Part shown: in pieces, positions 1 to 64,000 of the stretch
Numbering within the stretch: the stretch's first letter is position 1
Layout of the letters: every line of letters starts with the position of its first letter
Sequence record: OP599913.1
Direction: 5' to 3' (one strand)
DNA: 64,000 nucleotides
Position numbers and translations under genes: made by a program
The notes under the pieces: generated by a model
What the model was told of the DNA's origin: nothing
What the model saw: only the letters and a program-made list of their open reading frames with translations
The model's database searches: none

Positions 1-1
1 T

Positions 2-274
2 AAGGAGAAGGAAGTAGAGTGGGAAAGGGCAGGTATCCCTCTACCGACTCAACGCTTTGTCTTTCGTTTGAAAGACTCCACCCCTGCGATGAGGTTATTG
101 GTAGGATTGCCCACCCCTAAAGACCTAGAGATAGAAGATGATCTTGGCGGAGCGCTACATGAGATCACCCAGGGTATCATCAGGAGGAAATCCGGTTACT
201 GGATGAATGACTATGAAGAAGTTAAGGGGGTTTATTTGGGTGTGATTAATGATATCTTACGGAGTAGAGAGTAG
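2..274 (+). CDS. Hypothetical protein, 5'-truncated by the window edge
   Basis: The frame of ORF 68..274 is open back to position 2 (KEKEVEWERAGIPLPTQRFVFRLKDS...), so the true start lies upstream of the window. Confidence 0.7.
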   Translation, partial: KEKEVEWERAGIPLPTQRFVFRLKDSTPAMRLLVGLPTPKDLEIEDDLGGALHEITQGIIRRKSGYWMNDYEEVKGVYLGVINDILRSRE

Positions 275-297
275 CCTACAACACTGGAGTATTCGTT

Positions 298-477
298 ATG
301 GCTAACAACGATGTTAAAATCGACCGTAAACTACTGGAATCCCTCGGTAAGGTTTATGACCATATTCCTGAAGAACGCCGACCGTACGACCCCAGCAGAC
401 CCGAAGGGGACGCAGGTATCCTCAAGACGTATGAGAAACCCAAGCGATTCAACTTTGAAATAAAAATCGGGAAATGA
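298..477 (+). CDS. Small hypothetical protein (59 aa, MANNDVKIDRKLLESLGK...FEIKIGK), below the ORF-track cutoff
   Basis: Translated by hand. GGAG SD at 286-289, and the stop overlaps the tmk start (ATGA at 474-477). Confidence 0.7.
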   Translation: MANNDVKIDRKLLESLGKVYDHIPEERRPYDPSRPEGDAGILKTYEKPKRFNFEIKIGK

Positions 478-1127
478 CTATGAATTTCGCTAGTCTCTAC
501 TCCGGAATGTTTTGTGTGGTGGAGGGGTTGGATGGAACGGGTAAGACCACTGTTGTTAATCGCATAACGGACTGGTTAGTAGAACGTGGTGTGGATGTGG
601 TTAAGACCCGAGAACCGGGTGGGACCCCGTACTGTAACCGTATCAGGGATTTGCTCCTGTCGCTGGATGAGGGTGGAGAAGGTCCTTGCCAAATGACGGA
701 ACTCCTGTTGTTCAATGCAGCTCGGGTACAACACCTTGAAACCTTGGTTAAACCCCGCTTACAAGCTGGGAAGTTTGTACTCTGTGATCGGTATGTGCAT
801 ACGACCATAGCGTACCAAGGGGAAGCCCGGGGATTGGGGGTAGGGAAAATCCTGGAGTTACACCGCTTGCTGACCCAAGACTTTTGGCCTCACTTTACGT
901 TCATTCTGGATGCACCGGTTGAGGTGGTGTTGGACCGAGTCCATCAACGGGGTGGTATGAACCGTCTGGATTCTCAAACGGTTGAATTCTATGAAAAGGC
1001 CCGTACAGCGTATCGTCGTATGGGGCAGACAGGCCGTGATTGCGCACTCATTGACGCCACTGTGAGTGAAGACGAGGTGTTCAATCAAATGACCACCTAT
1101 CTGGAACGCCTGTGTAATAAATATTAG
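474..1127 (+). CDS. tmk: Thymidylate kinase
   Basis: P-loop VEGLDGTGKTT, TREPGGT, LCDRY..TTIAYQG and RLD..EFYEK motifs of dTMP kinase. Confidence 0.95.
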   Translation: MTMNFASLYSGMFCVVEGLDGTGKTTVVNRITDWLVERGVDVVKTREPGGTPYCNRIRDLLLSLDEGGEGPCQMTELLLFNAARVQHLETLVKPRLQAGKFVLCDRYVHTTIAYQGEARGLGVGKILELHRLLTQDFWPHFTFILDAPVEVVLDRVHQRGGMNRLDSQTVEFYEKARTAYRRMGQTGRDCALIDATVSEDEVFNQMTTYLERLCNKY

Positions 1128-1136
1128 AACACATCG

Positions 1137-1169
1137 CTACTGCCTAGCCGTAATGGGCTAGGCAGTAGG
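1137..1169 (+). terminator. Intrinsic terminator hairpin
   Basis: ctactgcctagcc / ggctaggcagtag 13-bp inverted repeat just after the tmk stop. Confidence 0.75.
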
Positions 1170-1202
1170 TTGTCGTATTTTAACTTGCATGTTCTTTGAG
1201 GT

Positions 1203-1220
1203 CTATATCACTAGGGTGAA
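1203..1220 (+). promoter_or_regulatory. Putative phage early-type promoter motif (CTATATCAC...GTGAA)
   Basis: Member of a motif that recurs upstream of genes at 18754, 19818, 37220, 42187 and 52793. Confidence 0.5.
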
Positions 1221-1263
1221 TAAGGCATTGGTTTCCTTAGTCAATTAAAGGAGGATATGCTCT

Positions 1264-1785
1264 ATGCTGGCGATACTAGACGAAAGTCTTGAGTTGGCTA
1301 AACGTTTCGAAAACGTGATGGCCCGCATAGATAATTCAATGGCTTTTGATCCCGAATGGAGGAGCTCAGGGAATATGTACGAGGGTGCTGTAGGACTTCA
1401 ACTCCCAGTGGGTAAAGTCTTTAAAGCACTGGATCCTAAAACAGGTCGTCGTCTTATTTTGATCGGTACGGACTGTGGTACCGTGGTGATCTTCGAACAT
1501 AACGGTCGTGACAAGACCGGATCCAAGTTTGCCTTGGCGTATAACGCTGACCCTGCCTTAGACTTTATGTTGGGAGGAAGTCGGCTCTCAATCGCCCAAT
1601 TTAGTCTGGCGATTACGGATTATGATATCGAAGAGAACATCGGTATCAGTCTCCGTCGCTTGATTCAACAGGTGAACCGGAGCACGCAGGATAAGAACAA
1701 GGAAGAGAAGATCATAAAAACCCCAAAGGGAATACCCCCGTCTAAAGTACTGTCAGGGTTCTTTGGTTGGGGGGAGTCTGCTTAA
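1264..1785 (+). CDS. Hypothetical protein
   Basis: 173-aa ORF with a strong GAGGA SD, downstream of the promoter motif. Confidence 0.8.
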   Translation: MLAILDESLELAKRFENVMARIDNSMAFDPEWRSSGNMYEGAVGLQLPVGKVFKALDPKTGRRLILIGTDCGTVVIFEHNGRDKTGSKFALAYNADPALDFMLGGSRLSIAQFSLAITDYDIEENIGISLRRLIQQVNRSTQDKNKEEKIIKTPKGIPPSKVLSGFFGWGESA

Positions 1786-1847
1786 CACCTAAACGAATGA
1801 AACCCAACATCCACAAGGATGTACTTTCGCACACATGAGGATACTCC

Positions 1848-2303
1848 ATGAAAACGTTTTTCCTGTCTATTTCAACCGTCTTCACTTTCCTGTTCTTGCA
1901 ACTGGCCAATGCGGCGGGTAATGAAGAAATCATGTTCAACTGCACCTTGAAGGACGGTGCTGAGGTCAAGCTGACCCAGATTCCTCAAGGTGACCTGTGG
2001 ACCCTGACCATCGGGTACCCGGAAAAAGTCCAAGTCAGTTTTACCAAGCCTGGGAATGACATGGGTAAACAGTTCTCCTACCACCGTGAGACCAATCTCG
2101 CTACCCGTGAAGTCTTCATAACCAACCCGACGGGTAACTGGTTCTATACCCTCGGGGTGGATGATAACGGTAAGGCTAAAAGCGGTTATATCCAAGTTAT
2201 GAACAGCGGAACAGAAACAGCCTACGAACATTGTGTGACAGGAAGCCTTCGTGAGCAGTTCGAAAAAGAAGGTGCCTTTGTCAACATGACGGTCGTGGAT
2301 TGA
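1848..2303 (+). CDS. Putative secreted/periplasmic protein
   Basis: Sec-type signal peptide MKTFFLSISTVFTFLFLQLANA|A, two Cys in the mature part, GAGGA SD. Confidence 0.75.
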   Translation: MKTFFLSISTVFTFLFLQLANAAGNEEIMFNCTLKDGAEVKLTQIPQGDLWTLTIGYPEKVQVSFTKPGNDMGKQFSYHRETNLATREVFITNPTGNWFYTLGVDDNGKAKSGYIQVMNSGTETAYEHCVTGSLREQFEKEGAFVNMTVVD

Positions 2304-2310
2304 ACCTGTT

Positions 2311-2358
2311 GGGGGAGTGAGCGTTCGCTCCCCCTGCTCCAATCTTTATTTTTTTTTT
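2311..2358 (+). terminator. Intrinsic terminator
   Basis: gggggag / ctccccc stem followed by a long T tract. Confidence 0.7.
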
Positions 2359-2376
2359 CTAGAAGGGATACCACCA

Positions 2377-3057
2377 ATGGAAGCCGATGCGAAAACCCTT
2401 GGGGAAATCAAGTTACTGTCTGACATCAAACTTATCCTAGGCGGTAGAATTCCCACGGATTTAGTACACAAGGTCTTTAACCACTTGAAGCATAATCATC
2501 AGGATGGGTATGACCACTACTACTTGCTGGATTCCCTCAACGTCGCTAAGCGTCTAATAGACCACCAGGATAATCTAACAGAACATGATGTTTTGCTTAT
2601 CTACACTATTATCCTGTTACTTGAGACGGGTCGTCCTATTACGAAACGTCATCCCTATGAAGTCTCTCCAGGAGTAGGGTGGATGTTTCTTCGGTATTAT
2701 GCGGACGGGATCTTTACACCTGAGGACGAACGTTTCATTTCACAATCCTGTCGGCCTATCAAAGCAGATACTATTCGAATGTCTTCCTACACCTTCGTTG
2801 AGTTGGTCATTCACAGCACTAAGCGCTTAACGGATGTCGTCAATCAGAAGTATCAAAAGCTATACGACGAGTTTGCTGTACTCACCGGATTACCCCCTTG
2901 TTCTAAGAAATTGAATAAGGCCTTTTTGGAGGAATATGGTCCTAAAGGTAATCTATGGGATGGGTTCACCACTTCAACTAAGGACATTTTCGCTTTAGAA
3001 ATATCCAACTTCAAGAAGAAAATCGGTCCATTCGTGGACGAACTTAACGTTCGATGA
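2377..3057 (+). CDS. HD-domain-like protein (degenerate)
   Basis: Start refined to ATG 2377 (AAGGG SD). The pattern HYY..SLNVAKRL...VLLIYTIILLLETGR...HPYEVS matches HD-fold spacing, but LE replaces HD. Confidence 0.6.
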   Translation: MEADAKTLGEIKLLSDIKLILGGRIPTDLVHKVFNHLKHNHQDGYDHYYLLDSLNVAKRLIDHQDNLTEHDVLLIYTIILLLETGRPITKRHPYEVSPGVGWMFLRYYADGIFTPEDERFISQSCRPIKADTIRMSSYTFVELVIHSTKRLTDVVNQKYQKLYDEFAVLTGLPPCSKKLNKAFLEEYGPKGNLWDGFTTSTKDIFALEISNFKKKIGPFVDELNVR

Positions 3058-3069
3058 GAGGATAAACCT

Positions 3070-3474
3070 ATGTACAACGTTATCGCAAATGCGGTGCTTC
3101 TGACCACATATGCTGTAATCGTGCTGCTAGTTGTTCAGCGCTATCTAGAAGCTAAGGGTATGCGTTACTCCATTAAGCGAATAGAGAACGGTCGTATTTT
3201 TAGCTTCTCGTTAGGGGTATACGCAGGGAAGATACGGATCCTGCATTCTCCGGACTGTACAGACCCGATCTTCAAACGCCGTTATGATGGATGGGAAGTG
3301 ACCTTTCCTGAACACTTTACGGAAGAGCAGATGGACCATTACATCATGCACCACGAACCCTTTGGGGAACACAATGCGTCTCATTCGAAGGATTTTGTTG
3401 TCTTCAGAGAAGTCATGATTCGCAAGAACAATGAGGTTTCGTGCGTAGATGGGAATATCTTCTGCCAAGCGTAA
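3070..3474 (+). CDS. Hypothetical membrane-anchored protein
   Basis: N-terminal hydrophobic helix (VIANAVLLTTYAVIVLLVV) and GAGGA SD. Confidence 0.75.
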   Translation: MYNVIANAVLLTTYAVIVLLVVQRYLEAKGMRYSIKRIENGRIFSFSLGVYAGKIRILHSPDCTDPIFKRRYDGWEVTFPEHFTEEQMDHYIMHHEPFGEHNASHSKDFVVFREVMIRKNNEVSCVDGNIFCQA

Positions 3475-3487
3475 TGAACCCATACAG

Positions 3488-3540
3488 TACCCTCCCTACC
3501 CCGCAAAGGGTAGGGAGGGTATGCAGTACACCTTTTTTGT
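3488..3540. terminator. Bidirectional terminator between convergent genes
   Basis: taccctccctaccc / gggtagggagggta 14-bp stem. Confidence 0.75.
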
Positions 3541-4449
3541 TTAACCCATGTACAACTGACCGGCAGCGCCGTCCACTTGGGCTTTCTGATCGATCATCCG
3601 TTCGATGGTACCGGATGGCGACGAGGTGACAGCCGCAGAACGCTGTTTGAAGCCCGGAGGGGCAGCAATGGCATCCGGGTTGTACAGCGGAAGGAGTTTC
3701 AACATCTGACGAGCAATCTGTTTCACGGCCAGGGTGTCGAATTCCACCAAACCGGTGAACTCCATGGTGATCTGACGGATTGCGCCTTCTTCGCTCTTGT
3801 TACGCTTGATTTCAATCGGAACAGAGGTACGGGGCATCATACCAACCACCAAGGCAGCGTGAGCAATGTCCTTCATGGTGTGGGTGGGTTCGAAGTAGAT
3901 GCACGAGACCGATACTTCATCGATCAGCATGTCACCCGGATTGTCCAGGATGACAATCTTGGCGTTCAGGACTTCCGAATCCATGACCAGCCATTGTTGC
4001 CAGACCTTGAACATCTTGGTGAACACTTCACCGATGCAATCGTAACCAGTATGCGTGACTTGACCCATTGAACGGGTAGCGCCCGACGGAATGGAGAGTA
4101 CGTGACCCGTCCATTCCATTTGAGCAAACTGAACCTCAGTCATGTCACGGAGACCTTCGAACGACTGAGAACGGTTTTCAAACCACGCCTTACACAGCGA
4201 ATGCAACGCAGTGCCACCCGGCAGTCGGGAGAAGGCAGCGGGAGTCGAGAGGACAATACACCACCCCAGTTGACTGACGTGAGGTTGTGCGCTGACATAC
4301 TCGAAGACGTTACCAGCCCAACCGTACATACCCCCGAATTGGGCGTTAATAACCGGACGGTTTTGCAGGTCCAGAGCCCGTACGAAGGGATCGGACTTCG
4401 GGAGTAGGGTCGTACTGGACCGATGAGGGAAGTTCGTTTCATTAGCCAT
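3541..4449 (-). CDS. Tail tube protein (phiKZ gp30-like)
   Basis: 302-aa beta-rich protein immediately downstream of the sheath gene, with C-terminal EIKRNK..GAIRQITMEFTG. Assignment rests on synteny. Confidence 0.75.
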   Translation of the reverse strand: MANETNFPHRSSTTLLPKSDPFVRALDLQNRPVINAQFGGMYGWAGNVFEYVSAQPHVSQLGWCIVLSTPAAFSRLPGGTALHSLCKAWFENRSQSFEGLRDMTEVQFAQMEWTGHVLSIPSGATRSMGQVTHTGYDCIGEVFTKMFKVWQQWLVMDSEVLNAKIVILDNPGDMLIDEVSVSCIYFEPTHTMKDIAHAALVVGMMPRTSVPIEIKRNKSEEGAIRQITMEFTGLVEFDTLAVKQIARQMLKLLPLYNPDAIAAPPGFKQRSAAVTSSPSGTIERMIDQKAQVDGAAGQLYMG

Positions 4450-4459
4450 CTTTCATTCC

Positions 4460-6628
4460 TCAGGCCGCAGTAGTGGCCAGATCCTGTTGGTTGTAAGCGT
4501 AGAGATCGAATTCCATCATGTACTTGGCTTTGTTAAACCAAGCGTGGAGAATCACACGCAGTTTCGCACGGGATCCGAGCGTTCCAGTTTCGTAGAACGT
4601 TTCTGCGACGATGTTGGAGACTTCACCCCCTACCGCGTTACGGCACGCGCTCTCGATCTCGTCTTTCATGATGGAGGCGTAGTTATCTGCGGTGATGGTA
4701 CGGTCACCACAAACGATGCGCCATTGATCCGCGGAGATCTTCTCCATCGCCACGCACAGGAACGGGTTAGCCAGGTCCTTGAGGACCGAGTCGGGGTTCG
4801 GGTGAATGGTGGGGAGACCCGGACGGTACGTTTGAACGTTCCAGTCCCAAGGCTTCAGGGAGATATGGCCGTTGCTGAAGTTCTCAGCCGCCACTTCATC
4901 TTCTTCGAAGACGATGTTGGGGGAGTGCATCAGACGGAGTTTACGGTTATCCGCATGATCCGGTGCGTTTGGAGTGACGATCAGACCGTCGATGTTACCT
5001 GCCCATAGCGCAAAGGCATAGGCCAGGTCGATGTTACCCGAGAAGTACCAGCCGGTCGGTTCATCGGTGACTTTCGCCTCGATGAGGTTCACAGCTGCAC
5101 GGCAGGCTGGGGTACCCCACTTCTCAGACTCGACCGTCATGCGCAGTCGATTGGTGATCATTGCAGCCCGAGAATAGATCTCTTCGAGACTGTTCTTCTC
5201 ACCCGGTCTCCAGACACAGGCGTCTGCTACAACCAGAATGTCCTTACGGGCACCCAGGAACTGCTCGGCGATATCTTTTACTTCTTGGGAATAACCAATA
5301 TCCCAGAAGATCGATTGACGGTTACGGGTGGTGTCTTTCATTTCCACACCATTCACGTAACTGGTCAGATCCGCCACCATCAGTTTGTTGGTGATTTCCC
5401 ACGCCTGAAGGTGAGTGAGAGGACGCTCGGTGTTAGTCAGCAGACCAAAGGGATCGTTGACTGTCGGCTTGGTAACGTAATCAGGTACCTTACCGTCCTT
5501 ATCCAGGAACGGCGAAATACCGCCCGAGGATTTAATAGCGCCGCTCAGGTCCCACTTGATAACACCCGAGGTGGTGATGGCGTAGTAAGGCGCGCCGTTG
5601 TGGTTGGTGCAGGTGAACGGGTTCATCTGCTTGTAGTACTCACCGGGAACACCGACTTCTACCAGGGTATCATTTTCCGGCTGTTCCACCACATACATCA
5701 TCTGACACAGGGTGTCGATGTTGTCCTGGTAAACGACCAGGTCGTTGAACGGAGCCGGAACCGGGTTACCCGGGGCGTTCTTGTTACGACCAGTAAAGGA
5801 GCCGAAACCCGTTTGCAGGCTGTACTGAACGCCGTTGAGGGACACCGGGAACAGGGTGAACTTGGCACTTTCCTGTTGGAGGGTGGTTTTCGAATACACA
5901 CGAGTCCCATCGACTCCATCGGTGAACTGACGGAGGTCGTAAGGGAAAGTACCCGTGGACCGAACGAATTCGGAAATGGAACGCCAATTCAGCGCGTCCG
6001 CACGGACACCCAGGTTAAGGCCCGACTTGTTGTATTCGTCACCGACACCAGCCACCCCTTCGAACAGGGGGAGTACCAGGGTTTCAGGGGTATCACCACT
6101 GGCGGCGATGGTGCGGACTTCGAGCGCGCCGGGTTCTTTACCCGCTGCGGCATCATCGATTTTGATTTCGATGTTCAGACCGTTCGGGTAGGTTTTACCC
6201 GGGATCGGAATACGCTCGCCGTTTTCGTTATACTTCCAACGGCCGTTGGCATCCCGCTCGTAGGCTTGAACTTCCACTTTCTGAACAAACGCAGAGAGCG
6301 AGGCTTTCGAAACCACTTCGTTGACCGAGAGGCGGCGAATACCAATGGTGTTCTGGCGACCCAGGGCGAGGGCCTGGATCAGGACCGACGTTGGGCTGTA
6401 GTAGGGCGACTTCTCGTCGAAAATGTCACCAAAGATCTTTTTGACGTCTTGGGGGGCTACCCATTGGGTGCCTGCTTTAGACGCCAGTTTTCCTTTGGGG
6501 AAGATACCGTGGATAACAGGAAGGTGGAGCGGGGTGGTTGGCGGGGACGTGTCATATTCTGGAATAGAGTTGTCCCGAATCCCACTAATGTCCACCTTTC
6601 CAGGGACGATTCTGTTGAAAACAGTCAT
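4460..6628 (-). CDS. Contractile tail sheath protein (phiKZ gp29-like)
   Basis: Start refined to MTVFNRIVPG (GAGG SD), about 722 aa. Shows the IFWDIGYS..VK, GTPACRA and LRVILHAWFNKAKYMMEFDL sheath-like motifs and precedes the tube gene. Confidence 0.85.
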   Translation of the reverse strand: MTVFNRIVPGKVDISGIRDNSIPEYDTSPPTTPLHLPVIHGIFPKGKLASKAGTQWVAPQDVKKIFGDIFDEKSPYYSPTSVLIQALALGRQNTIGIRRLSVNEVVSKASLSAFVQKVEVQAYERDANGRWKYNENGERIPIPGKTYPNGLNIEIKIDDAAAGKEPGALEVRTIAASGDTPETLVLPLFEGVAGVGDEYNKSGLNLGVRADALNWRSISEFVRSTGTFPYDLRQFTDGVDGTRVYSKTTLQQESAKFTLFPVSLNGVQYSLQTGFGSFTGRNKNAPGNPVPAPFNDLVVYQDNIDTLCQMMYVVEQPENDTLVEVGVPGEYYKQMNPFTCTNHNGAPYYAITTSGVIKWDLSGAIKSSGGISPFLDKDGKVPDYVTKPTVNDPFGLLTNTERPLTHLQAWEITNKLMVADLTSYVNGVEMKDTTRNRQSIFWDIGYSQEVKDIAEQFLGARKDILVVADACVWRPGEKNSLEEIYSRAAMITNRLRMTVESEKWGTPACRAAVNLIEAKVTDEPTGWYFSGNIDLAYAFALWAGNIDGLIVTPNAPDHADNRKLRLMHSPNIVFEEDEVAAENFSNGHISLKPWDWNVQTYRPGLPTIHPNPDSVLKDLANPFLCVAMEKISADQWRIVCGDRTITADNYASIMKDEIESACRNAVGGEVSNIVAETFYETGTLGSRAKLRVILHAWFNKAKYMMEFDLYAYNQQDLATTAA

Positions 6629-6706
6629 GGCAACCTCGTGGGGGAAAAGTTTGAAGCAATCGTATGAACCCATTTTCAGGGCCGTACAGTGTAATAAGGC
6701 ACTGTC

Positions 6707-6720
6707 ACATAACATGTTAT
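6707..6720. promoter_or_regulatory. Palindrome ATAACATGTTAT containing a late-promoter-like ATGTTATG on the minus strand
   Basis: Perfect 12-bp palindrome at 6709-6720 between the divergent sheath and structural operons. phiKZ late promoters have a TATG core. Confidence 0.45.
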
Positions 6721-6737
6721 TTTAAGGAATATCTACC

Positions 6738-7616
6738 ATGCTGATCAATGCCTATGACACCACGGTCGGTAAAGTGATCCGGGCGTCTCACCACGTAGAC
6801 GAAGTCATCAAAACCCTTCATCTGACTAACAATCTGTCTCCCACTAAGAAAGACAAGGTCTACGTTATTACGCACGCCACCAACGTTCCGTTTTCGACCA
6901 TTGCTTTTCCGATTACTTTACAGACCCATACCCGCCAAACCATTACGGTGTATGACGAACGTCCGTACCGGGATAAACAGAACCGAGTCACGAACCAGAA
7001 TGACCTGACCATTATGCGACTGGCGGCGTTTCTACAACAGGATGTTGCTGAGTTGAACTTCAGTCCGGTTAAGCTGAGTCGCAATATGGTAACCAAAGCC
7101 TTTAGTGACGCGCTAACCCAACGGTTAACGATGCGGGGTGGTTTGGATATCGTAGAGTCTTCGACCCTGAAGGTGTTGATTGGGTATTATGTGGTTTGTC
7201 TTCAAGAGAACCCGAACAATGACCTGGTCTTTGTGGTTGAGAATGTCCTGCGTAATGTGTACGGGATGGAAAAAGACTTTGTATTGGGGGTCATTGCCGA
7301 TCTCCCTCATCTGAGTAAGCTGGAAGACCTCCTCAGTGAGATTCGTAAGAATCCTGTGTTGTATAAACTCAAAGGGATGGGTCTTAAGGACTTCATTGCT
7401 GTGGTGGGTGGATTGGCCTTTACGGGGCTGGGGAAACAGGTCTTTGAAGCTGCGTCTGAAGCACCTTGCTTGTTGACGGCCTTTGTCTATGGTGCAGCAC
7501 GTTTCAGGGCGCTGAATAAAACACCGCTGGGAATGGCATTGGATCCTAAATACAACAAAGGGATCCTGGATACCTTCCTTAAGAACATCGATTACACGTA
7601 TGATCTCAACGGGTAA
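6738..7616 (+). CDS. Virion structural protein (phiKZ gp28-like by synteny)
   Basis: 292-aa ORF with AAGGA SD, divergent from the sheath in the conserved terminase-structural block. Confidence 0.7.
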   Translation: MLINAYDTTVGKVIRASHHVDEVIKTLHLTNNLSPTKKDKVYVITHATNVPFSTIAFPITLQTHTRQTITVYDERPYRDKQNRVTNQNDLTIMRLAAFLQQDVAELNFSPVKLSRNMVTKAFSDALTQRLTMRGGLDIVESSTLKVLIGYYVVCLQENPNNDLVFVVENVLRNVYGMEKDFVLGVIADLPHLSKLEDLLSEIRKNPVLYKLKGMGLKDFIAVVGGLAFTGLGKQVFEAASEAPCLLTAFVYGAARFRALNKTPLGMALDPKYNKGILDTFLKNIDYTYDLNG

Positions 7617-7621
7617 CAGTT

Positions 7622-10234
7622 ATGACCATGAAAGGGTTTGATACGGATAACCCATTGCTGGCCTACGCGACAGACCACCTGTGGGGTAACCCGGAAGAGA
7701 ATAACCAGTACCAGGTGCGTACAGTACGGCTCAGTGATTACTACGGAGATGTGGACAACTTCTCCTTTATGGGCAAATGGCGGAGTTTGCCTAAGCGGGA
7801 TACGTTCTATTACGTCTTTTCTGTAGGGGGGTTGGATGCAGGCTATTGGAACTTCCATACCAACTTACTGAAACGGAATCCCTTAGACCGGTGGATGAAC
7901 CTGGCCGAGCTGTGTAAACGCCGGGGTGTTCAGCTGGATATCTACAACACCAAAGGGTACCAGTACAGCCGGAATAAAGCTTGGGTCATGATGACGTACG
8001 ATAAGCTCACGTTTATCGCCCTGGAGAAGTATAACACCTACCCCATGCCAACGGGTCAGGAGATGTTCTTTCGATGCTACACCGCTTCCAGTGAGGTGGC
8101 GAAGAATGAACAAACCGCGAATGCTGCCAGTAACCCGTACGTCTATGAGACCATGGTGTACGAGAGTCAGGCTGAACTGGCGGTCTTTAATAACCGGTAC
8201 TTAGCCTGTAAAGGCAAACCTGGGTTTACCGGGGTAACAGTGAATGGGGTCTATTGGCACGGTAATCCAGGGTCGATTCCTAATTTGGTCCTAGGGGACG
8301 TAGTGGAGTTCTTCCATGACCCCACTGTGATCCGTACGGAGCTGTACGCGTACAACACCCTGCAAGACTTCTATTCCACCTTGGATAAGAAACGGAAACT
8401 GATCCTGCATCCTCCTAAACGCCCAGGGGACTTTACCCTTCGGTATTTTGATGACAACGATTACTACCTGTTGGGTAAAGGGTCGACAGGTCTGTATTTC
8501 CATCGGAATGCGGTGAGTACGATTCGTCAGTTGACCCATGTGGATGTTGCCATTGCGGATGACCAGATCCAAGCCGCCAGTAATTACCACAAGGACCTCA
8601 GTGAGGTGAAGGATATTCGTATCCTGGTATTGGTTCGTAAAACGGATTGGGAATACCCTTGGCCGCATGATAATCAACGGATCCGTTACCTCTACCGGAT
8701 GACTGATGAAAACATCCTTAAAGCCATGACAGGTGATCGAGCAACGGTGCCGGAGTGGACCGCTCCTAATCTGGAAGCTGGGGTGGTGATGAGTTTTACC
8801 CGGAGTCAAATGAAAGCGTTGACCGTAGAGGGTGCTCGTAAAGCGGTGGGGTACAATGCGGCAACTCGGGTCCTCAGTGAAACCCCCCTTAAAGCGGTAT
8901 ACGAGGCGGGTGGTCGAGGGGTTGAGATTCCCATCAGTTACCGAGTCAGTTGTACCGCTTGGGAACATGATGAGAACGGGTGCCTGTTGGAATACCACAA
9001 TGTCAACAATATTCGGTACTACGCGCCTCGTAATCCGAAGTGTCAACTCGTTGAGTTCACCTGTGGTCAATACGGACGAACATTGGACTATGTGGTAACC
9101 AATACTGATCTACCCTTAGACCCCTTTGATGGGTTCAGGGTGTATACCAGTCATTTCAATGTGGATCGAGGGGAAATCACCGGTGAGTTAACGGATGTCA
9201 CTGGGGATAAGAAGATCTACGAGGTGGTTAATGAGGTCTTAGTCTGGAAAGGATTGGATCCCGTTAACCAACGTGGGGTAGTGGTCTTCAATACCCGGAC
9301 CTTGGCTTATGGGTTTGAACTGGATCACATTGATCACAGCTTGAGCTTTGCCATTACCCACATCTATGAACCGGGTGGATTGGCAGTCCCTTTGATTCCT
9401 GCTCAAATCGATATTTGGATGAACGGTCATCCATTGATTGATAATGTCGATTGGATCTTTGACAACGGGTACTGCTACATCATCAACAAACAGTTCATTC
9501 AACCGGGTGCTCAACAGTTTGTGGTGCGTTGCCATGACCTGTGGGAGGATAAGGAACGTCCTAAGGTAGAAACCGAACTCGGGTTCGTGGACGGTGGGGT
9601 GATTGGACGGTTTAAACGGTATAACCTGAGGGAAGACCGGGTGACGCGTACCGTCATTGGAGGTCGTTTGGTGGTAACGGACGATGTGCCTACGGCCGAG
9701 CTGTCTTCTCCAGATAACCTCTGGAATCACCTCAATGGGTTACCGTACATGGTCAAACATGTCTTCCAACCCATTAAGTATGTCGTCCCCTATGACAACT
9801 TCCCAGGGTATAAAGAGAGTCGGGAGATTGATCAACGGGTGAGTGATTACTTAACGGAATACTGTCCTAAGCCGTTGGTGGATCCAGTGATACCGACCCT
9901 TCAGGATAAGTACCGGTTGTTCAGCCCCTTCCTGAATGTGGTGGTGAATGCGATTAAGAACCGGTTGTTGGTGGTTCCTAATCGAGTAGACGGTGAAGAG
10001 ACGTACAGCCCTCAGTTCATTGAGGAACAGGTCAGTTCGTACAAGTGGTGGTTAAAGTACGACCCGGTGATCCGGGAATACGACCTCCGCTATTTTGCCG
10101 TTATGCCCTACGCGAATGATGAACTGCTCTCGGTAACACCCAACCAGTTTGTCTTCATTAAGCAAGTGAACGACCTTTACTTGAAGTCTGTCTGTGTCAT
10201 TGAAGGCCACTTTGAAGTAAGTAACAGTGACTAA
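7622..10234 (+). CDS. Virion structural protein, putative baseplate region (phiKZ gp27-like by synteny)
   Basis: 870-aa aromatic/beta-rich ORF between the sheath and the terminase. Confidence 0.7.
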   Translation: MTMKGFDTDNPLLAYATDHLWGNPEENNQYQVRTVRLSDYYGDVDNFSFMGKWRSLPKRDTFYYVFSVGGLDAGYWNFHTNLLKRNPLDRWMNLAELCKRRGVQLDIYNTKGYQYSRNKAWVMMTYDKLTFIALEKYNTYPMPTGQEMFFRCYTASSEVAKNEQTANAASNPYVYETMVYESQAELAVFNNRYLACKGKPGFTGVTVNGVYWHGNPGSIPNLVLGDVVEFFHDPTVIRTELYAYNTLQDFYSTLDKKRKLILHPPKRPGDFTLRYFDDNDYYLLGKGSTGLYFHRNAVSTIRQLTHVDVAIADDQIQAASNYHKDLSEVKDIRILVLVRKTDWEYPWPHDNQRIRYLYRMTDENILKAMTGDRATVPEWTAPNLEAGVVMSFTRSQMKALTVEGARKAVGYNAATRVLSETPLKAVYEAGGRGVEIPISYRVSCTAWEHDENGCLLEYHNVNNIRYYAPRNPKCQLVEFTCGQYGRTLDYVVTNTDLPLDPFDGFRVYTSHFNVDRGEITGELTDVTGDKKIYEVVNEVLVWKGLDPVNQRGVVVFNTRTLAYGFELDHIDHSLSFAITHIYEPGGLAVPLIPAQIDIWMNGHPLIDNVDWIFDNGYCYIINKQFIQPGAQQFVVRCHDLWEDKERPKVETELGFVDGGVIGRFKRYNLREDRVTRTVIGGRLVVTDDVPTAELSSPDNLWNHLNGLPYMVKHVFQPIKYVVPYDNFPGYKESREIDQRVSDYLTEYCPKPLVDPVIPTLQDKYRLFSPFLNVVVNAIKNRLLVVPNRVDGEETYSPQFIEEQVSSYKWWLKYDPVIREYDLRYFAVMPYANDELLSVTPNQFVFIKQVNDLYLKSVCVIEGHFEVSNSD

Positions 10235-10245
10235 AGGGGATATTC

Positions 10246-11970
10246 ATGTTTGACAACAAACCCAGCACGAGTGCTGAGCGAGCGGTGGCGGGTACTGATT
10301 TGGCTCCTGAGAATGACGGCCAACGGTACAGGATCCATTACCTGCCTGACATCTATGATCCGGACAAGCATCCGCCGGAGGACATTGTTAAGTACGTGGT
10401 TCCCCGGGAACGGGAATTGGTGATCGATGTACCCAATAAACAGTTCCTGGAGGTGATTCATGTGGATTACCAGGGGAAGACCTTGAAGTCTACCTTGGTC
10501 CCGTGGGAACCGCGGACCAGTGAGGACGGTACCACAACTGAACAAGATTGGATCTTCGGTCTACGAGGGGGCCCTCTGCTGGGTGAAGCCTTGCTGAGTG
10601 TGGACTACAGCCAACGACCTAACGTAGCGCGTGTTGACAGCACCATCATGCGACCCGGCGCAGCGTACGCTAAACTCTACCTCGGTAACGACGCCAGTGA
10701 CAACGGTCGGATCATCAGTGCCCAGTACGACAAGTCGGCGAATATGATCAGCAACAAGGTACCTACCAAGTTGGCTGAGATCGTAGACCGTACGAACCTG
10801 GAGATTATGACCACGGGTCCTTTCAGTGTCACGGAGAACGAGGAGGCCCTGAAAGACGGTACGCGTTGTACGTTGGTGTTCTATGACGAGGGGGGTAACT
10901 TCATTCCCCCGGTTCAACCTGTAATGGTCCAACATTGTGCATACATGCGGGATCACCAGATTGGTACCAAGTATGTCACGGAGATTGAACTGCTCACACC
11001 GTGGTTTACTAATACAGTCAATGCGGAGAAGATTATCATTCCGGTGAACGTATTGGTAACGGCTATTGAGTTCAGGGCGGTGATTCATTACTCGGATGGC
11101 AGTACCAGTGCGCCCATGCCGGTGAACGGTGAACGGTTCAACCTGTACGGGTTGAATGAATGGCGCCCCACCTGGCCGGGTCAAGAGGGTGAGATCGTTC
11201 TGACCCTTAAACTGGCAGCGAATGAACAGCATTACATTGCCAAACCCGGGAGTCCCGATCACATCAGTCGAACCTATTCGGTAGAAGCCGGTCCTGTTAA
11301 AGGCGCGTACTCGCCGAAGATCTACACCTTCCCGCAATGGGATCCGAGTATTTCGGGGTATCGACTCCAACATTGGCTGTTGGATCTGGATCGGAAAACG
11401 GCCATTGATGTGACCGCTCAAGTGAAGTTCAATGAGAAGAGTGAAGTCTGGCGGCCTTCTGCCTACGGGGTTGCTCAATCGTTGATCTTTAACTTGAACC
11501 TGAGGGATGTATCGAGTCAGTACGAGAGTGTGATCTTCCGGCAGTACACCACCATTGTGTTGTATAAAGACATCAATGGGCCGGGTAAACGCTTTGATGT
11601 GTCCTTCTCGCAGAATAAACCGTCGTACGAAGCGAAGTTCATTGTCGCTAAGAACGCCGGGGTCGCTACCACGGTCAATGTGGCCAACGGGTACGGTAAT
11701 CAAACGGATTGGCTGAAAGCGTTGTATTGGGGGGTCGAACCGAGTTTCAATCGGTTCGATGAAGAGAAAGCTCCTTTACCCACTCATTTCTACCTGGTTC
11801 ATGAAGACGGGCGTTCCTGGCGGTATCCGATCTCGGATTGGAATAAGAACAACGCCATCAACATTGAACTTCAGAAGGGCAAGACCTGGTTCCTTCGTTG
11901 GGTGGAACGCCAAACGTCTGGTGATGAGAAGCAACTGGCCGTTACTGGTGTAACGGTTGAATTTCCTTAA
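10246..11970 (+). CDS. Virion structural protein (phiKZ gp26-like by synteny)
   Basis: 574-aa ORF with AAGGGG SD, directly upstream of the terminase region. Confidence 0.7.
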   Translation: MFDNKPSTSAERAVAGTDLAPENDGQRYRIHYLPDIYDPDKHPPEDIVKYVVPRERELVIDVPNKQFLEVIHVDYQGKTLKSTLVPWEPRTSEDGTTTEQDWIFGLRGGPLLGEALLSVDYSQRPNVARVDSTIMRPGAAYAKLYLGNDASDNGRIISAQYDKSANMISNKVPTKLAEIVDRTNLEIMTTGPFSVTENEEALKDGTRCTLVFYDEGGNFIPPVQPVMVQHCAYMRDHQIGTKYVTEIELLTPWFTNTVNAEKIIIPVNVLVTAIEFRAVIHYSDGSTSAPMPVNGERFNLYGLNEWRPTWPGQEGEIVLTLKLAANEQHYIAKPGSPDHISRTYSVEAGPVKGAYSPKIYTFPQWDPSISGYRLQHWLLDLDRKTAIDVTAQVKFNEKSEVWRPSAYGVAQSLIFNLNLRDVSSQYESVIFRQYTTIVLYKDINGPGKRFDVSFSQNKPSYEAKFIVAKNAGVATTVNVANGYGNQTDWLKALYWGVEPSFNRFDEEKAPLPTHFYLVHEDGRSWRYPISDWNKNNAINIELQKGKTWFLRWVERQTSGDEKQLAVTGVTVEFP

Positions 11971-11982
11971 GGAGGAAACAAA

Positions 11983-12168
11983 ATGACCAGTACGGTTAAC
12001 GTAACCGCTCATTGTACCGAAGATAAGGAAGTAGTGGTTCGGGTCCAGACTCCTGAAGATATCTCGCAAGAGGTTATTCTTCAGAACGGTGAGAAGACGG
12101 AAGTGGTGGTGTTCGGCGCTAAGCAGGTCATCATTCACGAACGGACTCGGTTGGAACCCGAGGGTTAA
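11983..12168 (+). CDS. Small hypothetical protein
   Basis: 61 aa with a perfect AAGGAGG SD. Confidence 0.8.
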   Translation: MTSTVNVTAHCTEDKEVVVRVQTPEDISQEVILQNGEKTEVVVFGAKQVIIHERTRLEPEG

Positions 12169-12192
12169 CGGCGGCTGATCCTATAGTTAAAG

Positions 12193-12221
12193 AGTAACCC
12201 TGGGCAGTGCCCAGGGTTACT
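12193..12221 (+). terminator. Hairpin/terminator upstream of terL
   Basis: agtaaccctggg / cccagggttact 12-bp stem. Confidence 0.55.
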
Positions 12222-12253
12222 TGATTGTTATAGGGTTTTCGTGGAGTTGATGT

Positions 12254-15200
12254 ATGACAGACGAACAGAACACATCCCTTTCCTATGCTAAATGGTTGGT
12301 TAAGTACCTGAGATGTAACAACCTGCCCAAAGAACTGATCGATGATAAACGCCTCCGTATCGACTGGGAGGCTCGAACAGACGACGAAACCCTTTTAGCT
12401 CACTTCAATGAAGACAGCTTAAGTGGTATTAAGACTGTTCGTTTTCTCAAGGACTTTTTCAACTACCAAGCGGGTTATGATCGGGAGACCCGGAATACCA
12501 GTTTCCTCAGAACCACGGAAGTGTTCAGGCAACAGGGAATCAATAACTTTTACTTCATCCTCCAATTGAACAATCCCCTGTTGAAAGGGGTGGATCCCTT
12601 TGATCCTAACCTCACTCCTGAGCAACAGGTGTGGGTCCTGGAGGAGTGTCGGAGTAACTTTTGGTACTTCCTACGGGAAGTCTGCCGGTTAAAGCCGAAT
12701 CAGCCCTTCTTAGCGAACCGGGGGAATATCAGCTTTATTTGGTCGTATTTGAATCACATTACCACCTACATGATCATGCCGCGGCAACAGGGTAAGCAGC
12801 AGCGTAACAGTGCTAAGGTCCGTATTGTACCTAAGGATACCCTGAAGACTATTACCCCTCAGGATACTTGGAAACGGATTGAACACCTACGGGTGGGGGA
12901 TCAAGTCCTGGACCGTTCCGGGAAACCGTGTCAAGTGATTGGTATCCACCCCCAGGGTAAACGCCGGTTGTATCGTGTCATTACCAGTGACGGGCGAGCC
13001 ACGGATGTAGGGACTGAACACCTGTGGACCTTGAAGGATTATTCCAACTGCCTCAATGGACGTGCACTCTGGAATGACTATTCGACCGTTGATGTCATTA
13101 ACCTGTTGAAGAAGAAGGTGAAGCTTCAATTGCCGTTACCGGCTCCGGTACCCGGGAGTGAACAGGACCTACCTATTGACCCGTACGTTCTCGGGTTGAT
13201 CTATTGCGGGCAAGATCAAGACGGTAAGGTTATTATCCCCACGCGTACGGATGCGGTTAAACAGTACGTGGCTGATCTTCTCCCTCGGGGGGTAACAGTT
13301 ATTCAGGGAGTGGCTAACAGTTGCTTAGAACGGACTGATAACCAACCTTATTTATTCAACAGGGAACACGGTTTACCGGATCAATACCTAGAAGCCCCTT
13401 TAAACGCCCGGAGAGACCTCTTACAGGCGTTTTTAGACGTTAGGGGTAAGGTTGGTAGGGGTAAGGTCTTTATAGCCTTAAATCGCGTCCTAGGAGGTCA
13501 ACTGGCGTATTTAGCCCGTAGTCTAGGTGGAACCGGTAAAGTCACCAAGAACGGAGTAGAGATTACCCTACCGGAAGAGGTACCTCCGTTCAAGTTCAGG
13601 GAAGAGAATGTCGTCTTTGATAATCGGTTGCTGATCGAGCGGGTGACTTTCGTAGGGGATGACGATTGTACCTGTATTGAAGTCGATAACAGTGAACAGT
13701 TGTATTTGACCGATGACTTCATTGTGACCCACAACACGGTATCGGTTCAGGTGATTGACTTCTGGTTAACGTACATCATGGGCCGGGGGTATACGAGCCA
13801 CTTGATTACCTTGAAGTCGGATAACCGAGCTCAGTTCATTGCGGCTATTAAGCAGATACGGAGTTCCATTCCCTCGTATTTGATTAACTCGACCTACAAG
13901 GACAAGGATGCTGGTACCAGTCTGACCTACAAGGCCTTTGGGGAAGATAACGTTAATACGCTGTACATTAACGTCCCTCAGATCAGTCAGGATGCAGCAG
14001 GGGATCTCGGTCGGGGGTTACGGGTAGGGACTACCAACTACGATGAGTCCGGGTATATTCGGTTCATCGACACCATCATTGACGGGTGTTCCCCGTCCTC
14101 GCTAACGGAAATGGCGTTGTGCAGAGAGCAGGGGTTGCCGTATGGGATTACGCACATTACGACCCCCAATACCACGCTCCATCCCAGCGGGGAGTTTATG
14201 TTCAATAAACTCATGAGTGCAACGGAGTGGCGGGAGAAGTTCTTTGATTGCTTCAGTGAGAGTCACTTGAGGCAGATGTTACTCAGGGCTTCCCCTACGA
14301 AGACAACCTCTCCGTCAGTCTCCATGGTGTACAATTACCTTCAACTGGGTAAGGACAAAGCCTGGGTGCGGGAAACCATTGACCTGCTAGGATTGAGTTT
14401 GGCGAAAGCCAAGATCGACTTATTGCTCATGTGGGTGGAAGATGGGGAGAATCGGTTGTTTGACGATGTGACCCGGGAAGCCATTAACAACATGAAGCGG
14501 GACGTGGTGTGGAGTAAGGAGTATCGGGACTGTAACCTGTACGTGGACTTCTTTGTGACCCAACAGGAATTGTTGGAGATGGCAAAGAAGGAGTACAATG
14601 ACCATTTCCTGATTGGTGTGGATACGTCCTCAGCCATTAACAAGGATGCCTGCACCATTGTGATTCGCAGTATGAAGACGGGTAAGGTCATTGGGGTGGG
14701 ACGATATCCCTTAACCTTCTTGGATGATGTCACAGCCATTGTTGTGGATTTGCTGGACGTGATTCAGAACAGCACCTTGATCATAGAGCGTAACTACGCG
14801 CATCACATGATCGACAGTCTGTTGATTATGCTGCCGGCTAAGGGTATGGATCCCTTTAAACGGGTCTTTAACCAAATCTACCAAGACACCGTCAATAACG
14901 CTAAGGAGTTTGAGGAAGTCCAGAACACCAAATTTGCTTACCGGAATAAAGCGTTCTACCTGAAGTATAAACAATACTTCGGGTTCGTGACGACCAAGAC
15001 CACTCGGGACGTCCTGTACGGCCTCATCCAAGAGGCGGTTGGGAATACCGGGTACGGCCTCTGTTATGCGAAGCTCGCGGATGAATTGATCAACCTGAAA
15101 CTCAAGGGGGATCGAATCGACCACGATGCGAAGCAGCACGATGACTTGGTCATTGCGTGGCTACTGAGTTACTGGTTCATTAAGCTCGGGGAGAACAAGT

Positions 15201-15520
15201 CTTTGTACGGGATTCCTCCAGGGATTGCCTTAACGGACACCCGTAACCTACTGAACTCTGCTCAGAACCAAGGACGAACCGAGTATGAGCCGTACGTGGT
15301 TCAACTCATCGATAAAGTCCGGAGTAAGGTTCACAGCCTAACTGAAGAACTGATGAGCACCCAGGACAATATCTTAGCACTTCGTCTAGAGGTGGAGATT
15401 CGGAAGTTAGCCAAGATGTTGCCTCCGGAACAGAATCGCATGATGACCATTGACGTGCTGTTGGAGAACGCTAAAGTGGAACGCAACAAACGCCTACTGC
15501 AACAACGCAGAACAGCATAA
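12254..15520 (+). CDS. terL: Terminase large subunit, intein-containing (about 775 aa after splicing)
   Basis: Walker A MPRQQGK|TVS split by an intein, Walker B TNYDESG, nuclease motifs LIGVDTS and HDDLVIAWLL. Confidence 0.92.
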   Translation: MTDEQNTSLSYAKWLVKYLRCNNLPKELIDDKRLRIDWEARTDDETLLAHFNEDSLSGIKTVRFLKDFFNYQAGYDRETRNTSFLRTTEVFRQQGINNFYFILQLNNPLLKGVDPFDPNLTPEQQVWVLEECRSNFWYFLREVCRLKPNQPFLANRGNISFIWSYLNHITTYMIMPRQQGKQQRNSAKVRIVPKDTLKTITPQDTWKRIEHLRVGDQVLDRSGKPCQVIGIHPQGKRRLYRVITSDGRATDVGTEHLWTLKDYSNCLNGRALWNDYSTVDVINLLKKKVKLQLPLPAPVPGSEQDLPIDPYVLGLIYCGQDQDGKVIIPTRTDAVKQYVADLLPRGVTVIQGVANSCLERTDNQPYLFNREHGLPDQYLEAPLNARRDLLQAFLDVRGKVGRGKVFIALNRVLGGQLAYLARSLGGTGKVTKNGVEITLPEEVPPFKFREENVVFDNRLLIERVTFVGDDDCTCIEVDNSEQLYLTDDFIVTHNTVSVQVIDFWLTYIMGRGYTSHLITLKSDNRAQFIAAIKQIRSSIPSYLINSTYKDKDAGTSLTYKAFGEDNVNTLYINVPQISQDAAGDLGRGLRVGTTNYDESGYIRFIDTIIDGCSPSSLTEMALCREQGLPYGITHITTPNTTLHPSGEFMFNKLMSATEWREKFFDCFSESHLRQMLLRASPTKTTSPSVSMVYNYLQLGKDKAWVRETIDLLGLSLAKAKIDLLLMWVEDGENRLFDDVTREAINNMKRDVVWSKEYRDCNLYVDFFVTQQELLEMAKKEYNDHFLIGVDTSSAINKDACTIVIRSMKTGKVIGVGRYPLTFLDDVTAIVVDLLDVIQNSTLIIERNYAHHMIDSLLIMLPAKGMDPFKRVFNQIYQDTVNNAKEFEEVQNTKFAYRNKAFYLKYKQYFGFVTTKTTRDVLYGLIQEAVGNTGYGLCYAKLADELINLKLKGDRIDHDAKQHDDLVIAWLLSYWFIKLGENKSLYGIPPGIALTDTRNLLNSAQNQGRTEYEPYVVQLIDKVRSKVHSLTEELMSTQDNILALRLEVEIRKLAKMLPPEQNRMMTIDVLLENAKVERNKRLLQQRRTA
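12797..13735 (+). mobile_element. Class-3-type intein in TerL (313 aa) with degenerate LAGLIDADG domain
   Basis: Starts QQRNSAKV (no N-terminal Cys/Ser). Block B EHLW, block F CTCIEV, ends FIVTHN|T. Endonuclease motifs are decayed (LGLIYCGQ, FLDVRG). Confidence 0.88.
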
Positions 15521-15528
15521 GACCTGAC

Positions 15529-15559
15529 CCTCCTGGAGCCCCACAAGGGCTCCAGGAGG
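15529..15559. terminator. Terminator between convergent genes
   Basis: cctcctggagccc / gggctccaggagg 13-bp stem. Confidence 0.75.
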
Positions 15560-15613
15560 TATCGGGTTATTTCTGCTTCAGAAAGGGCGGTATAACCCAC
15601 TTAGTTACAAGGG

Positions 15614-15910
15614 TTACGCTACAGCAAGCAGTGCATGTTCCAGTTCTTGCAGAGTGTGACCTTTAGCCGGCTTGCCGTTGGCCAATAGGGTGAAGGCTTC
15701 AGAGGCGGTGGTATGATCCAGATACCAACGGTAGTTCGGCGAGTTTTCGTCGAACATCGGCGAGCGGGAGGGTTCACCTGGTGGTGTAGGGATCCAAGGG
15801 AAGATCATGAACACCCGGATTGACGCTGAACCACTTTCCACCATCACACTAACCATGGTGTGCGTATGGCACGAACAGAGAAGCTTTTGGGTCAAGGGGA
15901 GTGCGTGCAT
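15614..15910 (-). CDS. Hypothetical protein (98 aa)
   Basis: Start refined to MHALPLTQ, which has an AGGAG SD and avoids overlap with the upstream gene. Confidence 0.6.
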   Translation of the reverse strand: MHALPLTQKLLCSCHTHTMVSVMVESGSASIRVFMIFPWIPTPPGEPSRSPMFDENSPNYRWYLDHTTASEAFTLLANGKPAKGHTLQELEHALLAVA

Positions 15911-15957
15911 AGTGTCTGCTCCTACGCAGTCTGCATGAATAAATTCCTTGTAACTGG

Positions 15958-17319
15958 TTATTCGAAATAATCCTTGGACAGTACGCGCAGTACAATGAAC
16001 AAGCACAACGCCGTACGAGTGGTTAATACCCACTGAGGGGTTTTACGTCCGGTAATGGCAATCACAATCTGATCACCTAATTCCCGAATCGTCTTAACCA
16101 TGTCATTCCGACTCCGACTCGCCCCGTAAGCACCGCGCATCTTGATCAACACGTTGTAGACTTTACTGCGTTTGATGTTGTTGGCGTGCAGGTAATCAAA
16201 CAGGTGCAATACGACCGTTTCAGCAAACTGTTTGTACTCAGGGGTTTTGGGGTTGTTGTACCGCTTAGGGAACTCTTGCAGGGTATACGTCAGCATGTTC
16301 ATCCGAACATCCTCCAGTACACTGGCTGCATAGTTCATTAACTCTTCCTTGTAGAACGAGGTTTCCTCTGTCAGGATACGGTCCAGGTACTGAACGTGTT
16401 GATTCACGTCTTTCGCTACCGACTTAATGGTCAGTTCATCTCCGAGGTTAACCTTAGAGTTCTCCAGTTTAACGATGTTGGTCTTGTTCTTGACATCGTG
16501 GAAGACTTTGTTAATGTCGTTAATCGCCCTTCTAAGCCTGTTCTGAATATCTCCTACCATGTAAACGATTTTCTTATCATCGTTCATCTGGGTAAAGGCT
16601 TCGTAGTGGATACCGGTCTTAGGGTTCAGGATAAACTCCGCCCGAGCCTCAATCAACGCCCTCCAGCTTCCATACCGTTTAATGTCATACTTCAAGCTCA
16701 ACCGGTTATAGGTCTCCAAGACAACCTCTTTACGGGCGGTAAAGGGGTAGTCGTTGTGAATGATCGAAGTGAGGCATTTGTAGTGGTACATGCACACCAC
16801 ATCTTTCATGGCTTGATGTTTAACTTTCTCCGGTAACTTCGAATGATGAATCCGGTACAGCAAGTAAGGAATGGTCATATTGAACGCATCCCCTACGACC
16901 GCCCACTCTTTCTTGATGGCTGCCGCGTTGTGGAGGTTCTCTTTGAGTTCCTCTTCATCCAGGTCAATGATGTCATTGAACCATTGGTTACGGTCTGCGG
17001 TAGTAAAGGTGATCTTCTGCAACCCTAGGTACGGGCTCCCAAAGAACTCCATGTGGTCCACCACACCCATACGGCGGGTAATGAACGCATACACGTACTT
17101 CTGAAGATCACTCGCCCACCGAGGGGTAATCTCCAAGTACGTCGCCAGTCGGGTAAAGATCTCCAGAATGGCATGGTTACTCTGGAATTCCACCCCTGAC
17201 AGTAAAGCTTCATTCCCTTCCACGCCTAAGAGGTCACTATCAGGAGTCTTTGCCTCTTCAAAGAGACTAAAGATATCCTGGTCCCCTACGAGGTCTTCCG
17301 TTCCGTCTAATACTAACAT
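15958..17319 (-). CDS. Conserved jumbo-phage protein, probably virion structural
   Basis: About 453 aa from MLVLDGTED (AAGAGG SD). Acidic N-terminus with G-x-E motifs, in a late-type minus-strand unit. Confidence 0.7.
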   Translation of the reverse strand: MLVLDGTEDLVGDQDIFSLFEEAKTPDSDLLGVEGNEALLSGVEFQSNHAILEIFTRLATYLEITPRWASDLQKYVYAFITRRMGVVDHMEFFGSPYLGLQKITFTTADRNQWFNDIIDLDEEELKENLHNAAAIKKEWAVVGDAFNMTIPYLLYRIHHSKLPEKVKHQAMKDVVCMYHYKCLTSIIHNDYPFTARKEVVLETYNRLSLKYDIKRYGSWRALIEARAEFILNPKTGIHYEAFTQMNDDKKIVYMVGDIQNRLRRAINDINKVFHDVKNKTNIVKLENSKVNLGDELTIKSVAKDVNQHVQYLDRILTEETSFYKEELMNYAASVLEDVRMNMLTYTLQEFPKRYNNPKTPEYKQFAETVVLHLFDYLHANNIKRSKVYNVLIKMRGAYGASRSRNDMVKTIRELGDQIVIAITGRKTPQWVLTTRTALCLFIVLRVLSKDYFE

Positions 17320-17335
17320 TGAAAACCCCTCTTGG

Positions 17336-18184
17336 TTAATTCCGACGTGGTGTTGCCATCCGTATTGCTTCAATACGGGCTTGTTTATCCGACCACGTCA
17401 TGCAGTTGATCCATGTGTTCTTGAAATACTCTTTGTATTGGGTCCACGCGTCACTGTAGGCCTGTATATCGTCCCGTATGGCGTCTAGGGGAACGCCTGA
17501 GCGATAAACCGCCTCTTGGGTAGGTCGCCTACAGGTTTTGTAAATATACGCCTTAACGGCCAATTCAACGAGCTCTGCGAACTGCCGGTAATGACGAGGG
17601 TGAATACTGCTCATCCCTTCATCGTATTCCATGATTACTTTAGCACTCATGGAATACGTTCCCGCATTCAACCCAAAGATCACAAAGCAGTTATTACCGG
17701 TCATATGGACATTGGTGAACGTGACTGGCATACTGCGGTTAGAACTCAATCCCCCCAGTAAGCCATCCATCATGTCATTCAGTACTCCGGACCCACACAT
17801 CGTGTTCTCATTCACTCCGGCTCCTAACTGCCCTACTGCGGAACTCATACTCCCCAAATAGACTTCCGTCACACTGATGATCTTAGCACCCCGAGTCGTC
17901 GCTTCCGGTACGTTCACCTCTACGCACCCATTCCCCCGATCACGGATCATGGATCCTCCCAGATCCAACAACTCCGTCTTCCCACCCGCTACGTTACATT
18001 CCGGTAGAACAATACGGTGAATCACCTTCTCCCGTATACCCTGTTCCACAGTTGTCTGGTTAACCAGGTTATACCAATTCCCCGCATAGTTCGCATTGGG
18101 GGTTTCAAACGCTAGCTTTAACAAGTACTCGTCAATATCACTGCCACTCACTACACGATTGATCGCATGGTCTACTGGATTCAT
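17336..18184 (-). CDS. Conserved jumbo-phage protein, probably virion structural
   Basis: 282-aa ORF with GAGG SD, preceded by the ATGTTATGATTCCC late-like motif. Confidence 0.7.
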   Translation of the reverse strand: MNPVDHAINRVVSGSDIDEYLLKLAFETPNANYAGNWYNLVNQTTVEQGIREKVIHRIVLPECNVAGGKTELLDLGGSMIRDRGNGCVEVNVPEATTRGAKIISVTEVYLGSMSSAVGQLGAGVNENTMCGSGVLNDMMDGLLGGLSSNRSMPVTFTNVHMTGNNCFVIFGLNAGTYSMSAKVIMEYDEGMSSIHPRHYRQFAELVELAVKAYIYKTCRRPTQEAVYRSGVPLDAIRDDIQAYSDAWTQYKEYFKNTWINCMTWSDKQARIEAIRMATPRRN

Positions 18185-18804
18185 TTAAGGTAACCTCGTC
18201 TAACAAACCTTAACGGGTTTATACATCCCGTTAACTTAGGATTAGGGAATCATAACATCTTCCAGTGATTCCTCATTCGGTTTCCATTATATGTTCCACT
18301 TACCCAATTCTCATTTTGGAGGAGGGGGTAAGATTCTTTAGGACTGAGCGACATGAGCCTACGGCGAGTGGAGTGAAGGAGTAAAGAATCTTGGGGGAGG
18401 AGGCCCTACCGAAGGTAGAGTCCAGAGAAGAGAAAAGAGAAAATCCGAAGGAAAAACCTATTACTCCGTAATAGCTTTTGCTCTTTATATAAGCCCCGGA
18501 GGGGCTTATAAGGCAATAAAATTTAACTTTAGTATTTATTATTATTATAGGAAATTGCTTTTTTATTTAAAAAAGGAAAAATGAAGAGGAAATGAAAATG
18601 GGAAAATACCTTTTAAATATTCCCTAAATTTCATTTACTCTTAAAGAAGTACCCCTTTCAAAGTTAATTACCCCGACCGGCATTCCCGAACAGGGAAGCC
18701 GGCGTATAGGGTTTATACTGCAATATTGCAATTAAGGTTAATGGATTTCAGTTCTACATTATCATTGGGTAATGAAAGAATACAGTTATTCGTATTGATA
18801 TGTT
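18185..18804. other. Long divergent intergenic region with hairpins and an AT-rich core
   Basis: 620 nt with no credible ORF. Inverted repeats ttaacggg/cccgttaa, aagattcttt/aaagaatctt and tataagcccc/ggggcttata; AT-rich tract at about 18510-18670. Confidence 0.6.
18245..18258 (-). promoter_or_regulatory. Putative late promoter ATGTTATGATTCCC
   Basis: 13 of 14 positions identical to ATGCTATGATTCCC at 56383-56396. Both lie upstream of minus-strand genes and contain the TATG core. Confidence 0.5.
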
Positions 18805-18834
18805 TTGTTAAACCCAGAAGAGGAAGAGTGTGTA

Positions 18835-19383
18835 ATGACAACGATTGCTTATCGTGACGGTATAATGGCAGCGGATACCCGGGTGGTCAACGGGGCCGAT
18901 ATGATCAACCTCGGAGAGCAACGTAAAATCTACGAACCGGGGGAAGGAGAGTACTGGAGTGTCAATGGTGACCGTATTATCTGTTTTGGTTTGTCGGGGA
19001 GTCTGTCGGATCTGTTGGCCTTTAAAGAACTGTTGAGTGAAGGGATTACCTTTAAGACCAAAGCACCTGACCACCTCGTTGGGGACTCGAATATGCTCTG
19101 TGTGGGTGAACAGGGTAATGTTTGGCTGGTTTCAGCATATAAACAACGAGACGGGAGTATGGCGTTTACGGTGTCATGCGTACAACCCCCGTTTGCAATT
19201 GGATCGGGGGGTATTTACGCCAGTTCGGTGATGGCGGTGGGTAAAAGTGCGGTGGATGCAGTTAAAGTGGCGTGTAAGCTGGATGTCTATTCCGGTGGTC
19301 GTATTGATACCTGGGAACTCCCCCCTCCCCCAGCAACCCCCAGTAAGCGCCCTGAACCGGTCGCTGATAAGGCAGCAAAATAA
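18835..19383 (+). CDS. HslV/proteasome-beta-like Ntn (Thr) peptidase
   Basis: Start refined to M-TTIAYRDGIMAADTR, which leaves an N-terminal Thr nucleophile. FAIGSGG and KLDVYSGG motifs. Confidence 0.85.
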   Translation: MTTIAYRDGIMAADTRVVNGADMINLGEQRKIYEPGEGEYWSVNGDRIICFGLSGSLSDLLAFKELLSEGITFKTKAPDHLVGDSNMLCVGEQGNVWLVSAYKQRDGSMAFTVSCVQPPFAIGSGGIYASSVMAVGKSAVDAVKVACKLDVYSGGRIDTWELPPPPATPSKRPEPVADKAAK

Positions 19384-19404
19384 TCCCTAGGGGGGTAAGA
19401 CACT

Positions 19405-19620
19405 CGGAATGTAGGCGATGGAAACCTCAGCGTGTAGGTATTTTATGCCGATGACCTGCATTCACTCCATCGCCGGTCCTGGTGGGAAGGTTAGGAGTGT
19501 TAGACACCCACCACCCCTCAAGTGCCCAAGCCTATTCTGTCAGGCTTGAGAGGGTTGCCTACAAAACGCTCCGCCCCTCCAGCTCTATGTCACTATGATG
19601 TAGGGCTGGAGGTTTTACTT
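19405..19620 (+). ncRNA. Candidate structured ncRNA followed by a terminator
   Basis: Several helices: tgtaggc/gcctaca, ggcgatgga/tccatcgcc, ggtggg/cccacc, caagcct/aggcttg. Then a cctccagctcta/tagggctggagg stem with a T tract. No well-supported ORF. Confidence 0.4.
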
Positions 19621-19739
19621 CTTTTGTTTTTTATTTACCCAGGAGGGGATATCTTATACCGTTAGAGTGACCTGTTTCCACGCCATGGTTCTCTAGGTCA
19701 CTGTAAGGGTACAACGTTATTGATCCTCTTGGATGCGCT

Positions 19740-19796
19740 AACGGGTGGTGTTATGGTTATATCGGCGGTTACCCACCCGTTAGTCTTTTTTTTTGA
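19740..19796 (+). terminator. Terminator hairpin upstream of phuZ
   Basis: aacgggtgg / ccacccgtt stem followed by a run of T. Confidence 0.6.
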
Positions 19797-19891
19797 TTAC
19801 GCTAGATAATTTGAAACCTAAATTATTAGCAGGCTATTGGAGAATAGTCCTTTTTAATGACTTCCCTGTAAACCAAAGAGAGCGATTCGAT

Positions 19892-20854
19892 ATGTCTCAG
19901 ATTCAATACTACCTCATGGGCGGCGCAGGTATCAACATTGGCGCGGGTTTGAAAGAACATTCCCGCACGCGCGTGAACAGTGATGCGGGGATGGTAGGTT
20001 TCGATACCAGTGATAAGAACTTCACTGCGGCGTTCCCCATTGAGCAACTCGAAGGGGTGAACGGGAGTGGTAAGGATTCCACCAAGCACTACGACAAACT
20101 CCTCCCCTTCGTAGCGGCTAACCTGAAGAAACACCGTCCCGGTGTTCACAACATCATCGTAGCCAGTACCGCTGGTGGTACTGGGCGTGTTATGGCGATG
20201 ATTGCGTTGCGCCTGCTGGTCGAGTCGGGTAAGAACGTCATTCTCTGCCTGATCTCGGAACACACTTCCCTGGTGGATAAAGAAAACGCGGTCAACGCCC
20301 TCCGTTCCTTTGCTAACCAGTGCCAACCCAATCAGCTGAACCGTCCGGTGTGCTACATGGAGTTCGTTAATACACCGAACCTGACCCGTAAGGAAGTCAA
20401 CCATCAGGCGATTGATTCACTGAATCTCCTGAGTCTCCTCTTCGATCCTGGTAACACGGAAATCGACGAGGAAGACATTAAACGCTTCTTCAACTACTCG
20501 GCAGGGGGTAAAACCCGACCGGCGTTGAGCCGTATTCATTTCTACGACCAGGATGGTGCAGCGGACTATACCGGTAAGGTACCGGTCTCGGTCGCCAGCC
20601 TGTACCCGAACAACGATGACGTGGTTCCTCGGTTTATGGGATCGGTTTACCGGGCGACGGGTATCTTCTCCCCCAACAGTGATCGTCCGGTAGACATCAA
20701 AGAGCTGCACGTGACCCTCGATCACGGTGAAGCCCTGGAAGAACTGGAGAAAGAGATCGAAGGGCTGGAAACGGTTCAAGCTCAAGCTGCCGTTGACTTC
20801 TCTCAGCAGAAGGACATTTCGGAAGGATCGAACGATCTGGGCTTCATGCTGTAA
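19892..20854 (+). CDS. phuZ: PhuZ phage tubulin
   Basis: Start refined to MSQIQYYLMGGAGINIG. Tubulin/FtsZ-type motifs FDTS, GSGKD and STAGGTGR, with an acidic C-terminal tail ending in hydrophobic residues (DLGFML). Confidence 0.92.
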   Translation: MSQIQYYLMGGAGINIGAGLKEHSRTRVNSDAGMVGFDTSDKNFTAAFPIEQLEGVNGSGKDSTKHYDKLLPFVAANLKKHRPGVHNIIVASTAGGTGRVMAMIALRLLVESGKNVILCLISEHTSLVDKENAVNALRSFANQCQPNQLNRPVCYMEFVNTPNLTRKEVNHQAIDSLNLLSLLFDPGNTEIDEEDIKRFFNYSAGGKTRPALSRIHFYDQDGAADYTGKVPVSVASLYPNNDDVVPRFMGSVYRATGIFSPNSDRPVDIKELHVTLDHGEALEELEKEIEGLETVQAQAAVDFSQQKDISEGSNDLGFML

Positions 20855-20869
20855 GACAGACAGTGAATC

Positions 20870-20910
20870 GCTAAGGTAGGGAGCTCACGCTCCCTACCTT
20901 AGCCTTTATT
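20870..20910 (+). terminator. Intrinsic terminator
   Basis: gctaaggtagggagc / gctccctaccttagc 15-bp stem plus T tract. Confidence 0.8.
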
Positions 20911-20992
20911 ACGCTTTGGGGTATTTTTTATAATGGGTTTTTACTGAAATGGGCATTATTATACAGGCTTAATTAAATATAGGGGCTAGAAG

Positions 20993-21286
20993 GTGGCTAT
21001 AAGCTTCTCTGTTGATTTATCAAGGGGTTACCTATACCGACCTACCGGTCCAGGTAAAAACGTCGTGTTAAGGAAAATAGACCGGTTTGACGTGGTGCAC
21101 TGTTTACAGGCGTTAGGGTACCACAACCTTAACGAACGCAGTCTGAATCGTCGAGCCGCGGTCTTTATTCCGTCTCTGGAAGAGGACATCACGAAATTCA
21201 CGATCGGTGTACCGAGTGATGCACAGGTTCGTATTCGTGGGATTGGGAAGTGCTCCCAACGGTTATTGATTACATTTGTTTATTAA
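20993..21286 (+). CDS. Hypothetical protein
   Basis: 97 aa with a GTG start; first gene of a tightly packed cluster. Confidence 0.6.
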   Translation: MAISFSVDLSRGYLYRPTGPGKNVVLRKIDRFDVVHCLQALGYHNLNERSLNRRAAVFIPSLEEDITKFTIGVPSDAQVRIRGIGKCSQRLLITFVY

Positions 21287-21300
21287 GGAGACGTCGTCCC

Positions 21301-21867
21301 ATGTTACTGTTCAATGTGAAGGAGATGGCGAATGGTATCCTCATGCCATCTGAATTGTCTCGGGTAGAACGGGAGACCATTATTAAGGACTTGATTGAAA
21401 CGGCCTTGAGTATCTTCAATAACCCTTCTTTGTGCGACGGGATCCTGGATGACCTGTTGGAGCATTACGAGTTTAACGTAGGGATACTGAATACCGACCG
21501 TATCGTTCTGGATCTCGTAAAGGTCATTAAACACACCACCCGTAAGCTGGGGTGGGACAGTCGTTTGAAGGCGAAGGTGGAGTTCAAGCAGGTCGGGAGT
21601 GGGTATCATAAAGCCCGTATTGTAATGGACTTGGATGAAACCCTCCAAGCATTGTCTTCGAATGTAACAGAACCGGTTCGTCTCAACGACGTTATTAGTG
21701 ACCATCCAGAAGTCGAGATGCTCAATGAAATCATTTCACTACGATCTAGCAAAGCCCCAAGGAGAGTTCCGGTACTACCAGATCGACGTCCAGTGGTTGT
21801 TAAAGGAAATCAGGAGTCAGGTTGGGTACCTGGTTACCGGGAGCATTACCGGAAAATCGGTTACTGA
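21301..21867 (+). CDS. Hypothetical protein
   Basis: Start refined to MLLFNVKE, with an AAGGAG SD. Confidence 0.7.
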   Translation: MLLFNVKEMANGILMPSELSRVERETIIKDLIETALSIFNNPSLCDGILDDLLEHYEFNVGILNTDRIVLDLVKVIKHTTRKLGWDSRLKAKVEFKQVGSGYHKARIVMDLDETLQALSSNVTEPVRLNDVISDHPEVEMLNEIISLRSSKAPRRVPVLPDRRPVVVKGNQESGWVPGYREHYRKIGY

Positions 21868-22156
21868 ACATTACGACGAAGTAGCCTTAGGGGTCCTACA
21901 GAAAGCCATTGATGAGTGTTTAGTCTTTAACCGCGGCTTTGAGTTGGAAGAGTCTCCTAACGTCTTTCCCCGTAGGCAAGCGGACAAGTACCTGTTACCA
22001 GACGATCGGAATGAGTTAGTGACTGACGCAGTGGCTCATTTAAGCCGTTTAATAACCCTCCACAGCCCCTATACCGCACTTAGTCACCCGGTGGTGTACC
22101 GGGTGCTGCCGAATGGCAATCTCTTAGTTGGGATCGATAAGAGGGATTTATTATGA
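21725..22156 (+). CDS. Hypothetical protein (overlaps the upstream gene)
   Basis: Probable start MKSFHYD; the stop overlaps the next start (ATGA). The start position is uncertain. Confidence 0.6.
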   Translation: MKSFHYDLAKPQGEFRYYQIDVQWLLKEIRSQVGYLVTGSITGKSVTEHYDEVALGVLQKAIDECLVFNRGFELEESPNVFPRRQADKYLLPDDRNELVTDAVAHLSRLITLHSPYTALSHPVVYRVLPNGNLLVGIDKRDLL

Positions 22157-22512
22157 TTACGAAAACCATTCCCCTCGCGTTGGTGAACCGTTGTTTTACG
22201 AACGCTGGCTTAAAGCCTGAGCAGACCTATTCGGTGATAGCGACCCTGGTACATATCTGGCGAATGAATGATCATAACGAGGGAATGACCCGAGAGTTGA
22301 TTTTCAATGAATTGGAATTGGATGAACTGACCGCTCAAACCCTGTGGAACACTCTTCAACAGCCATTACTGGCGATTAGTCAGCAAATTCGTGAGTTAGC
22401 ACTGGCTGGGCGATTGGTTAGCTGGAAAGTTCTCCCCCTCACCATTATCTTGGAGATAGAAGATGAAAACCTTGTCCCACTCAGTACCTATACCCCCGTT
22501 GACCGATCATAA
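22153..22512 (+). CDS. Hypothetical protein
   Basis: 119 aa, GAGGG SD, coupled to the upstream stop. Confidence 0.7.
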   Translation: MITKTIPLALVNRCFTNAGLKPEQTYSVIATLVHIWRMNDHNEGMTRELIFNELELDELTAQTLWNTLQQPLLAISQQIRELALAGRLVSWKVLPLTIILEIEDENLVPLSTYTPVDRS

Positions 22513-22786
22513 GGAATTCCTGGGGGCGTATAAAGCGTTGTTGAACGCCTTACAGATCCAAGAGAACATTCCCTTCCCGCTGTCAGCAGGCTTTACGCAT
22601 CCGATTGAAAAAGAGAACCAGGCACTCACCACACGTTTCTTTCACGATAAGAGCCTGTTCCAACAACTCAAGTTGAACCATCCTTTGCTTCGGTTACTGG
22701 AAGTGAGGGTCCACAACCACATGGCCACCTTTATTTTCGGTTACCCAGAGATCGGTCAAGATGAAAAAGCGTTTCCTCCGAGTTGA
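22463..22786 (+). CDS. Hypothetical protein
   Basis: 107 aa with GGAG SD; overlaps both neighbours. Confidence 0.6.
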   Translation: MKTLSHSVPIPPLTDHKEFLGAYKALLNALQIQENIPFPLSAGFTHPIEKENQALTTRFFHDKSLFQQLKLNHPLLRLLEVRVHNHMATFIFGYPEIGQDEKAFPPS

Positions 22787-23141
22787 TTATGAGCGGATAG
22801 CTGAATACGTGTTAGACCGTTCGTTGAAAACTGACGACCTGCTGGTGGATACACCATCGAATGTCATTGACCTGTACCTCACCCACGCCTTACTTGCTCG
22901 TCATTTAAAGCGCTTGGAAACCGCCCTCCAACCATTCAATAGGAACGGTGAACAGGGTTCTCCCCTGGAGATCGAGGGCGAAGACGATGACCCCCAACTG
23001 ACCGAAGTGTTGTTTTCCGATCAAGGGGAAGACATCGTCCACACCTTCCAGGTGAGCTTACGACCGCGTGCAGTGGTTCACCTTCAGGGTAGAGTCATTG
23101 TGTTACCCCTGATCAAAATAGAAGTGCTTACACGAGGTTAA
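22761..23141 (+). CDS. Hypothetical protein
   Basis: 126 aa, in the operon upstream of the DNA polymerase. Confidence 0.65.
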   Translation: MKKRFLRVDYERIAEYVLDRSLKTDDLLVDTPSNVIDLYLTHALLARHLKRLETALQPFNRNGEQGSPLEIEGEDDDPQLTEVLFSDQGEDIVHTFQVSLRPRAVVHLQGRVIVLPLIKIEVLTRG

Positions 23142-23142
23142 T

Positions 23143-23565
23143 ATGGCAGTTACTCCCAGACTCAATGACATTGTGGATTTCCAACTGGTACGTAATGGCA
23201 TCCTTGGGGATGAACGGGTGGGGGTGTTGGTCATCTCAGCCTCTATGACGTACCAAGCGGCTAAGGCCATGGATCCTCAGATCAATGTAAAACACAGTAA
23301 CCTGTTTCAATACTTCCAGAATAAAGTGGGTGGGGTGGACGATCCTTCCAAGTATCCGTACTTCGCGGTACAGCTCACCAATGGGCAATTTGAGGTCATT
23401 GGGATTCCTTGGGTGAACGATGCGACCTTTAAGACTATCGAAGGGCGTATTCGGACCTACACGATCACCAATTACCAGGAATCCATGGCGGGCCCTATCG
23501 CCAACATGCTGCGTAACCTGGGTGCGAGTTATACCGTGCATGACACCACCACGACCAAGAATTAA
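23143..23565 (+). CDS. Conserved hypothetical protein
   Basis: 140 aa with GAGG SD, followed by a terminator. Confidence 0.75.
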   Translation: MAVTPRLNDIVDFQLVRNGILGDERVGVLVISASMTYQAAKAMDPQINVKHSNLFQYFQNKVGGVDDPSKYPYFAVQLTNGQFEVIGIPWVNDATFKTIEGRIRTYTITNYQESMAGPIANMLRNLGASYTVHDTTTTKN

Positions 23566-23569
23566 TTCA

Positions 23570-23615
23570 CTACCACATCCTCTATTTAAACGGGGGATGT
23601 GGTAGAACCTTTATT
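23570..23615 (+). terminator. Intrinsic terminator
   Basis: ctaccacatcc / ggatgtggtag stem plus T tract. Confidence 0.7.
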
Positions 23616-23666
23616 TTTTCGTCCCGTGTCTTTTTTAATAGACGTTTTGAACAGAGAGAAAGTCGT

Positions 23667-25769
23667 ATGAATGTTCCAGCGACTCAAGAGACTGAACCTT
23701 ATCAGTCACCCTTTATAGAGAAAACGTATGTAAGTAATCGTAACTTCCTGAAAGCGTACCACTACTTAGCGGCCCGTTACCTCTCCATTGTGTACGGGTG
23801 GGACTATGAGAACCTGCTAGAGATTTGTGAGAAGGTCTTCGTACCGAACGAGAATGGGTTCAAAGAAGCCAAGTTCGGGGTCTTTAAGAAAGACAAGTAC
23901 GGAGACCGTGTCCCGACGGTAATGGGAACCCGGGAGTTCTTTAACGCGGTCCGAGAGAACAACTGGCACCTCTCCCCATCCTTGGTCGCGTATACCAATA
24001 CAGAGGAAGAACAATCTGTTAACGCGGCGGGCACCGAAGAGTTTATTGAGTTCCGTCGGTTGTACAAAGGTAAGAAACAAGCCGCTAAAGACGTTGGGGA
24101 CGAGGAAGCGGAGAAGGCGTTCCATGAAATTCAGAATGCCTTAAAGATCTTTAATAATTCTCAATCCGGCGGGATGTCGTCATCCGGTACCCCTTTGTTC
24201 AATAAGTCCGGTCATACGACACTCACCAGCACCTGCCGAGCCCTCACCAGTACGGCTAACCTGATCAATGAACGGTTAATTACCGGTAACCGCTTGTTGT
24301 TAACCTACAACAAGACAATGGAACTGTTCGTCAGCCAACTCCAGTTCGCCGACCGTGATTTAATCCAAACGGTGATTGATGAGTACGGGATGGCGTACGC
24401 TACGGTCGATCAGGTCATGGACATGGTGAGACGGTGTACCGCGTACTACTGGGATAACCCTGTTAAACTCAGGGCTATTGAACAGTTCTTGAGGGATCTC
24501 ACCCCCTTAGAACTGACCATTATCCTCTGTACCCAGGATTTGAGAGGGCTGTATACCACCAACCCAGACCTGACGAAACGGTTCTTTAAGGAATGGTGCG
24601 ATATCCCAGAGCTTCCGGAAGGGGTTAAGGAAGAGGATCATCCTAAACCCTTGAATGGGGATTATTACATCCTGTGTTTAACCAAGCTCGGGGAAAAGTC
24701 CAGTAAAGCCCAAATCAACTTCTTGAATGGTTATCACTTGGAGGTTGAGAAACGCTGGGGGAACTTCATTAGTGCGTTCCTCAAATCTTCTATCCCTCCC
24801 ACCGACATTTACAGCGTCAAAGAGTTGGTTCGTGAAAACGTAATGACCTCTGATACAGACGCCTGTATTTACAGTGTGGATCAACTGATTCAAGAGTTCT
24901 CGACTGACCCTACGGTTTCGTTGAGGTTCAATGGCGTTCTAACCTTCTTCATCCGCAACATTGCGATCGACCAGCATGCTAAACTCAGTCGCAACATGAA
25001 TGTGGCTAAGAAGTACGAGCGTCGGTTGAATATGAAGAATGAGTACTTGTATGCGTCGTATGTGACGACCTCCATGTCGAAACACTACTTCGCGTTGCAA
25101 CTCATGGTGGAAGGGGTCTTGAATAAGAAACCGAAGTTGGATTTGAAGGGGGTTCACTTACGAGGGGTTAAGATTGCGGAATTGGTGAGGAAGTTCACCG
25201 GGAAACTCATGCGGAAAATCTTGGATGCATTGTACACCCGTGAGAAGCTGGATGCACCTAAGATTTTGAGGGAGGTGGCTGACATCGAGCGTCAGTTGTT
25301 TGCCAACCTGGAAGAAGGAGGTTGGGCGTGGTTAACGATTGAAGGGGTCAAGGACCCATCAGCCTATACAGACCCAGAGAGTAACGAACGGTACATCAAC
25401 CATTTGTTCTGGGACGAAGTATTGGCTCCTAAGTATGGGGATACCCCCCCATTCCCGTATAAGGCCTACAAGATCAACCTGACCTTAACCGGTAAGAAGA
25501 AACTGGAGGACTTCTTTAACAGCATCGAGGATCCGAATTATAAAGCCCTGTTGGTGGATAACCTTAAAGGACGAGATAAGCTGAGTTCCATCTATATCCC
25601 TACCGATCAGATAGATCAAATGGGTGGAATCCCTAAAGAGTTTATCCCGTTTATTGACAAACGCCGAATCGTTAGTCATAACCTAAAATCCATTTATGCG
25701 ATTCTAGAAGCGTTAGGACTCTTTATCTTAAATGCTAAGGTAACGAGGCTGGTTTCTGATGAACATTGA
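23667..25769 (+). CDS. Family B DNA polymerase, C-terminal polymerase half (phiKZ gp50-like)
   Basis: Motif B-like QNALKIFNNSQSGG, motif C-like VMTSDTDACIYS and LDLKGVHL. No exonuclease motifs or motif A. Confidence 0.88.
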   Translation: MNVPATQETEPYQSPFIEKTYVSNRNFLKAYHYLAARYLSIVYGWDYENLLEICEKVFVPNENGFKEAKFGVFKKDKYGDRVPTVMGTREFFNAVRENNWHLSPSLVAYTNTEEEQSVNAAGTEEFIEFRRLYKGKKQAAKDVGDEEAEKAFHEIQNALKIFNNSQSGGMSSSGTPLFNKSGHTTLTSTCRALTSTANLINERLITGNRLLLTYNKTMELFVSQLQFADRDLIQTVIDEYGMAYATVDQVMDMVRRCTAYYWDNPVKLRAIEQFLRDLTPLELTIILCTQDLRGLYTTNPDLTKRFFKEWCDIPELPEGVKEEDHPKPLNGDYYILCLTKLGEKSSKAQINFLNGYHLEVEKRWGNFISAFLKSSIPPTDIYSVKELVRENVMTSDTDACIYSVDQLIQEFSTDPTVSLRFNGVLTFFIRNIAIDQHAKLSRNMNVAKKYERRLNMKNEYLYASYVTTSMSKHYFALQLMVEGVLNKKPKLDLKGVHLRGVKIAELVRKFTGKLMRKILDALYTREKLDAPKILREVADIERQLFANLEEGGWAWLTIEGVKDPSAYTDPESNERYINHLFWDEVLAPKYGDTPPFPYKAYKINLTLTGKKKLEDFFNSIEDPNYKALLVDNLKGRDKLSSIYIPTDQIDQMGGIPKEFIPFIDKRRIVSHNLKSIYAILEALGLFILNAKVTRLVSDEH

Positions 25770-25814
25770 GGGTGGGTTTACGCTCAGAAACGAGGCGAAT
25801 CAATAACACTGACA

Positions 25815-25862
25815 TACCGAGAGAGGAGGCCCTAAGCCTGCCTCTCTCGGTAGTTTTTATTT
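25815..25862. terminator. Terminator between convergent genes
   Basis: taccgagagagg / cctctctcggta stem plus T tract. Confidence 0.75.
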
Positions 25863-25924
25863 AACTTTTTCAATAAGCTTATTGGGTAAGTCAATTTCTT
25901 GACCTCCCACAAGATGGCAGCGTA

Positions 25925-27025
25925 CTATTTCTTGAGGTTAATACGGTTTAGTGTATTCAACTCGTCTGCCAGTTCCAAGAACCATCCTTTGAAGTACGAT
26001 TCAGGGATACGTTGGTAGTTATTCACCCGTTTCAAATGACTTCGTTCCACCACACTGTTAATGTCAGCCGCGGGGTAATTCCCGTGGTTGCAAATACTCA
26101 AGTAGATGGAATACAGCTTCATTAAAGCCGGTTCCCAAACCCAACTGGTTTGCGTAAACAACGCATTCTTACCCGCCGGAATGTAGTTGAAGTAGGGCTG
26201 TTTATAAATCGACTCAAGGGTAACGAGGAGATGTTCCAGGTTAAAGAGCCTACGCCCTGTTAACGCCTCTCCCAGGAAAGTCAGGTAGAGGTCCATTAGC
26301 CGTTGTTCACTGACCGTATTAAACACCACTTTGTCCGAGTTCATCACACTCTTCAGTGGCTGTTGGTGAACGAAGTGGTCGTAGAGGGTGTTAATGACCG
26401 TAAGTTGATTGTGAATCAACTGGGCGTTGGCTAAAGGGATCTGAGCAACAAATGCCCGTATACCCGTATCCCGCTCGTAGTCCATTTGCTGGTACGCCCA
26501 CCACGCAACAGCCAGCTCCACCAAGTCCACACCTATAATGGCCAGGTCATTGATCTGTCCGTTAACCGTCTTATCTCGGTTCAGAGGGTGGGAATAACTT
26601 CGTTCGGTAACGGTGGAACACAACGGTACCACAGGACACATGGATACAAAGTCAATAGGAGCACTGTATTGCTTGGTATTCTCAATCAGACACCAGTGTT
26701 CACGTACACTGTTCCGGTAGAACCCATTCGTGATTGCTTTACCCACATGACCCAACGAGGTAATATTAAACAACGTACATAATGAATACGCCCGGAACCT
26801 CGTATAACTGACCACGTAGGAGAGATCCCAATCCTTATTGATGCTTAACTGTTGAAGTAATCCTACCAGGACGTGTTCGTTCTCAGTATGGAACGGCTGT
26901 GCCCTGACGTAGTGGAAAAAGGCTTTACGGTTAAACGCTGTTTGCCGTTGCAGGTTACCCAAGTCACCGAACCGTAACCGGGGATAAACCGTGTTAGACG
27001 GTTTAGGGAATGACAAGGTTAGCAT
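25925..27025 (-). CDS. Conserved jumbo-phage hypothetical protein, divergent from chimallin
   Basis: Start refined to MLTLSFPKP (about 366 aa), preceded on the minus strand by a CTATATAAT promoter-like motif. Confidence 0.75.
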   Translation of the reverse strand: MLTLSFPKPSNTVYPRLRFGDLGNLQRQTAFNRKAFFHYVRAQPFHTENEHVLVGLLQQLSINKDWDLSYVVSYTRFRAYSLCTLFNITSLGHVGKAITNGFYRNSVREHWCLIENTKQYSAPIDFVSMCPVVPLCSTVTERSYSHPLNRDKTVNGQINDLAIIGVDLVELAVAWWAYQQMDYERDTGIRAFVAQIPLANAQLIHNQLTVINTLYDHFVHQQPLKSVMNSDKVVFNTVSEQRLMDLYLTFLGEALTGRRLFNLEHLLVTLESIYKQPYFNYIPAGKNALFTQTSWVWEPALMKLYSIYLSICNHGNYPAADINSVVERSHLKRVNNYQRIPESYFKGWFLELADELNTLNRINLKK

Positions 27026-27303
27026 GTGAGTATTTTTCCAGTGATGAACTATTATATAGCACACCACGGTCTCCCGGTTCGTCCGGGAGTCGTTGGAGTG
27101 CAATTTCGAAAATGGTATGAGTTTGAACAAGTACCTATAGCATTTCAGCCTAAAAAGCCGGAATGTCACCAGGTGCTAGAATTTTTCAAACCCATATTAC
27201 CAGTGTGAATCGCCACAAGGATATTTGTGTGTGTAGGCAAACACTACGCGATTCCGCTATAGCGAAGCAAACCCTTTCTTAAGAAAACGATGGAGTTTAC
27301 CCC

Positions 27304-29316
27304 ATGGCTGTGAATAAAGGTCGTTCGTCCGAATCCACCACTCAGAACTCTTCCTGGACTGATGAAGAAGCCGGCGACAACGGTTTGAGCGCCAGCGTAC
27401 GTCAAGACACCACCGGTCTGTCGGGCCTCTTCAGCCTGACCTCGATGACTTCGGACAACCGCAATATGGTGGAAGTCTCCGAAGTCGCCAAGATCCTCAA
27501 GGAACGTTTCACCCGTATTGCAGAGGCTACCACTCCGGAAGCTCAGCGCAACATCGTTCCGAACGTGGATGAAATGACCGCCGGCATCTCCAGCATCCTC
27601 CCGGGCCTGGTACTGCACAAAGTCATCAACAACAAACTCTGGGTAATGGGCGTCCTGTTCTCCAACAAGGACCTGACCATTTCCTCGGAGCCGATCCGTA
27701 TCAACACCCTCAACGGTATCCAACAGCAAATCTCGGTGCCGCTGACCCCGACCAACTACGCCAACGAAGCGGTCATGAAGAACCTGGTGTCTTACTACAC
27801 CCGTGTGGCGGAACAGCAAGGCGCGAAAGGGGTTGAAGTCATCAACATGGTCGTGGTTGACCTGGAGATGCTGAACCACCCGGAAGCCGGCGATCCCAAG
27901 GACCGTTCGGCCAAGCTGGCGGGTTACCTCACCAACCAGTGGGAAACCGGTGTTCTGGTCCGTGCGACCATCGAGATCGCCAGCGCTGGCGTTCCACTGC
28001 CGTCTCCGTTCGCGGATCCGAAGCATCCCTTCGGTAAAGACGGTTGTGCGGAAGCGCGGGTTACTGCCATCCAGGAACGTGTTACCAAGGCGTTCACCCT
28101 GAGCGCTGCGAACATGGAAGTGGTGGCGGCTACCATCAGCGACCTCAACCGTAGTGGTGGTGTCTCTTCCCAGAACAACAGCAAGGAGATCGCACGCGCT
28201 ACGGCTATCGTCAGCCTGGCAGGTATCACCATGCAGGCTCACCAAGCCAACCTGGCTGCCAGCCGCGGTGCCGCTCAGCACAATGACCTGATCAATCAGT
28301 TCCTGAACCTGACCGGTGGTGTTTACCCGCACGGCTACCGTCCGCTGCATCCGGTGATCACCATGGAAACCGCGTACGCCGGTGAGATGATGAACTTCAA
28401 CCAGGGTCTGTTCCCGTTCTTCTTCGGGCTGTACCTGCTGATGACCACCAACACCGACTACGTCTTCTCTGAAGCACTGCGTAAGGTGAGTGTGGGTCAA
28501 CGGGGTAACTTGAGTGCACTGGAACCGCGTATCGACAGTCTGCTGGGTGGTGTGAACCCGCCGAACCGTCTGAAACTGAATGACAAAAACATCACGGATA
28601 TCGATGTTGTTAACCAATGGATTCGTCAGAACGTTTCGCAACACGCGATCTTCCGTTCGAACATCGTCCTGAACGGTCCGGATTCCGCGATCAACAACTT
28701 CCTCAGCCGGCTGAGCCAGCAAAACCGTTCTAAGGAAGTGGGGATTGTGGTATCGGTGATCGATGCGATGACCAAGAACAAGTTCTCTCAGATCATCGAG
28801 CAGAACCGTTCGGCACGCACCGGTTGGACCCCGGAAAAACCGGTTCTGCACCGCACCCCGATCCTGGTGGTCAACGGCTTGGCTGAAGCGCCCAATGGTA
28901 AGAAACTGAATACCTTGGAAGTGGATGAAATGCTGCTGGGTCACTACAAAGGTGCGAACGGTGCTCAGGCGATGATGAACTACCTGGCAGTCATGTACGG
29001 TGTTACCAACGAAGACCCCAAAGCTCGTTGCCAGAAACTCAACCTGGAGCTGAACCAATCGCTGTTCAACGGCGCGGTTCACATCAACAGCTACTCGCAA
29101 GCGGCGGTCTGGGACCCGAACTTCATGGCGGCCCTGGCGCAAGCTATGGAAAGCCTGGGTAGCATGAACGCAGCGAACTCCGCGGCCAGCTTCCGTCCGA
29201 ATCAGGCTGTTTATGTACCGGGTGCAGGTCTGGCTACTACCGCCTTTGCAGGTGGTAGTTCCCTGTCCAACCCGAACCTCATGAACGCCTTCCTGGGTGG
29301 TTTTGCGTTCGGCTGA
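27304..29316 (+). CDS. chmA: Chimallin, major nuclear shell protein
   Basis: 670 aa with highly biased codon usage and disordered N- and C-terminal arms ending in hydrophobic residues (AFLGGFAFG). Sits directly upstream of the nvRNAP beta' N-subunit, the conserved phiKZ gp54-gp55 arrangement. Confidence 0.8.
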   Translation: MAVNKGRSSESTTQNSSWTDEEAGDNGLSASVRQDTTGLSGLFSLTSMTSDNRNMVEVSEVAKILKERFTRIAEATTPEAQRNIVPNVDEMTAGISSILPGLVLHKVINNKLWVMGVLFSNKDLTISSEPIRINTLNGIQQQISVPLTPTNYANEAVMKNLVSYYTRVAEQQGAKGVEVINMVVVDLEMLNHPEAGDPKDRSAKLAGYLTNQWETGVLVRATIEIASAGVPLPSPFADPKHPFGKDGCAEARVTAIQERVTKAFTLSAANMEVVAATISDLNRSGGVSSQNNSKEIARATAIVSLAGITMQAHQANLAASRGAAQHNDLINQFLNLTGGVYPHGYRPLHPVITMETAYAGEMMNFNQGLFPFFFGLYLLMTTNTDYVFSEALRKVSVGQRGNLSALEPRIDSLLGGVNPPNRLKLNDKNITDIDVVNQWIRQNVSQHAIFRSNIVLNGPDSAINNFLSRLSQQNRSKEVGIVVSVIDAMTKNKFSQIIEQNRSARTGWTPEKPVLHRTPILVVNGLAEAPNGKKLNTLEVDEMLLGHYKGANGAQAMMNYLAVMYGVTNEDPKARCQKLNLELNQSLFNGAVHINSYSQAAVWDPNFMAALAQAMESLGSMNAANSAASFRPNQAVYVPGAGLATTAFAGGSSLSNPNLMNAFLGGFAFG

Positions 29317-29339
29317 TACGAGAGTGTGCTGAAACAGTA

Positions 29340-29376
29340 AAGGTTAGGGGGCTTTCGGGCTCCCTAACCTTTATTC
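29340..29376 (+). terminator. Intrinsic terminator
   Basis: aaggttaggg / ccctaacctt stem plus tttatt. Confidence 0.75.
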
Positions 29377-29403
29377 CGCTTTTGTCTTTTTGGAGTTTAT
29401 TCG

Positions 29404-30843
29404 ATGGAATTACCTGAACTGACTCCGAGCCTTTCGTTGGCCATTAAACGGTTAACGGAATACAGTGAAGAAGTGCTGGATCCCCTTAAGGACTTTGTTG
29501 GCTACGCCAGTAAGCTGGATTTTTCCTTGGAGGATGATCCTCGGTTCTCGATGCCGGCCTATCCCGATTTTGAAGACTACGACTACCTGCACGATACCAG
29601 CCGTCTTAAGCAAGTCTACCTGAATGACTTCGATTTCAATCTGGAAGAAGACCGAGAAGCCCTCAGTCGGTTAACCCGGATGGAGTTTGAGGGTAATTCG
29701 TTTGATACCGTTGCGCGGTGTTTGTGTAAGGACGGCAAGGGACTCCGGGGTAACTACCTCCTGGGTACCGAACGGGTGTGTCCACGGTGTGGGAGTAAAG
29801 CAGAACTCTTCTTGGATCAAGGGGAAGACACCCGGATCTGGCTCAAATGCCCCGAAGGGGTGAAGAAGTTCGTTAACATCGGGTTCTTTACGACCTTCTT
29901 TAACAATATCAGCATAGGAAACCCGTCCCCCAAGATCAATGTACCGCGTTACTTCATTGATCCTCTGTATCGAACCAAGGTTAAGAAGCAACGGAATGGA
30001 ACCCTCATTGCCATTAACCAGATGCTCGGTGACTTGGAGATCCACCATGTCGACCTGAACACGTTCTATGATCACTGTGATCGGATCATGGAATACATTC
30101 TGGTAGGTCCAGGTGAGCGCTGGTCGAAGTACCGGGGAGGGGAAGGTGCTGAGATCCTGGAACTGTATCATCGGTATAAACACATCGCGTTCTGTAATTA
30201 CATGAAGGTACCCAGTCGGTACTGCATGGTGCTGGAACGGGTGGGTAAAGAAGTCCGGAGTTATGAGCATCAGCCTGAAACAGCGAAGCTCTATAACGCC
30301 ATTGCGGATACCATGAAGTCCAGCAATTGTTATCAGCTCACTGAAAAGGACTTGCAACGCAATGTGGACATTGTGGGTAAGAACCTGGTGGCGTTAGCCG
30401 ATCAATTCAGGAGTGTCAATAACCCCAAAGCCGTGTTTAATAAACACGGTATCAACCGTAAGCATGTGTGCGCAGGTCCGGTGCCATTAACGGGACGGTC
30501 GGTGATTACCTCTCAAACGGGTATTATTAATCACTCCGAAGTGATTATGCCGTGGAAGATGGTCGTTACCATCCTGGAACAACCCATTACGAACCACCTC
30601 TATCGGTTAGGGCATACCCCCCGGAGTGCCCGTAAGCTGATCTATAACGCGGCCTATCGGATCGTTCCAGAAATCGATGCGTTCTTACGGCGTGCGGAGG
30701 AGAGTCGTAAAGTCCTGGTTCAAATGGGGCGTAACCCCTCGATTGAGTACCTCAGTCGACGCACCAATTACCTGAGGGTGAACCGGGATCTGGAAGATGA
30801 GAGTATTAAGATCCCCATTACTTCAGTCGGTCCTTACAATGCT
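29404..30843 (+). CDS. Non-virion RNA polymerase beta'-like N-terminal subunit, exon 1
   Basis: Zn-binding CLC...CPRC, RKHVCAGPVPLTGRSVIT and QMGRNPS motifs. Ends ...GPYNA, the first half of the NADFDGD catalytic motif. Confidence 0.9.
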
Positions 30844-32263
30844 TAACAATGATTACCCTATTCCTCTACCAGGAGGAATTCGTGCAGATAGAAAGGATAT
30901 ACACAACTCCTATTGAACATCCAGAGGAAGTTGGTTTTTATAAACATCCAACATTGCCGATTTGGTTGTCTAAAGACGACGATCGGATCCTCACAGAAAC
31001 AGGTTTCGTGGAACCAAGCATAGGTGGCGAATACAAGTACTACATTCGTCAGCACCTCCATGTGTTGAAGCTAGAGACATTTCTGGAGAAGCCCAGCTCA
31101 ACTATCAAGTTGTGGGGGAATCACAGGGATGGGGACAAGCGCAATAATCACCTGGATAACTTGGAGTGGTGTACTCCGTCAATGAATTTGATCCATGCGT
31201 TTAAGACTGGTCTCAGGTCGGATAACCTTCCGGGGTTACTCACCGATCTAGAAACTGGTGAGGTCAAATCATTTACGAGTTTAAGGGAATGCGCTGCCTA
31301 CTTAGGTATCAATCCTGGTACACTCACTGTTTACATGAAATCTGACAGAAAGTATCCGCTCAAGTTTAAGTACTCTGTGCGTCTAATATCGGAAGAGCCT
31401 AGCAAACTGACTGCTGACGACATTGGTAAAGTAAGGAAGGGTGGTCCCAAACCTTGCAAGATCGTCAATAAACTCACTGGCGAAATAAAACATCTGGCCT
31501 TTGAGAAAAGCATTCAGGAACTGTTCGGTTTATCCGAGAGACGTTATCAGCGTGCTTTGAGAGAACGCGGATACGAAGACTGGATTTTCGAAGAAGTGAA
31601 GACGTATGAAGAATACGTCGAGTGTTTAAAGGATGATAAGGCGAAGACTGTAAAGTCTAACCGACATCTTTCTTTAGTCAAGGAAAAACAGTTGGCTACA
31701 GCTAAGAAGATTGTGGTTACTAACAATCTGACAGGCGAAATAACTGAATTCGACAATCTTAGTGACTTCTCAATGGAGAATGGTTTCATGATAAGCGAGA
31801 TCAACCGCGCTTTGAAAACCAAAGATTCATGGAGAGAATTCACATTTAAATATCTGGAATAGGGTAATTGTTAAAGGCTCACCAGGCACGAAAGTCCTGG
31901 ATGAGAATCTCTTTAATTGCTGGAACACCCACAAAAGTGAACCACCTTACGTAACCGTAAGGGGACGAAAGTCAGAAACAACGGTTCACCTGTCCTACGC
32001 TAACCAATAACGCTAAGGGATACTGACAAGGGGCAACCAGCAGCGAAGCCTGTTGTTATTCAACAGGAACGTTCAACGGCCATTCGATGACCCGTAATCT
32101 GATTACGGCGAGAAGTAGGGTAGCAAGCTAATGGCACCCGAAACAGGAGACATCCCCCCTCTGGTTAACAGAGCGGGTGAAGATATGGTCTGACCACCGT
32201 TTAAGAGACGGTGCAGGTGCTACAACGTACCGGGTAATGAGTTGCGACATTACTGGACAAGTG
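30844..32263 (+). mobile_element. Group I self-splicing intron (1420 nt) in nvRNAP beta'
   Basis: The 5' exon ends in U (GCT) and the intron ends in G (caagtg), so splicing restores YNA|DFDGD. Core elements: P aattgctggaa (31915), Q aaccagcag (32035), R gttcaacggcca (32071), S aagatatggtc (32180). P7 ggcca/tggtc pairs. Confidence 0.93.
30882..31862 (+). CDS. Intron-encoded HNH homing endonuclease with NUMOD1-like repeats
   Basis: NHRDGDKRNNHLDNLEWCT..N..HA motif and DLETGEVKSFTSLRECAAYLGI-type repeats. GTG start after AGGAGG; ATG 30849 is an alternative start. Confidence 0.9.
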   Translation: MQIERIYTTPIEHPEEVGFYKHPTLPIWLSKDDDRILTETGFVEPSIGGEYKYYIRQHLHVLKLETFLEKPSSTIKLWGNHRDGDKRNNHLDNLEWCTPSMNLIHAFKTGLRSDNLPGLLTDLETGEVKSFTSLRECAAYLGINPGTLTVYMKSDRKYPLKFKYSVRLISEEPSKLTADDIGKVRKGGPKPCKIVNKLTGEIKHLAFEKSIQELFGLSERRYQRALRERGYEDWIFEEVKTYEEYVECLKDDKAKTVKSNRHLSLVKEKQLATAKKIVVTNNLTGEITEFDNLSDFSMENGFMISEINRALKTKDSWREFTFKYLE

Positions 32264-32455
32264 GATTTTGATGGCGATTCCATGTATGCCATCTTCTTGA
32301 TTGACTTGGAGTCTAAAGCGAAAGCCTACGGGGGATTAGGTCATCATCAGGTATTGGATAACAACGTTCCCTTCAAGATCAGCAAGTATGCGGGACAAAC
32401 CGCTACCAACCTGATGAACTTCAATACCCTCATGCTACAGAAACCGATTGAGTAA
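32264..32455 (+). CDS. nvRNAP beta'-like N-terminal subunit, exon 2
   Basis: Begins DFDGDSMY. The spliced protein is about 543 aa. Confidence 0.9.
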   Translation, partial: DFDGDSMYAIFLIDLESKAKAYGGLGHHQVLDNNVPFKISKYAGQTATNLMNFNTLMLQKPIE

Positions 32456-32464
32456 GGAGGTGAA

Positions 32465-33112
32465 GTGTCGATGCGAAGTGCTAATGCCTTCAGTCACGCG
32501 ATCTCAGGCAGTTTTACCGAAGAGTCCATAGCCAAGTACGCCGACTACGTAAACAACTCTACAGCGCTCCTACAGAACGCTGGAGGCTGGTTGGGACAGC
32601 AAGCCAAGAAGACTCTGGATTGTTTTACCAGCTTCGTAAACTCCCGTGCGTGGGAAATGGGTAAACGGCTGTTGAATAAGAACGACGGGGAGTATGTAGG
32701 GCGGTATTCCATTGGCTACCTGGGGAGTATTGAAGCCCTCCAAGGTGCTGAGGGATATATGCGGGACTACATCATGGCAAATCCCGTCATGATGCAGCTG
32801 TACCTGGACGGTGAAATCGAAGGGTATGGGGGAGAGTTCAGCAAGTTCTGTTCAGGTGTTGGGGAGGAGAACCTCTTCTATCGCCGCAGTATGAATGGGT
32901 TGCTGAATTTGACTACCGTGGATGATAAACCGCATCTACGACATACCCATTACCACGACAGCCTAGGCGGTAAGATCTCCTTCAGGGAACGGTGTGATGT
33001 CCAGAAGACCTGGGCGGCCATCGATCACCATCGGGCTAAATCCCTGTTCGACCTCACCAGTCCTGCTGGGAATAAGCTGAAGAGCGCTGAAGAAGAAACC
33101 ACCGAGGAGTAA
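32465..33112 (+). CDS. Conserved jumbo-phage hypothetical protein
   Basis: 215 aa with AAGGAGG SD and GTG start. Confidence 0.8.
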   Translation: MSMRSANAFSHAISGSFTEESIAKYADYVNNSTALLQNAGGWLGQQAKKTLDCFTSFVNSRAWEMGKRLLNKNDGEYVGRYSIGYLGSIEALQGAEGYMRDYIMANPVMMQLYLDGEIEGYGGEFSKFCSGVGEENLFYRRSMNGLLNLTTVDDKPHLRHTHYHDSLGGKISFRERCDVQKTWAAIDHHRAKSLFDLTSPAGNKLKSAEEETTEE

Positions 33113-33120
33113 GGCCTCTA

Positions 33121-33160
33121 AACCAAGCAGGGGTGATTCCCTGCTTGGTTTATTATGACC
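33121..33160 (+). terminator. Intrinsic terminator
   Basis: aaccaagcaggg / ccctgcttggtt stem plus T-rich tail. Confidence 0.75.
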
Positions 33161-33211
33161 TTTTATTTTGTCTTTCTATAGAGAGCCTTCTTTCTTTAGG
33201 GAGTTAACAGT

Positions 33212-33619
33212 ATGGCGCGGTTTTGTGTAGGGACAATGGACAGTAAGTTAGGGTGGGAGACTCAGTCTCCCGATACCGCTATTTCACGTCATGTGACCTA
33301 TTGGTTTACCAGTCGGGAGAACCAAGGTAAACTGATTGGAGGGGTTCCTAGTTTCTACATGATCTTTAAAGACTTCGCTCAATACCCCGATCAAATGGTG
33401 GAACAAGTCCAGGACAAATTCAAGGCGTACCTGGAGGAATTGTTCGACGAAGTCATGGTAGGTGTAAGTCGACAAAATGTTACTGGGAGTGTCAATAATT
33501 ACAGGCTCATACTGACCGCTCGTGTCGTAGTGGACAATATGAAGTATGACTTGGCGCAAACCATTCTGATCACCGGTGAACTGTACAAAGTTCTGGACTT
33601 AGAGAGACTTAAACGATGA
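33212..33619 (+). CDS. Conserved hypothetical protein
   Basis: 135 aa with AGGGAG SD; the stop overlaps the next start. Confidence 0.75.
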   Translation: MARFCVGTMDSKLGWETQSPDTAISRHVTYWFTSRENQGKLIGGVPSFYMIFKDFAQYPDQMVEQVQDKFKAYLEELFDEVMVGVSRQNVTGSVNNYRLILTARVVVDNMKYDLAQTILITGELYKVLDLERLKR

Positions 33620-34449
33620 CTGACAAACACAACGAAGACTTCCGGGGTAAAGTTCCTGATCATATCCAAGAGATGCACCTGGAGAATGACCTTGGTTGGT
33701 TGAAGGACTTGAAAGTCCACGAACTGGATGGTAAACTCCTGCTGGGTGAGCCGGGAGAAGAACTCCCCTTTAACGTGAGTCATGTGATTGAAGAGAAGGA
33801 ATTCGTTCAGAAATGGTTGATTCCCTTTGCGCTGGGGAATTCCACCGGAGTGAACTACTTCCCCTTCCAGGAATGGTGTTCCTTTACCTTTAACGGAACC
33901 CGGTCTGTATTGGTGGTCGCCCGGGATGCTGAAACCGGTAAATACGAACCGACCCTCTTGGTTCCGCCGATTATTTCCAACTCCCTGACTGCGGATGACC
34001 GGTACAAGCTCCGGATGGCCTCGCTGGCTATTTACAATATCAGTGAAGACAACCGCCAGAAAGAGAACCTGAACGCCAGCTTGAAGGTTGCGAATGCCTT
34101 GGCGGATAGCAAAATAGGTCTGGAAGCTAAACCCACGACCCTGACGGATTTGATTACCCCGACTTTCTTCGAGAAGTTCTCGATCGTTCCGGAAGTGGAG
34201 CGCAAGGTTTACTGGATTCGGGATGTTATCCGGAAAGGAACTGAAACCAATCCCGATGACCTGACTCGTGCTCGCGCGCTGTTCTTTAAAGAACACAAAG
34301 GTGAGACTCTGACTCAGGATGAGTTGAAATTCCTAAACCAACTGAGTTTAGGGGATTATGAGATTGAAGACCGTCTGGCTGACGCACCGAGTGAACAGGC
34401 GGATAACGAATCGCCGGACGATCCCGACTTCGATCCGTTGGCGTGTTAA
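33616..34449 (+). CDS. Conserved hypothetical protein with acidic C-terminus
   Basis: 277 aa, in an operon with the SbcD-like nuclease. Confidence 0.75.
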   Translation: MTDKHNEDFRGKVPDHIQEMHLENDLGWLKDLKVHELDGKLLLGEPGEELPFNVSHVIEEKEFVQKWLIPFALGNSTGVNYFPFQEWCSFTFNGTRSVLVVARDAETGKYEPTLLVPPIISNSLTADDRYKLRMASLAIYNISEDNRQKENLNASLKVANALADSKIGLEAKPTTLTDLITPTFFEKFSIVPEVERKVYWIRDVIRKGTETNPDDLTRARALFFKEHKGETLTQDELKFLNQLSLGDYEIEDRLADAPSEQADNESPDDPDFDPLAC

Positions 34450-34471
34450 GGTAGTAAGGGGTAGACTATTC

Positions 34472-35587
34472 ATGCGGATTCTTTGGACTTCCGACCACCA
34501 TACGCTACACCAGACAACCCCCACTACTCATGTACTGGGGAATATGTCGACGTTTTACTTTAAAGATCACGATCTGAACAATATCGATCTGTCGATCTTT
34601 GGTGGGGACCTCACAGAACGCATGGTAGAGGCCCCTAACCCTGATTTCATTAAACTTAAGGAATGGGCCAAGGTTTACCTGAACGCGTGCGACAAGGCCC
34701 ATACAGCCGTTCTAGTACTGGAAGGAACCCACTCCCACGACAGGGGTCAGCCTAAACACTTGGAGACGCTGGCTCCCGAGGGAATGGATTTCCGGTATGT
34801 GGATGCTTTGTCCATTCAGTATTACCCCCAATTCAACAATCTCAGTATTCTCTGTGTTCCTGACAACATGGGAACCCTGACACCTGATGAGATTTGGGAC
34901 AAGACTGTCGCATTGCTCAATGAACACAAACTGAAGCAAGTGGACTTGATTGTGTTTCATGGTGCGTGGGAGCATCAATTGCCGGTCCAGGTACGGCATA
35001 AAGCTCACCAGTTAGCCCGATGGGAAACCATTGTTAAGTACTTCATTCTGTCGGGGCATATCCATGTCCCCTCTGAAGTGGGTAAGATGCGGTGTTCGGG
35101 TTCCTTTGACCGTACAGCTCACGGGGAAGAACACCCGAAAGGGGGGTATTTGGTTGAGCTTGACCTGGAGAAGGAAACCGCTACTTCAACCTTCCAGGAA
35201 AACAAGAACGCTCTCCCGTATTTAACCCTGAAAGTCAAGGAAGACATTACGACCGAACAATTGGTCTTGGACCTTCAGCAGTTCATCCGTCGGAAGAAAC
35301 TCCCGTATCACAGCCAAATCCGGATCATGGGTGGTGCAGCGGATATCGTTAAACCGGTTATTCGTATCTTTGAGAAAGAATTCCCCTACTTCGGCTTTAA
35401 AGCGGAGAATGCGAAAGCCAAAGAACAGCATGTTCAAGACGACCTGTTCAGTAACCAAACGTACGATTACCCTCAGTTAACGAAAAAGAACTTGGCATCC
35501 GCCCTGTTACCTGAATGTCAAGGAGTCTTCGAGAAAGAAGGGATCTCTGATGAAGAAGCCTTGAAAGTCCTGGAGGAATTCCTATGA
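34472..35587 (+). CDS. SbcD/Mre11-like metallophosphoesterase nuclease
   Basis: Start refined to MRILWTSDHH. Calcineurin-like motifs FGGDL, LEGTHSHD, VFHG and LSGHIH. Confidence 0.88.
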   Translation: MRILWTSDHHTLHQTTPTTHVLGNMSTFYFKDHDLNNIDLSIFGGDLTERMVEAPNPDFIKLKEWAKVYLNACDKAHTAVLVLEGTHSHDRGQPKHLETLAPEGMDFRYVDALSIQYYPQFNNLSILCVPDNMGTLTPDEIWDKTVALLNEHKLKQVDLIVFHGAWEHQLPVQVRHKAHQLARWETIVKYFILSGHIHVPSEVGKMRCSGSFDRTAHGEEHPKGGYLVELDLEKETATSTFQENKNALPYLTLKVKEDITTEQLVLDLQQFIRRKKLPYHSQIRIMGGAADIVKPVIRIFEKEFPYFGFKAENAKAKEQHVQDDLFSNQTYDYPQLTKKNLASALLPECQGVFEKEGISDEEALKVLEEFL

Positions 35588-36381
35588 GAAGTACAGGTGC
35601 TTTAGGAATGTCCGTAGGGACATCGTTGGCGTTTGAGAGTGATGCGGCTTCCCTAATACGTAATTCAGATACCGTCCTGCTGAACCTTATGACGCTAATA
35701 CGGAATGCGTATGACGCGTATGAGACCAAAGAGGAAAAGGATCAACTGACATCAGATCAACTGGTAGAGGCGGTTACCGGTGATCTGAAGATCCTGGCGA
35801 AATGGATGGAAGAGGCGCGTAAAAGTAAACCGGTTGAACTGGTGGTGTATTATCCCACCTATGTGGGTCTTAAGACTCGTTTCCGTCATGCGGATCTCAA
35901 ACTCCCTACGACGAAGAATCAAATCCGATACGATACCCTCTCGAAAGAGACGGCAAAGAAGCTGTATACGAAATACGAGAAACTGTTGTCTAAGACAGAC
36001 GTCGGCATGCCTGAATTCAAAGGGCGGGGTATTGTATTGACGCACCACGTGGTGGACCTCGCGGTATCGAACAGTGTTGGGCGTTTAATACTGTTGGAGT
36101 CGTATACGGGTAAAACCAAACCCTTTACCCAGTGGTACACCAAACTGACGGGAGGAGAGGACCTGTTTTACATGCCATTTAACCGGTTCACTATCCAGAT
36201 CTTTGGTGACCGTTCAACCAATTTCATGTCGTCCTCAACAGGGATTAAGGAGCTGGTGAAGAAACTGGCGTTGGATAATAAGTGGACATCCGCCACCACA
36301 TTGGGACGAATCCGAAGTCATATCAACAACCTGCCACAAGGGGTAGACCGAGCCGGTCTACAGCTGATGCTGAACGGTTAG
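35584..36381 (+). CDS. Conserved Chimalliviridae-type hypothetical protein
   Basis: 265 aa coupled to the SbcD-like gene; function not recognised. Confidence 0.75.
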   Translation: MRSTGALGMSVGTSLAFESDAASLIRNSDTVLLNLMTLIRNAYDAYETKEEKDQLTSDQLVEAVTGDLKILAKWMEEARKSKPVELVVYYPTYVGLKTRFRHADLKLPTTKNQIRYDTLSKETAKKLYTKYEKLLSKTDVGMPEFKGRGIVLTHHVVDLAVSNSVGRLILLESYTGKTKPFTQWYTKLTGGEDLFYMPFNRFTIQIFGDRSTNFMSSSTGIKELVKKLALDNKWTSATTLGRIRSHINNLPQGVDRAGLQLMLNG

Positions 36382-36450
36382 TATCCCATCTATTCTCACT
36401 GAAGATTCTATCTTTATTGGTTAGGAATTTCGAATTTAAGGTAACCTCTC

Positions 36451-37149
36451 ATGAGTGACAATCAACATCGCAAGTTTACCCCCCGTAAGAAAACCCTCCT
36501 GAATGACTGGAAACAGCCTCATCCAACGACCTTGGAACCTTTGCCGGGAGCGAAGTACCCGGCGCAGGGGATGTTCGAGTGCAAGAACAGTGGGGCGTTT
36601 CCCATTGTCTTCAAGATCAACGACGGCATCTTTGAGAAAGGTTCCAACAGTAACCACAAAGAAGTCGAACTGAACTATTCGGATCGGGGTGCGCTCTTCG
36701 AAGCGATTATCGAGGCCTCGAATGATGCGAACTTTGGGTTCCGTCAGATCCCGATTTCGAAGAAGCAGATGATCTTCTCGGGTGGCAGCGCGCGTCAATC
36801 GGAGAACCCGATTGTTCAAGCGACCTTTACCATCATCCGGGATAAGAACGGTGTGATCCACCTGGGGTATACCAAAGGGGATTACAAAGTCCCGCTGGTC
36901 TTCCGAGGTTCCAACTTCACGACGGTATACGTCAAGAATGAAGCCGGTGAACGCGTTGAAGACCAGGGCCTGATGTCCCGTTGGGTAGCTCGGGCCTGGG
37001 TGCGTTTCCACCAGGATCTCCTGAATGAGATCGAGCAGGCAGCCTGGGAGCCTCCGAAACCGCGTGACGGTGGGGCAAACAACAACCGACAGTCTTCCAA
37101 TGACTCCGGTTCGACCACCCACGATGACTTCGATGACGTGGAATTCTAA
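36451..37149 (+). CDS. Putative ChmC-like nucleic-acid-binding protein
   Basis: 232 aa with a disordered acidic tail (HDDFDDVEF). Synteny immediately before the nvRNAP fifth subunit and picA, as in phiKZ gp67-68-69. Assigned by synteny only. Confidence 0.55.
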   Translation: MSDNQHRKFTPRKKTLLNDWKQPHPTTLEPLPGAKYPAQGMFECKNSGAFPIVFKINDGIFEKGSNSNHKEVELNYSDRGALFEAIIEASNDANFGFRQIPISKKQMIFSGGSARQSENPIVQATFTIIRDKNGVIHLGYTKGDYKVPLVFRGSNFTTVYVKNEAGERVEDQGLMSRWVARAWVRFHQDLLNEIEQAAWEPPKPRDGGANNNRQSSNDSGSTTHDDFDDVEF

Positions 37150-37160
37150 TTAGACCAAGA

Positions 37161-37200
37161 AGGGTAGGAGGGGCAACCCCTCCTACCCGGTCTATTCGTT
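37161..37200 (+). terminator. Intrinsic terminator
   Basis: gggtaggagggg / cccctcctaccc stem. Confidence 0.7.
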
Positions 37201-37266
37201 TGGTTAGAATATTTTAAACCTACATTATCTTCCCGTAATCCTGGACTATTCTGTTTGGAGTGAACC

Positions 37267-38820
37267 ATGTTTAACATCGAAGTTAAGCGGAAATCCAAGA
37301 AAACGATTAAAGCCATCATTGTTTCGTTGAATGAGAAGAGCCTCCGCTTTAACGGTGATGCAACAATCAAACTTGAACGGGTGATTAAAGAAAAGGATGC
37401 GAGTGATCCTAATCTCTTCAGTTGTTTCAACGAGTATGTAGAAAATATCTTCGATACGGATAAGAAGATTGAACTCTTTAAGTTGTATGAAAAGGCGTAT
37501 CAGATTGCTGAAAGTCCCACGTATAAGGACTACCGGGTTGAAATCGCTGAAATTAAACCGATTATCAATGCTATTCTAAACCTCATTGATATTCCCAAGT
37601 ACTGTAGTTTCATCCAATATTCCGAACACATGGTCGTCCCTCCTGACCTGAGCGTTGCCTCCAGTAAAGGGGATTACCCAGAACAAACAACCATTACGGA
37701 TTACGACTATAAAGAGTTGGTTAAGCTGACCTTTGTGATCCGTTCGGTTTATCCGATCATCTTCTCGTTAATTGCTCGCTTCGATGCGGCAATGGGAACA
37801 GGGTACAGTGAGCAGGTGTGTGGGAGTCTGATTAAAGATAACGCCCACATCGTTAACCTGTATGGGTGGAAGAAACTTCAGACCTATGTGAACTTTGCCT
37901 TTGGTAAACGGGGCATACCCCAGCAAGCAGACAGTATTGGGAGTGTGGAGTATTTCGTGGAGCGGGTGCTGTATGACACCCTCTTCTCCCGGCTGTGCTG
38001 TGCAGTGATCCCCGAGACCGAAGAAGGGAAACACTTGGCCACCGCCATTAACGCTTCAGTACGTCATCATGGATCGATTGGGGGAGGGTTTAAAGCCAAG
38101 GATGGTCGGGAAGGTGAGGATGATAAGCGGTCCCTGTTGGAACGGTATCATATCAACGAAGAGATCAAGGCGGCAAATGAAACCGTAGACGCTGAGTATT
38201 TCAGTTTAGGGTTGTTTGACGAGAATGACAATGAACGGTATGTGGATCGGTTCAAGATCCCGTGTCTGGGGCTGGGTATACAGAATCCCCAGCTGGTGGA
38301 ACAGGTCTACGACAACATGCCCCCGAACTGGGACATCACGTTGGATAATCACGTCATCACGTTGCTTCAGCTGACGTTCGTCGATGCGATTTCTCCTATG
38401 ATCTTCTGGAGTTGTGACGGGCATCAACTGCGGGCAGCCATTGCCTTGGCTCAGGTCCGTTTGAGCGAACAAGGGTATCATTACCTTCCGTCGGTACTGG
38501 GAGCGAGTAATAATCCCGGAGGCATGCGATCCCTTTCGGATGGTTTGCGGTTGAACACCGAAGATAAAGAATTCCTGGTCAGTATTTGTGACATCCAAAG
38601 TCGTAATGACGAAGGACGGTCCTTTAATGAAGCGGTGGAGGTCGCGACGGAGTTCTTGGAAACCTTTGGGAATGGGCAATGGAAATCGAACCTGGAATAT
38701 GGGGTGTTGGATGATCCTGAAGTCTATCAACGGGTAGAACGTGCGGCCTTGTTCGACCTGGAGATTGATTTGGAAATCAAGAATGAGTTCATGCGGTTAG
38801 TTAGACAAGTCAATACCTGA
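37267..38820 (+). CDS. nvRNAP promoter-specificity subunit (phiKZ gp68-like)
   Basis: 517-aa helical protein in the gp68 position of the nvRNAP block, preceded by the promoter motif at 37220. Confidence 0.65.
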   Translation: MFNIEVKRKSKKTIKAIIVSLNEKSLRFNGDATIKLERVIKEKDASDPNLFSCFNEYVENIFDTDKKIELFKLYEKAYQIAESPTYKDYRVEIAEIKPIINAILNLIDIPKYCSFIQYSEHMVVPPDLSVASSKGDYPEQTTITDYDYKELVKLTFVIRSVYPIIFSLIARFDAAMGTGYSEQVCGSLIKDNAHIVNLYGWKKLQTYVNFAFGKRGIPQQADSIGSVEYFVERVLYDTLFSRLCCAVIPETEEGKHLATAINASVRHHGSIGGGFKAKDGREGEDDKRSLLERYHINEEIKAANETVDAEYFSLGLFDENDNERYVDRFKIPCLGLGIQNPQLVEQVYDNMPPNWDITLDNHVITLLQLTFVDAISPMIFWSCDGHQLRAAIALAQVRLSEQGYHYLPSVLGASNNPGGMRSLSDGLRLNTEDKEFLVSICDIQSRNDEGRSFNEAVEVATEFLETFGNGQWKSNLEYGVLDDPEVYQRVERAALFDLEIDLEIKNEFMRLVRQVNT

Positions 38821-38854
38821 AAGTATCATCCGTAACTAGACAGAGGAAACAAAC

Positions 38855-40291
38855 ATGTCCGAAATGTTGGTGACATTGACCCGAGCCATCTTTGGCATGG
38901 GAAATAGCAACCACGATCACGTTCATCGTCATAACCAACTCAACCTGGACAGTACTGAGGTGGATGATCTCATCATGGAACAAGTCAATGGAGGTGTCAC
39001 CGCAGGTACCCTGAACCGCATTGCTGCCTCCAGCGGTAACTTGTCCCAGCGCCCTCAGGGTTACGTCTCCGTCGAAGAAGGCTTCGGTGTACGGCGGGGA
39101 ATTGGACAACTCACGTTCGTTATTGAAAGCAATTCGAACTTCCATTCGGAAATGTGTGTGGTGGGGTATCTCTTTGGAGGCACTGCGTCGGAACAAGGTA
39201 TCTCGGATGACACCATGTTCGTTCCGGTACGGACTTGGTCAACCTTGACGACCAACACCCATGACAGTCAAGGCTTCCCGATGACCAAGCGGATGATCGA
39301 CAGTTCCCACCAGTTCCTCATGGGATCGGTGGATCAGAACAAAGACCTGAAAGCCGTACGTCCGTTGGATGTTGGGAATGAAGCCTTGGGGTTTGCCGCC
39401 AGTGAAGAAGATGGTTCTGAGATGATGTATTCCGGGACGGTGGGGAGCGACCTCAAGAACAACACCTTGATGTCGAAGACCCTCAACCTCAACCCCACGC
39501 ATTATTCCCGGGAGTTGCTCAAACTGGCCACCAATGCAGGGTTCCACTCCTCCAATGGCAGTTCGTTGGAAGTGGAACTGTCCAACGGATTGATCGGCGA
39601 ATCGATTGGAGAGCTTTCTCCGCTCGAAAACCCTTTCATGCGGGCGATGATGCAATCCACCGGTCAGTACATGCTGGGTGGTTTCCAGGGATTCAGTATT
39701 GGGGAAATCTATCAGGTCTTCGATAACCTGTTGGATGTCATGAACCTCAACCTGTTGAATCCCAGTTCCTTTGCAGAAGACAACACCTTGCTCACCAGCA
39801 GTGAATATGGCTCTGCGGGTAACCATGAGGTGATTGCTACGGAACTGGCGATGATGTCGGTTCACTTGATGTTGCAGTGCGGTCTCTCCAGCCTACGGTT
39901 CTCCGCCACCAATAACCTCATGGAATATAGCACGATCATGGATGATGGTGTGGGTGTCGCTTTCGTCATCGGTGAAGCCATGTCCATGTTGGACAATGAC
40001 ATGTTCGTGGAAAACCGGGTGGAGGACTTCAAGCGTCTGATCGCCCAACACTTCTTCTCGAAATACTCGGGTCCTCATGTTCATTTGAGAACCTTGATGA
40101 ATATTGAGGTGGAGTGCTACATGTTTGGTGAGATCGTTATTACGATTGCGTTCAATGGGGAAGACAACGAGAAAACCTTCACCAACGCCACCTACTACAT
40201 TAATCATACCAGTAGCAGCATTGCCGGTAATGAAAACGGCCTGTTGGAAGCCAAGAACTTCCTGACTGGTATTCGTGAATACTTCAGCTAA
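38855..40291 (+). CDS. Putative PicA/Imp1 nuclear-import factor (phiKZ gp69-like)
   Basis: 478 aa immediately after the gp68-like gene. Assigned by size and synteny only. Confidence 0.6.
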   Translation: MSEMLVTLTRAIFGMGNSNHDHVHRHNQLNLDSTEVDDLIMEQVNGGVTAGTLNRIAASSGNLSQRPQGYVSVEEGFGVRRGIGQLTFVIESNSNFHSEMCVVGYLFGGTASEQGISDDTMFVPVRTWSTLTTNTHDSQGFPMTKRMIDSSHQFLMGSVDQNKDLKAVRPLDVGNEALGFAASEEDGSEMMYSGTVGSDLKNNTLMSKTLNLNPTHYSRELLKLATNAGFHSSNGSSLEVELSNGLIGESIGELSPLENPFMRAMMQSTGQYMLGGFQGFSIGEIYQVFDNLLDVMNLNLLNPSSFAEDNTLLTSSEYGSAGNHEVIATELAMMSVHLMLQCGLSSLRFSATNNLMEYSTIMDDGVGVAFVIGEAMSMLDNDMFVENRVEDFKRLIAQHFFSKYSGPHVHLRTLMNIEVECYMFGEIVITIAFNGEDNEKTFTNATYYINHTSSSIAGNENGLLEAKNFLTGIREYFS

Positions 40292-40305
40292 GAGGATAAC
40301 CGCTC

Positions 40306-41742
40306 ATGCACGAAACCAATGAACTGAACAAACTGTACGAAGCGATGTGTTTGTCGTGGGGGGCGCAGGTTAAGGAACAGGGACGACTCGTCTTTATGAT
40401 CGATGGGGAAGAATTCCCACTCCGTATTGATGGGATGACCCTCCACCTGCCGCTGAGCGAAGTCCTGGACGGGAACTGTGTGGATAAGGTCTTCTTCCAC
40501 CCTGCCTGTGAAAACATCGTGTCGAAAGAAACGGAAGTGTTCAAGATCATCCGGCGGATGACCTGTATGAAACTGCTGGATACCTTCCGTCGTATTCCGA
40601 TGGTGTTGTTCACCGTCGCCGGCCATAAGCCCAAGAGTACCTGGAACCAACGTATCCATGACATGCTGGAACCCCTTAAAGGTGCCAAGCGTGCGGTACG
40701 GGATGAACTCAATGCGTTGTTCAGCCGTATGCATGTGGAAGTGGAAGAGAATGGGTTGGATAACCGTTTCATTCACTTCAAGGTATCTAAGGGTGGCGGT
40801 ACCAGCAAGACCACGGGTCAACGGATCTATTACAAGACCCGCCCGGAGTTTCCGTTCTATACGGAAATCGTTCGTCGTCTGGCACGTTCAGATGGTCAAT
40901 CGGATAACCAGACCATTGAAATCAATAACCACACGGTCTCCAGAGCAGCACTTCGTCTGGCCGCCCATATCTTCCAGAACGTCCTCCCGGCGGTGAACAG
41001 TCCCAGTGACTATGAGTTTGAATCGACTTCCCCGGTGGCGTCTCGTCTAGTGTCCTACATGGGGTGCTATGCGGAAATCGCGGATCAATTGAATAAGATC
41101 CAGAATACCTTCCGATCTGATTTCGATAAAGTCGGGTTGTACCCGATTGATCTGAGCTGGACGGAACGCCTGGAAGAACTGCCAGATATCTATCGTCAAG
41201 TCCCGGTACTGGATTACAACAGCCACAACACCCATGATGAAGTCCAGCATCAAGCAGTGAGTCGGAATGACATGGGTGGTCTGCTGTCGGTTACCAGTAC
41301 CAACCAACAGGGTGTTTCTCAACATCAATCTCAACAGCAGCACGTTGCCGGAATGAACGGGGACTATGACGTATCACCTCCGCAGATGCAAGCGGGTGAC
41401 CGGTATGTCCGTACTGAGATCGATTATGTCGGTCAGCGTGTCCTCCACCATGCGGTTAACCAAACCACCAATAACCCGGTCGTCTACATCTGTAGTCGTA
41501 AAGGGAACTTCCTGCAACGCTCTGAAACCAACATGATGCTTCAGCAAATGGGTATGTTGGGTGGGATGGGTGGTATGATGGGTGGAACGATGCTGGCCAA
41601 TGGGATGGTTCAACTGCCGAACGGTATGATCGTGAATCCGCAGATGATGGGGGGTGTTTCGATGCCTACACCTACCGCCGCGCCGAGTGTATATCCGGAT
41701 GCTGGTATGGGGTTTGACCTGGGAGCCCCAGGTATCTTCTAA
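40306..41742 (+). CDS. Conserved hypothetical protein (phiKZ gp70 position) with a Gln/Met/Gly-rich low-complexity C-terminus
   Basis: 478 aa; tail QQMGMLGGMGGMMGGTMLANGMVQLPNGMIVNPQMMGG. Confidence 0.75.
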   Translation: MHETNELNKLYEAMCLSWGAQVKEQGRLVFMIDGEEFPLRIDGMTLHLPLSEVLDGNCVDKVFFHPACENIVSKETEVFKIIRRMTCMKLLDTFRRIPMVLFTVAGHKPKSTWNQRIHDMLEPLKGAKRAVRDELNALFSRMHVEVEENGLDNRFIHFKVSKGGGTSKTTGQRIYYKTRPEFPFYTEIVRRLARSDGQSDNQTIEINNHTVSRAALRLAAHIFQNVLPAVNSPSDYEFESTSPVASRLVSYMGCYAEIADQLNKIQNTFRSDFDKVGLYPIDLSWTERLEELPDIYRQVPVLDYNSHNTHDEVQHQAVSRNDMGGLLSVTSTNQQGVSQHQSQQQHVAGMNGDYDVSPPQMQAGDRYVRTEIDYVGQRVLHHAVNQTTNNPVVYICSRKGNFLQRSETNMMLQQMGMLGGMGGMMGGTMLANGMVQLPNGMIVNPQMMGGVSMPTPTAAPSVYPDAGMGFDLGAPGIF

Positions 41743-41759
41743 GCAACCATAACCTTACC

Positions 41760-41800
41760 AGTACCTAGCGGGATGTCCCGCTAGGTACTGTATTTTCTCT
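41760..41800. terminator. Terminator between convergent genes
   Basis: agtacctagcggga / tcccgctaggtact 14-bp stem. Confidence 0.75.
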
Positions 41801-41817
41801 ATTTTATTCCAGTATTT

Positions 41818-42147
41818 TTACGCTTGGGTCGTATTACTACGTGCAACGGCCTGGGTCAAATGGGCCTCGTCAATTATCTTGTAACTTTGCATGCCCGCAC
41901 AATCCATAAAGGGATCTTCAATCCCATTCAGATAGGCAGTGACCCACAGCATATGGTTTTCAACCCCTTGAACCCTCAAGAATCGATAGAAGTCATACCG
42001 ATAAGCGTACAGTTGTGCGTGAGAGACGATTGGAATCTCCTGGGTTTGACGGAGGAGTATTTCCCGTTCGGACCGCACCAAGACTTTGAACCGTTCAGTA
42101 AAGAAGAAATCACGTCCTTCACTGAAGTTAACAATAGACAGTGGCAT
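41818..42147 (-). CDS. Small protein with a LysM/T4-gp53-like baseplate motif
   Basis: YAYRYDFYRFL...LWVTAYLNGIEDP resembles the W-x-I-x-x-x-N-x-I-x-DP motif of gp53/gpX-type proteins. AAGGA SD. Confidence 0.5.
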   Translation of the reverse strand: MPLSIVNFSEGRDFFFTERFKVLVRSEREILLRQTQEIPIVSHAQLYAYRYDFYRFLRVQGVENHMLWVTAYLNGIEDPFMDCAGMQSYKIIDEAHLTQAVARSNTTQA

Positions 42148-42186
42148 GGAGAAGATCCTTATCGATGCAGCTAACCATTTTTGAAC

Positions 42187-42203
42187 CTATATTATTTCTG
42201 TGA
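42187..42203 (+). promoter_or_regulatory. Phage promoter motif upstream of tnpB
   Basis: (AAC)CTATATTATTTCTGTGA, the same family as 1203, 18754, 19818, 37220 and 52793. Confidence 0.5.
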
Positions 42204-42225
42204 CCCAACATAAGGAATTATCCCA

Positions 42226-43368
42226 ATGGAATACTTAACGACCCAACGAAGTCGATTGTATCCCAACCTGGATACTCGTCTGGTATTAAACAAAACCATA
42301 GGGTGTTCACGTTTCATATGGAACGCTCTACTGGGTAATCATAAGGAAGAATACGGTCTTTGGGTAGAGGATCCAGAAACTCATCCTAAACCGAGTTGTT
42401 CTTTAAGTTCCTTTAATCAAAAGCTGAATGAGCTTAAAGTTGAATACCCCTGGTTAAATGAGGTCAGTTCTGTTGCTTTACAACAAACAGTTCTTCATTT
42501 AACCAAGGCTTTTAGTGAGTTCTTCCAGGGTATTCATGGTTATCCAAAATTTAAATCTAAACGAGATCCCGGTGGATTTAACCTCAGTAGTGCAGCGGGA
42601 ACTTTAGCCAAGGACGGCAAGATTCGAATCCCCAAGATAAAGGGATACACCACCTGTCGACCTAAGCTCCCGTTGGATCAGGAAATTAGGAACTACAGCA
42701 TTGTCAAAGACCGAGTTGGGAATTACTTTGTCAATTGCTTAGTAACTAAACCTTGTCTACCGAATACGGCTAAAGGTCAAGGACTGGTGGGGGTTGATCT
42801 GGGGATTAAATCCTTAGCGGTGGCGAAGCGGTCTACAGGTGAAATCTTTACCTTGGAGAATCCTCGAACCTACATGAAGTACCACCGTAGACGTGTACGA
42901 CTTCAACGGCGATTAGCCAAGAAACAGAAAGGGAGTCAAAACCGTAATAAAGCTAGAATTAAACTGGCCAAACTAGAACGTAAGGTCGGCAATATTCGCA
43001 AGAACACCCTGGATACCTTCACCTCTAAACTGATTAGCGAAAACCAAGTAATCAGTATTGAGGATTTGAATGTTAAAGGGATGCTGAAAAACAGCCGGTT
43101 GGCTAAGCATATCCAAGACTGTGGATTTAGCACCCTCCGGAGGATGTTGGAACACAAGGCTAAACGGTATGAATCACCGGTTATTATTAGCCTGGTCCAT
43201 CGATTTTACCCCAGCACCCAGTGTTGTTCAGCGTGTGGTATTAAACGTGAGATCAAACTGACCCTTAATGACCGGGAATGGACCTGCGCTGAATGCGGGA
43301 CCTCTCACGACAGAGACATCAATGCTGCAACGAATATCCTGTATGAAGGACTTCGGTTAGTGGTCTGA
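42226..43368 (+). CDS. tnpB: TnpB RNA-guided endonuclease (IS200/IS605/IS607 superfamily), no tnpA nearby
   Basis: N-terminal RLYPN...IGCSRFIWN HTH, RuvC-I VGVDLGIK, RuvC-II ISIEDLNVKGM, Zn finger CCSAC...CAEC and RuvC-III HDRDINAATNI. All three catalytic acidic residues are present. Confidence 0.95.
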   Translation: MEYLTTQRSRLYPNLDTRLVLNKTIGCSRFIWNALLGNHKEEYGLWVEDPETHPKPSCSLSSFNQKLNELKVEYPWLNEVSSVALQQTVLHLTKAFSEFFQGIHGYPKFKSKRDPGGFNLSSAAGTLAKDGKIRIPKIKGYTTCRPKLPLDQEIRNYSIVKDRVGNYFVNCLVTKPCLPNTAKGQGLVGVDLGIKSLAVAKRSTGEIFTLENPRTYMKYHRRRVRLQRRLAKKQKGSQNRNKARIKLAKLERKVGNIRKNTLDTFTSKLISENQVISIEDLNVKGMLKNSRLAKHIQDCGFSTLRRMLEHKAKRYESPVIISLVHRFYPSTQCCSACGIKREIKLTLNDREWTCAECGTSHDRDINAATNILYEGLRLVV

Positions 43369-43515
43369 TAGAAAATTTACTCTTTGGAGTAACTACCGAA
43401 GCCTACTCGGGATGTTAAGCCTGTGGAGCATCAGTGCGGTTAAGCTGAGCAATGAAGCAGGAAGTTTGAGGTTAAAACATTGGGATAAAGACAGTTTTAA
43501 CTCTTTATTGAAAAG
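43369..43515 (+). ncRNA. Putative TnpB omegaRNA scaffold / right-end region
   Basis: Contains AAGCCTGTGGAG and GAAGCAGGAAG, typical of tnpB 3' ends, then a gttaaaac/gttttaac hairpin. The exact boundary was not determined. Confidence 0.6.
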
Positions 43516-43542
43516 ACTGCTGTTGACTGTAATGGAGCCGTT

Positions 43543-45849
43543 ATGAGTAAAGAAAAATTGAATCAGGACCTGAAAGGTGTAAGTAGTGAGATCCGTGCCG
43601 CATTGGGTACAGAGGATCCGGTTCTTACCCCTGACAGTGCAGCGGGTCAATTCCTCCAGGAAGTCCGTTACAAGTATCCCTGTGGGGAGAATCAAATCCA
43701 TCCTGCGTTAGTGGGTGTCAGCAGTAACCTGATTCTCTTCCCGCACGAAGCCTCCGCGGGTCGTCTCTATATGGCGGGTAACATGATCCCTAAATCCGTG
43801 CCGACCGAAGGAGCGGGTGAACGGATGATGGTAACCGGGTACGAATTTGAGGAACATTACGGTGGAACGGCTCGTAAGGTCGAAGCCCCTGCGAATATGC
43901 TGGTGGAAGAGATCTTCTTCGTTCAGAGTCTGGTTCCGGGTAAGGATACGGATGACTGGAATTCGATTTACGTGGTCTTTAAGAACGACGAACAGAACGC
44001 CTACGACCTTCTGGAGCTACCTCGGTATAATACCCATAACCACTACGTTGGGTTCGAATATAAATACGATAAAGAGAAACTCCGTAAGCTCCGTAAAGGT
44101 GCCACTTTCGCTAAAGGGACCGTCTTCGCTAAGAGTCCCCGTATCAGTGAGAATGGGGAATGGTGTTTTGCAATGCCGACCTTGGTAGCCGCCTATTCGG
44201 ACCAAAGGACTGAAGAGGATGGCGTGCTTATCACCCGTTCCTATGCGGAACGTTCGGCCTGTATGTTCAAGCACGAGTTCAGCTATGAATGGAATGAGGA
44301 TGAATGGATTCCTCTGATGCTGTACGGAACGGACGAGAACCCCCAACCGCTTCCTGAGTCGGGTGATAACATTCGTGAGGATGGGATCGTCATGGGCTTC
44401 CGTCGCCGCATCAAAGAGAACGCGCTGGTTTCCCTGACCAAGAAGTCCCTACGAGAACCGGATCTTGTGTACGACAAGTTGTTTTACGCACCTGTGGATG
44501 CGGTTGTGATGTCAGTCACTGTTCGGTCGGATCGGATGAAGAACCGGTCCAATAACCGGGGTACGGATTACATCGAACAACACCACAATGCCATGCTGGA
44601 CCGCTATGAGAAACGCCAGAATGAAATGTGGAACAATGTGATCCGGTGGTACGAAGGGAAGATCGCTGCCAACCGCGGGGAAGACATCCCCATTACCTTT
44701 AACCTCGATACATTCATTCGGAACGCGTATGGTAACTATACCCGCAATGGGTTGGGTCGTATTAACCCGTTGGCCCGAGTGGAACGGTGGGATAAGCTGA
44801 AAGATTGGAACGTGACCATCGAACTGAAGGAACGGGTTAAAGGTCGTGTTAAATTCAAGTACGCGGGTTTGAACGGTGACAAAGGGGTGTGTGTACGAGT
44901 CATTGAAGACGACGAAGCCCCAACCTATCCGGACGGGACTCGGGCGGAGTTCATTAAAGATAACGTACCAGCGTTCCGTCGCCAGATCTTTTCGTTGCTT
45001 ATGGAACTGAGTATCAACTATGTGAACATGAACGTTCAACGGGAAGTCAGACACCTACGGCTACAAGGGGATTATGAAGGCGCTTTCCAGGCGTTGATGA
45101 CGTTCTATGAAACCGGTTTCCCTGAATTCAGTGAATTGGTTGCTCATGCGTTGGTTACGGAGGAGGAGAAACGTGAGCACGTCGACGATGTCTGTCGCCG
45201 GAAGATTTCCGTGCATGTGGTCAGTAACACGAAGTTGTATGGCGTGAACCTGATCAACGCCCTGCGTCGTCAATACCCGTATAAGCCGCAGAAAGCCATT
45301 ATCGTGAACGCACTGGGGGAACGGGTGGAAACCGAGAACCCTATCCTTATCAGCTGTCAGGACATTATGCTTCTGGATAAGTTTGGTACGGACATGAGTG
45401 CGCAGAGTATGCCGAAGGCTAACCTCTTTGGTATGCCAGCGAAGATGAACGAAGGCAGTAAATACGCCACCCCCATGAAAGACAGTAATAACAAGAATAC
45501 CGGTGAAACCGAAGGCCGGTTGCAAGTCAGTCACGCGGGCGGGCAGGAAATGATCAAGCAACTGGCTCTGGCGTATTCCCCCGAGAACCAGAAGAAAGCC
45601 TCCCAACGGGTTATTCGTGCGGATGATCCGTTTGAGATTCCTCGGTTGATTAAACCGGAGGAGTATTTGGGGAATCGGGCGTTGAAAATGGCGGTGGGAA
45701 TGTTGTCGGATTCGGGTTATCGGCTGCGGGCTGAACTGCCCAGTGATCGTCGGGAATATCCAACCTTTAACATGGATGAAATCCCAGGGTTAGATGACGA
45801 GACCTTGAAGCAGCTTCAGTCATCCGAGAAACCCACTCAAGAACCTTAA
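43543..45849 (+). CDS. Non-virion RNA polymerase beta-like C-terminal subunit (phiKZ gp71-73-like), uninterrupted
   Basis: SAGRLYMAGN, TEEDGVLITRSY and KFKYAGLNGDKGV (bacterial GDKMAGRHGNKG) motifs, plus NKNTGETEGR. Confidence 0.88.
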   Translation: MSKEKLNQDLKGVSSEIRAALGTEDPVLTPDSAAGQFLQEVRYKYPCGENQIHPALVGVSSNLILFPHEASAGRLYMAGNMIPKSVPTEGAGERMMVTGYEFEEHYGGTARKVEAPANMLVEEIFFVQSLVPGKDTDDWNSIYVVFKNDEQNAYDLLELPRYNTHNHYVGFEYKYDKEKLRKLRKGATFAKGTVFAKSPRISENGEWCFAMPTLVAAYSDQRTEEDGVLITRSYAERSACMFKHEFSYEWNEDEWIPLMLYGTDENPQPLPESGDNIREDGIVMGFRRRIKENALVSLTKKSLREPDLVYDKLFYAPVDAVVMSVTVRSDRMKNRSNNRGTDYIEQHHNAMLDRYEKRQNEMWNNVIRWYEGKIAANRGEDIPITFNLDTFIRNAYGNYTRNGLGRINPLARVERWDKLKDWNVTIELKERVKGRVKFKYAGLNGDKGVCVRVIEDDEAPTYPDGTRAEFIKDNVPAFRRQIFSLLMELSINYVNMNVQREVRHLRLQGDYEGAFQALMTFYETGFPEFSELVAHALVTEEEKREHVDDVCRRKISVHVVSNTKLYGVNLINALRRQYPYKPQKAIIVNALGERVETENPILISCQDIMLLDKFGTDMSAQSMPKANLFGMPAKMNEGSKYATPMKDSNNKNTGETEGRLQVSHAGGQEMIKQLALAYSPENQKKASQRVIRADDPFEIPRLIKPEEYLGNRALKMAVGMLSDSGYRLRAELPSDRREYPTFNMDEIPGLDDETLKQLQSSEKPTQEP

Positions 45850-45888
45850 CCCCATGATAGACTCACGGTATGGAGAGGAATGTAACTC

Positions 45889-48800
45889 ATGGTAATGAAG
45901 ATCAAACTCCGTGAATGGGCTAATTTACCAGAAGAAACTGTTCTCCGTTGGTTAAATACCCGCCGGTGGGTGGAGGTTACGGATGACCTGGACCAGGTCG
46001 CTTTAACGGATACCTACGCCCTGATCATTACCTGGCATGGAATGATCATCCACCGACATTATAACGATGTTCCCTATTCCATTAAGGAGATGGTACCCAG
46101 TAATAAGGTGGAAGGGGCTGAAGACACCGTCTATAACGATGGAACCAACGCGACGCCTATTAACCAGTTCTTAAAGGTCATTCTTCCTACGATTATTGAC
46201 CCGGTGGAAGTGGACGGGATTAAACGGCTTATTCATATCTGGCAGAATAAGCTGAATAACCTGCTGGTGGTGATGAGTGAACGTTACGTTATTTCAGCCA
46301 CCGCTGAATCCGTAGCGGAGTTCATGGAAGATGAAGGGATCTCTGGAATACGGGACCGTGTCCTGAGCAAGGAGATTTCAATTGATGAGGGTGAGCGGGA
46401 GTTTGCGGATTATGTCCGGACCTCTCATTCCATTGCCAACAACACCCTCACCCTGCTGTCGCGTACGGGCGGGGTGGCCATTAACCAGGCGTATCAGAAG
46501 ACGATCATCCGGGGTAAGGTCTTTGACCTGAACAACTCGATCATGCCGAATGCGATTACGGTTCCGTATGCGCATGGGATTACCAACCTGGCTGATATGC
46601 TGGGTGAACGGAATGCAGCGGGTAAAGCCGGAGTTTTGTCTTCAAAGATAAAAATCCCTGGTGGATGGAAGACCATGGGTAACATCCGGGTGGGTGATGA
46701 AGTCGTTACACCCGATGGAGGTACCGCTAAGGTGCTGGCAGTTCACCCACAAGGTGTAACCAAGGTTGTACGGGTGCACTTCAAAGACGGTCGATATACT
46801 GACGTTAGTCCAGATCACCTGTGGAAGGTTAGACGTCATCATTGGTGCAACGATAAAGCCATGGCTAAACTCACTCGGGAGGAAGTGGAAGAACGTGTAT
46901 GGCGAGTCATCACCACCAATGAGTTGAAAGACTATATTGGTCTGTCAACTAAGGTATACGTCCAACTGATTGAACCTGAAAGAAATGCCGATAAACCCTT
47001 CAAAATTCACCCGTATGTGCTCGGTGTCTTGTTGGGGGATGGATGCATTAGTCAAAAGGCTGTGGATATCACCAAACCTTATCAACAGCTATTCGATAAG
47101 GTCCAATCGCTATTGCCAGAACATTTGGAGTGTGTTTGGCGGAGCAATGGTGATAAAGAACCTAAAACGTTCGGGATCCGTTTTAAAGATCGTCGGTCCG
47201 AACAGCACATCAACTGGCATATCCGTGATGGCCTGAAGGAACTGGGCTTGTATGGAATGCGGTCGTGGGGAAAAGTCATTCCCGAAGAATATCTTCACGG
47301 ATCGGCTAAACAACGTTTGGAGCTCCTCCAAGGACTGTTGGACACAGACGGAACTGTGGACAAACACAAATCGGTTAGCTTTAGCTCTTCGTCTAAGTTA
47401 CTCTCCCTCGGAGTGCAATACTTGGTCAGAAGCCTAGGGGGGATGGCACGTCTCCAAGAACGTACTCCCCACTACACCCACAATGGAGAAAAAAGGGAAG
47501 GTCGTACGGACTATCGGGTTTATATCCGATACCCTCGACCAGAAGAACTCTTCACCCTAGACCACAAACGGGAACGTGCGGTCTCGCACCAGCATACGGA
47601 AACCCTGAGACTGCAAGTAACTCATATTGAAGAACGTCCTGATGAGGAGACACAATGCATTACGATCGATCATCCTGATCATCTGTACATTACAGACGAC
47701 TTCATTGTCACCCACAACAGCTTGACCAATAACGGCAAGGCCCTGAAATCATCGGAATGGTTCCACCGGAAGGTGCATATCCTGTCCGCTGTGGTAGCGG
47801 ATATCGATCATTTCACGGACTGTGGAACGACCACTACAGTGCCGATCCGAATTCCCAATATGCAAGCGGCAATGGCACTGTTGGGTAAATTCAGGGTAAC
47901 CGATACAGGAGAATTAGAACTCATTGATCAAACCACGGTGTGGTCAATTAAGCCAGGGGAGTGGGTTAATATTCGTAGTGTGGCCTTCTGTAATCACTAC
48001 AATAGTGCTTCACCCTGCCGGGTATGCTACGGGATGATGGCGAGCTCTATCCCGTATAACGTGATGATGAAGAAAGGGGCTGATGTCGGGATGTGGTGTA
48101 CCACCTCGATCTGTAACCCCATCGGTCAGGGAATGCTCTCCACCAAGCATTTCATTCGGAATGCAACGACCCGTAAGTTCGTTCCTGCGACTAAGGATAA
48201 GAACGTTATCTATTCCAATGGTGACGATATTTTCCTGACTAAGGAGCTCTGCGCACCAGGCACTGAATTGGTGCTCAAAGCCGATATTGTGAACATCCTC
48301 TCGGATATCCGTTCCTTGGATGTTCTGGACAACTTGAGCCTGGATAAACTCCCGTACTTCTCTGAAGTCACATTCCGCTATGAAGTCGAAGACATCATGA
48401 TGGGGGGTAAGACCCTCCAGCAGCACGCGGCCTGTACCTCGGTGTCGTCTCGGAATGCCCGGTTCTCGTTGGAGTTCCTGAACTATCTCCTGAGTAAAGG
48501 TTGGGCGAACGAAGGTAAGAAACATATTACCGTTGATTTGAGTGAATGGAATACGCTCAGTCCTATCTTCACACTGCCGTATGTTCGTGAAGACTTGGAC
48601 ATGCACAGGGCTCGGGTAGAGAACTTCATCACGTTCAATAAACGCAATAACGCCTGGAGACAGCAGATCGTTACACCCCGTCTCTTTGGTGAAGTCTTAG
48701 CGGAATACTGGGGGTTGATCAACCAGGAAACGAAAGGAATTAACATCATCCATCCTGAGGTCTTACTCTATTCCACGTTGTGTCGGGATCCCATGCGCGG

Positions 48801-48993
48801 GGATTATTCCCTGGCGAATGGTAATGGACCTAAGTATTTCGTGAACTTCCAGGAGTGTATCAAAGGCAGAGGGGCGGGTATGCTAATGATCTACGAGAAC
48901 CAGCAAAATGTGCTGAGCGATCCTAAGACATTCCGTGTGGTAAACCGTCAGGGGAGTCCGCTGGAGTGCTTCTTTAGCTTAGCGGTGAGTTGA
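45889..48993 (+). CDS. Non-virion RNA polymerase beta'-like C-terminal subunit (phiKZ gp74-like), intein-containing (about 670 aa after splicing)
   Basis: Bridge-helix equivalent AAGK|SLTNNGKALKSSEWFHRK, then DCGT, RSVAFC...CRVCYG and IGQGMLSTKH. Confidence 0.9.
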   Translation: MVMKIKLREWANLPEETVLRWLNTRRWVEVTDDLDQVALTDTYALIITWHGMIIHRHYNDVPYSIKEMVPSNKVEGAEDTVYNDGTNATPINQFLKVILPTIIDPVEVDGIKRLIHIWQNKLNNLLVVMSERYVISATAESVAEFMEDEGISGIRDRVLSKEISIDEGEREFADYVRTSHSIANNTLTLLSRTGGVAINQAYQKTIIRGKVFDLNNSIMPNAITVPYAHGITNLADMLGERNAAGKAGVLSSKIKIPGGWKTMGNIRVGDEVVTPDGGTAKVLAVHPQGVTKVVRVHFKDGRYTDVSPDHLWKVRRHHWCNDKAMAKLTREEVEERVWRVITTNELKDYIGLSTKVYVQLIEPERNADKPFKIHPYVLGVLLGDGCISQKAVDITKPYQQLFDKVQSLLPEHLECVWRSNGDKEPKTFGIRFKDRRSEQHINWHIRDGLKELGLYGMRSWGKVIPEEYLHGSAKQRLELLQGLLDTDGTVDKHKSVSFSSSSKLLSLGVQYLVRSLGGMARLQERTPHYTHNGEKREGRTDYRVYIRYPRPEELFTLDHKRERAVSHQHTETLRLQVTHIEERPDEETQCITIDHPDHLYITDDFIVTHNSLTNNGKALKSSEWFHRKVHILSAVVADIDHFTDCGTTTTVPIRIPNMQAAMALLGKFRVTDTGELELIDQTTVWSIKPGEWVNIRSVAFCNHYNSASPCRVCYGMMASSIPYNVMMKKGADVGMWCTTSICNPIGQGMLSTKHFIRNATTRKFVPATKDKNVIYSNGDDIFLTKELCAPGTELVLKADIVNILSDIRSLDVLDNLSLDKLPYFSEVTFRYEVEDIMMGGKTLQQHAACTSVSSRNARFSLEFLNYLLSKGWANEGKKHITVDLSEWNTLSPIFTLPYVREDLDMHRARVENFITFNKRNNAWRQQIVTPRLFGEVLAEYWGLINQETKGINIIHPEVLLYSTLCRDPMRGDYSLANGNGPKYFVNFQECIKGRGAGMLMIYENQQNVLSDPKTFRVVNRQGSPLECFFSLAVS
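46627..47718 (+). mobile_element. Class-3-type intein (364 aa) with intact LAGLIDADG endonuclease
   Basis: Starts AGVLSSKIK. Block B DHLW, motifs LGVLLGDG and LQGLLDTDG, block F TQCITI, ends FIVTHN|S. Confidence 0.92.
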
Positions 48994-49020
48994 GTGGGTG
49001 ACCCCGTTCGTTAGTGTGGA

Positions 49021-49056
49021 CCTCTTAAGGGGGTCCTCGGAATCCCCCTTAAGAGG
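49021..49056 (+). promoter_or_regulatory. 13-bp hairpin sequestering the helicase ribosome-binding site
   Basis: cctcttaaggggg / cccccttaagagg. The 3' arm contains the AAGAGG SD 6 nt before ATG 49063, and there is no U tract. Confidence 0.55.
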
Positions 49057-49062
49057 TTGATT

Positions 49063-51345
49063 ATGCGAGCAACAGCAACTATCAGCAAAGCGAATCATTA
49101 CTTCAGAATCAACGGGTTCTATGAGGAATTCGCGGTTCGGGTAATTCTACCGTTTTGTAAACTGAATCTCTGCAAGATGGCTAAGAAGCCAATACCGGGT
49201 ACCCGGAAGCAGGCGTGGTTTGTTCAACACGTCTTTGCTCGGTCGAATTATGACAAGAGTGAATACCGGCTACCCATTGAAACCCTTAAAGAGTTTGTGG
49301 AATTTGCAGGCTACAGGGGGTATAAAGAATCCCGCCTGAAGATTCAGGATGAACCGGAGATCGAAGGCAAGGATGTTGTATTCGAATTCAATCCAGGGTT
49401 TGATCAGTTCAGGGAGGGCCAAGGTGAATGGATCGACTACATGCTGAGCGATGGGCACCTGAAGGTCAATAACGCCTCTACGGGCTTTGGGAAGATGCAA
49501 CCGCTGTACGCGAAGATCAAAGTCCCGGGTGGTTGGAAGACCATGGGGGAGATGACCATCGGTACCGAGGTCATTGCAGCGGATGGTACGGTCACTCAGG
49601 TGACCGGTGTTTACCCGCATGGTAAACAACCCATCTACCGTTTGCACTTCGAAGACGGGCGTTATACCGACGCGGGACTGGATCACCTGTGGAAAGTGTT
49701 TACAGAGGAGACTCAGGCATGGACAGTCGTTGATACCCGTTCCGTACAGACCCTGTTGGCGAAAGAGCCAGAAGGGGTATTTATCCCTCTGTGTGAGCCT
49801 GAAGACGGTCCAGAGAAGCCCTTTGTACCGGACCAATTGGAAGGTTCCCGCCAACAACGGCTGGAATACTTACGGCGACTCATGGATGAGAAAGGGTATG
49901 TGCGTGATGACGGTAGCCTGTCCTTTTCCAGTGAGGATGAGGTGGAAAGTACTACGGTTCAATACCTGGTCAGGAGTCTAGGGGGTATTGCCCGAAAGGT
50001 ACCGTCTACAGGACTGTACCGCCGTAGGCAATACCGGGTGTATATCAAGTACCCTCGTCCCGAGGAACTCTTTACCTTAGCGAATAAGGGTGGTGACCTG
50101 GCATCAAAGTCGGGTAACCAGTCCCTTAAACTCCGGGTGAGTCGTATTGAATTCATTGGGGAACACGAAGCCCAGTGTATCTCTGTAGCGCACCCGGATC
50201 GTCTGTACATCACGGACGACTTCATTGTCACTCACAACACCTATATGGCCATCCACAGCATGGTGAAGATTGGTAAACGGACGTTAATCACCATGCAACC
50301 CCGTTACCAGATCAACTGGATACGGGAACTCAACAAGATCGTTAAACTCATTCCAGGGGATCTCTTAATCTGGGAGAATACCCTGGAATCGTTGTATGAG
50401 TGTTTAGAAGACGGGAAGTTTGATCCTAAGATCATTATTATTCCGATGTCTCGTATTGAGGTCTTCCTCCGTAAGGGGAAAGAGACCCGAGACGGGTTAC
50501 ATATGGATGATTTGATCAAACGGATCAATCCGGGATTAAGGATCATTGATGAAGGGCATGAAGCGATTCATCAGATCTTCTTGTCCTTAATGTTTGGGAA
50601 TATCAAGAAACTCTTCCTGCTCTCAGCCACCTTGAAAGCAGACGATCCCTTTACGAACAAGATGTACCAGTACTTGTTCCCTAAGCGGCTACGGTTAAAG
50701 GAGGCAGAACCCGAGCATTACATCGATGTAGTGGCGTACCTGTATCGCCTCAACACCCGTCGTTATCATCTCAAGACGGATCAGTTTGGGGCGTATAACG
50801 ATAAGACGTTTGAAAAGAGCATCTTAAAGTCGGGTGTACTCCTGGCATTCTACTTTAAACTGGTTAATAAGGCCTTTAAGGAGTATTACCTCAATGTGAG
50901 GCGTGAGGGAACGAAGTGCTTGTTCTTCTTCTCCAGGGTCAATATGTGCGATGCCATGTTGGAACTGTTCAGGAAAGAATATCCCGGTTGGGATTTCGAA
51001 ACTTTTACTGGGGATGATTCCAAGCTGAAAGATAAGAAAGACAAGTACTTAAAGCACGAGATCATCATTACGACTCCGAACAGTTGTGGGACAGGTAAGG
51101 ATATCGGGGGGTTGGTAACGGTGATCTGCGCCCACACGGTTGCGTCGACTCAGGCTAATAAGCAGATCATTGGACGACTCAGGGCGTTGTCGGGTAAGTT
51201 CAATAATGAGATCGACCCTGCCTTTGTGTTCCTGGTGTGTTTGGACTTAGCGAAGCACGTGGAATACTTGGGCAAACGGGAACAGGTGTTCTTTGAGAAA
51301 CAGAAGACCTTCAAGCGTATCAATTCGGAATGCTCCCTGGACTGA
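49063..51345 (+). CDS. Superfamily 2 (DEAH) helicase, intein-containing (about 512 aa after splicing)
   Basis: Walker A NASTGFGK|TY, IIDEGHE, LSAT and QIIGRLR motifs. Confidence 0.92.
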   Translation: MRATATISKANHYFRINGFYEEFAVRVILPFCKLNLCKMAKKPIPGTRKQAWFVQHVFARSNYDKSEYRLPIETLKEFVEFAGYRGYKESRLKIQDEPEIEGKDVVFEFNPGFDQFREGQGEWIDYMLSDGHLKVNNASTGFGKMQPLYAKIKVPGGWKTMGEMTIGTEVIAADGTVTQVTGVYPHGKQPIYRLHFEDGRYTDAGLDHLWKVFTEETQAWTVVDTRSVQTLLAKEPEGVFIPLCEPEDGPEKPFVPDQLEGSRQQRLEYLRRLMDEKGYVRDDGSLSFSSEDEVESTTVQYLVRSLGGIARKVPSTGLYRRRQYRVYIKYPRPEELFTLANKGGDLASKSGNQSLKLRVSRIEFIGEHEAQCISVAHPDRLYITDDFIVTHNTYMAIHSMVKIGKRTLITMQPRYQINWIRELNKIVKLIPGDLLIWENTLESLYECLEDGKFDPKIIIIPMSRIEVFLRKGKETRDGLHMDDLIKRINPGLRIIDEGHEAIHQIFLSLMFGNIKKLFLLSATLKADDPFTNKMYQYLFPKRLRLKEAEPEHYIDVVAYLYRLNTRRYHLKTDQFGAYNDKTFEKSILKSGVLLAFYFKLVNKAFKEYYLNVRREGTKCLFFFSRVNMCDAMLELFRKEYPGWDFETFTGDDSKLKDKKDKYLKHEIIITTPNSCGTGKDIGGLVTVICAHTVASTQANKQIIGRLRALSGKFNNEIDPAFVFLVCLDLAKHVEYLGKREQVFFEKQKTFKRINSECSLD
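49495..50238 (+). mobile_element. Class-3-type intein (248 aa) with a truncated endonuclease
   Basis: Starts MQPLYAKIK. DHLW and AQCISV motifs, ends FIVTHN|T. The first LAGLIDADG motif is absent and the second is decayed (LMDEKG). Confidence 0.9.
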
Positions 51346-51385
51346 GGTCCCAGGGAGGTTCCCTTTATGTCGGGGTACTGCGACT

Positions 51386-51811
51386 ATGCCGCTATTCAAA
51401 CGTCAGCCCATGCTGATCATTTCATGCCCTAATATCGGACAGATCAGCTGGGTAGCCACTCAGTTGGTCGAGGATTCCCTTTACCACATCTTTGCGGATG
51501 GTTCACTCGTTGAAGATGACATTCTAGAAGAATGGTTAGAAACCGAAACCGAAGGCATCCTTTTTGATGAAGAGGGGGGTGTTAAAATGTCCCCCCTACT
51601 GCACGAGCAGGAATATTGGAACCTGGTTAAGGATCCTCACGCCATGACCGTGTTTTACACGGACGAAGCCCTCGGCATTCTGAATCACCTTTTCCAGTTA
51701 AATAAGGACAAGCTCGCAGAGGTGTCAAATACGCTCTCTGTTGAACGTTACTGGGTAATCCGACACCTACCTAACCATTGGCTCATAAAACTCTATGGTG
51801 ACCCTAAATGA
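51386..51811 (+). CDS. Hypothetical protein
   Basis: Start refined to MPLFKRQP; the stop overlaps the next start. Confidence 0.65.
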   Translation: MPLFKRQPMLIISCPNIGQISWVATQLVEDSLYHIFADGSLVEDDILEEWLETETEGILFDEEGGVKMSPLLHEQEYWNLVKDPHAMTVFYTDEALGILNHLFQLNKDKLAEVSNTLSVERYWVIRHLPNHWLIKLYGDPK

Positions 51812-52188
51812 CCTATTCCTGCAACCCTCACAGCCGTACTGTTAAGTCCCAGAACGTCAGAACCCCCGGAATGGAGTCTCTGCGTCAGAAATTCATCCTG
51901 AAGATTCTGGTAACCGAACGAGTTCGATGCTTCATGGATGAAGTGAACTTTGATATGTCAGGTGAATTTATCCGTAAGTTCATTACAGTGCCTCCGGAAT
52001 ATACCGAGCCTGAAACCATCGAACAGTACATCCAAACCGAAGTCCTGGACATCATGGAAGCGTTTAAGCAGTATGAGGAGAATGCGGTGTACCAGGAGGA
52101 CCTAAAAGCCCTGTTGCCGTATAAAGGTCATCGGTGGCATCTGGTGTCTTCAACAGACTCCGGAGTACTTATTACAGTCGAGGCATAG
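51808..52188 (+). CDS. Hypothetical protein
   Basis: 126 aa, translationally coupled. Confidence 0.65.
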   Translation: MTYSCNPHSRTVKSQNVRTPGMESLRQKFILKILVTERVRCFMDEVNFDMSGEFIRKFITVPPEYTEPETIEQYIQTEVLDIMEAFKQYEENAVYQEDLKALLPYKGHRWHLVSSTDSGVLITVEA

Positions 52189-52193
52189 GGTGT

Positions 52194-52673
52194 ATGAAGT
52201 CTGTTATCATAAACCTCGATCCTGATACCCGAGCGGAGCTGTATGCGGATGTTTCCAATACACTCATGGATTTCATCCTGATAGAAGCCTTAACGATCGC
52301 TTTAAAGGACTATTCGTCATCCGTAGAAACGCTCCAAGACGCTATAGCCGATCCTGAATACTACAAAAACGATCCGGATACGAACATTGAACAGTCAATT
52401 GAATTACTGCTCGATGTACTGAAAGAGCTAGACCGACAGGATGGAGAAGATGTCGAGTCTCCCTTTTACGACGTGTCCAGTTATTCGGATTGGCTCAGGG
52501 ATAAACTGTGTTTAGCCATTAGCTCCATAACAGATGCTAATAGCCCCTTGGATTTCATGATGTTGAATGACGTCCTCACTCTTCCTGAACTCAGTAAACA
52601 GTTCAACTTCCAAGGGAAACACCTGAATAACCGTGTTGTCATGTTGCTAACTGGAGTCGATGACCATCTCTAG
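52194..52673 (+). CDS. Acidic hypothetical protein
   Basis: Start refined to MKSVIINL; followed by a terminator. Confidence 0.7.
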   Translation: MKSVIINLDPDTRAELYADVSNTLMDFILIEALTIALKDYSSSVETLQDAIADPEYYKNDPDTNIEQSIELLLDVLKELDRQDGEDVESPFYDVSSYSDWLRDKLCLAISSITDANSPLDFMMLNDVLTLPELSKQFNFQGKHLNNRVVMLLTGVDDHL

Positions 52674-52685
52674 ACAGTACGCGTA

Positions 52686-52740
52686 TACTACCTCCCTTCC
52701 TTGCGGAAGGGAGGTAGTAGTCGTTTATTTATTTATTTCA
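52686..52740 (+). terminator. Intrinsic terminator
   Basis: tactacctcccttcc / ggaagggaggtagta 15-bp stem plus T-rich tail. Confidence 0.8.
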
Positions 52741-52831
52741 ATGCCACTTCAAGATCCAGGAGATTGGTCTTGTATTCTAAGAAAAGACAAACCTAAATCA
52801 TTAAAGTGAATAACCGCCAATCGGTGTTTCG

Positions 52832-52894
52832 ATGTCTATCTCCGGCTCACAACCCTTCCACAAAGGCCACTCATTCAAACGCGTAGCTTATTAA
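52832..52894 (+). CDS. Possible 20-aa micropeptide (MSISGSQPFHKGHSFKRVAY) or small RNA
   Basis: Lies between the promoter motif at 52793 and a hairpin plus T tract at about 52900-52945. The SD is weak. Confidence 0.3.
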   Translation: MSISGSQPFHKGHSFKRVAY

Positions 52895-53109
52895 TCCTAC
52901 CTCCCGCCCTTAACCGGGTGGTGGGGTTAGTATTCACCTTTATTTTAGTTAAAATCCTTATTATCTCTAAAACGCTCTGTAATGCGTTCTAAGAGGTTTT
53001 AATAAAACCCTAGGGTAGTGTTACCTTACCTCTGTTTAACGCTTATACGCGTTAATAGACCCTTTAAAGAGGGTATTACCCTATTACCTTTCCATAAGGA
53101 ACCTTTCTA

Positions 53110-54087
53110 ATGACGATTAACACCCTTACCGACCTCTTTACCCCCGAGGAACTGAGCACCTACCAACAACATCCCTTCCCGTACAACCTCCCCCTCCTTA
53201 AAACAGCTCTGGATAAGAAACTTCAAGAAGATCCTACTTACGAAGTCTTTATTCCTCTCTACTACCGTAAGCAAGATAAACGAGTCAAGGATGACAACGC
53301 CCTTAAGGAAATCAAACTCCATTACCTCCTGATTAGCAATAAAGGTAAGATCCTCTCCTGCAATAACCCTGAAAAGGAATACCGAGAGATTCCTACCAGT
53401 GTACACCCAGGTGGTTACACCAATGCCTTTATTGCTGTACAGGGCAAGAATAACAGTGTAGCCCTTCATAGAGCCTTAGGGTGTACCTTCATTCCCGTAT
53501 CGGAAGAACTCCTTGAACAGGGGTACCACCCTAAGGACTTGGAAGTCAATCACATTGATGGAGATAAACAGAATTGGGATCTCGATAACCTTGAGTGGTG
53601 TACCACTAAGCAAAACATCAATCACGCTGTTGAAACGGGACTTATGGCATCAGGTAAGGAACATCAGGATACCAAGCCTGTTAAGGGGAAAGTGATCAGA
53701 GGGAACCATATTGGTTACGAGTTTGTACTCTTTGGAGGAAGTAACTTAGAAGAGTACGGGTTTGACCAAGCAGCGGTCAGTAATGCGGCTAATGGGAATC
53801 TGAAGTCGCATGGGAACTGTGAGTGGTGCTTCGCTACGGAGGAGGACATCCAGAACCTTCCCCACACTATCCCTGAGGAGATCACCAAGGATCTGAAGGA
53901 TGTTTCCCCTTGGATCAAGTACCGGTTTATTGGAACGAATCTAAAGACCGGTGAGACGATCGTTATTCACAGCCCAGCGGAGGCTAAGGAGAAAGGGTTT
54001 AACATCAATGGAATCAGGAACAACCTTTGTGGGATTAGTCGTTCCAGTGGAGGGTATTCCTGGACTCAAGAACTCTTAACACCATAA
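53110..54087 (+). CDS. Free-standing HNH homing endonuclease
   Basis: VALHRALGCTF...EVNHIDGDKQNWDLDNLEWCT..NINHA motif and C-terminal NUMOD-like repeats. AAGGA SD. Confidence 0.92.
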   Translation: MTINTLTDLFTPEELSTYQQHPFPYNLPLLKTALDKKLQEDPTYEVFIPLYYRKQDKRVKDDNALKEIKLHYLLISNKGKILSCNNPEKEYREIPTSVHPGGYTNAFIAVQGKNNSVALHRALGCTFIPVSEELLEQGYHPKDLEVNHIDGDKQNWDLDNLEWCTTKQNINHAVETGLMASGKEHQDTKPVKGKVIRGNHIGYEFVLFGGSNLEEYGFDQAAVSNAANGNLKSHGNCEWCFATEEDIQNLPHTIPEEITKDLKDVSPWIKYRFIGTNLKTGETIVIHSPAEAKEKGFNINGIRNNLCGISRSSGGYSWTQELLTP

Positions 54088-54101
54088 CCGAAATACCCCC
54101 C

Positions 54102-54133
54102 CCCCTTCCTCTCCGATTAGGGAGAGGAAGGGG
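54102..54133. terminator. Terminator between convergent genes
   Basis: ccccttcctctcc / ggagaggaagggg stem. Confidence 0.7.
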
Positions 54134-54153
54134 TTTAGGGTGTTATTTTCAGT

Positions 54154-55455
54154 TTATTTAAGCGCTGTTTCCAAATCCAACAGGTTCGTTTTACTACCTG
54201 CAGTGTGATGGGCCTTCATGCGCTGCAATAAAAATGCAGTAGGAATCAAGACCACTTCGGAGCTGAGACGATGCCCTAAAGCCCCTAGACCTTCCCCACA
54301 ACAGGTCTTACAATAGTAACCGTCCTTTAGGGTACAGAACTGAGGGACTCTGGCCTGCACGGGCTTATTAACGTAACGATCCAGGTTTTCAGCGGTGAGC
54401 TGTACCAGGACTTTCCCATCCTGGATCCACGTTCCTACCCAGTACCCTTTATTGGTTGGCAGGATCGTAACAGTTTCTGTCACCGGGGTACCGCAATCCA
54501 CGATATCCTCGTTAACGGCCGTGCGGCCTATTAGACGCAACGTTTCCTTAACCCTAGCCCCACCTTCACCGGTGGACATAGAACGGCTGTAAGAGCCCTC
54601 TACGGCCGTATTAATGTAGTCCGCCAAGAAGTTCGGATCCCAGCCCTCTGCCAGGGAGTTAGGGAGTAGTACCCAGCCGTCTCCTGAAGCATTGGGTTCA
54701 ATACCGAAGGAAATGAACATCCGTTTACGCGAGTTGTCAATAAACTTCTTTGCAATAAAGAACTTGCGGCTAGGACCAGACATCACGATCTTCATGTCCA
54801 GCGCCACACACTGATCAATAATCGAGGTGGCAACAACCGGATCATTGAGTTCGTCTTTATGCTCTTTAAAGAGACGATCCCTGAGTTTAATGACTTCAGG
54901 ACTCACCGTTAGGGCGTCTACACCACCCGGTTTAATGAAGTGAGACCCTAACCCTTCCAGGAACTGGCAGTTATGGGAGAACTTCAAACACTGGTCTACA
55001 CTGGCTTTCCCTTCAGGTACCGCTTCCCCCGGTGGGGGATTATCCACCATGAGAGTACTCAAGATCTTCAAGATAACGGGTTTAGTGAACTCCCGGTTAA
55101 GGTAGGGTTGGGTCTTCCCGAAGCATTCCCAGAAGAGAATAACGTTGAAGAGTAAGAGTCCAAAGGTAGTCGTGACCGCTTTACCTTGCAACACGGGATG
55201 GAAGTCTCCCGGGAGTTCCAGGATTTCATCCATGTAGAACAGGGGTTCATTCACCTCCCCATTCACGGTATGGGTAGAACCCTCTACCACGACATTGAAC
55301 CGATTATCTCCCACAAAGACAGCATAGGGGTATTTCTTGAACTGTCCAGAGGAGTCTTCGTCTTCAAACTGGATCGTGATAATCGATTGAATAGCCGCCT
55401 TTTCGTTATAGGCTCGGTTATTCAGGAAGAGTTTAAGGTAGTCGAGTTTAGTCAT
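54154..55455 (-). CDS. Virion RNA polymerase beta'-like middle subunit (phiKZ gp80-like)
   Basis: Bridge-helix-like EGSYSRSMSTGEGGARVKE, then DCGT and ARVPQFC...YCKTCCG Zn site. Confidence 0.85.
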   Translation of the reverse strand: MTKLDYLKLFLNNRAYNEKAAIQSIITIQFEDEDSSGQFKKYPYAVFVGDNRFNVVVEGSTHTVNGEVNEPLFYMDEILELPGDFHPVLQGKAVTTTFGLLLFNVILFWECFGKTQPYLNREFTKPVILKILSTLMVDNPPPGEAVPEGKASVDQCLKFSHNCQFLEGLGSHFIKPGGVDALTVSPEVIKLRDRLFKEHKDELNDPVVATSIIDQCVALDMKIVMSGPSRKFFIAKKFIDNSRKRMFISFGIEPNASGDGWVLLPNSLAEGWDPNFLADYINTAVEGSYSRSMSTGEGGARVKETLRLIGRTAVNEDIVDCGTPVTETVTILPTNKGYWVGTWIQDGKVLVQLTAENLDRYVNKPVQARVPQFCTLKDGYYCKTCCGEGLGALGHRLSSEVVLIPTAFLLQRMKAHHTAGSKTNLLDLETALK

Positions 55456-56351
55456 GGGAGTTCCACTCGCTGAATAAGGTCTTCAATACGGGTCAATGTC
55501 AGAGGGTCTTCAATGACCGAATAGAGGTATTGGGTCATCTTATCCTTAAGCCATTCGTTATTGATTTCAGACACCAGGAAGAACCCAATGACCTCCTTGG
55601 CATACTGAAGGGTGCTGTCTTCCGTTTGTTGGGCCAGGAGAACCTCCAGGTTACGGCTGTAGAAGCTCAGGAAGCTCTTTACACTCCCTCCCAGTTGCCC
55701 GTTCTTCTTAACGTGCTCAAAAGCCAGAGTTCCTTCAATAAGGGTTGCATTCGCACGAATACGCTGTTCAATAGGGGTAGGAACGTTCTCAATCTCCTCG
55801 GGGTTAAAGAGAGCGTCCTTAATGGCTTTAAGGGTGACTTCAGAAACATCCTCAATAAAGGTTTCGTATTCTGACAGGTCGAGGTCTTCACCCAGGTAGA
55901 GTTGCATCACCAGGAACAGTCGGTTCACAGGGGGGATGTCATACGCCTCCAAGACGTGTTTAAGACCAATCAGGTCTTCATACTCCTGCAACTCCATAAA
56001 GAACGACAACAACCGAGTTAAAGCAGGGAGGTTGTCTTCACCCAGGAAATCATGATTGAAAACGAACCCTAGCTGTTCCAGCACATCGATTATATTGGTC
56101 GTTAGGATCAAATACACCTGATGCTTCTTAGCCGGGATATCCAAGGCTTCATTAATCAACAGATCAGTCAGTTGACTGGGCATCAAGGACTCAGGTTGAC
56201 TGAGCATAATTAAATTAAACGATTCGTCCAATTCTTTAGCCTGATTGGCGGGTATGGCGTTCCGGAGTTCTGACCAGAGACCCCCTACCAGGGTGTCAGC
56301 CAGGTACACGCCCTCTTCCAGGGTAACAGATTCTTCATGCTCAATAATCAT
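55452..56351 (-). CDS. Conserved hypothetical (probably late/virion) protein
   Basis: Start refined to MIIEHEES. Coupled to the vRNAP gene and preceded by a late-like motif. Confidence 0.7.
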   Translation of the reverse strand: MIIEHEESVTLEEGVYLADTLVGGLWSELRNAIPANQAKELDESFNLIMLSQPESLMPSQLTDLLINEALDIPAKKHQVYLILTTNIIDVLEQLGFVFNHDFLGEDNLPALTRLLSFFMELQEYEDLIGLKHVLEAYDIPPVNRLFLVMQLYLGEDLDLSEYETFIEDVSEVTLKAIKDALFNPEEIENVPTPIEQRIRANATLIEGTLAFEHVKKNGQLGGSVKSFLSFYSRNLEVLLAQQTEDSTLQYAKEVIGFFLVSEINNEWLKDKMTQYLYSVIEDPLTLTRIEDLIQRVELP

Positions 56352-56382
56352 TGGGTTAACTCTCGTAAAGTGCGTTTCCAAA

Positions 56383-56396
56383 GGGAATCATAGCAT
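56383..56396 (-). promoter_or_regulatory. Putative late promoter ATGCTATGATTCCC
   Basis: Near-identical to 18245-18258. Confidence 0.5.
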
Positions 56397-57266
56397 ATGT
56401 CGACTAAACAGCAACAGCGTCGGGTTAAGAAACTCAATAAGCGCAAGCAAGTGAGTAAGCAAAAACAACGGGCTAAGAACATCCAGGACGCTTACCTCCG
56501 GCAGGACTTTGGTAAAGGCTACCAGGGGGAGGCCCTGAGTAAAGATGCCTTGTACGATAAGGTCAGGGGTGAAAACAAAGCCTTCTCGGTGCGCGACCTT
56601 ATTAACAACCGTCAACGTCTGGCGGAGTTGGCTGAACAGATGAAACTGACGGGTGATGAGGACATCCCTCAGCTCTTCAGTGGGGAAGAACTCCTCAATG
56701 CCATCAACGACATGATTACCGTCACCATTAAGCTCCACAGTGGGGTGATCGTGTACAACCGTCTGGTTGAAGAACACCGCTTCGATATCAGTGAGGACGA
56801 CCGTACCTTACTGGAGAACTACGAACGCAAAGTGGTAGAGTTTGCGGAAGATGTCTCAGTCGTCACGACCCTGCATGAAGCGGGTCAACAACCCGAGGAT
56901 TACTTTGAAGTCGTCCTTAACCTGGCTGATGTCATGGCAGCCCTCAGTGAGGAGTTTGGGGAACCGGTTCTGGCCATCATTACCCAACAGGGTGATCTGA
57001 TCGAAGCCTATGCCGTTGAACACAAACCTGAAGGCCTGTCTGTCTACGATTACATGTGTCAACTTCACAGTGAACGTATTACGGTTATCCAACAGCTGTA
57101 CGGTGAGAGCCGGCTGAATGACGTCTTTAACGAATTGCACACCCTGGAGCAGGAACTCCCAGATTCCCCTGAAGAGATCCCGGGTGATAACCTCCCCTTC
57201 CCTGAGAAGGAAGAGGTCGGTGAATTCATCGCTATTTCCAACGATCCTGTCATTAACCCCCAGTAA
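56397..57266 (+). CDS. Hypothetical protein with basic N-terminus and acidic C-terminus
   Basis: 289 aa; N-terminal KQQQRRVKKLNKRKQ. Confidence 0.75.
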   Translation: MSTKQQQRRVKKLNKRKQVSKQKQRAKNIQDAYLRQDFGKGYQGEALSKDALYDKVRGENKAFSVRDLINNRQRLAELAEQMKLTGDEDIPQLFSGEELLNAINDMITVTIKLHSGVIVYNRLVEEHRFDISEDDRTLLENYERKVVEFAEDVSVVTTLHEAGQQPEDYFEVVLNLADVMAALSEEFGEPVLAIITQQGDLIEAYAVEHKPEGLSVYDYMCQLHSERITVIQQLYGESRLNDVFNELHTLEQELPDSPEEIPGDNLPFPEKEEVGEFIAISNDPVINPQ

Positions 57267-57278
57267 GGGACTGTTTGT

Positions 57279-59003
57279 ATGTCTGAGAATGTAACCCCGA
57301 ACGAAAACCCTGAACTGACTCCCCCTTCGGAGTTGAGCAAAGCCGTTGAACAAACGATTCCCAAAACGGAGCCTTCCAGCCACTTTGGCTTCATGGATAC
57401 CCACACGCCTCAGAATACACCCATGAAGGAGGTGGTGGAACCGCTCAACCCCATTACCAAAGAACTGGTTGAAGACGATCGAGCTAAGGGGTTCACCAGT
57501 ATCTTCCTGGGGGTTGGTAAAGAAGAGAATGAGAAAGCAGCTGAACTGATTACCAACTGGAGTGCGTGGAACACGTTCAAAGAATTGAATAAGGTAGGGG
57601 AGGTTTCCCCAACAGTCTTTGCATCGGCTAAGCAAGACTGGGATGCCTTTGTTCAAGAGAACTACCCGGATGTGAATCCCAATGAGTTGGAGAAGACCGC
57701 TAGTGATCTGTTCAAGTTCATGAACAGTCTTCAGGAGAACCTCCAACTTCGTACCCGCATGGTGCGGGAAGAGAATATTACCAACGCCTCGCGCCGGTGT
57801 GATAAACTCACCACGACCGATATCGTGGGTAAGACCCCGTCAGTGAATAAGAAAGGGTTGAGTATTGCAGATCGCATGATTCGGTCGACCATTCGTTCGT
57901 CGGGGGGTGTATACCAGTATAACCAACTGCTGCGTAATTCGTTCCTGAGTATTACGTGGGAGCGTCCTCAGAAGCTGGAAGTCGCCGATCTCATCAACAA
58001 CATTAACCGCCGTATTCGGGGGTATGTACGACGGGTCGGTGGGAACGCCATGGCGTTGTCTTACATTGCGGGGTATATTGAGATCTGGGATTGGTTGAAG
58101 CCCCGTTTGGTCAGCAGCAGTGTCAAAGGCCTGGCGGATTTCGATGACCTCAGCAAGGTGATCCGTATTACGGACATGCCGGTGATCTGTGCAGGTCTCT
58201 TGGCGTCGATCACGGATGACGGGGTCCAAATGGACCTCCGCTGCATGAACCCCAGCTGTGACTGGTATCAGTTCGATCTCATCGATCCGACTAAGTTGGT
58301 GCAGCGCCGTCCGTCGATTGAAACCGATGAAGAAGCCGCTTTCTTTGGTAATATCTTCAGTGGGCGTGAACAACACACCGTTGATGAAATCCTCAAGATG
58401 ATCGAACAGTCCACCTACGGGATGGACAATCGGTACGTGTACAACGAGGATCAATCCATTCGTCTGAAAGTAGGACCTCCCAGTCTGTCGGATGCCTTCG
58501 CTACCTTCGACTATTTCGTAGGGCGGGTGGATAAGCAGTTGGCGGATATTAGCAACAAGGTCAACACGGAACAAGACCTGGAAGAGCAACATCTCCTTCT
58601 GCTTAACAGCTTGAGTGGAGCGGAGTACATGCACTGGGTGGAAGAGTTCGCTATTATGCCACCTCCGGGCGAAGACAGCGAACCCCAGGTCATTAAACGA
58701 GCCAAGGAAGACCCTAACGAGTTCAATAAAGGTCTTATGGACTCCCTGCTGACCGATGAGGTGATGAATAAGAACTTGGTGTTGTTCGTCTACAATAAGG
58801 CGCCTTATCTGACCCGGACCTTTATTGGTGTCCGTAACTTCGTGTGTCCGAAGTGCGGTACGGAGTCGGATGCTCACCAAGAAGATCGTAAACTCGGGTA
58901 TACCCCGATCGATGCCTTTATGAGTTTTTTTATCCATTCCCAGCTGATGTTGATGAATCTGGCGATGGAGCGTCAAAAGGTAAACAACGAAGCCCTCTCC
59001 TGA
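57279..59003 (+). CDS. Putative tail/baseplate assembly chaperone with Zn-finger motifs (short, unshifted form)
   Basis: 574 aa with CMNPSC and CPKCG motifs and a slippery T TTT TTT near the 3' end. Confidence 0.6.
   Translation: MSENVTPNENPELTPPSELSKAVEQTIPKTEPSSHFGFMDTHTPQNTPMKEVVEPLNPITKELVEDDRAKGFTSIFLGVGKEENEKAAELITNWSAWNTFKELNKVGEVSPTVFASAKQDWDAFVQENYPDVNPNELEKTASDLFKFMNSLQENLQLRTRMVREENITNASRRCDKLTTTDIVGKTPSVNKKGLSIADRMIRSTIRSSGGVYQYNQLLRNSFLSITWERPQKLEVADLINNINRRIRGYVRRVGGNAMALSYIAGYIEIWDWLKPRLVSSSVKGLADFDDLSKVIRITDMPVICAGLLASITDDGVQMDLRCMNPSCDWYQFDLIDPTKLVQRRPSIETDEEAAFFGNIFSGREQHTVDEILKMIEQSTYGMDNRYVYNEDQSIRLKVGPPSLSDAFATFDYFVGRVDKQLADISNKVNTEQDLEEQHLLLLNSLSGAEYMHWVEEFAIMPPPGEDSEPQVIKRAKEDPNEFNKGLMDSLLTDEVMNKNLVLFVYNKAPYLTRTFIGVRNFVCPKCGTESDAHQEDRKLGYTPIDAFMSFFIHSQLMLMNLAMERQKVNNEALS
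58925..58931 (+). other. Putative programmed -1 frameshift site (T TTT TTT)
   Basis: In-frame heptamer (agT TTT TTT atc). The -1 frame is stop-free from 58892 through ORF 59099..59473. Confidence 0.6.
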
Positions 59004-59098
59004 TTGGCGGTAAAGCGATTCACAATCCGGAGTTCTCGGCGGTTTACTTAAACCTCCAGAAGCAAGATCTCAGTGGTCTCAAGGAAGAGACTATCCTG

Positions 59099-59473
59099 TT
59101 GAACAACCAAGCGTTGCATGACATCAACATGGGATATGTCTCACCCCGTAATCTCCCCCCTCACCAATCGATTAAGTTCTTTCCGTCTGAAGTCAGGTAT
59201 TACCACCCCTTCTCGTATGAGAGCATAGGAGAGTATTACGGGACTTTTCGGCTGGATGAATACCTGCCCTTAAGGGATTACTTGGAATTGCCCGCTAACT
59301 GTGCAGACACGTTGATTAAGGCCGTTCAAAAGGGACGGGAAAAACGGTTGGTAATGGAGAAAGAGCATCTGAAGGAAGAGGAAGAGAAACAGGCGAAGAA
59401 TGGGGGTAAACGAACCGCCTCGGAGTCGGTTTCTATGGATGCATTACTGGATCAATTGTCTAAACTTCGTTAA
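59099..59473 (+). CDS. Hypothetical protein, or the C-terminal extension of the frameshift product
   Basis: TTG start only. The frame is open 69 codons further upstream with no ATG/GTG. DYLELP motif. Confidence 0.7.
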   Translation: MNNQALHDINMGYVSPRNLPPHQSIKFFPSEVRYYHPFSYESIGEYYGTFRLDEYLPLRDYLELPANCADTLIKAVQKGREKRLVMEKEHLKEEEEKQAKNGGKRTASESVSMDALLDQLSKLR

Positions 59474-59480
59474 GAGAATA

Positions 59481-59513
59481 GGTAACCTGGGGGCTTAGAG
59501 CCCCCAGGTTATC
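59481..59513 (+). terminator. Terminator hairpin
   Basis: ggtaacctgggggc / gcccccaggttatc stem. Confidence 0.65.
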
Positions 59514-59575
59514 TTATGACATACATGGTGACACCTCGTCTCTATACCACTGTCCAACTGAAAAGGGCCCTCCTA

Positions 59576-60184
59576 ATGTCCAACGATTACAAAGCACCTG
59601 AGGTCGATGACCTCGGTAAGAAAGAAGAAAGTCCGAAGACCCAACCTACGCCTTCCATCCCCAATACGGTGGCTAAGGCCCAGGGTGCTAAATTCGAACC
59701 CGTACCTCTCCGTATTGGCATTGGCCAAATGGTCAATGGCAAAGGTAATGCGGTCACGGATATCATGAAAGAACGGATTGACCGTCACCTGACCTACCTG
59801 GCCGGTAAGAAAGGCTTCACCAGTGATAGTGAACGGGAGGATGAACAAACCTCCTTTATCGAGATCATTGGTTCTACGCTGACCCTTCCGTTTCCCCAGT
59901 ACGTCATCGTTACTGACTACCTGTTGACGGTTATCCGGGAGAACCGGGAAATCTTTGCCAACGGTACGGCATTCCGCTTTACCTACAAACTCCGTAAGGA
60001 GTACCCGATGGAGAACGTTAAACTCTATCACACCTACATGACCTTCCTGACGTTCATCGCGGGTAACTGGGAAGCTCGTCATCGTCTTAACCGCATCATT
60101 GATCTGGGAACGGCTATCCGTGATCTTCCTCGTAAGGGCAAAGAGAACGTCACCCAGTACTTCAATAAGCTGCAAAACGTTTAA
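59576..60184 (+). CDS. Conserved hypothetical protein
   Basis: Start refined to MSNDYKAPE (AAGGG SD), preceded by a CTATACCAC motif. Confidence 0.75.
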   Translation: MSNDYKAPEVDDLGKKEESPKTQPTPSIPNTVAKAQGAKFEPVPLRIGIGQMVNGKGNAVTDIMKERIDRHLTYLAGKKGFTSDSEREDEQTSFIEIIGSTLTLPFPQYVIVTDYLLTVIRENREIFANGTAFRFTYKLRKEYPMENVKLYHTYMTFLTFIAGNWEARHRLNRIIDLGTAIRDLPRKGKENVTQYFNKLQNV

Positions 60185-60219
60185 TTTCCCTTAGACTCTT
60201 TATCCAAGGAATGCTTCCA

Positions 60220-61296
60220 ATGGACAGTGTTGTACTTACCGAAGAAGATGGTAACGGTTATGAAATCCCGGATCTCCCTCACATCGGGATTGTGTATGAT
60301 GCGCTCAACGATACCCTGGATCAAGTGGATCGGGGCGTTGCAGGCACGGAAAGCCTGACTGCCTCCCAACAGTACCTGGTAGGCGTACTCGTCGCGAACC
60401 GACCCGGTTACTCGGTGGCCGGTAACGAAGGCTTTATGGCCAATATCGGCGCAGGCCTTAAAGCCGCGTATGAGTACGTGGTGAAGATGTTCAAGAGCCT
60501 CTGGGACTTCTTCTTTAAGCGTGATGTCTCTCAGAAGACCTCGGATGCTAAGAAGGAGATTGATGATCTCCAGACAAAACTGGAGGTGGTTCAGACCGGG
60601 GGTAAGACGGAAGCGGAAACCCAGGAAGCCCTGCACTCCATGAAGGCCCAGGTTAAGGAACAGGCCCAATCTGGCTTTAAGATCGACGGGGTAGACGCAG
60701 AAGAATGGGTGGAGAAACAGGCGAAGACTTCTGCTACCCACGAAGAGAAGAAAGCCGCGGTTAAGACCCTGGCTCGAGAGCTTCCCAAGGTCAACACTCG
60801 GGGTAAGAAACGCCTCCAAGGTGTCATTGAGCGGATGATCAAAACCCAGCAATATTTGGTCAGTGTGATTGATATTGCTGAAAAAGAAGCCCGAGAAACC
60901 CTGAATGAAAACCTGATGCGGGTAACGGACTCCATGAAACTCCTCCGCACCAATGTTCATCAGTCTACCGAGCAGCTGAGTCGAGTGAAAGACGTCAAAG
61001 ACCTGACGGCTGTACACAACGTCATGAACGGTGTTATTAAAGAGATCGATACCTTTAAGAATGCTGCTCAGGCCGTGCAGAGTGTTCGCGGCAAAATGGC
61101 TGACAAGATTAAGATCGTTGAACAGCAATTGGCCGAGGTGGCTAAAGGTGGAGGTGACACCAAAGCGACTCAAGCAGCGCTGGATGAACTCCGCAAGATC
61201 ATGAACTTCCTGGTTAAATGTGGTAAATGCATTACCAACATCATTGAAGACAGTGTGAAGCTCCAGAAAGCCTTTAATGGTGTCTTCGGGCTGTAA
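60220..61296 (+). CDS. Putative internal head (virion) protein, coiled-coil
   Basis: Acidic propeptide-like N-terminus with AGTE|S and AGNE|GF motifs matching phiKZ-type prohead protease (A/S/G-x-E) sites. Confidence 0.65.
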   Translation: MDSVVLTEEDGNGYEIPDLPHIGIVYDALNDTLDQVDRGVAGTESLTASQQYLVGVLVANRPGYSVAGNEGFMANIGAGLKAAYEYVVKMFKSLWDFFFKRDVSQKTSDAKKEIDDLQTKLEVVQTGGKTEAETQEALHSMKAQVKEQAQSGFKIDGVDAEEWVEKQAKTSATHEEKKAAVKTLARELPKVNTRGKKRLQGVIERMIKTQQYLVSVIDIAEKEARETLNENLMRVTDSMKLLRTNVHQSTEQLSRVKDVKDLTAVHNVMNGVIKEIDTFKNAAQAVQSVRGKMADKIKIVEQQLAEVAKGGGDTKATQAALDELRKIMNFLVKCGKCITNIIEDSVKLQKAFNGVFGL

Positions 61297-61306
61297 CCCT
61301 GGTTAC

Positions 61307-61348
61307 CCTTACTACCCCTCTCCCCGTGAAGGGAGAGGGGTAGTAAGG
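61307..61348. terminator. Terminator between convergent genes
   Basis: ccttactacccctctccc / gggagaggggtagtaagg 18-bp stem. Confidence 0.8.
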
Positions 61349-61352
61349 TCTA

Positions 61353-63158
61353 TTATGCGGTGTCTCGCACAGGTTCTTCCGTATCGATGTTAATACGAGA
61401 TTTACGGTTACGAGCGTTCGCTTGCATTTCCTTAAGCAGTTCCTCTCGACCTGTTTCCACCATTAACCGTTCAAACTCATCCTTCAATTGATCTAATTGA
61501 GGGAATCTAAACAAATCGTGGCATAATCCAATAGCGTTCGCTTCTGCACTGCTCGCAAAGTTCACCCCAATCTGCCTGAACTTATTGCCGTCAGCTCCTT
61601 GAATCCGAAACACTTCCATTTGTGTGGTACGATTCCCGACGTTCAATGCCAAGGTCGCGTGAGGGTACGCGCCTTCAACATCGATATCGGATGAATCTGT
61701 ACGCCCGGTACTATACACATCAGCGAGTCCGTGGAAGAGCGGAGCACCGACATCCGCATTCTTCTCGGTATCGAGTAACGCAATCCAGTTTGACAACGGA
61801 GGCAGTTTATCAATAATGGATTGATCACGTTTACGAGGGGTACTCCCCCACACAAACCCATACCGGCGTGCAAAGAAACTCAAGGTGTCACTGACCAACT
61901 TGGGTTGAGAGACGTAGTTAAAATATTCTGAATACTTCAACAACATAGGAAGTGACAATGACAAGTCATTGGTCTTCTCATTGATCTCTTCAATAACGAA
62001 GTCATCCCCAATGTTGTACATGCAATACAGATACGGCCATTTCCGTTGCATGTAACGGTGCCACTGGGGTGTGCCCGGTCGGATATGAGCACCTTCTTCG
62101 GTATACAGTTTACCCGGTACGTTCACATGCTTCGCTGCTCCTTCTAACGAAACATCAGGAAGTTTACCTTCAGACGGTTGACGCTTAATACAGAAGAACG
62201 ACATCGCGTCTAACCATTGCCAAGTGGCCATAGTTCGCACGGTAGGCCATTTCTCTTGAGGTTCCAACGGCATTTTAGAACCGTCTTCCTTGACTTTGTG
62301 GGTTCTCCCTAAGTCCAGCTTGTAATACCGAAATTCATTAGGAATACTGGGATCGCTGTACACATCCTCCAATCGATACCCTTCATTCCTAAGGGCTTCC
62401 TCATTCTTGGTCATGTCGTATTCAGCATTCCAACTGGCAACCCAGTCCGGTTGCCATTCGTGCATCTTGTTAATACACGCCATCACCACTTGACCTGGGG
62501 TATCAAAGAGTTCGTATTGAACCACACACTGACGCCGTTTAAGGTGTTCACTCAACCACTTGCCTTCAGCGTCTTTAAGGCGTTTAAGAATCGTGGCGTC
62601 ATCCGGTTCTTTAAACCAACTCCGTACGGCTGCAAAATACGCCTTACGCTTCATGGTAACCGACGCCATCATAACGGGGTTACCGGGAGCATCCATGTCG
62701 GTTTCAACGTCGTACGCCGCTACGGTAAAAGGTTCCTTCTCCTGATATTCTCCATACTTCTTAAAGAACTGGTGTTTAATGTGCACCGGAGGGGTTTGGT
62801 CTAAGCCGAAGACATAAGGGCTTTCTTTAGCTTCCTCTAGACTGGCTTTATAATCCGCTCGCCCATAGAGCTGTTTAATCACATTAAAAGCAATCTGTGC
62901 ACGGGGAGCCTTGTACTCCCGACACCAGGATTCTTCGATGTAATCTTTATGCTGTTTGTACTTCCGTTTGTTCTCTTTAACAATGTAGTACGGTTGCTTA
63001 TAATCCTTAATCGAAATAAACGATTGACTTCGACCACCATCTTCATGAATATTGGTGATCTTAACACACGTTAAATCACTGCCCCTGTTGAACCTGCTGA
63101 CCGAGTAATTACTGTGTTTGCAGACTTTAGCGACAATGGGTGAAGTATTCTCGACCAT
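61353..63158 (-). CDS. Family B DNA polymerase, N-terminal half: 3'-5' exonuclease plus motif A (phiKZ gp82-like)
   Basis: ExoI AAYDVETD, ExoII SWNAEYD, ExoIII YNIGDD and motif A DIDVEGAYP. Confidence 0.88.
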   Translation of the reverse strand: MVENTSPIVAKVCKHSNYSVSRFNRGSDLTCVKITNIHEDGGRSQSFISIKDYKQPYYIVKENKRKYKQHKDYIEESWCREYKAPRAQIAFNVIKQLYGRADYKASLEEAKESPYVFGLDQTPPVHIKHQFFKKYGEYQEKEPFTVAAYDVETDMDAPGNPVMMASVTMKRKAYFAAVRSWFKEPDDATILKRLKDAEGKWLSEHLKRRQCVVQYELFDTPGQVVMACINKMHEWQPDWVASWNAEYDMTKNEEALRNEGYRLEDVYSDPSIPNEFRYYKLDLGRTHKVKEDGSKMPLEPQEKWPTVRTMATWQWLDAMSFFCIKRQPSEGKLPDVSLEGAAKHVNVPGKLYTEEGAHIRPGTPQWHRYMQRKWPYLYCMYNIGDDFVIEEINEKTNDLSLSLPMLLKYSEYFNYVSQPKLVSDTLSFFARRYGFVWGSTPRKRDQSIIDKLPPLSNWIALLDTEKNADVGAPLFHGLADVYSTGRTDSSDIDVEGAYPHATLALNVGNRTTQMEVFRIQGADGNKFRQIGVNFASSAEANAIGLCHDLFRFPQLDQLKDEFERLMVETGREELLKEMQANARNRKSRINIDTEEPVRDTA

Positions 63159-63242
63159 TCCTTAACCCTGCATTTTATGATTGCTTTGGAGACTATACCA
63201 ATAGGGGTATAGGTCGGTATTTACCGTAGGAGTAACCCGTTA

Positions 63243-64000
63243 ATGTTGGACATGAGTTTTATTACCCGAAAGGTAGCGGGTACGGAGTTCATTGAGTTCC
63301 AGAATGCTACCTTTAAAGACGAATTAACCGCTTGCTTGGATCAGTACATTACGATTACTGATAAGCGTGTGGTATTATCCCCTGACTGCCAAGTGGACGT
63401 ACTGGGACTCATTAAGAAACACACTGGCTTTAGCAACATAAAGCTGGAGTTGAACGACAGTGGTAACCTGTACATCGACGCGGGGTATTTCTCCCCGAAC
63501 CATGTTCTGAACAACACGGGTACTGATGTGTTGATTCCAGCCTCTAAGACTACCCTGTATCGGTGGTTTGTGGAGAACAAGAACAAGATCTTTAAAGGAG
63601 GTGTTGATTACCGCTCTGGTAAAGTGACCGGTTCGTTCCAAGACGTTCCCTTGACTATTGGGATCAACGTCAACCTGCATCAGTTCTTCCCGTTGGATAA
63701 GATCACCAAATGGAAAGTCTCCATGGGAGGTGCGCTAGCAGGCGGTATCGCTCACGAACTGGGACATGCCTTTGGGGGGTGTGCGCTCCTGCTGACTCAC
63801 CTGGAAGACAACCTGGTAGCCCGAGCAGGCTTGGATCAGTATCGTAAAGCCACCAAAGCAGAAGAACGGGTGATTATCCTGAAAGACACCGCTGCTATTC
63901 TGGATGTCCCAGAAGCCAAGTTGGAGGAACTGAAGAGCTTCGCCAACCAAGAAGATGGAGAGAACTACCTCCTCTACTACACCAAACTGCTCTCTCAACG
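63243..64000 (+). CDS. Putative virion head protein with HExxH metallopeptidase-like motif, 3'-truncated by the window edge
   Basis: Translated by hand (absent from the ORF track): MLDMSFITRKVAGTE|FIEF...AGGIAHELGHAF. AGGAG SD; HELGH at 63753-63767. Confidence 0.75.
   Translation, partial: MLDMSFITRKVAGTEFIEFQNATFKDELTACLDQYITITDKRVVLSPDCQVDVLGLIKKHTGFSNIKLELNDSGNLYIDAGYFSPNHVLNNTGTDVLIPASKTTLYRWFVENKNKIFKGGVDYRSGKVTGSFQDVPLTIGINVNLHQFFPLDKITKWKVSMGGALAGGIAHELGHAFGGCALLLTHLEDNLVARAGLDQYRKATKAEERVIILKDTAAILDVPEAKLEELKSFANQEDGENYLLYYTKLLSQ

Follow-up and report, generated by a model that had tools for sequence, protein, structure and literature searches.

The window analysed here, the whole stretch of 64,000 nucleotides from sequence record OP599913.1, contains three in-frame open inserts of 313, 364 and 248 aa (translated intervals) in the genes coding for the large terminase (TerL), a non-virion RNA polymerase subunit and a helicase. 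It raises the question of whether these are copies of one intein lineage spread within a single genome, as an earlier note on this DNA had proposed, or elements with separate histories. The window showed 100% identity with Pseudomonas phage IR-QUMS-PaBa1 and 97.7-99% identity with phage EL, and belongs to an EL-like Pseudomonas aeruginosa jumbo phage (Elvirus). A tblastn search of the window with the three inteins gave no copies beyond those in TerL, polymerase and helicase; a fourth intein of the genome, with the class 3 signature, lies outside the window in a gene coding for an SNF2 helicase. We consider it very probable that this EL-like phage bears class 3 inteins in essential genes, and that they belong to one large phage-borne family, are not local copies and stand at differing stages of the homing cycle.

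Table 1. Genes, inteins and intein motifs in the window (a slash marks the insertion point).
Feature	Coordinates	Strand	Basis
Large terminase (TerL) gene, 1088 aa precursor	12254..15520	+	ORF; phage records annotate terminase large subunit
TerL intein, 313 aa, Gln1..Asn313, +1 Thr, Walker A PRQQGK/T	12797..13735	+	Intein-free homologues
TerL intein block B, His75-Leu-Trp77 (B:10 to B:12)	13019..13027	+	Sequence/family alignment
TerL intein LAGLIDADG remnant (putative)	13181..13447	+	Read from sequence
TerL intein block F:4, Cys293	13673..13675	+	Column invariant, 195/195 family members
Non-virion RNA polymerase beta'-C gene (phiKZ gp74 homologue), 1034 aa precursor	45889..48993	+	PDB 7OGP chain D
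Polymerase intein, 364 aa, Ala1..Asn364, +1 Ser, ..NAAGK/SLTNN..	46627..47718	+	GXNNE2 allele without exactly this stretch
Polymerase intein block B, His64-Leu-Trp66	46816..46824	+	Sequence/family alignment
Polymerase intein LAGLIDADG homing endonuclease core	47011..47352	+	Pfam PF14528 LAGLIDADG_3, E 2.8e-12; PF05204 Hom_end
Polymerase intein block F:4, Cys344	47656..47658	+	Sequence/family alignment
SF2-type DNA helicase gene (EL gp40 type), 760 aa precursor	49063..51345	+	EL annotation DNA helicase; weak Pfam Helicase_C match
Helicase mini-intein, 248 aa, Met1..Asn248, +1 Thr, Walker A STGFGK/T	49495..50238	+	Intein-free allele
Helicase intein block B, His64-Leu-Trp66	49684..49692	+	Sequence/family alignment
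Helicase intein block F:4, Cys228	50176..50178	+	Sequence/family alignment

The three inteins lie at the positions given in the earlier note, and natural alleles or homologues without the intein establish their six boundaries. Translation bore out that each is inserted directly after Gly-Lys, is followed by T (TerL), S (polymerase) or T (helicase) and ends in DDFIVTHN; the inserts start with QQR.., AGV.. and MQP.., respectively. The TerL protein is 58% identical to TerL of FishSpeaker and 49% to that of OBP (four-way alignment), and the intein-free proteins of OBP (..PRQSGK/TVG..) and of the phiKZ-like phage fnug (..PRQTGK/SVS..) bridge the gap exactly. For the polymerase and the helicase, the Elvirus isolates GXNNE2 and GXNNA8 provided natural intein-free alleles, which are devoid of exactly residues 247-610 and 145-392, respectively, and are otherwise about 99.8% identical to the window proteins, with one residue different in each; both phages retain the TerL and SNF2 inteins. 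The intein-free helicase allele has 512 aa. For the helicase gene of the window, the ATG at 49063 is a likelier start than the TTG at 49057.

The polymerase host named in the earlier note was confirmed and is specifically the beta'-C subunit, since PDB 7OGP chain D (PHIKZ074) was matched by the C-extein (E 8e-23) and by the natural intein-free allele (E 1.5e-30). Residue K246, which precedes the intein, aligns to K254 of gp74, whose bridge helix spans L242-Y279 (PMC8287921). This alignment places the intein within the bridge helix, at a GK/S junction outside any P-loop: the stretch GERNAAGK/S is one residue longer than a Walker A motif and the host is not an NTPase. The TerL and helicase inteins are both inserted in Walker A motifs of P-loop NTPases, so that of the three hosts described earlier as unrelated only the RNA polymerase truly is. 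Among 78 clusters of polymerase homologues, the bridge-helix Gly-Lys/Ser site is filled by an intein in four, all separate jumbo-phage polymerase clusters.

We found the sequence features of class 3 inteins, as claimed in the earlier note, in all three elements. Position 1, fixed by the intein-free alleles or homologues, is Gln (TerL), Ala (polymerase) or Met (helicase) and never Ser, Thr or Cys; block B His-Leu-Trp is present in the three and in the SNF2 intein; Cys F:4 is conserved, and the inteins end in Thr-His-Asn (Thr being block G:5) before a +1 Thr or Ser. These elements belong to a very large family, with 18,180 representative proteins matched at E<=0.001, in which 195/195 complete members share H(B10), W(B12), C(F4), T(G5) and the terminal Asn. 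The +1 residue of 176 relatives is T in 140, S in 33 and C in 3, and the junction is GK/T in 113, GK/S in 22 and GK/C in 2 (137/176), GK/S or GK/T being the usual insertion site of the family. Gln1 and Met1 are indeed uncommon (2/176 and 4/176, vs 109/176 for Ala1). The phage bias and P-loop preference of class 3 inteins, like the class itself, are already established.

The prototype of the class, the DnaB intein of mycobacteriophage Bethlehem (MP-Be DnaB), likewise has no N-terminal nucleophile (Pro1) and shares with the EL inteins Trp B:12, Cys F:4, Thr G:5 and the +1 Thr, as well as a LAGLIDADG nuclease and residence in a phage gene for a helicase-type ATPase (PMC2807308). It differs in host gene and insertion site, and its splicing was proven by experiment whereas that of the EL inteins is predicted from sequence. 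A profile of the four EL inteins matched five solved chains, the best being the WCT-grafted gp41-1 intein 6RIZ; among the others were the class 3 mini-inteins M. smegmatis DnaBi1 (6BS8) and M. chimaera DnaB1 (MchDnaB1, 6RIX/6RIY), with E values of 1e-9 and 3.7e-9. The AF2 model of the helicase mini-intein (pLDDT 93) has 6BS8 among its best predicted fold matches (TM 0.85, target-normalised; rmsd 3.0). Class 3 DnaB inteins are the nearest solved structures by sequence profile and by fold. MchDnaB1 is also inserted after Gly-Lys (modelled native N-extein SVGK); both mini-inteins differ from the EL inteins in their bacterial hosts, the lack of a nuclease remnant and an identity of 13-15% in structural alignment. 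The top Foldseek match of the helicase model was PI-SceI, the LAGLIDADG-bearing VMA1 intein (TM 0.71-0.76, query-normalised), with the same two-domain architecture; PI-SceI, which is eukaryotic and starts with Cys1, belongs however to class 1, and its identity to the model is about 10%.

According to the class 3 mechanism (PMC2807308, PMC3196547), the block F Cys would attack, after translation, the peptide bond following Lys(-1), the N-extein would then be transferred to the +1 Thr or Ser, and cyclisation of the terminal Asn would release the intact host enzyme. We infer that the EL inteins splice because all catalytic intein residues are intact and the interrupted enzymes are essential in phages that form plaques; the route is predicted from motifs and homology. 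A class 1-like or class 2-like reaction, for instance direct attack by the +1 residue, appears very unlikely. The polymerase intein of phage phiRU, otherwise 96% identical, begins with Ser-Gln-Thr instead of Ala-Gly-Val and could use Ser1, and a few inteins with the Trp-Cys-Thr (WCT) triplet do carry Ser1 or Cys1 (PMC2807308); however, Gln1, Ala1 and Met1 of the window inteins are incapable of the class 1 acyl shift, class 2 inteins have no WCT triplet, and the triplet is invariant across the family and co-varies with the loss of the N-terminal nucleophile, with Cys F4 essential in the prototype (PMC2807308).

It is even less probable that at least one insert is a dead intein, like the class 3 pseudo-intein Arth_1007 of Arthrobacter, with the host function supplied otherwise. 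Dead class 3 inteins are known (PMC3196547), the helicase and SNF2 inteins are devoid of most of the nuclease, and the SNF2 intein is highly divergent, with a branch length of 4.2 in a tree of 50 inteins. On the other hand, H B10, W B12, C F4, T G5, H G6, N G7 and the +1 S/T are intact in all four, whereas Cys F4 is missing from the Arthrobacter intein; the hosts are single-copy, full-length essential genes with conserved exteins; and across the isolates listed the inteins remain open, with 95.6-100% protein identity, except in two records, MIZ-Pa99 and HHBS8_1, where the match to the polymerase intein comes in two parts. In MIZ-Pa99 the split is a 1-nt insertion; if genuine, these splits would disrupt the gene that bears the intein.

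The relationships among the inteins were examined on a careful unrooted tree of 50 inteins, with the MP-Be DnaB intein left out. The EL TerL intein grouped with the TerL inteins of FishSpeaker, Joad and PDCC-1, as sister to that of FishSpeaker within a TerL-only clade (99/84, 100/98), and the polymerase intein fell in a supported clade (97/95, 98/94) with inteins that other jumbo phages carry in helicases and polymerases, the helicase intein of EL being placed outside it. If a single lineage had multiplied inside the genome, the copies would be each other's closest relatives. All copies do share the family signature, ending in DDFIVTHN (or DDYIVTHN), the polymerase and helicase genes lie side by side, with 39-51% identity between their inteins, and a forced sister pair of these two is not rejected by the AU test (p-AU 0.22). 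But DDFIVTHN is a family-wide motif, and a forced clade of the TerL, polymerase and helicase inteins was rejected (delta lnL 71, p-AU 0.0036). The TerL intein is 36-40% identical to the TerL inteins of FishSpeaker and Joad vs 27% to the polymerase intein, which is itself closer to the helicase intein of Raoultella phage VB_ZK_P1 (57%) than to the neighbouring helicase intein, and is 55% identical to the SNF2 intein of FishSpeaker. Moreover, on a metagenomic contig (L033) with both the polymerase and helicase sites occupied, the two inteins are merely 33% identical.

Multiplication inside the genome is thus improbable, and spread of one lineage within it, as first proposed, was not upheld. The earlier note had named as refuting its proposal a grouping with host-specific lineages rather than with each other; the rejection of the joint clade corresponds to this condition, with the TerL intein in a TerL-only lineage and the polymerase intein among helicase and polymerase inteins. 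The four EL inteins are, in all likelihood, members of one very large phage-borne family rather than copies made in this genome. On the tree of 50 inteins at least 17 changes of host label occur, and the movement between non-homologous hosts at GK/S or GK/T sites holds for the family, across phages. The TerL intein would derive from a TerL-specific lineage common to other jumbo phages, and the polymerase intein from a helicase-intein lineage that settled at the non-P-loop GK/S of the bridge helix. The histories of the helicase and SNF2 inteins are uncertain because of their long branches and poorly fixed positions.

Counterparts of both arrangements occur in other phages. The TerL1-a inteins of mycobacteriophages are inserted, like that of EL TerL, between the invariant Walker A Lys and the next Thr (PMC5050341), in another terminase family and other phage hosts. 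Helicase inteins of VB_ZK_P1 (gene 46), Proteus phage 10, BUCT660, FishSpeaker and PhiPA3 (gp233) belong to the same family and occupy a GK/T Walker A site. EL, VB_ZK_P1, Proteus phage 10 and BUCT660 have in common the gene order polymerase beta'-C then helicase; in the last three the adjacent polymerase gene (about 660-675 aa) lacks an intein, and the VB_ZK_P1 helicase intein has 364 aa and an AGV start. EL, in contrast, bears the full-length relative in the polymerase gene and only a truncated intein in the helicase.

The inteins also differ in their nuclease. Both LAGLIDADG motifs of the polymerase intein retain an acidic residue (..LLGDG and ..LLDTDG), and it alone of the three matched Pfam LAGLIDADG_3. 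The first motif of the TerL intein is PYVLGLIYCGQDQDG and the second, LLQAFLDVRG, exhibits an Arg at the expected place of the catalytic acid; the Pfam search gave no LAGLIDADG match for this intein at E<0.01. The helicase intein has no motif 1 and a degenerate motif 2 (LMDEKG) with a Lys at that place. Nuclease activity is predicted here from these two motif residues only. The four inteins appear, from their sequences, to have reached different points of the homing cycle: the polymerase intein, present or absent among isolates, would have an intact double-motif nuclease; the TerL intein, found in 10/10 Elvirus records, would be fixed with one catalytic acid gone; and the SNF2 and helicase inteins would have truncated or degenerate nucleases.

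A fairly recent jump of the polymerase intein, from a helicase Walker A site to the bridge helix of the phage's own RNA polymerase, is possible but rather doubtful; the direction of this host switch on the unrooted tree is taken solely from the far wider spread of helicase hosts. Such a jump would mean that a class 3 intein settles wherever a Gly-Lys/Ser or Thr splicing junction occurs, not only at look-alikes of the nuclease target, and homologues with GK/A or GM/S at the bridge-helix site would be immune. The helicase mini-intein, which has no nuclease and lies 1.8 kb away, may have been carried along by co-conversion during homing of the polymerase intein, which would account for the lack of both inteins in GXNNE2 and GXNNA8.

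The core finding is ordinary, and the polymerase site and the intein polymorphism are modest additions. The bridge-helix intein of a multisubunit RNA polymerase provides a natural example of the class 3 family outside an NTPase. Cultured P. aeruginosa phages with about 99% identity, which differ only in the presence of the polymerase and helicase inteins, permit intein homing, co-conversion and fitness cost to be measured in a nucleus-forming jumbo phage. Several GenBank records misname these genes; an intein-free polymerase gene, for instance, is labelled 'terminase, intein-containing'. Intein homology misleads the automated annotation of jumbo phages.

The polymerase-helicase stretch and the TerL gene of the window were 100% identical to Pseudomonas phage IR-QUMS-PaBa1-GHS-2021; their identity to Pseudomonas phage EL (genus Elvirus, a jumbo phage of 211 kb) was 97.7-99%. 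Genome-wide questions were answered on the phage EL record (G001). The three class-3-type inteins proposed in an earlier note were all found in stop-free translation. Each has a His-Leu-Trp motif about 65-75 residues from its start, a cysteine in the context ..C-I-x-[VI]-.. about 20 residues from its C-terminal end, the terminus DDFIVTHN and a preceding Gly-Lys. In phages vB_PaeM_GXNNE2 and GXNNA8 the polymerase gene (670 codons) and the helicase gene (512 codons) are free of inteins, and their alignment with the window showed a single clean gap per gene (residues 247-610 and 145-392, respectively), outside which each protein differs from that of the window by one residue. For TerL, the gap is bridged by the intein-free homologues of OBP (PRQSGK/TVG, the slash marking the junction) and of the phiKZ-like phage fnug (PRQTGK/SVS). 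All boundaries are thus exact, being set by natural intein-free alleles for the polymerase and the helicase and by intein-free homologues for TerL. The polymerase exteins and the TerL N-extein were searched separately, with the natural intein-free alleles serving as the joined sequence.

Using tblastn, no additional copy of the three inteins was found in the window, and the whole EL genome exhibited a fourth one at about 169.2-170.0 kb, within an SNF2-type helicase gene of 948 codons. This intein (PGSGK/AMPL...DDYIVTHN/TFT) has the HLW motif and the block F Cys and is very divergent (branch length 4.2). The four intein places are also found in the phage record identical to the window.

Inteins of the window and of phage EL
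Host gene	Position	Strand	Length (aa)	First residues	Next extein residue
TerL	window 12797-13735	plus	313	QQR	Thr
Polymerase (beta'-C)	window 46627-47718	plus	364	AGV	Ser
SF2-type helicase	window 49495-50238	plus	248	MQP	Thr
SNF2-type helicase (outside window)	G001 C1:169186-169962; locus L006:922-1707	minus	262	AMPL	Thr

[quoted passage not shown] The three window inteins display all of these features, and their earlier assignment to this class is sound; judged from sequence, the EL inteins would splice by the class 3 chemistry. A profile of the four EL inteins matched 18,180 representative proteins at E<=0.001, of 1.84 billion searched. His B:10, Trp B:12, Cys F:4, Thr G:5 and the terminal Asn did not vary in any of 195 complete inteins, which came from the 150 best-matching proteins and from 16 named phage genes. 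Against the PDB, the same profile retrieved only the class 3 DnaB inteins 6BS8 and 6RIX/6RIY, together with gp41-1, both in a form grafted with the WCT triplet and in one lacking it. For the helicase mini-intein, the AlphaFold model (pLDDT 93, pTM 0.90) had PI-SceI and 6BS8 as best structural matches. Residue 1 in 176 database relatives was Ala in 109, Pro in 20, Ser and Asp in 8 each, Phe in 7, Cys in 5, Leu, Met and Glu in 4 each, Gly in 3, and Gln and Asn in 2 each; Gln1 and Met1, described before as uncommon, are then rare yet not unique. The GK/S or GK/T context was confirmed for the three inteins. The relatives had GK/T (113), GK/S (22) or GK/C (2), and such a junction is therefore the norm of the family and nothing special to the window's genome. 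We observed also a metagenomic SNF2-type protein, P0008, with two inteins of the family back to back (residues 156-844), in which the second (Cys1) abuts the terminal Asn of the first, its residue 1 thus being the +1 residue of the first.

We then considered whether one lineage had spread among the three non-homologous hosts within this genome, as inferred in the earlier note. The TerL intein shares 27% identity with the polymerase intein, and 36-40% with TerL inteins at the same site in Shewanella phage FishSpeaker and Erwinia phages Joad and RisingSun. The polymerase intein is 57% identical to the intein of the gp40-type helicase of Raoultella phage VB_ZK_P1 (each of 364 aa and starting with AGV), 55% to that of the FishSpeaker SNF2 helicase and 39-51% to its helicase neighbour. 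These identities argue against spread within the genome. In a maximum-likelihood tree of 50 inteins including the nearest neighbours of each EL intein (IQ-TREE, LG+C20, 273 profile columns), the EL TerL intein was sister to that of FishSpeaker (99/84), within a clade of TerL inteins only (100/98, 99/96). The EL polymerase intein lay in supported clades (97/95, 98/94) whose other members are helicase and polymerase inteins from different jumbo phages. The EL helicase intein fell outside these clades and grouped with two metagenomic inteins (91/80); the SNF2 intein formed a very long branch. Constraining the TerL, polymerase and helicase inteins as a clade cost 71 log-likelihood units and was rejected by the AU test (p-AU 0.0036), whereas constraining only the adjacent polymerase and helicase inteins cost 19 units and was not rejected (p-AU 0.22); the proposed spread thus fails for the trio, and may at most apply to the neighbouring pair. 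Host labels switched at least 17 times on the tree, which indicates that movement among helicases, TerL and polymerase is common across phages. Spread of the polymerase intein from its neighbour in other genomes too was rejected, as the pair in the metagenomic contig L033 is only 33% identical.

The TerL and helicase genes are interrupted between Lys and Thr of the Walker A loop, the classic P-loop intein site (PMC5050341). The third host protein is homologous to phiKZ gp74, which forms the C-terminal half of beta' in the non-virion RNA polymerase. Both its C-extein (E 8e-23) and the natural intein-free allele (E 1.5e-30) matched PDB 7OGP chain D. The bridge helix is a moving part of the polymerase catalytic centre. 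In the 7OGP alignment, the last N-extein residue, K246, corresponds to gp74 K254, inside the bridge helix L242-Y279 (PMC8287921), so that the intein splits this helix. The site, GERNAAGK/S, is Walker A-like and one residue longer, in a protein that is not an NTPase. A nuclease target shared at the DNA level was rejected, since the insertion sites, compared as flank concatenations of 42-120 nt, had only a GGNAAR/A core in common; the best DNA match of the polymerase site, the VB_ZK_P1 helicase site (22/42 nt), is suggestive at most.

The polymerase C-extein retrieved 78 clusters of beta'-C homologues. Of these, 74 are 580-673 aa long (mostly 660-673 aa) and too short for an intein. The other four, the EL type, P0173, P0197 and P0218, carry an intein at exactly the same bridge-helix site. 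The inteins of these four clusters did not come out as a single clade: those of P0173 and P0197 group together (91/91) basally in a 15-row clade, and those of the EL type and P0218 are surrounded by helicase inteins. Empty alleles mostly read GK/S, some being GK/A, GM/S or SK/S, and the forms with Ala at +1 could not support splicing. For the adjacent polymerase and helicase sites, every combination of occupied and empty was found: both occupied in EL and contig L033, both empty in GXNNE2, only the polymerase occupied in the metagenomic contig L034, and only the helicase occupied in VB_ZK_P1, Proteus phage 10 and BUCT660. The metagenomic polymerase inteins P0173 (contig L034) and P0197 (contig L033) keep the WCT triplet with the penultimate His replaced by Arg or Ser (..VTRN, ..VTSN), and their block B reads His-Asp-Trp or His-Glu-Trp.

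Two Elvirus phages, GXNNE2 and GXNNA8, retain the TerL and SNF2 inteins but have neither the polymerase nor the helicase intein. The exteins of GXNNE2 diverge by 0.89% from those of the window and of MIZ-Pa99, and by about 2% from EL, phiRU and HHBS47_1. These five (window, MIZ-Pa99, EL, phiRU, HHBS47_1) all have both inteins, which diverged in parallel by 1.8-5%. On this pattern the empty alleles fall within the diversity of the occupied ones, which suggests loss of the inteins, their replacement by a segment without them, or homing that is still going on in the population. A significant LAGLIDADG match was found only in the polymerase intein (PF14528, E 2.8e-12), in which both motifs still end with an acidic residue. 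In the TerL intein, Arg occupies the acidic position of motif 2, the helicase intein has no motif 1 and a Lys in motif 2, and the SNF2 nuclease is degenerate. These states would fit the usual homing cycle, with an active nuclease where empty sites persist and decay where the intein is fixed. Beside each junction, at window positions 46626 and 50241, GXNNE2 exhibits a synonymous difference (Lys-1 AAA/AAG; Thr+1 ACC/ACA). These changes were rejected as a mark of nuclease-immune empty alleles, as the occupied phiRU has AAG and MIZ-Pa99 has ACG; they do not track occupancy across the other isolates.

The phiRU polymerase intein (OU343168), otherwise 96% identical in DNA, starts with Ser-Gln-Thr instead of Ala-Gly-Val, a natural Ala1/Ser1 polymorphism. 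The nine bases that open this intein, AGCCAGACC, are similar to the nine that open the C-extein, AGCTTGACC, so that the polymorphism may be a recombination footprint. In MIZ-Pa99 (PV472050), a one-base insertion about 520 nt into the polymerase intein, at the same spot as a 6-nt indel of EL and phiRU, splits the gene into two annotated CDS; it may reflect either an error of sequencing or a genuine frameshift of an essential gene. The polymerase intein of HHBS8_1 is likewise in two pieces. Pseudomonas phage vB_PQ1 (PQ516283, 184 kb) matched the window genes in scattered pieces, in up to 17 places and with annotated repeat regions, and resembles an Elvirus genome that was rearranged or mis-assembled.

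InBase reportedly listed four 'PhiEL' inteins, and intein-associated LAGLIDADG nucleases are reportedly mentioned in the EL genome paper of 2005. Our full-text literature search found no description of the EL inteins or of an intein that interrupts the bridge helix of a phage RNA polymerase. Class 3 inteins with their proposed phage origin (PMC3196547, PMC2807308) and the P-loop preference of inteins (PMC5050341) are published. The EL inteins are a well-documented set of a known kind, and what is modestly new is the bridge-helix site and the natural presence/absence pair of cultured phages. An 'intein-containing' note is already present in some GenBank records, and gene annotation is misled by intein homology. 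The intein-free polymerase and helicase genes of GXNNE2 (PV400809) are labelled 'terminase large subunit, intein-containing', the record identical to the window calls its polymerase and helicase genes terminase and its TerL 'hypothetical protein', and the original EL record AJ697969 labels TerL and the polymerase 'ATP-dependent DNA helicase'.

Follow-up and report, generated by a model that had tools for sequence, protein, structure and literature searches.

A TnpB gene with intact catalytic residues and an adjoining predicted omegaRNA, but with no TnpA partner, separates the gene of an nvRNAP beta-like subunit from its putative promoter in Pseudomonas phage IR-QUMS-PaBa1, an EL-like, chimallin-encoding jumbo phage of the genus Elvirus. 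The comparative evidence presented below supports the spread of this element between phage genomes as a homing gene. From sequence comparison, we see about an even chance that in chimallin-encoding jumbo phages the TnpA-less TnpB-omegaRNA cassette acts as a homing endonuclease gene that is free-standing and guided by RNA. All positions refer to the window, which is the whole 64,000-nt stretch of record OP599913.1 that was analysed.

TnpB is the ancestor of Cas12, and its known natural role is the retention of transposons after excision by TnpA. To our knowledge, the programmable homing endonuclease gene has so far been a theoretical category, with a plasmid experiment behind it.

The tnpB gene and its neighbourhood

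The locus comprises the following features:

41818..42147, minus strand: small gene (109 aa) next to the insertion site on the left (PHROG 3455, E 6.8e-21)
42178..42196, plus strand: 19-mer of phage promoter type that belongs to the phage flank, of the class of EL-annotated 'putative phage promoter' sites
42226..43368, plus strand: tnpB, 380 aa, 0 stops and 0 frameshifts
43543..45849, plus strand: nvRNAP beta-like subunit gene, homologue of PHIKZ071 (7ogp_C, E 2.8e-39; PHROG 3295)

The tnpB product matches the Pfam families HTH_OrfB_IS605, OrfB_IS605 (1.3e-22) and Cas12f1-like_TNB (1.5e-20) as well as PHROG 506 'transposase' (2.7e-114), and it aligns over its full length with the ISDra2 TnpB structures 8bf8, 8exa and 8h1j, which are its best match among solved structures (E 6e-51); the IS607 TnpB structure 8iaz is a poorer match (2e-34). 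D191 (V-D-L-G), E279 (I-E-D-L) and D364 (R-D-I-N) align to the catalytic positions of ISDra2 and compose the D-E-D triad of RuvC, which is accompanied by a CxxC...CxxC zinc finger. Both the triad and the cysteines C334, C337, C354 and C357 are unchanged in 26 members of the TnpB clade, and a dN/dS of 0.08-0.21 in pairs of clade tnpB genes indicates that the clade is under purifying selection. An unbroken TnpB with three RuvC residues and an intact zinc finger is what the initial annotation had read from the letters, and these matches bear it out.

The neighbours had also been correctly named. The small minus-strand gene, backed by its PHROG, has syntenic homologues in L005 and L199, and the nvRNAP beta gene, on the right, is parted from its promoter by the element. 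The gene two positions upstream, previously labelled a putative PicA, has no PDB or Pfam match, and its PHROGs are of unknown function.

The 19-mer scores 20.1 bits with a position weight matrix, ranking 12 among the 14 hits in the EL genome (211 kb), and the core pattern of the promoter occurs six times in the window against 1.24 expected. The first gene downstream of this putative phage promoter in carriers is tnpB, whose ATG lies 29 nt after the motif and not 23 nt as first stated. The phage-type motif before tnpB is thus real; its capture together with the gene, which had also been suggested, does not hold, since the 19-mer is kept in all empty alleles and belongs to the phage flank, outside the element. 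Sequence alignment places the element between the nvRNAP gene and the predicted promoter of that same gene.

Ends of the element

Three stretches define the insertion:

42199..43501, plus strand: 1303 nt specific to carriers and absent in empty alleles, from junction mapping
42205..43484, plus strand: mobile unit common to the second-locus copy L097, from comparison of the window with L097, L098 and L099
43464..43484, plus strand: terminal segment of the unit, in which 43467-43478 repeats the native target in direct orientation

Junctions were mapped against MIZ-Pa99, HHBS8_1, GXNNE2 and six more empty contigs, in which 20-22 nt stand in place of the 1303-nt carrier stretch. The left limit of the mobile unit lies between 42205 and 42212; its right end is 18 nt past GGAAGTT, the same offset at which the duplication starts in L097 and L092. 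Across relatives, right ends fall 15-18 nt past GGAAnTT, approximately one guide length, and left ends 3 to 152 nt before the ATG. By a first hand alignment, the right end would lie at 43458 and the flank would begin at AGGAA; this placement was dropped in view of the clade-wide conservation of AGGAA and of the GTT behind it. The direct copy at 43467-43478 matches the equivalent position of MIZ-Pa99 at 12/12 nt, and the second-locus copy bears in its terminal segment an identical 13 nt, which come from the RNAP-locus target. Canonical relatives have a 25-30-nt hairpin and AGTTCAC at this position; this right-end hairpin is missing in the window copy.

No Y1 or serine-recombinase Pfam family is matched by any of the 53 window ORFs, and the only transposase in the whole EL RefSeq annotation, where no TnpA partner is named, is gp37, which is the tnpB gene itself; the element is present once per genome. 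The absence of tnpA, already noticed in the initial annotation, therefore stands, and no TnpA was found next to the canonical relatives L031 and L039. The left-end hairpin is missing too, as had been remarked: at most 27 nt separate the junction from the ATG, and they contain no inverted repeat.

Insertion of IS200/IS605 elements makes no target duplication. The element resembles ISDra2-type TnpB of this group (OMEGA) in domain architecture, RuvC triad and zinc finger, and in the predicted overlap of its omegaRNA with the 3' end of the gene, reading into adjoining DNA. Unlike IS200/IS605, it has no Y1 TnpA (in the window or the EL annotation) and no left-end or other subterminal hairpin, its right end is cut to 18-21 nt, and its relatives BUCTxx100 and L097 show target duplications of 9 and 7 bp, verified against empty alleles. 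Duplication lengths of 2, 7 and 9 bp are verified in all, others of 7-11 bp are unverified, and none is recognisable at the window's own copy.

Predicted omegaRNA and candidate guide

The RNA-related features are these:

43264..43463, plus strand: predicted omegaRNA scaffold of seven helices, overlapping the 3' end of tnpB (RNAalifold and pair counts in 9 relatives; weak RAGATH-18 match)
43420-43424 paired with 43457-43461, plus strand: outer k-turn-type stem of the scaffold, predicted structure
43485..43503, plus strand: inverted copy of a 19-nt native site; the leading guide candidate is the first 16 nt of this copy (43485-43500)

The omegaRNA-like tail strings noted earlier are located at 43417-43428 and 43454-43464, that is, in the outer stem of a RAGATH-18 match at 43420-43463 that is weak (25.2 bits, below the gathering score of 44.9). 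Covariation in 9 relatives backs the predicted omegaRNA-type RNA adjoining tnpB, whose seven-helix structure runs from 43264 to 43461: 95% of cells are paired against 33-55% in slid controls, and double changes occur in 13 pairs against at most 5. No solo omegaRNA copies were found in phage records.

The guide had been sought in 43500-43545. It most likely lies further left, at 43485-43500, with 43467-43482 kept solely as an alternative. Reverse-complemented, the stretch 43485-43503 agrees at every position with the site in L108, L112 and L113, and its EL-type variant agrees fully with GXNNE2 and L114. With the guide start taken from the point where the two copies diverge, the 16-mer matches three of the nine examined empty alleles at 16/16, and the EL-type variant two others, also at 16/16; a start at 43480 would instead leave a seed mismatch to every empty allele. 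One and the same heptamer stands on the 5' side of every matching empty site, and another heptamer precedes the copy in the carrier itself. The 16-mer that follows the element in BUCTxx100 is identical (16/16) to the empty alleles of Miami and KPN8, and the one that follows the second-locus copy fits one empty type only, at 15/16. The sequence after the element derives from the empty-allele site and, used as a guide, could direct cuts in several empty alleles. Since any insertion yields a guide from the flank that fits empty alleles, such a match is weak evidence by itself.

The 16 nt after GGAA were also considered as a fixed, element-borne guide and rejected: Miami-type empty sites at two loci are unlike them, and canonical relatives have scaffold at this position. 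The 16-mers 43480-43495 and 43464-43479 have 47 and 38 exact matches in IMG/VR, judged to be at chance level, and no second site in the window; the three candidate 16-mers, the post-unit one in its EL form, have no second site in the EL genome within 2 mismatches. Alignment with tnpB-less relatives, which the initial annotation had proposed for junctions, guide and TAM, gave the first and a candidate for the second; no common TAM emerged from the 5' neighbours of insertions or putative targets at different loci.

Distribution and age of the element

Five Elvirus genomes or contigs carry the element at the nvRNAP site and 11 are empty. Among carriers the element diverges by 0.08-0.46% and the flanks by 1.3-2.8% (Fisher 6e-10 to 4e-3), which makes it 4-30 times less diverged than either flank; dS is 0-0.012 in tnpB against 0.06-0.15 in adjoining genes. 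Divergence restarts approximately 190 nt left of the element and 100 nt right of it, leaving a low-divergence tract of about 1.6 kb centred on the element. By flank comparison the closest relatives of the window are empty genomes, and carriers are not mutually nearest. The low divergence of the element and the scattering of its carriers across the flank phylogeny indicate recent horizontal spread into one site, which is hypervariable in empty alleles within otherwise invariant intergenic DNA. Presence or absence at one site in close relatives, with an element younger than its flanks, is the pattern of a homing gene, and a decaying IS passenger, the alternative offered initially, is ruled out by this youth and by the distribution against the flank phylogeny. 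The extra alleles of the locus came from an exact-protein look-up; scans of IMG/VR and JGI metagenomes returned EL or nothing.

Nor is the element a one-off capture by this phage: it belongs to a TnpB clade with shrunken, non-canonical ends, all of whose members found here come from chimallin-encoding jumbo phages or phage-like contigs. Another Elvirus has a 99.6%-identical copy at a second locus, and in a distant phage the same syntenic locus, with the same motif ahead, is taken by a TnpB that belongs to a different sub-lineage and is 50% identical. Clade insertions are usually directly downstream of the rare 19-nt phage promoter motif, and clade copies adjoin many unrelated small genes.

Homing and alternative explanations

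In the proposed homing cycle, phage RNA polymerase would transcribe tnpB together with the scaffold and some 16 nt of the DNA next to it, most likely 43485-43500, the inverted copy of the native site. The TnpB ribonucleoprotein would then cut unoccupied alleles of co-infecting relatives, and recombinational repair from the carrier would copy the cassette in, with short co-conversion tracts. Carrier DNA would be spared because its matching sequence has a different 5' neighbour, and damage to the RNAP locus of the competitor would be a by-product. A young element distributed against the flank phylogeny is as homing predicts, and TnpB-dependent, TnpA-independent spread of IS605 among plasmids has been reported in a review (PMC13565253). 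RNA-guided homing at the RNAP locus, as initially proposed, gains comparative support from the intact gene, selection, natural empty alleles and the youth of the element; the competition weapon proposed with it is something that we could only infer. On the other side, low divergence may also be explained by ordinary recombination and hitch-hiking, no TAM is shared, the second-locus 16-mer reaches only 15/16, and the model does not account for how the inverted copy arose.

An ordinary selfish passenger, a tnpB-only IS derivative inserted once and shuffled by general phage recombination, with no role for nuclease and guide at the site, would agree with the evident mosaic recombination among these phages, with the undefinable TAM and with the commonness of tnpB-only elements in phages (422 phage records with matches). 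We regard it as rather unlikely, given that a protein under purifying selection and a covarying RNA require a function benefiting the element, that the low-divergence tract is element-centred and short, that a different sub-lineage sits at the same locus in a distant phage, and that empty alleles are hypervariable at the target site. TnpB might also be kept mainly for cutting the region of the nvRNAP promoter and 5' UTR and lowering the yield of co-infecting relatives, with gene copying secondary. The essential target gene, several other selfish nucleases in RNAP genes of the same phage and the precedent of PhiPA3 gp210 against PhiKZ gp178 (PMC11620839) speak for such a weapon, but the candidate cut site is in freely varying non-coding spacer, where escape is cheap, and same-clade copies stand beside many unrelated small genes; this seems very unlikely to us. 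More remote still, and hardly credible, is a domesticated TldR-like regulator binding DNA at the nvRNAP promoter region: its location between promoter and RNAP gene and the derivation of the guide-like sequence from that region would suit it, but the three RuvC residues are invariant in the clade, contrary to TldR, and 11 Elvirus genomes dispense with the element.

A further possibility, on balance unlikely, is that staggered cuts by TnpB itself, without transposase, make the right end of the unit and its insertion sites, covering both new loci and homing. The near-constant offset of right ends beside variable left ends, the varying duplication lengths, the 13 nt of RNAP-locus target in the second-locus copy and the resemblance of the inverted copy at 43485-43503 to a break-repair scar point this way; however, the stretch after GGAA is scaffold in canonical relatives, so that its 16-18 nt may just represent a truncated right end, a free copy of the element would need a source, and a trans-acting host or phage enzyme could act instead. 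We advance only tentatively, as doubtful but conceivable, the wider proposal that a TnpB lineage restricted to nucleus-forming, chimallin-encoding jumbo phages has lost its transposase and moves by its own RNA-guided cuts, its unit ending one guide length past the scaffold, with variable duplications and insertions clustered directly behind the 19-nt promoter, and that the nvRNAP promoter was colonised independently in distant phages.

Relation to known systems and significance

TldR proteins are phage-encoded, nuclease-dead relatives of TnpB. The cassette is like them in being phage-borne and tnpA-less with an adjacent guide RNA; it is unlike them in that TldR lacks catalytic residues and has a fixed guide against host genes, whereas here the triad is invariant and the guide region comes from the phage's own locus. 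Compared with IS607 TnpB and its RAGATH-18-derived reRNA (ISFba1; PMC11061315), the outer stem and closing letters fit the ends of the RAGATH-18 model, but the window RNA scores 25 bits against a cut-off of 44.9, 19 nt replace the inner 46 model positions, the 64-nt 3' motif and the serine recombinase are absent, and the RNA overlaps the ORF. Like phage homing endonuclease genes of the free-standing T4 Seg/Mob type, this is an intergenic nuclease gene beside a conserved essential gene, present or absent in close relatives, with short co-converted flanks, and with PhiPA3 gp210 there is an earlier case in which the target is an RNAP gene of a nucleus-forming phage (PMC11620839). In contrast to both, specificity here would be RNA-guided and not protein-borne, and the nuclease is of RuvC type instead of HNH or GIY-YIG. 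The closest parallel in mechanism is the 'non-restorative transposon homing' of plasmid IS605, with its proposed cut of the orthologous empty site and copy-in from the occupied allele; that case is experimental and concerns a canonical IS, whereas ours is natural variation in lytic jumbo phages, with canonical ends lost (PMC13565253).

With this case, the selfish nucleases clustered in RNAP genes of nucleus-forming phages (intein, intron HNH, free-standing HNH) gain an RNA-guided member, and these RNAP loci appear to be the favoured battleground between co-infecting relatives. Since public data already include both carriers and matching empty alleles, the question is accessible to transcript mapping and population sequencing. 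If the homing reading is true, a TnpA-less TnpB spreading alone between virus genomes would represent a second way of life for such nucleases.

Gene content of the tnpB locus

The window encodes a chimallin (nuclear-shell) homologue at 27304-29316, as well as a PhuZ-type tubulin and nvRNAP subunits, which places the phage among the Elvirus members of the nucleus-forming jumbo phages; between 40000 and 47000 it matches Pseudomonas phage IR-QUMS-PaBa1-GHS-2021 (OP599913.1) at 100% identity and phage EL at 98.4%. The genes of the locus are the following.

42226-43368, plus strand: tnpB, unbroken, 380 aa
Left of tnpB, minus strand: small gene, 109 aa, PHROG 3455
Right of tnpB: nvRNAP beta-like gene, 768 aa, matching PHIKZ071 of the solved phiKZ nvRNAP (7ogp_C, 2.8e-39)

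The stretch left of tnpB (41818-42174) is annotated inconsistently: EL and the empty genomes MIZ-Pa99 and HHBS8_1 have a plus-strand ORF there, and the minus-strand 109-aa gene is backed by the annotation of GXNNE2, another empty genome, and by the PHROG match. MIZ-Pa99 is filed as Straboviridae in the public record, yet it is an Elvirus.

The initial annotation had described a catalytically intact TnpB, and this observation stands. The protein contains the Pfam domains HTH_OrfB_IS605, OrfB_IS605 and Cas12f1-like_TNB and matches PHROG 506 (2.7e-114); ISDra2 TnpB structures align over its full length (E 6e-51), with their catalytic residues falling on D191, E279 and D364. These three residues and the four zinc-finger cysteines are constant among 26 aligned close relatives, dN/dS is 0.08-0.21 across the clade of jumbo-phage relatives, and tnpB is not decaying. 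The 27 nt ahead of the start codon are similar to ORF codons 4-15 (window 42199-42271), and direct repeats are found here, GACCCAAC at 42202 and 42240 and TATCCCAA at 42219 and 42259; part of the 5' end of tnpB seems to have been duplicated.

Predicted guide RNA scaffold

Conservation across the clade covers the 3' end of the tnpB ORF and the following 95 nt. RNAalifold on nine relatives predicts seven helices over window 43264-43461; 95% of cells are paired in this model, against 33-55% with the partners slid, changes on both sides are seen in 13 pairs, against at most 5 in the slid controls, and none of 500 shuffles reached the score. Rfam RAGATH-18 weakly matches the outer stem (43420-43424 with 43457-43461; 25 bits, cut-off 44.9). 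This RNA forms the core of the guide RNAs of IS607 TnpBs (PMC11061315); the window element lacks their long 3' motif. In other phages, TnpBs of about 40% identity have the same closing letters followed by a 25-30-nt hairpin and AGTTCAC, whereas the jumbo-phage clade has 16-21 nt in their place.

Distribution and age at the RNAP locus

Five carriers have the element at this site (the window phage, EL, phiRU and the metagenomic contigs L109 and L111) and 11 genomes or contigs are empty, 9 of them examined at the nucleotide level and two, HHBS47_1 and GXNNA8, inferred from a two-piece match. In carriers, 42199-43501 (1303 nt) stands in place of 20-22 nt of the empty alleles, a stretch that varies at many positions while the adjoining intergenic DNA is nearly invariant.

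In every pair of carriers the element diverges less (0.08-0.46%) than its flanks (1.3-2.8%; Fisher, 6e-10 to 4e-3), and differences restart about 190 nt to its left and about 100 nt to its right. Among carriers, dS is 0-0.012 for tnpB, 0.06-0.15 for the 478-aa gene and 0.06-0.09 for the nvRNAP gene. Moreover, in the flanks the window is nearest to empty genomes (left 0.56-1.0%, right 0.73-1.0%), and the carrier EL lies at 2.7% and 1.6%, respectively. An element less diverged than its flanks, in a phage whose nearest flank relatives are empty, points to recent entry into already diverged genomes at the same site.

A second locus and the jumbo-phage clade

A 99.6%-identical copy was found at another locus, downstream of a chaperonin gene, in the 214-kb Elvirus contig L097; this locus is empty in all nine GenBank Elvirus genomes. 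The unit common to both copies starts about 14-21 nt ahead of the ATG and ends 18 nt past the conserved letters GGAAGTT (43484).

The relatives forming the clade are 47-61% identical to the window TnpB and separate from the bulk of TnpBs (45% or less). All members with a readable context lie in a phage or phage-like contig, a chimallin homologue is present in all six Miami-like carriers, and the best match among 185,579 species genomes is just 41% identical. The clade is mobile, because Miami-like phages of 96-98% mutual identity hold their copies at different loci. One member, P0027, on a 252,837-nt contig, has just 254 aa and reaches 58% identity across 66% of the query; this member is a truncated copy from another phage of Miami size. 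In Klebsiella phage Miami (L090) a sub-threshold group I intron match lies at 947-1266 (42.9 bits, cut-off 50), about 3 kb upstream of tnpB in a stretch without an annotated gene.

Junctions checked against empty alleles differ between copies: BUCTxx100 shows a clean duplication of 9 bp and L097 one of 7 bp, phiKp_32 has an overlap of 2 bp, and in Miami 18-21 nt are replaced. Other clade copies have putative flanking repeats of 7-11 bp, starting right at the end of the unit. The right end is constant, 15-18 nt past GGAAnTT, and left ends lie anywhere between 3 and 152 nt ahead of the ATG; neither IS200/IS605 nor IS607 fits any of these junction features. The BUCTxx100 copy (L092, 4000-4053) has a 55-nt left end with a perfect 14-bp hairpin, lacking in the window copy, which could be the remnant of a left-end hairpin or a terminator insulating tnpB.

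No tnpA had been seen initially, and the database results agree: the Y1 and serine-recombinase families gave zero matches among the 53 window ORFs, and the sole transposase named in the EL RefSeq annotation, gp37, is the tnpB gene itself. Each carrier genome has one copy of the element.

Association with phage promoters

The EL annotation marks nine 19-mers, almost alike in sequence, as 'putative phage promoter'. Scanning 211 kb with a weight matrix derived from these nine yields just 14 sites; the 19-mer at 42178-42196 scores 20.1 bits. The initial annotation was right that a promoter motif precedes tnpB, but its capture by the element does not hold, since empty alleles retain this 19-mer ahead of the nvRNAP gene. 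The motif belongs to the phage and not to the element, and the insertion thus placed tnpB and its RNA between the nvRNAP gene and its own promoter.

The L097 copy also sits directly behind an annotated promoter, as do the copies in L198, L199, L007 and L100. In the distant phage L199, whose syntenic core proteins are just 31-46% identical to those of the window, a TnpB of the Miami-type sub-lineage (49% identical to the window TnpB, up to 70% to Miami-type copies) is found at exactly this locus and again follows the motif.

Candidate guide and its target

In known TnpB systems the guide is the 16 nt next after the element. Positions 43485-43503 are the exact reverse complement of 19 nt at the site in the empty contigs L108, L112 and L113, and EL, phiRU, L109 and L111 share a variant that exactly inverts the one of GXNNE2 and the empty contig L114; the start of the inverted copy coincides exactly with the end of the shared unit. 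We infer that the guide starts there, so that its earlier placement at about 43500-43545 needs correction: the candidate 16-mer begins at 43485.

The window-type 16-mer matches three of the nine examined empty alleles at 16/16 positions, and the EL-type 16-mer likewise matches two others. All these target sites have one and the same 5' heptamer, while another sequence adjoins the carrier's own copy of the 16-mer on its 5' side. In MIZ-Pa99 and HHBS8_1 there are 2-5 mismatches. An alternative guide, 43467-43482, matches MIZ-Pa99 alone, over just 12 nt. Within the unit, 43467-43478 repeats the first 12 nt of the native site in direct orientation; the L097 copy carries this piece too and therefore descends from a copy at the RNAP locus.

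The nvRNAP 5' UTR has a small conserved stem-loop at 43502-43519 (GTCTTT ATTGA AAAGAC in empty alleles, one pair shorter in carriers); on the minus strand its loop supplies the constant 5' heptamer adjoining the candidate target.

Other selfish nucleases at RNAP genes

An HNH_3/NUMOD1 endonuclease ORF (30849-31862) lies immediately ahead of a group I intron at 31859-32211 (Rfam RF00028, 53.8 bits) and itself comes after a 480-aa ORF that the EL annotation assigns to an RNA polymerase beta subunit; such a pairing of intron and HNH gene at an RNAP gene (29404-32455) is reminiscent of PhiPA3 gp210. A second nvRNAP beta-like gene (45889-48993), labelled terminase or helicase in several public records, contains a LAGLIDADG intein at residues about 464-537, and its PHROG match spans an insert of roughly 380 residues. 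The intein is polymorphic, because the corresponding products have 670 aa in L114 and 658 aa in L199. In the sole window stretch without an EL counterpart, 52801-54200, a gene for a free-standing HNH_3 endonuclease (53110-54087) is inserted beside a further RNAP beta gene on the minus strand (54154-55455). In EL, the annotated HNH endonuclease gp185 lies between the RNAP beta genes gp184 and gp186 (NC_007623.1, 193364-199961). Selfish nuclease elements in or beside Elvirus RNAP genes thus number at least five.

Proposed homing and the wider lineage

Homing, as proposed initially, is the best-supported mechanism on the distribution of the element, its divergence and the correspondence between guide and target. 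The comparison also reaches further than the first proposal: it points to a TnpB lineage that lacks a transposase, has non-canonical ends, prefers phage promoters and was seen in jumbo phages only. This broader finding is the reason why the locus deserves follow-up.
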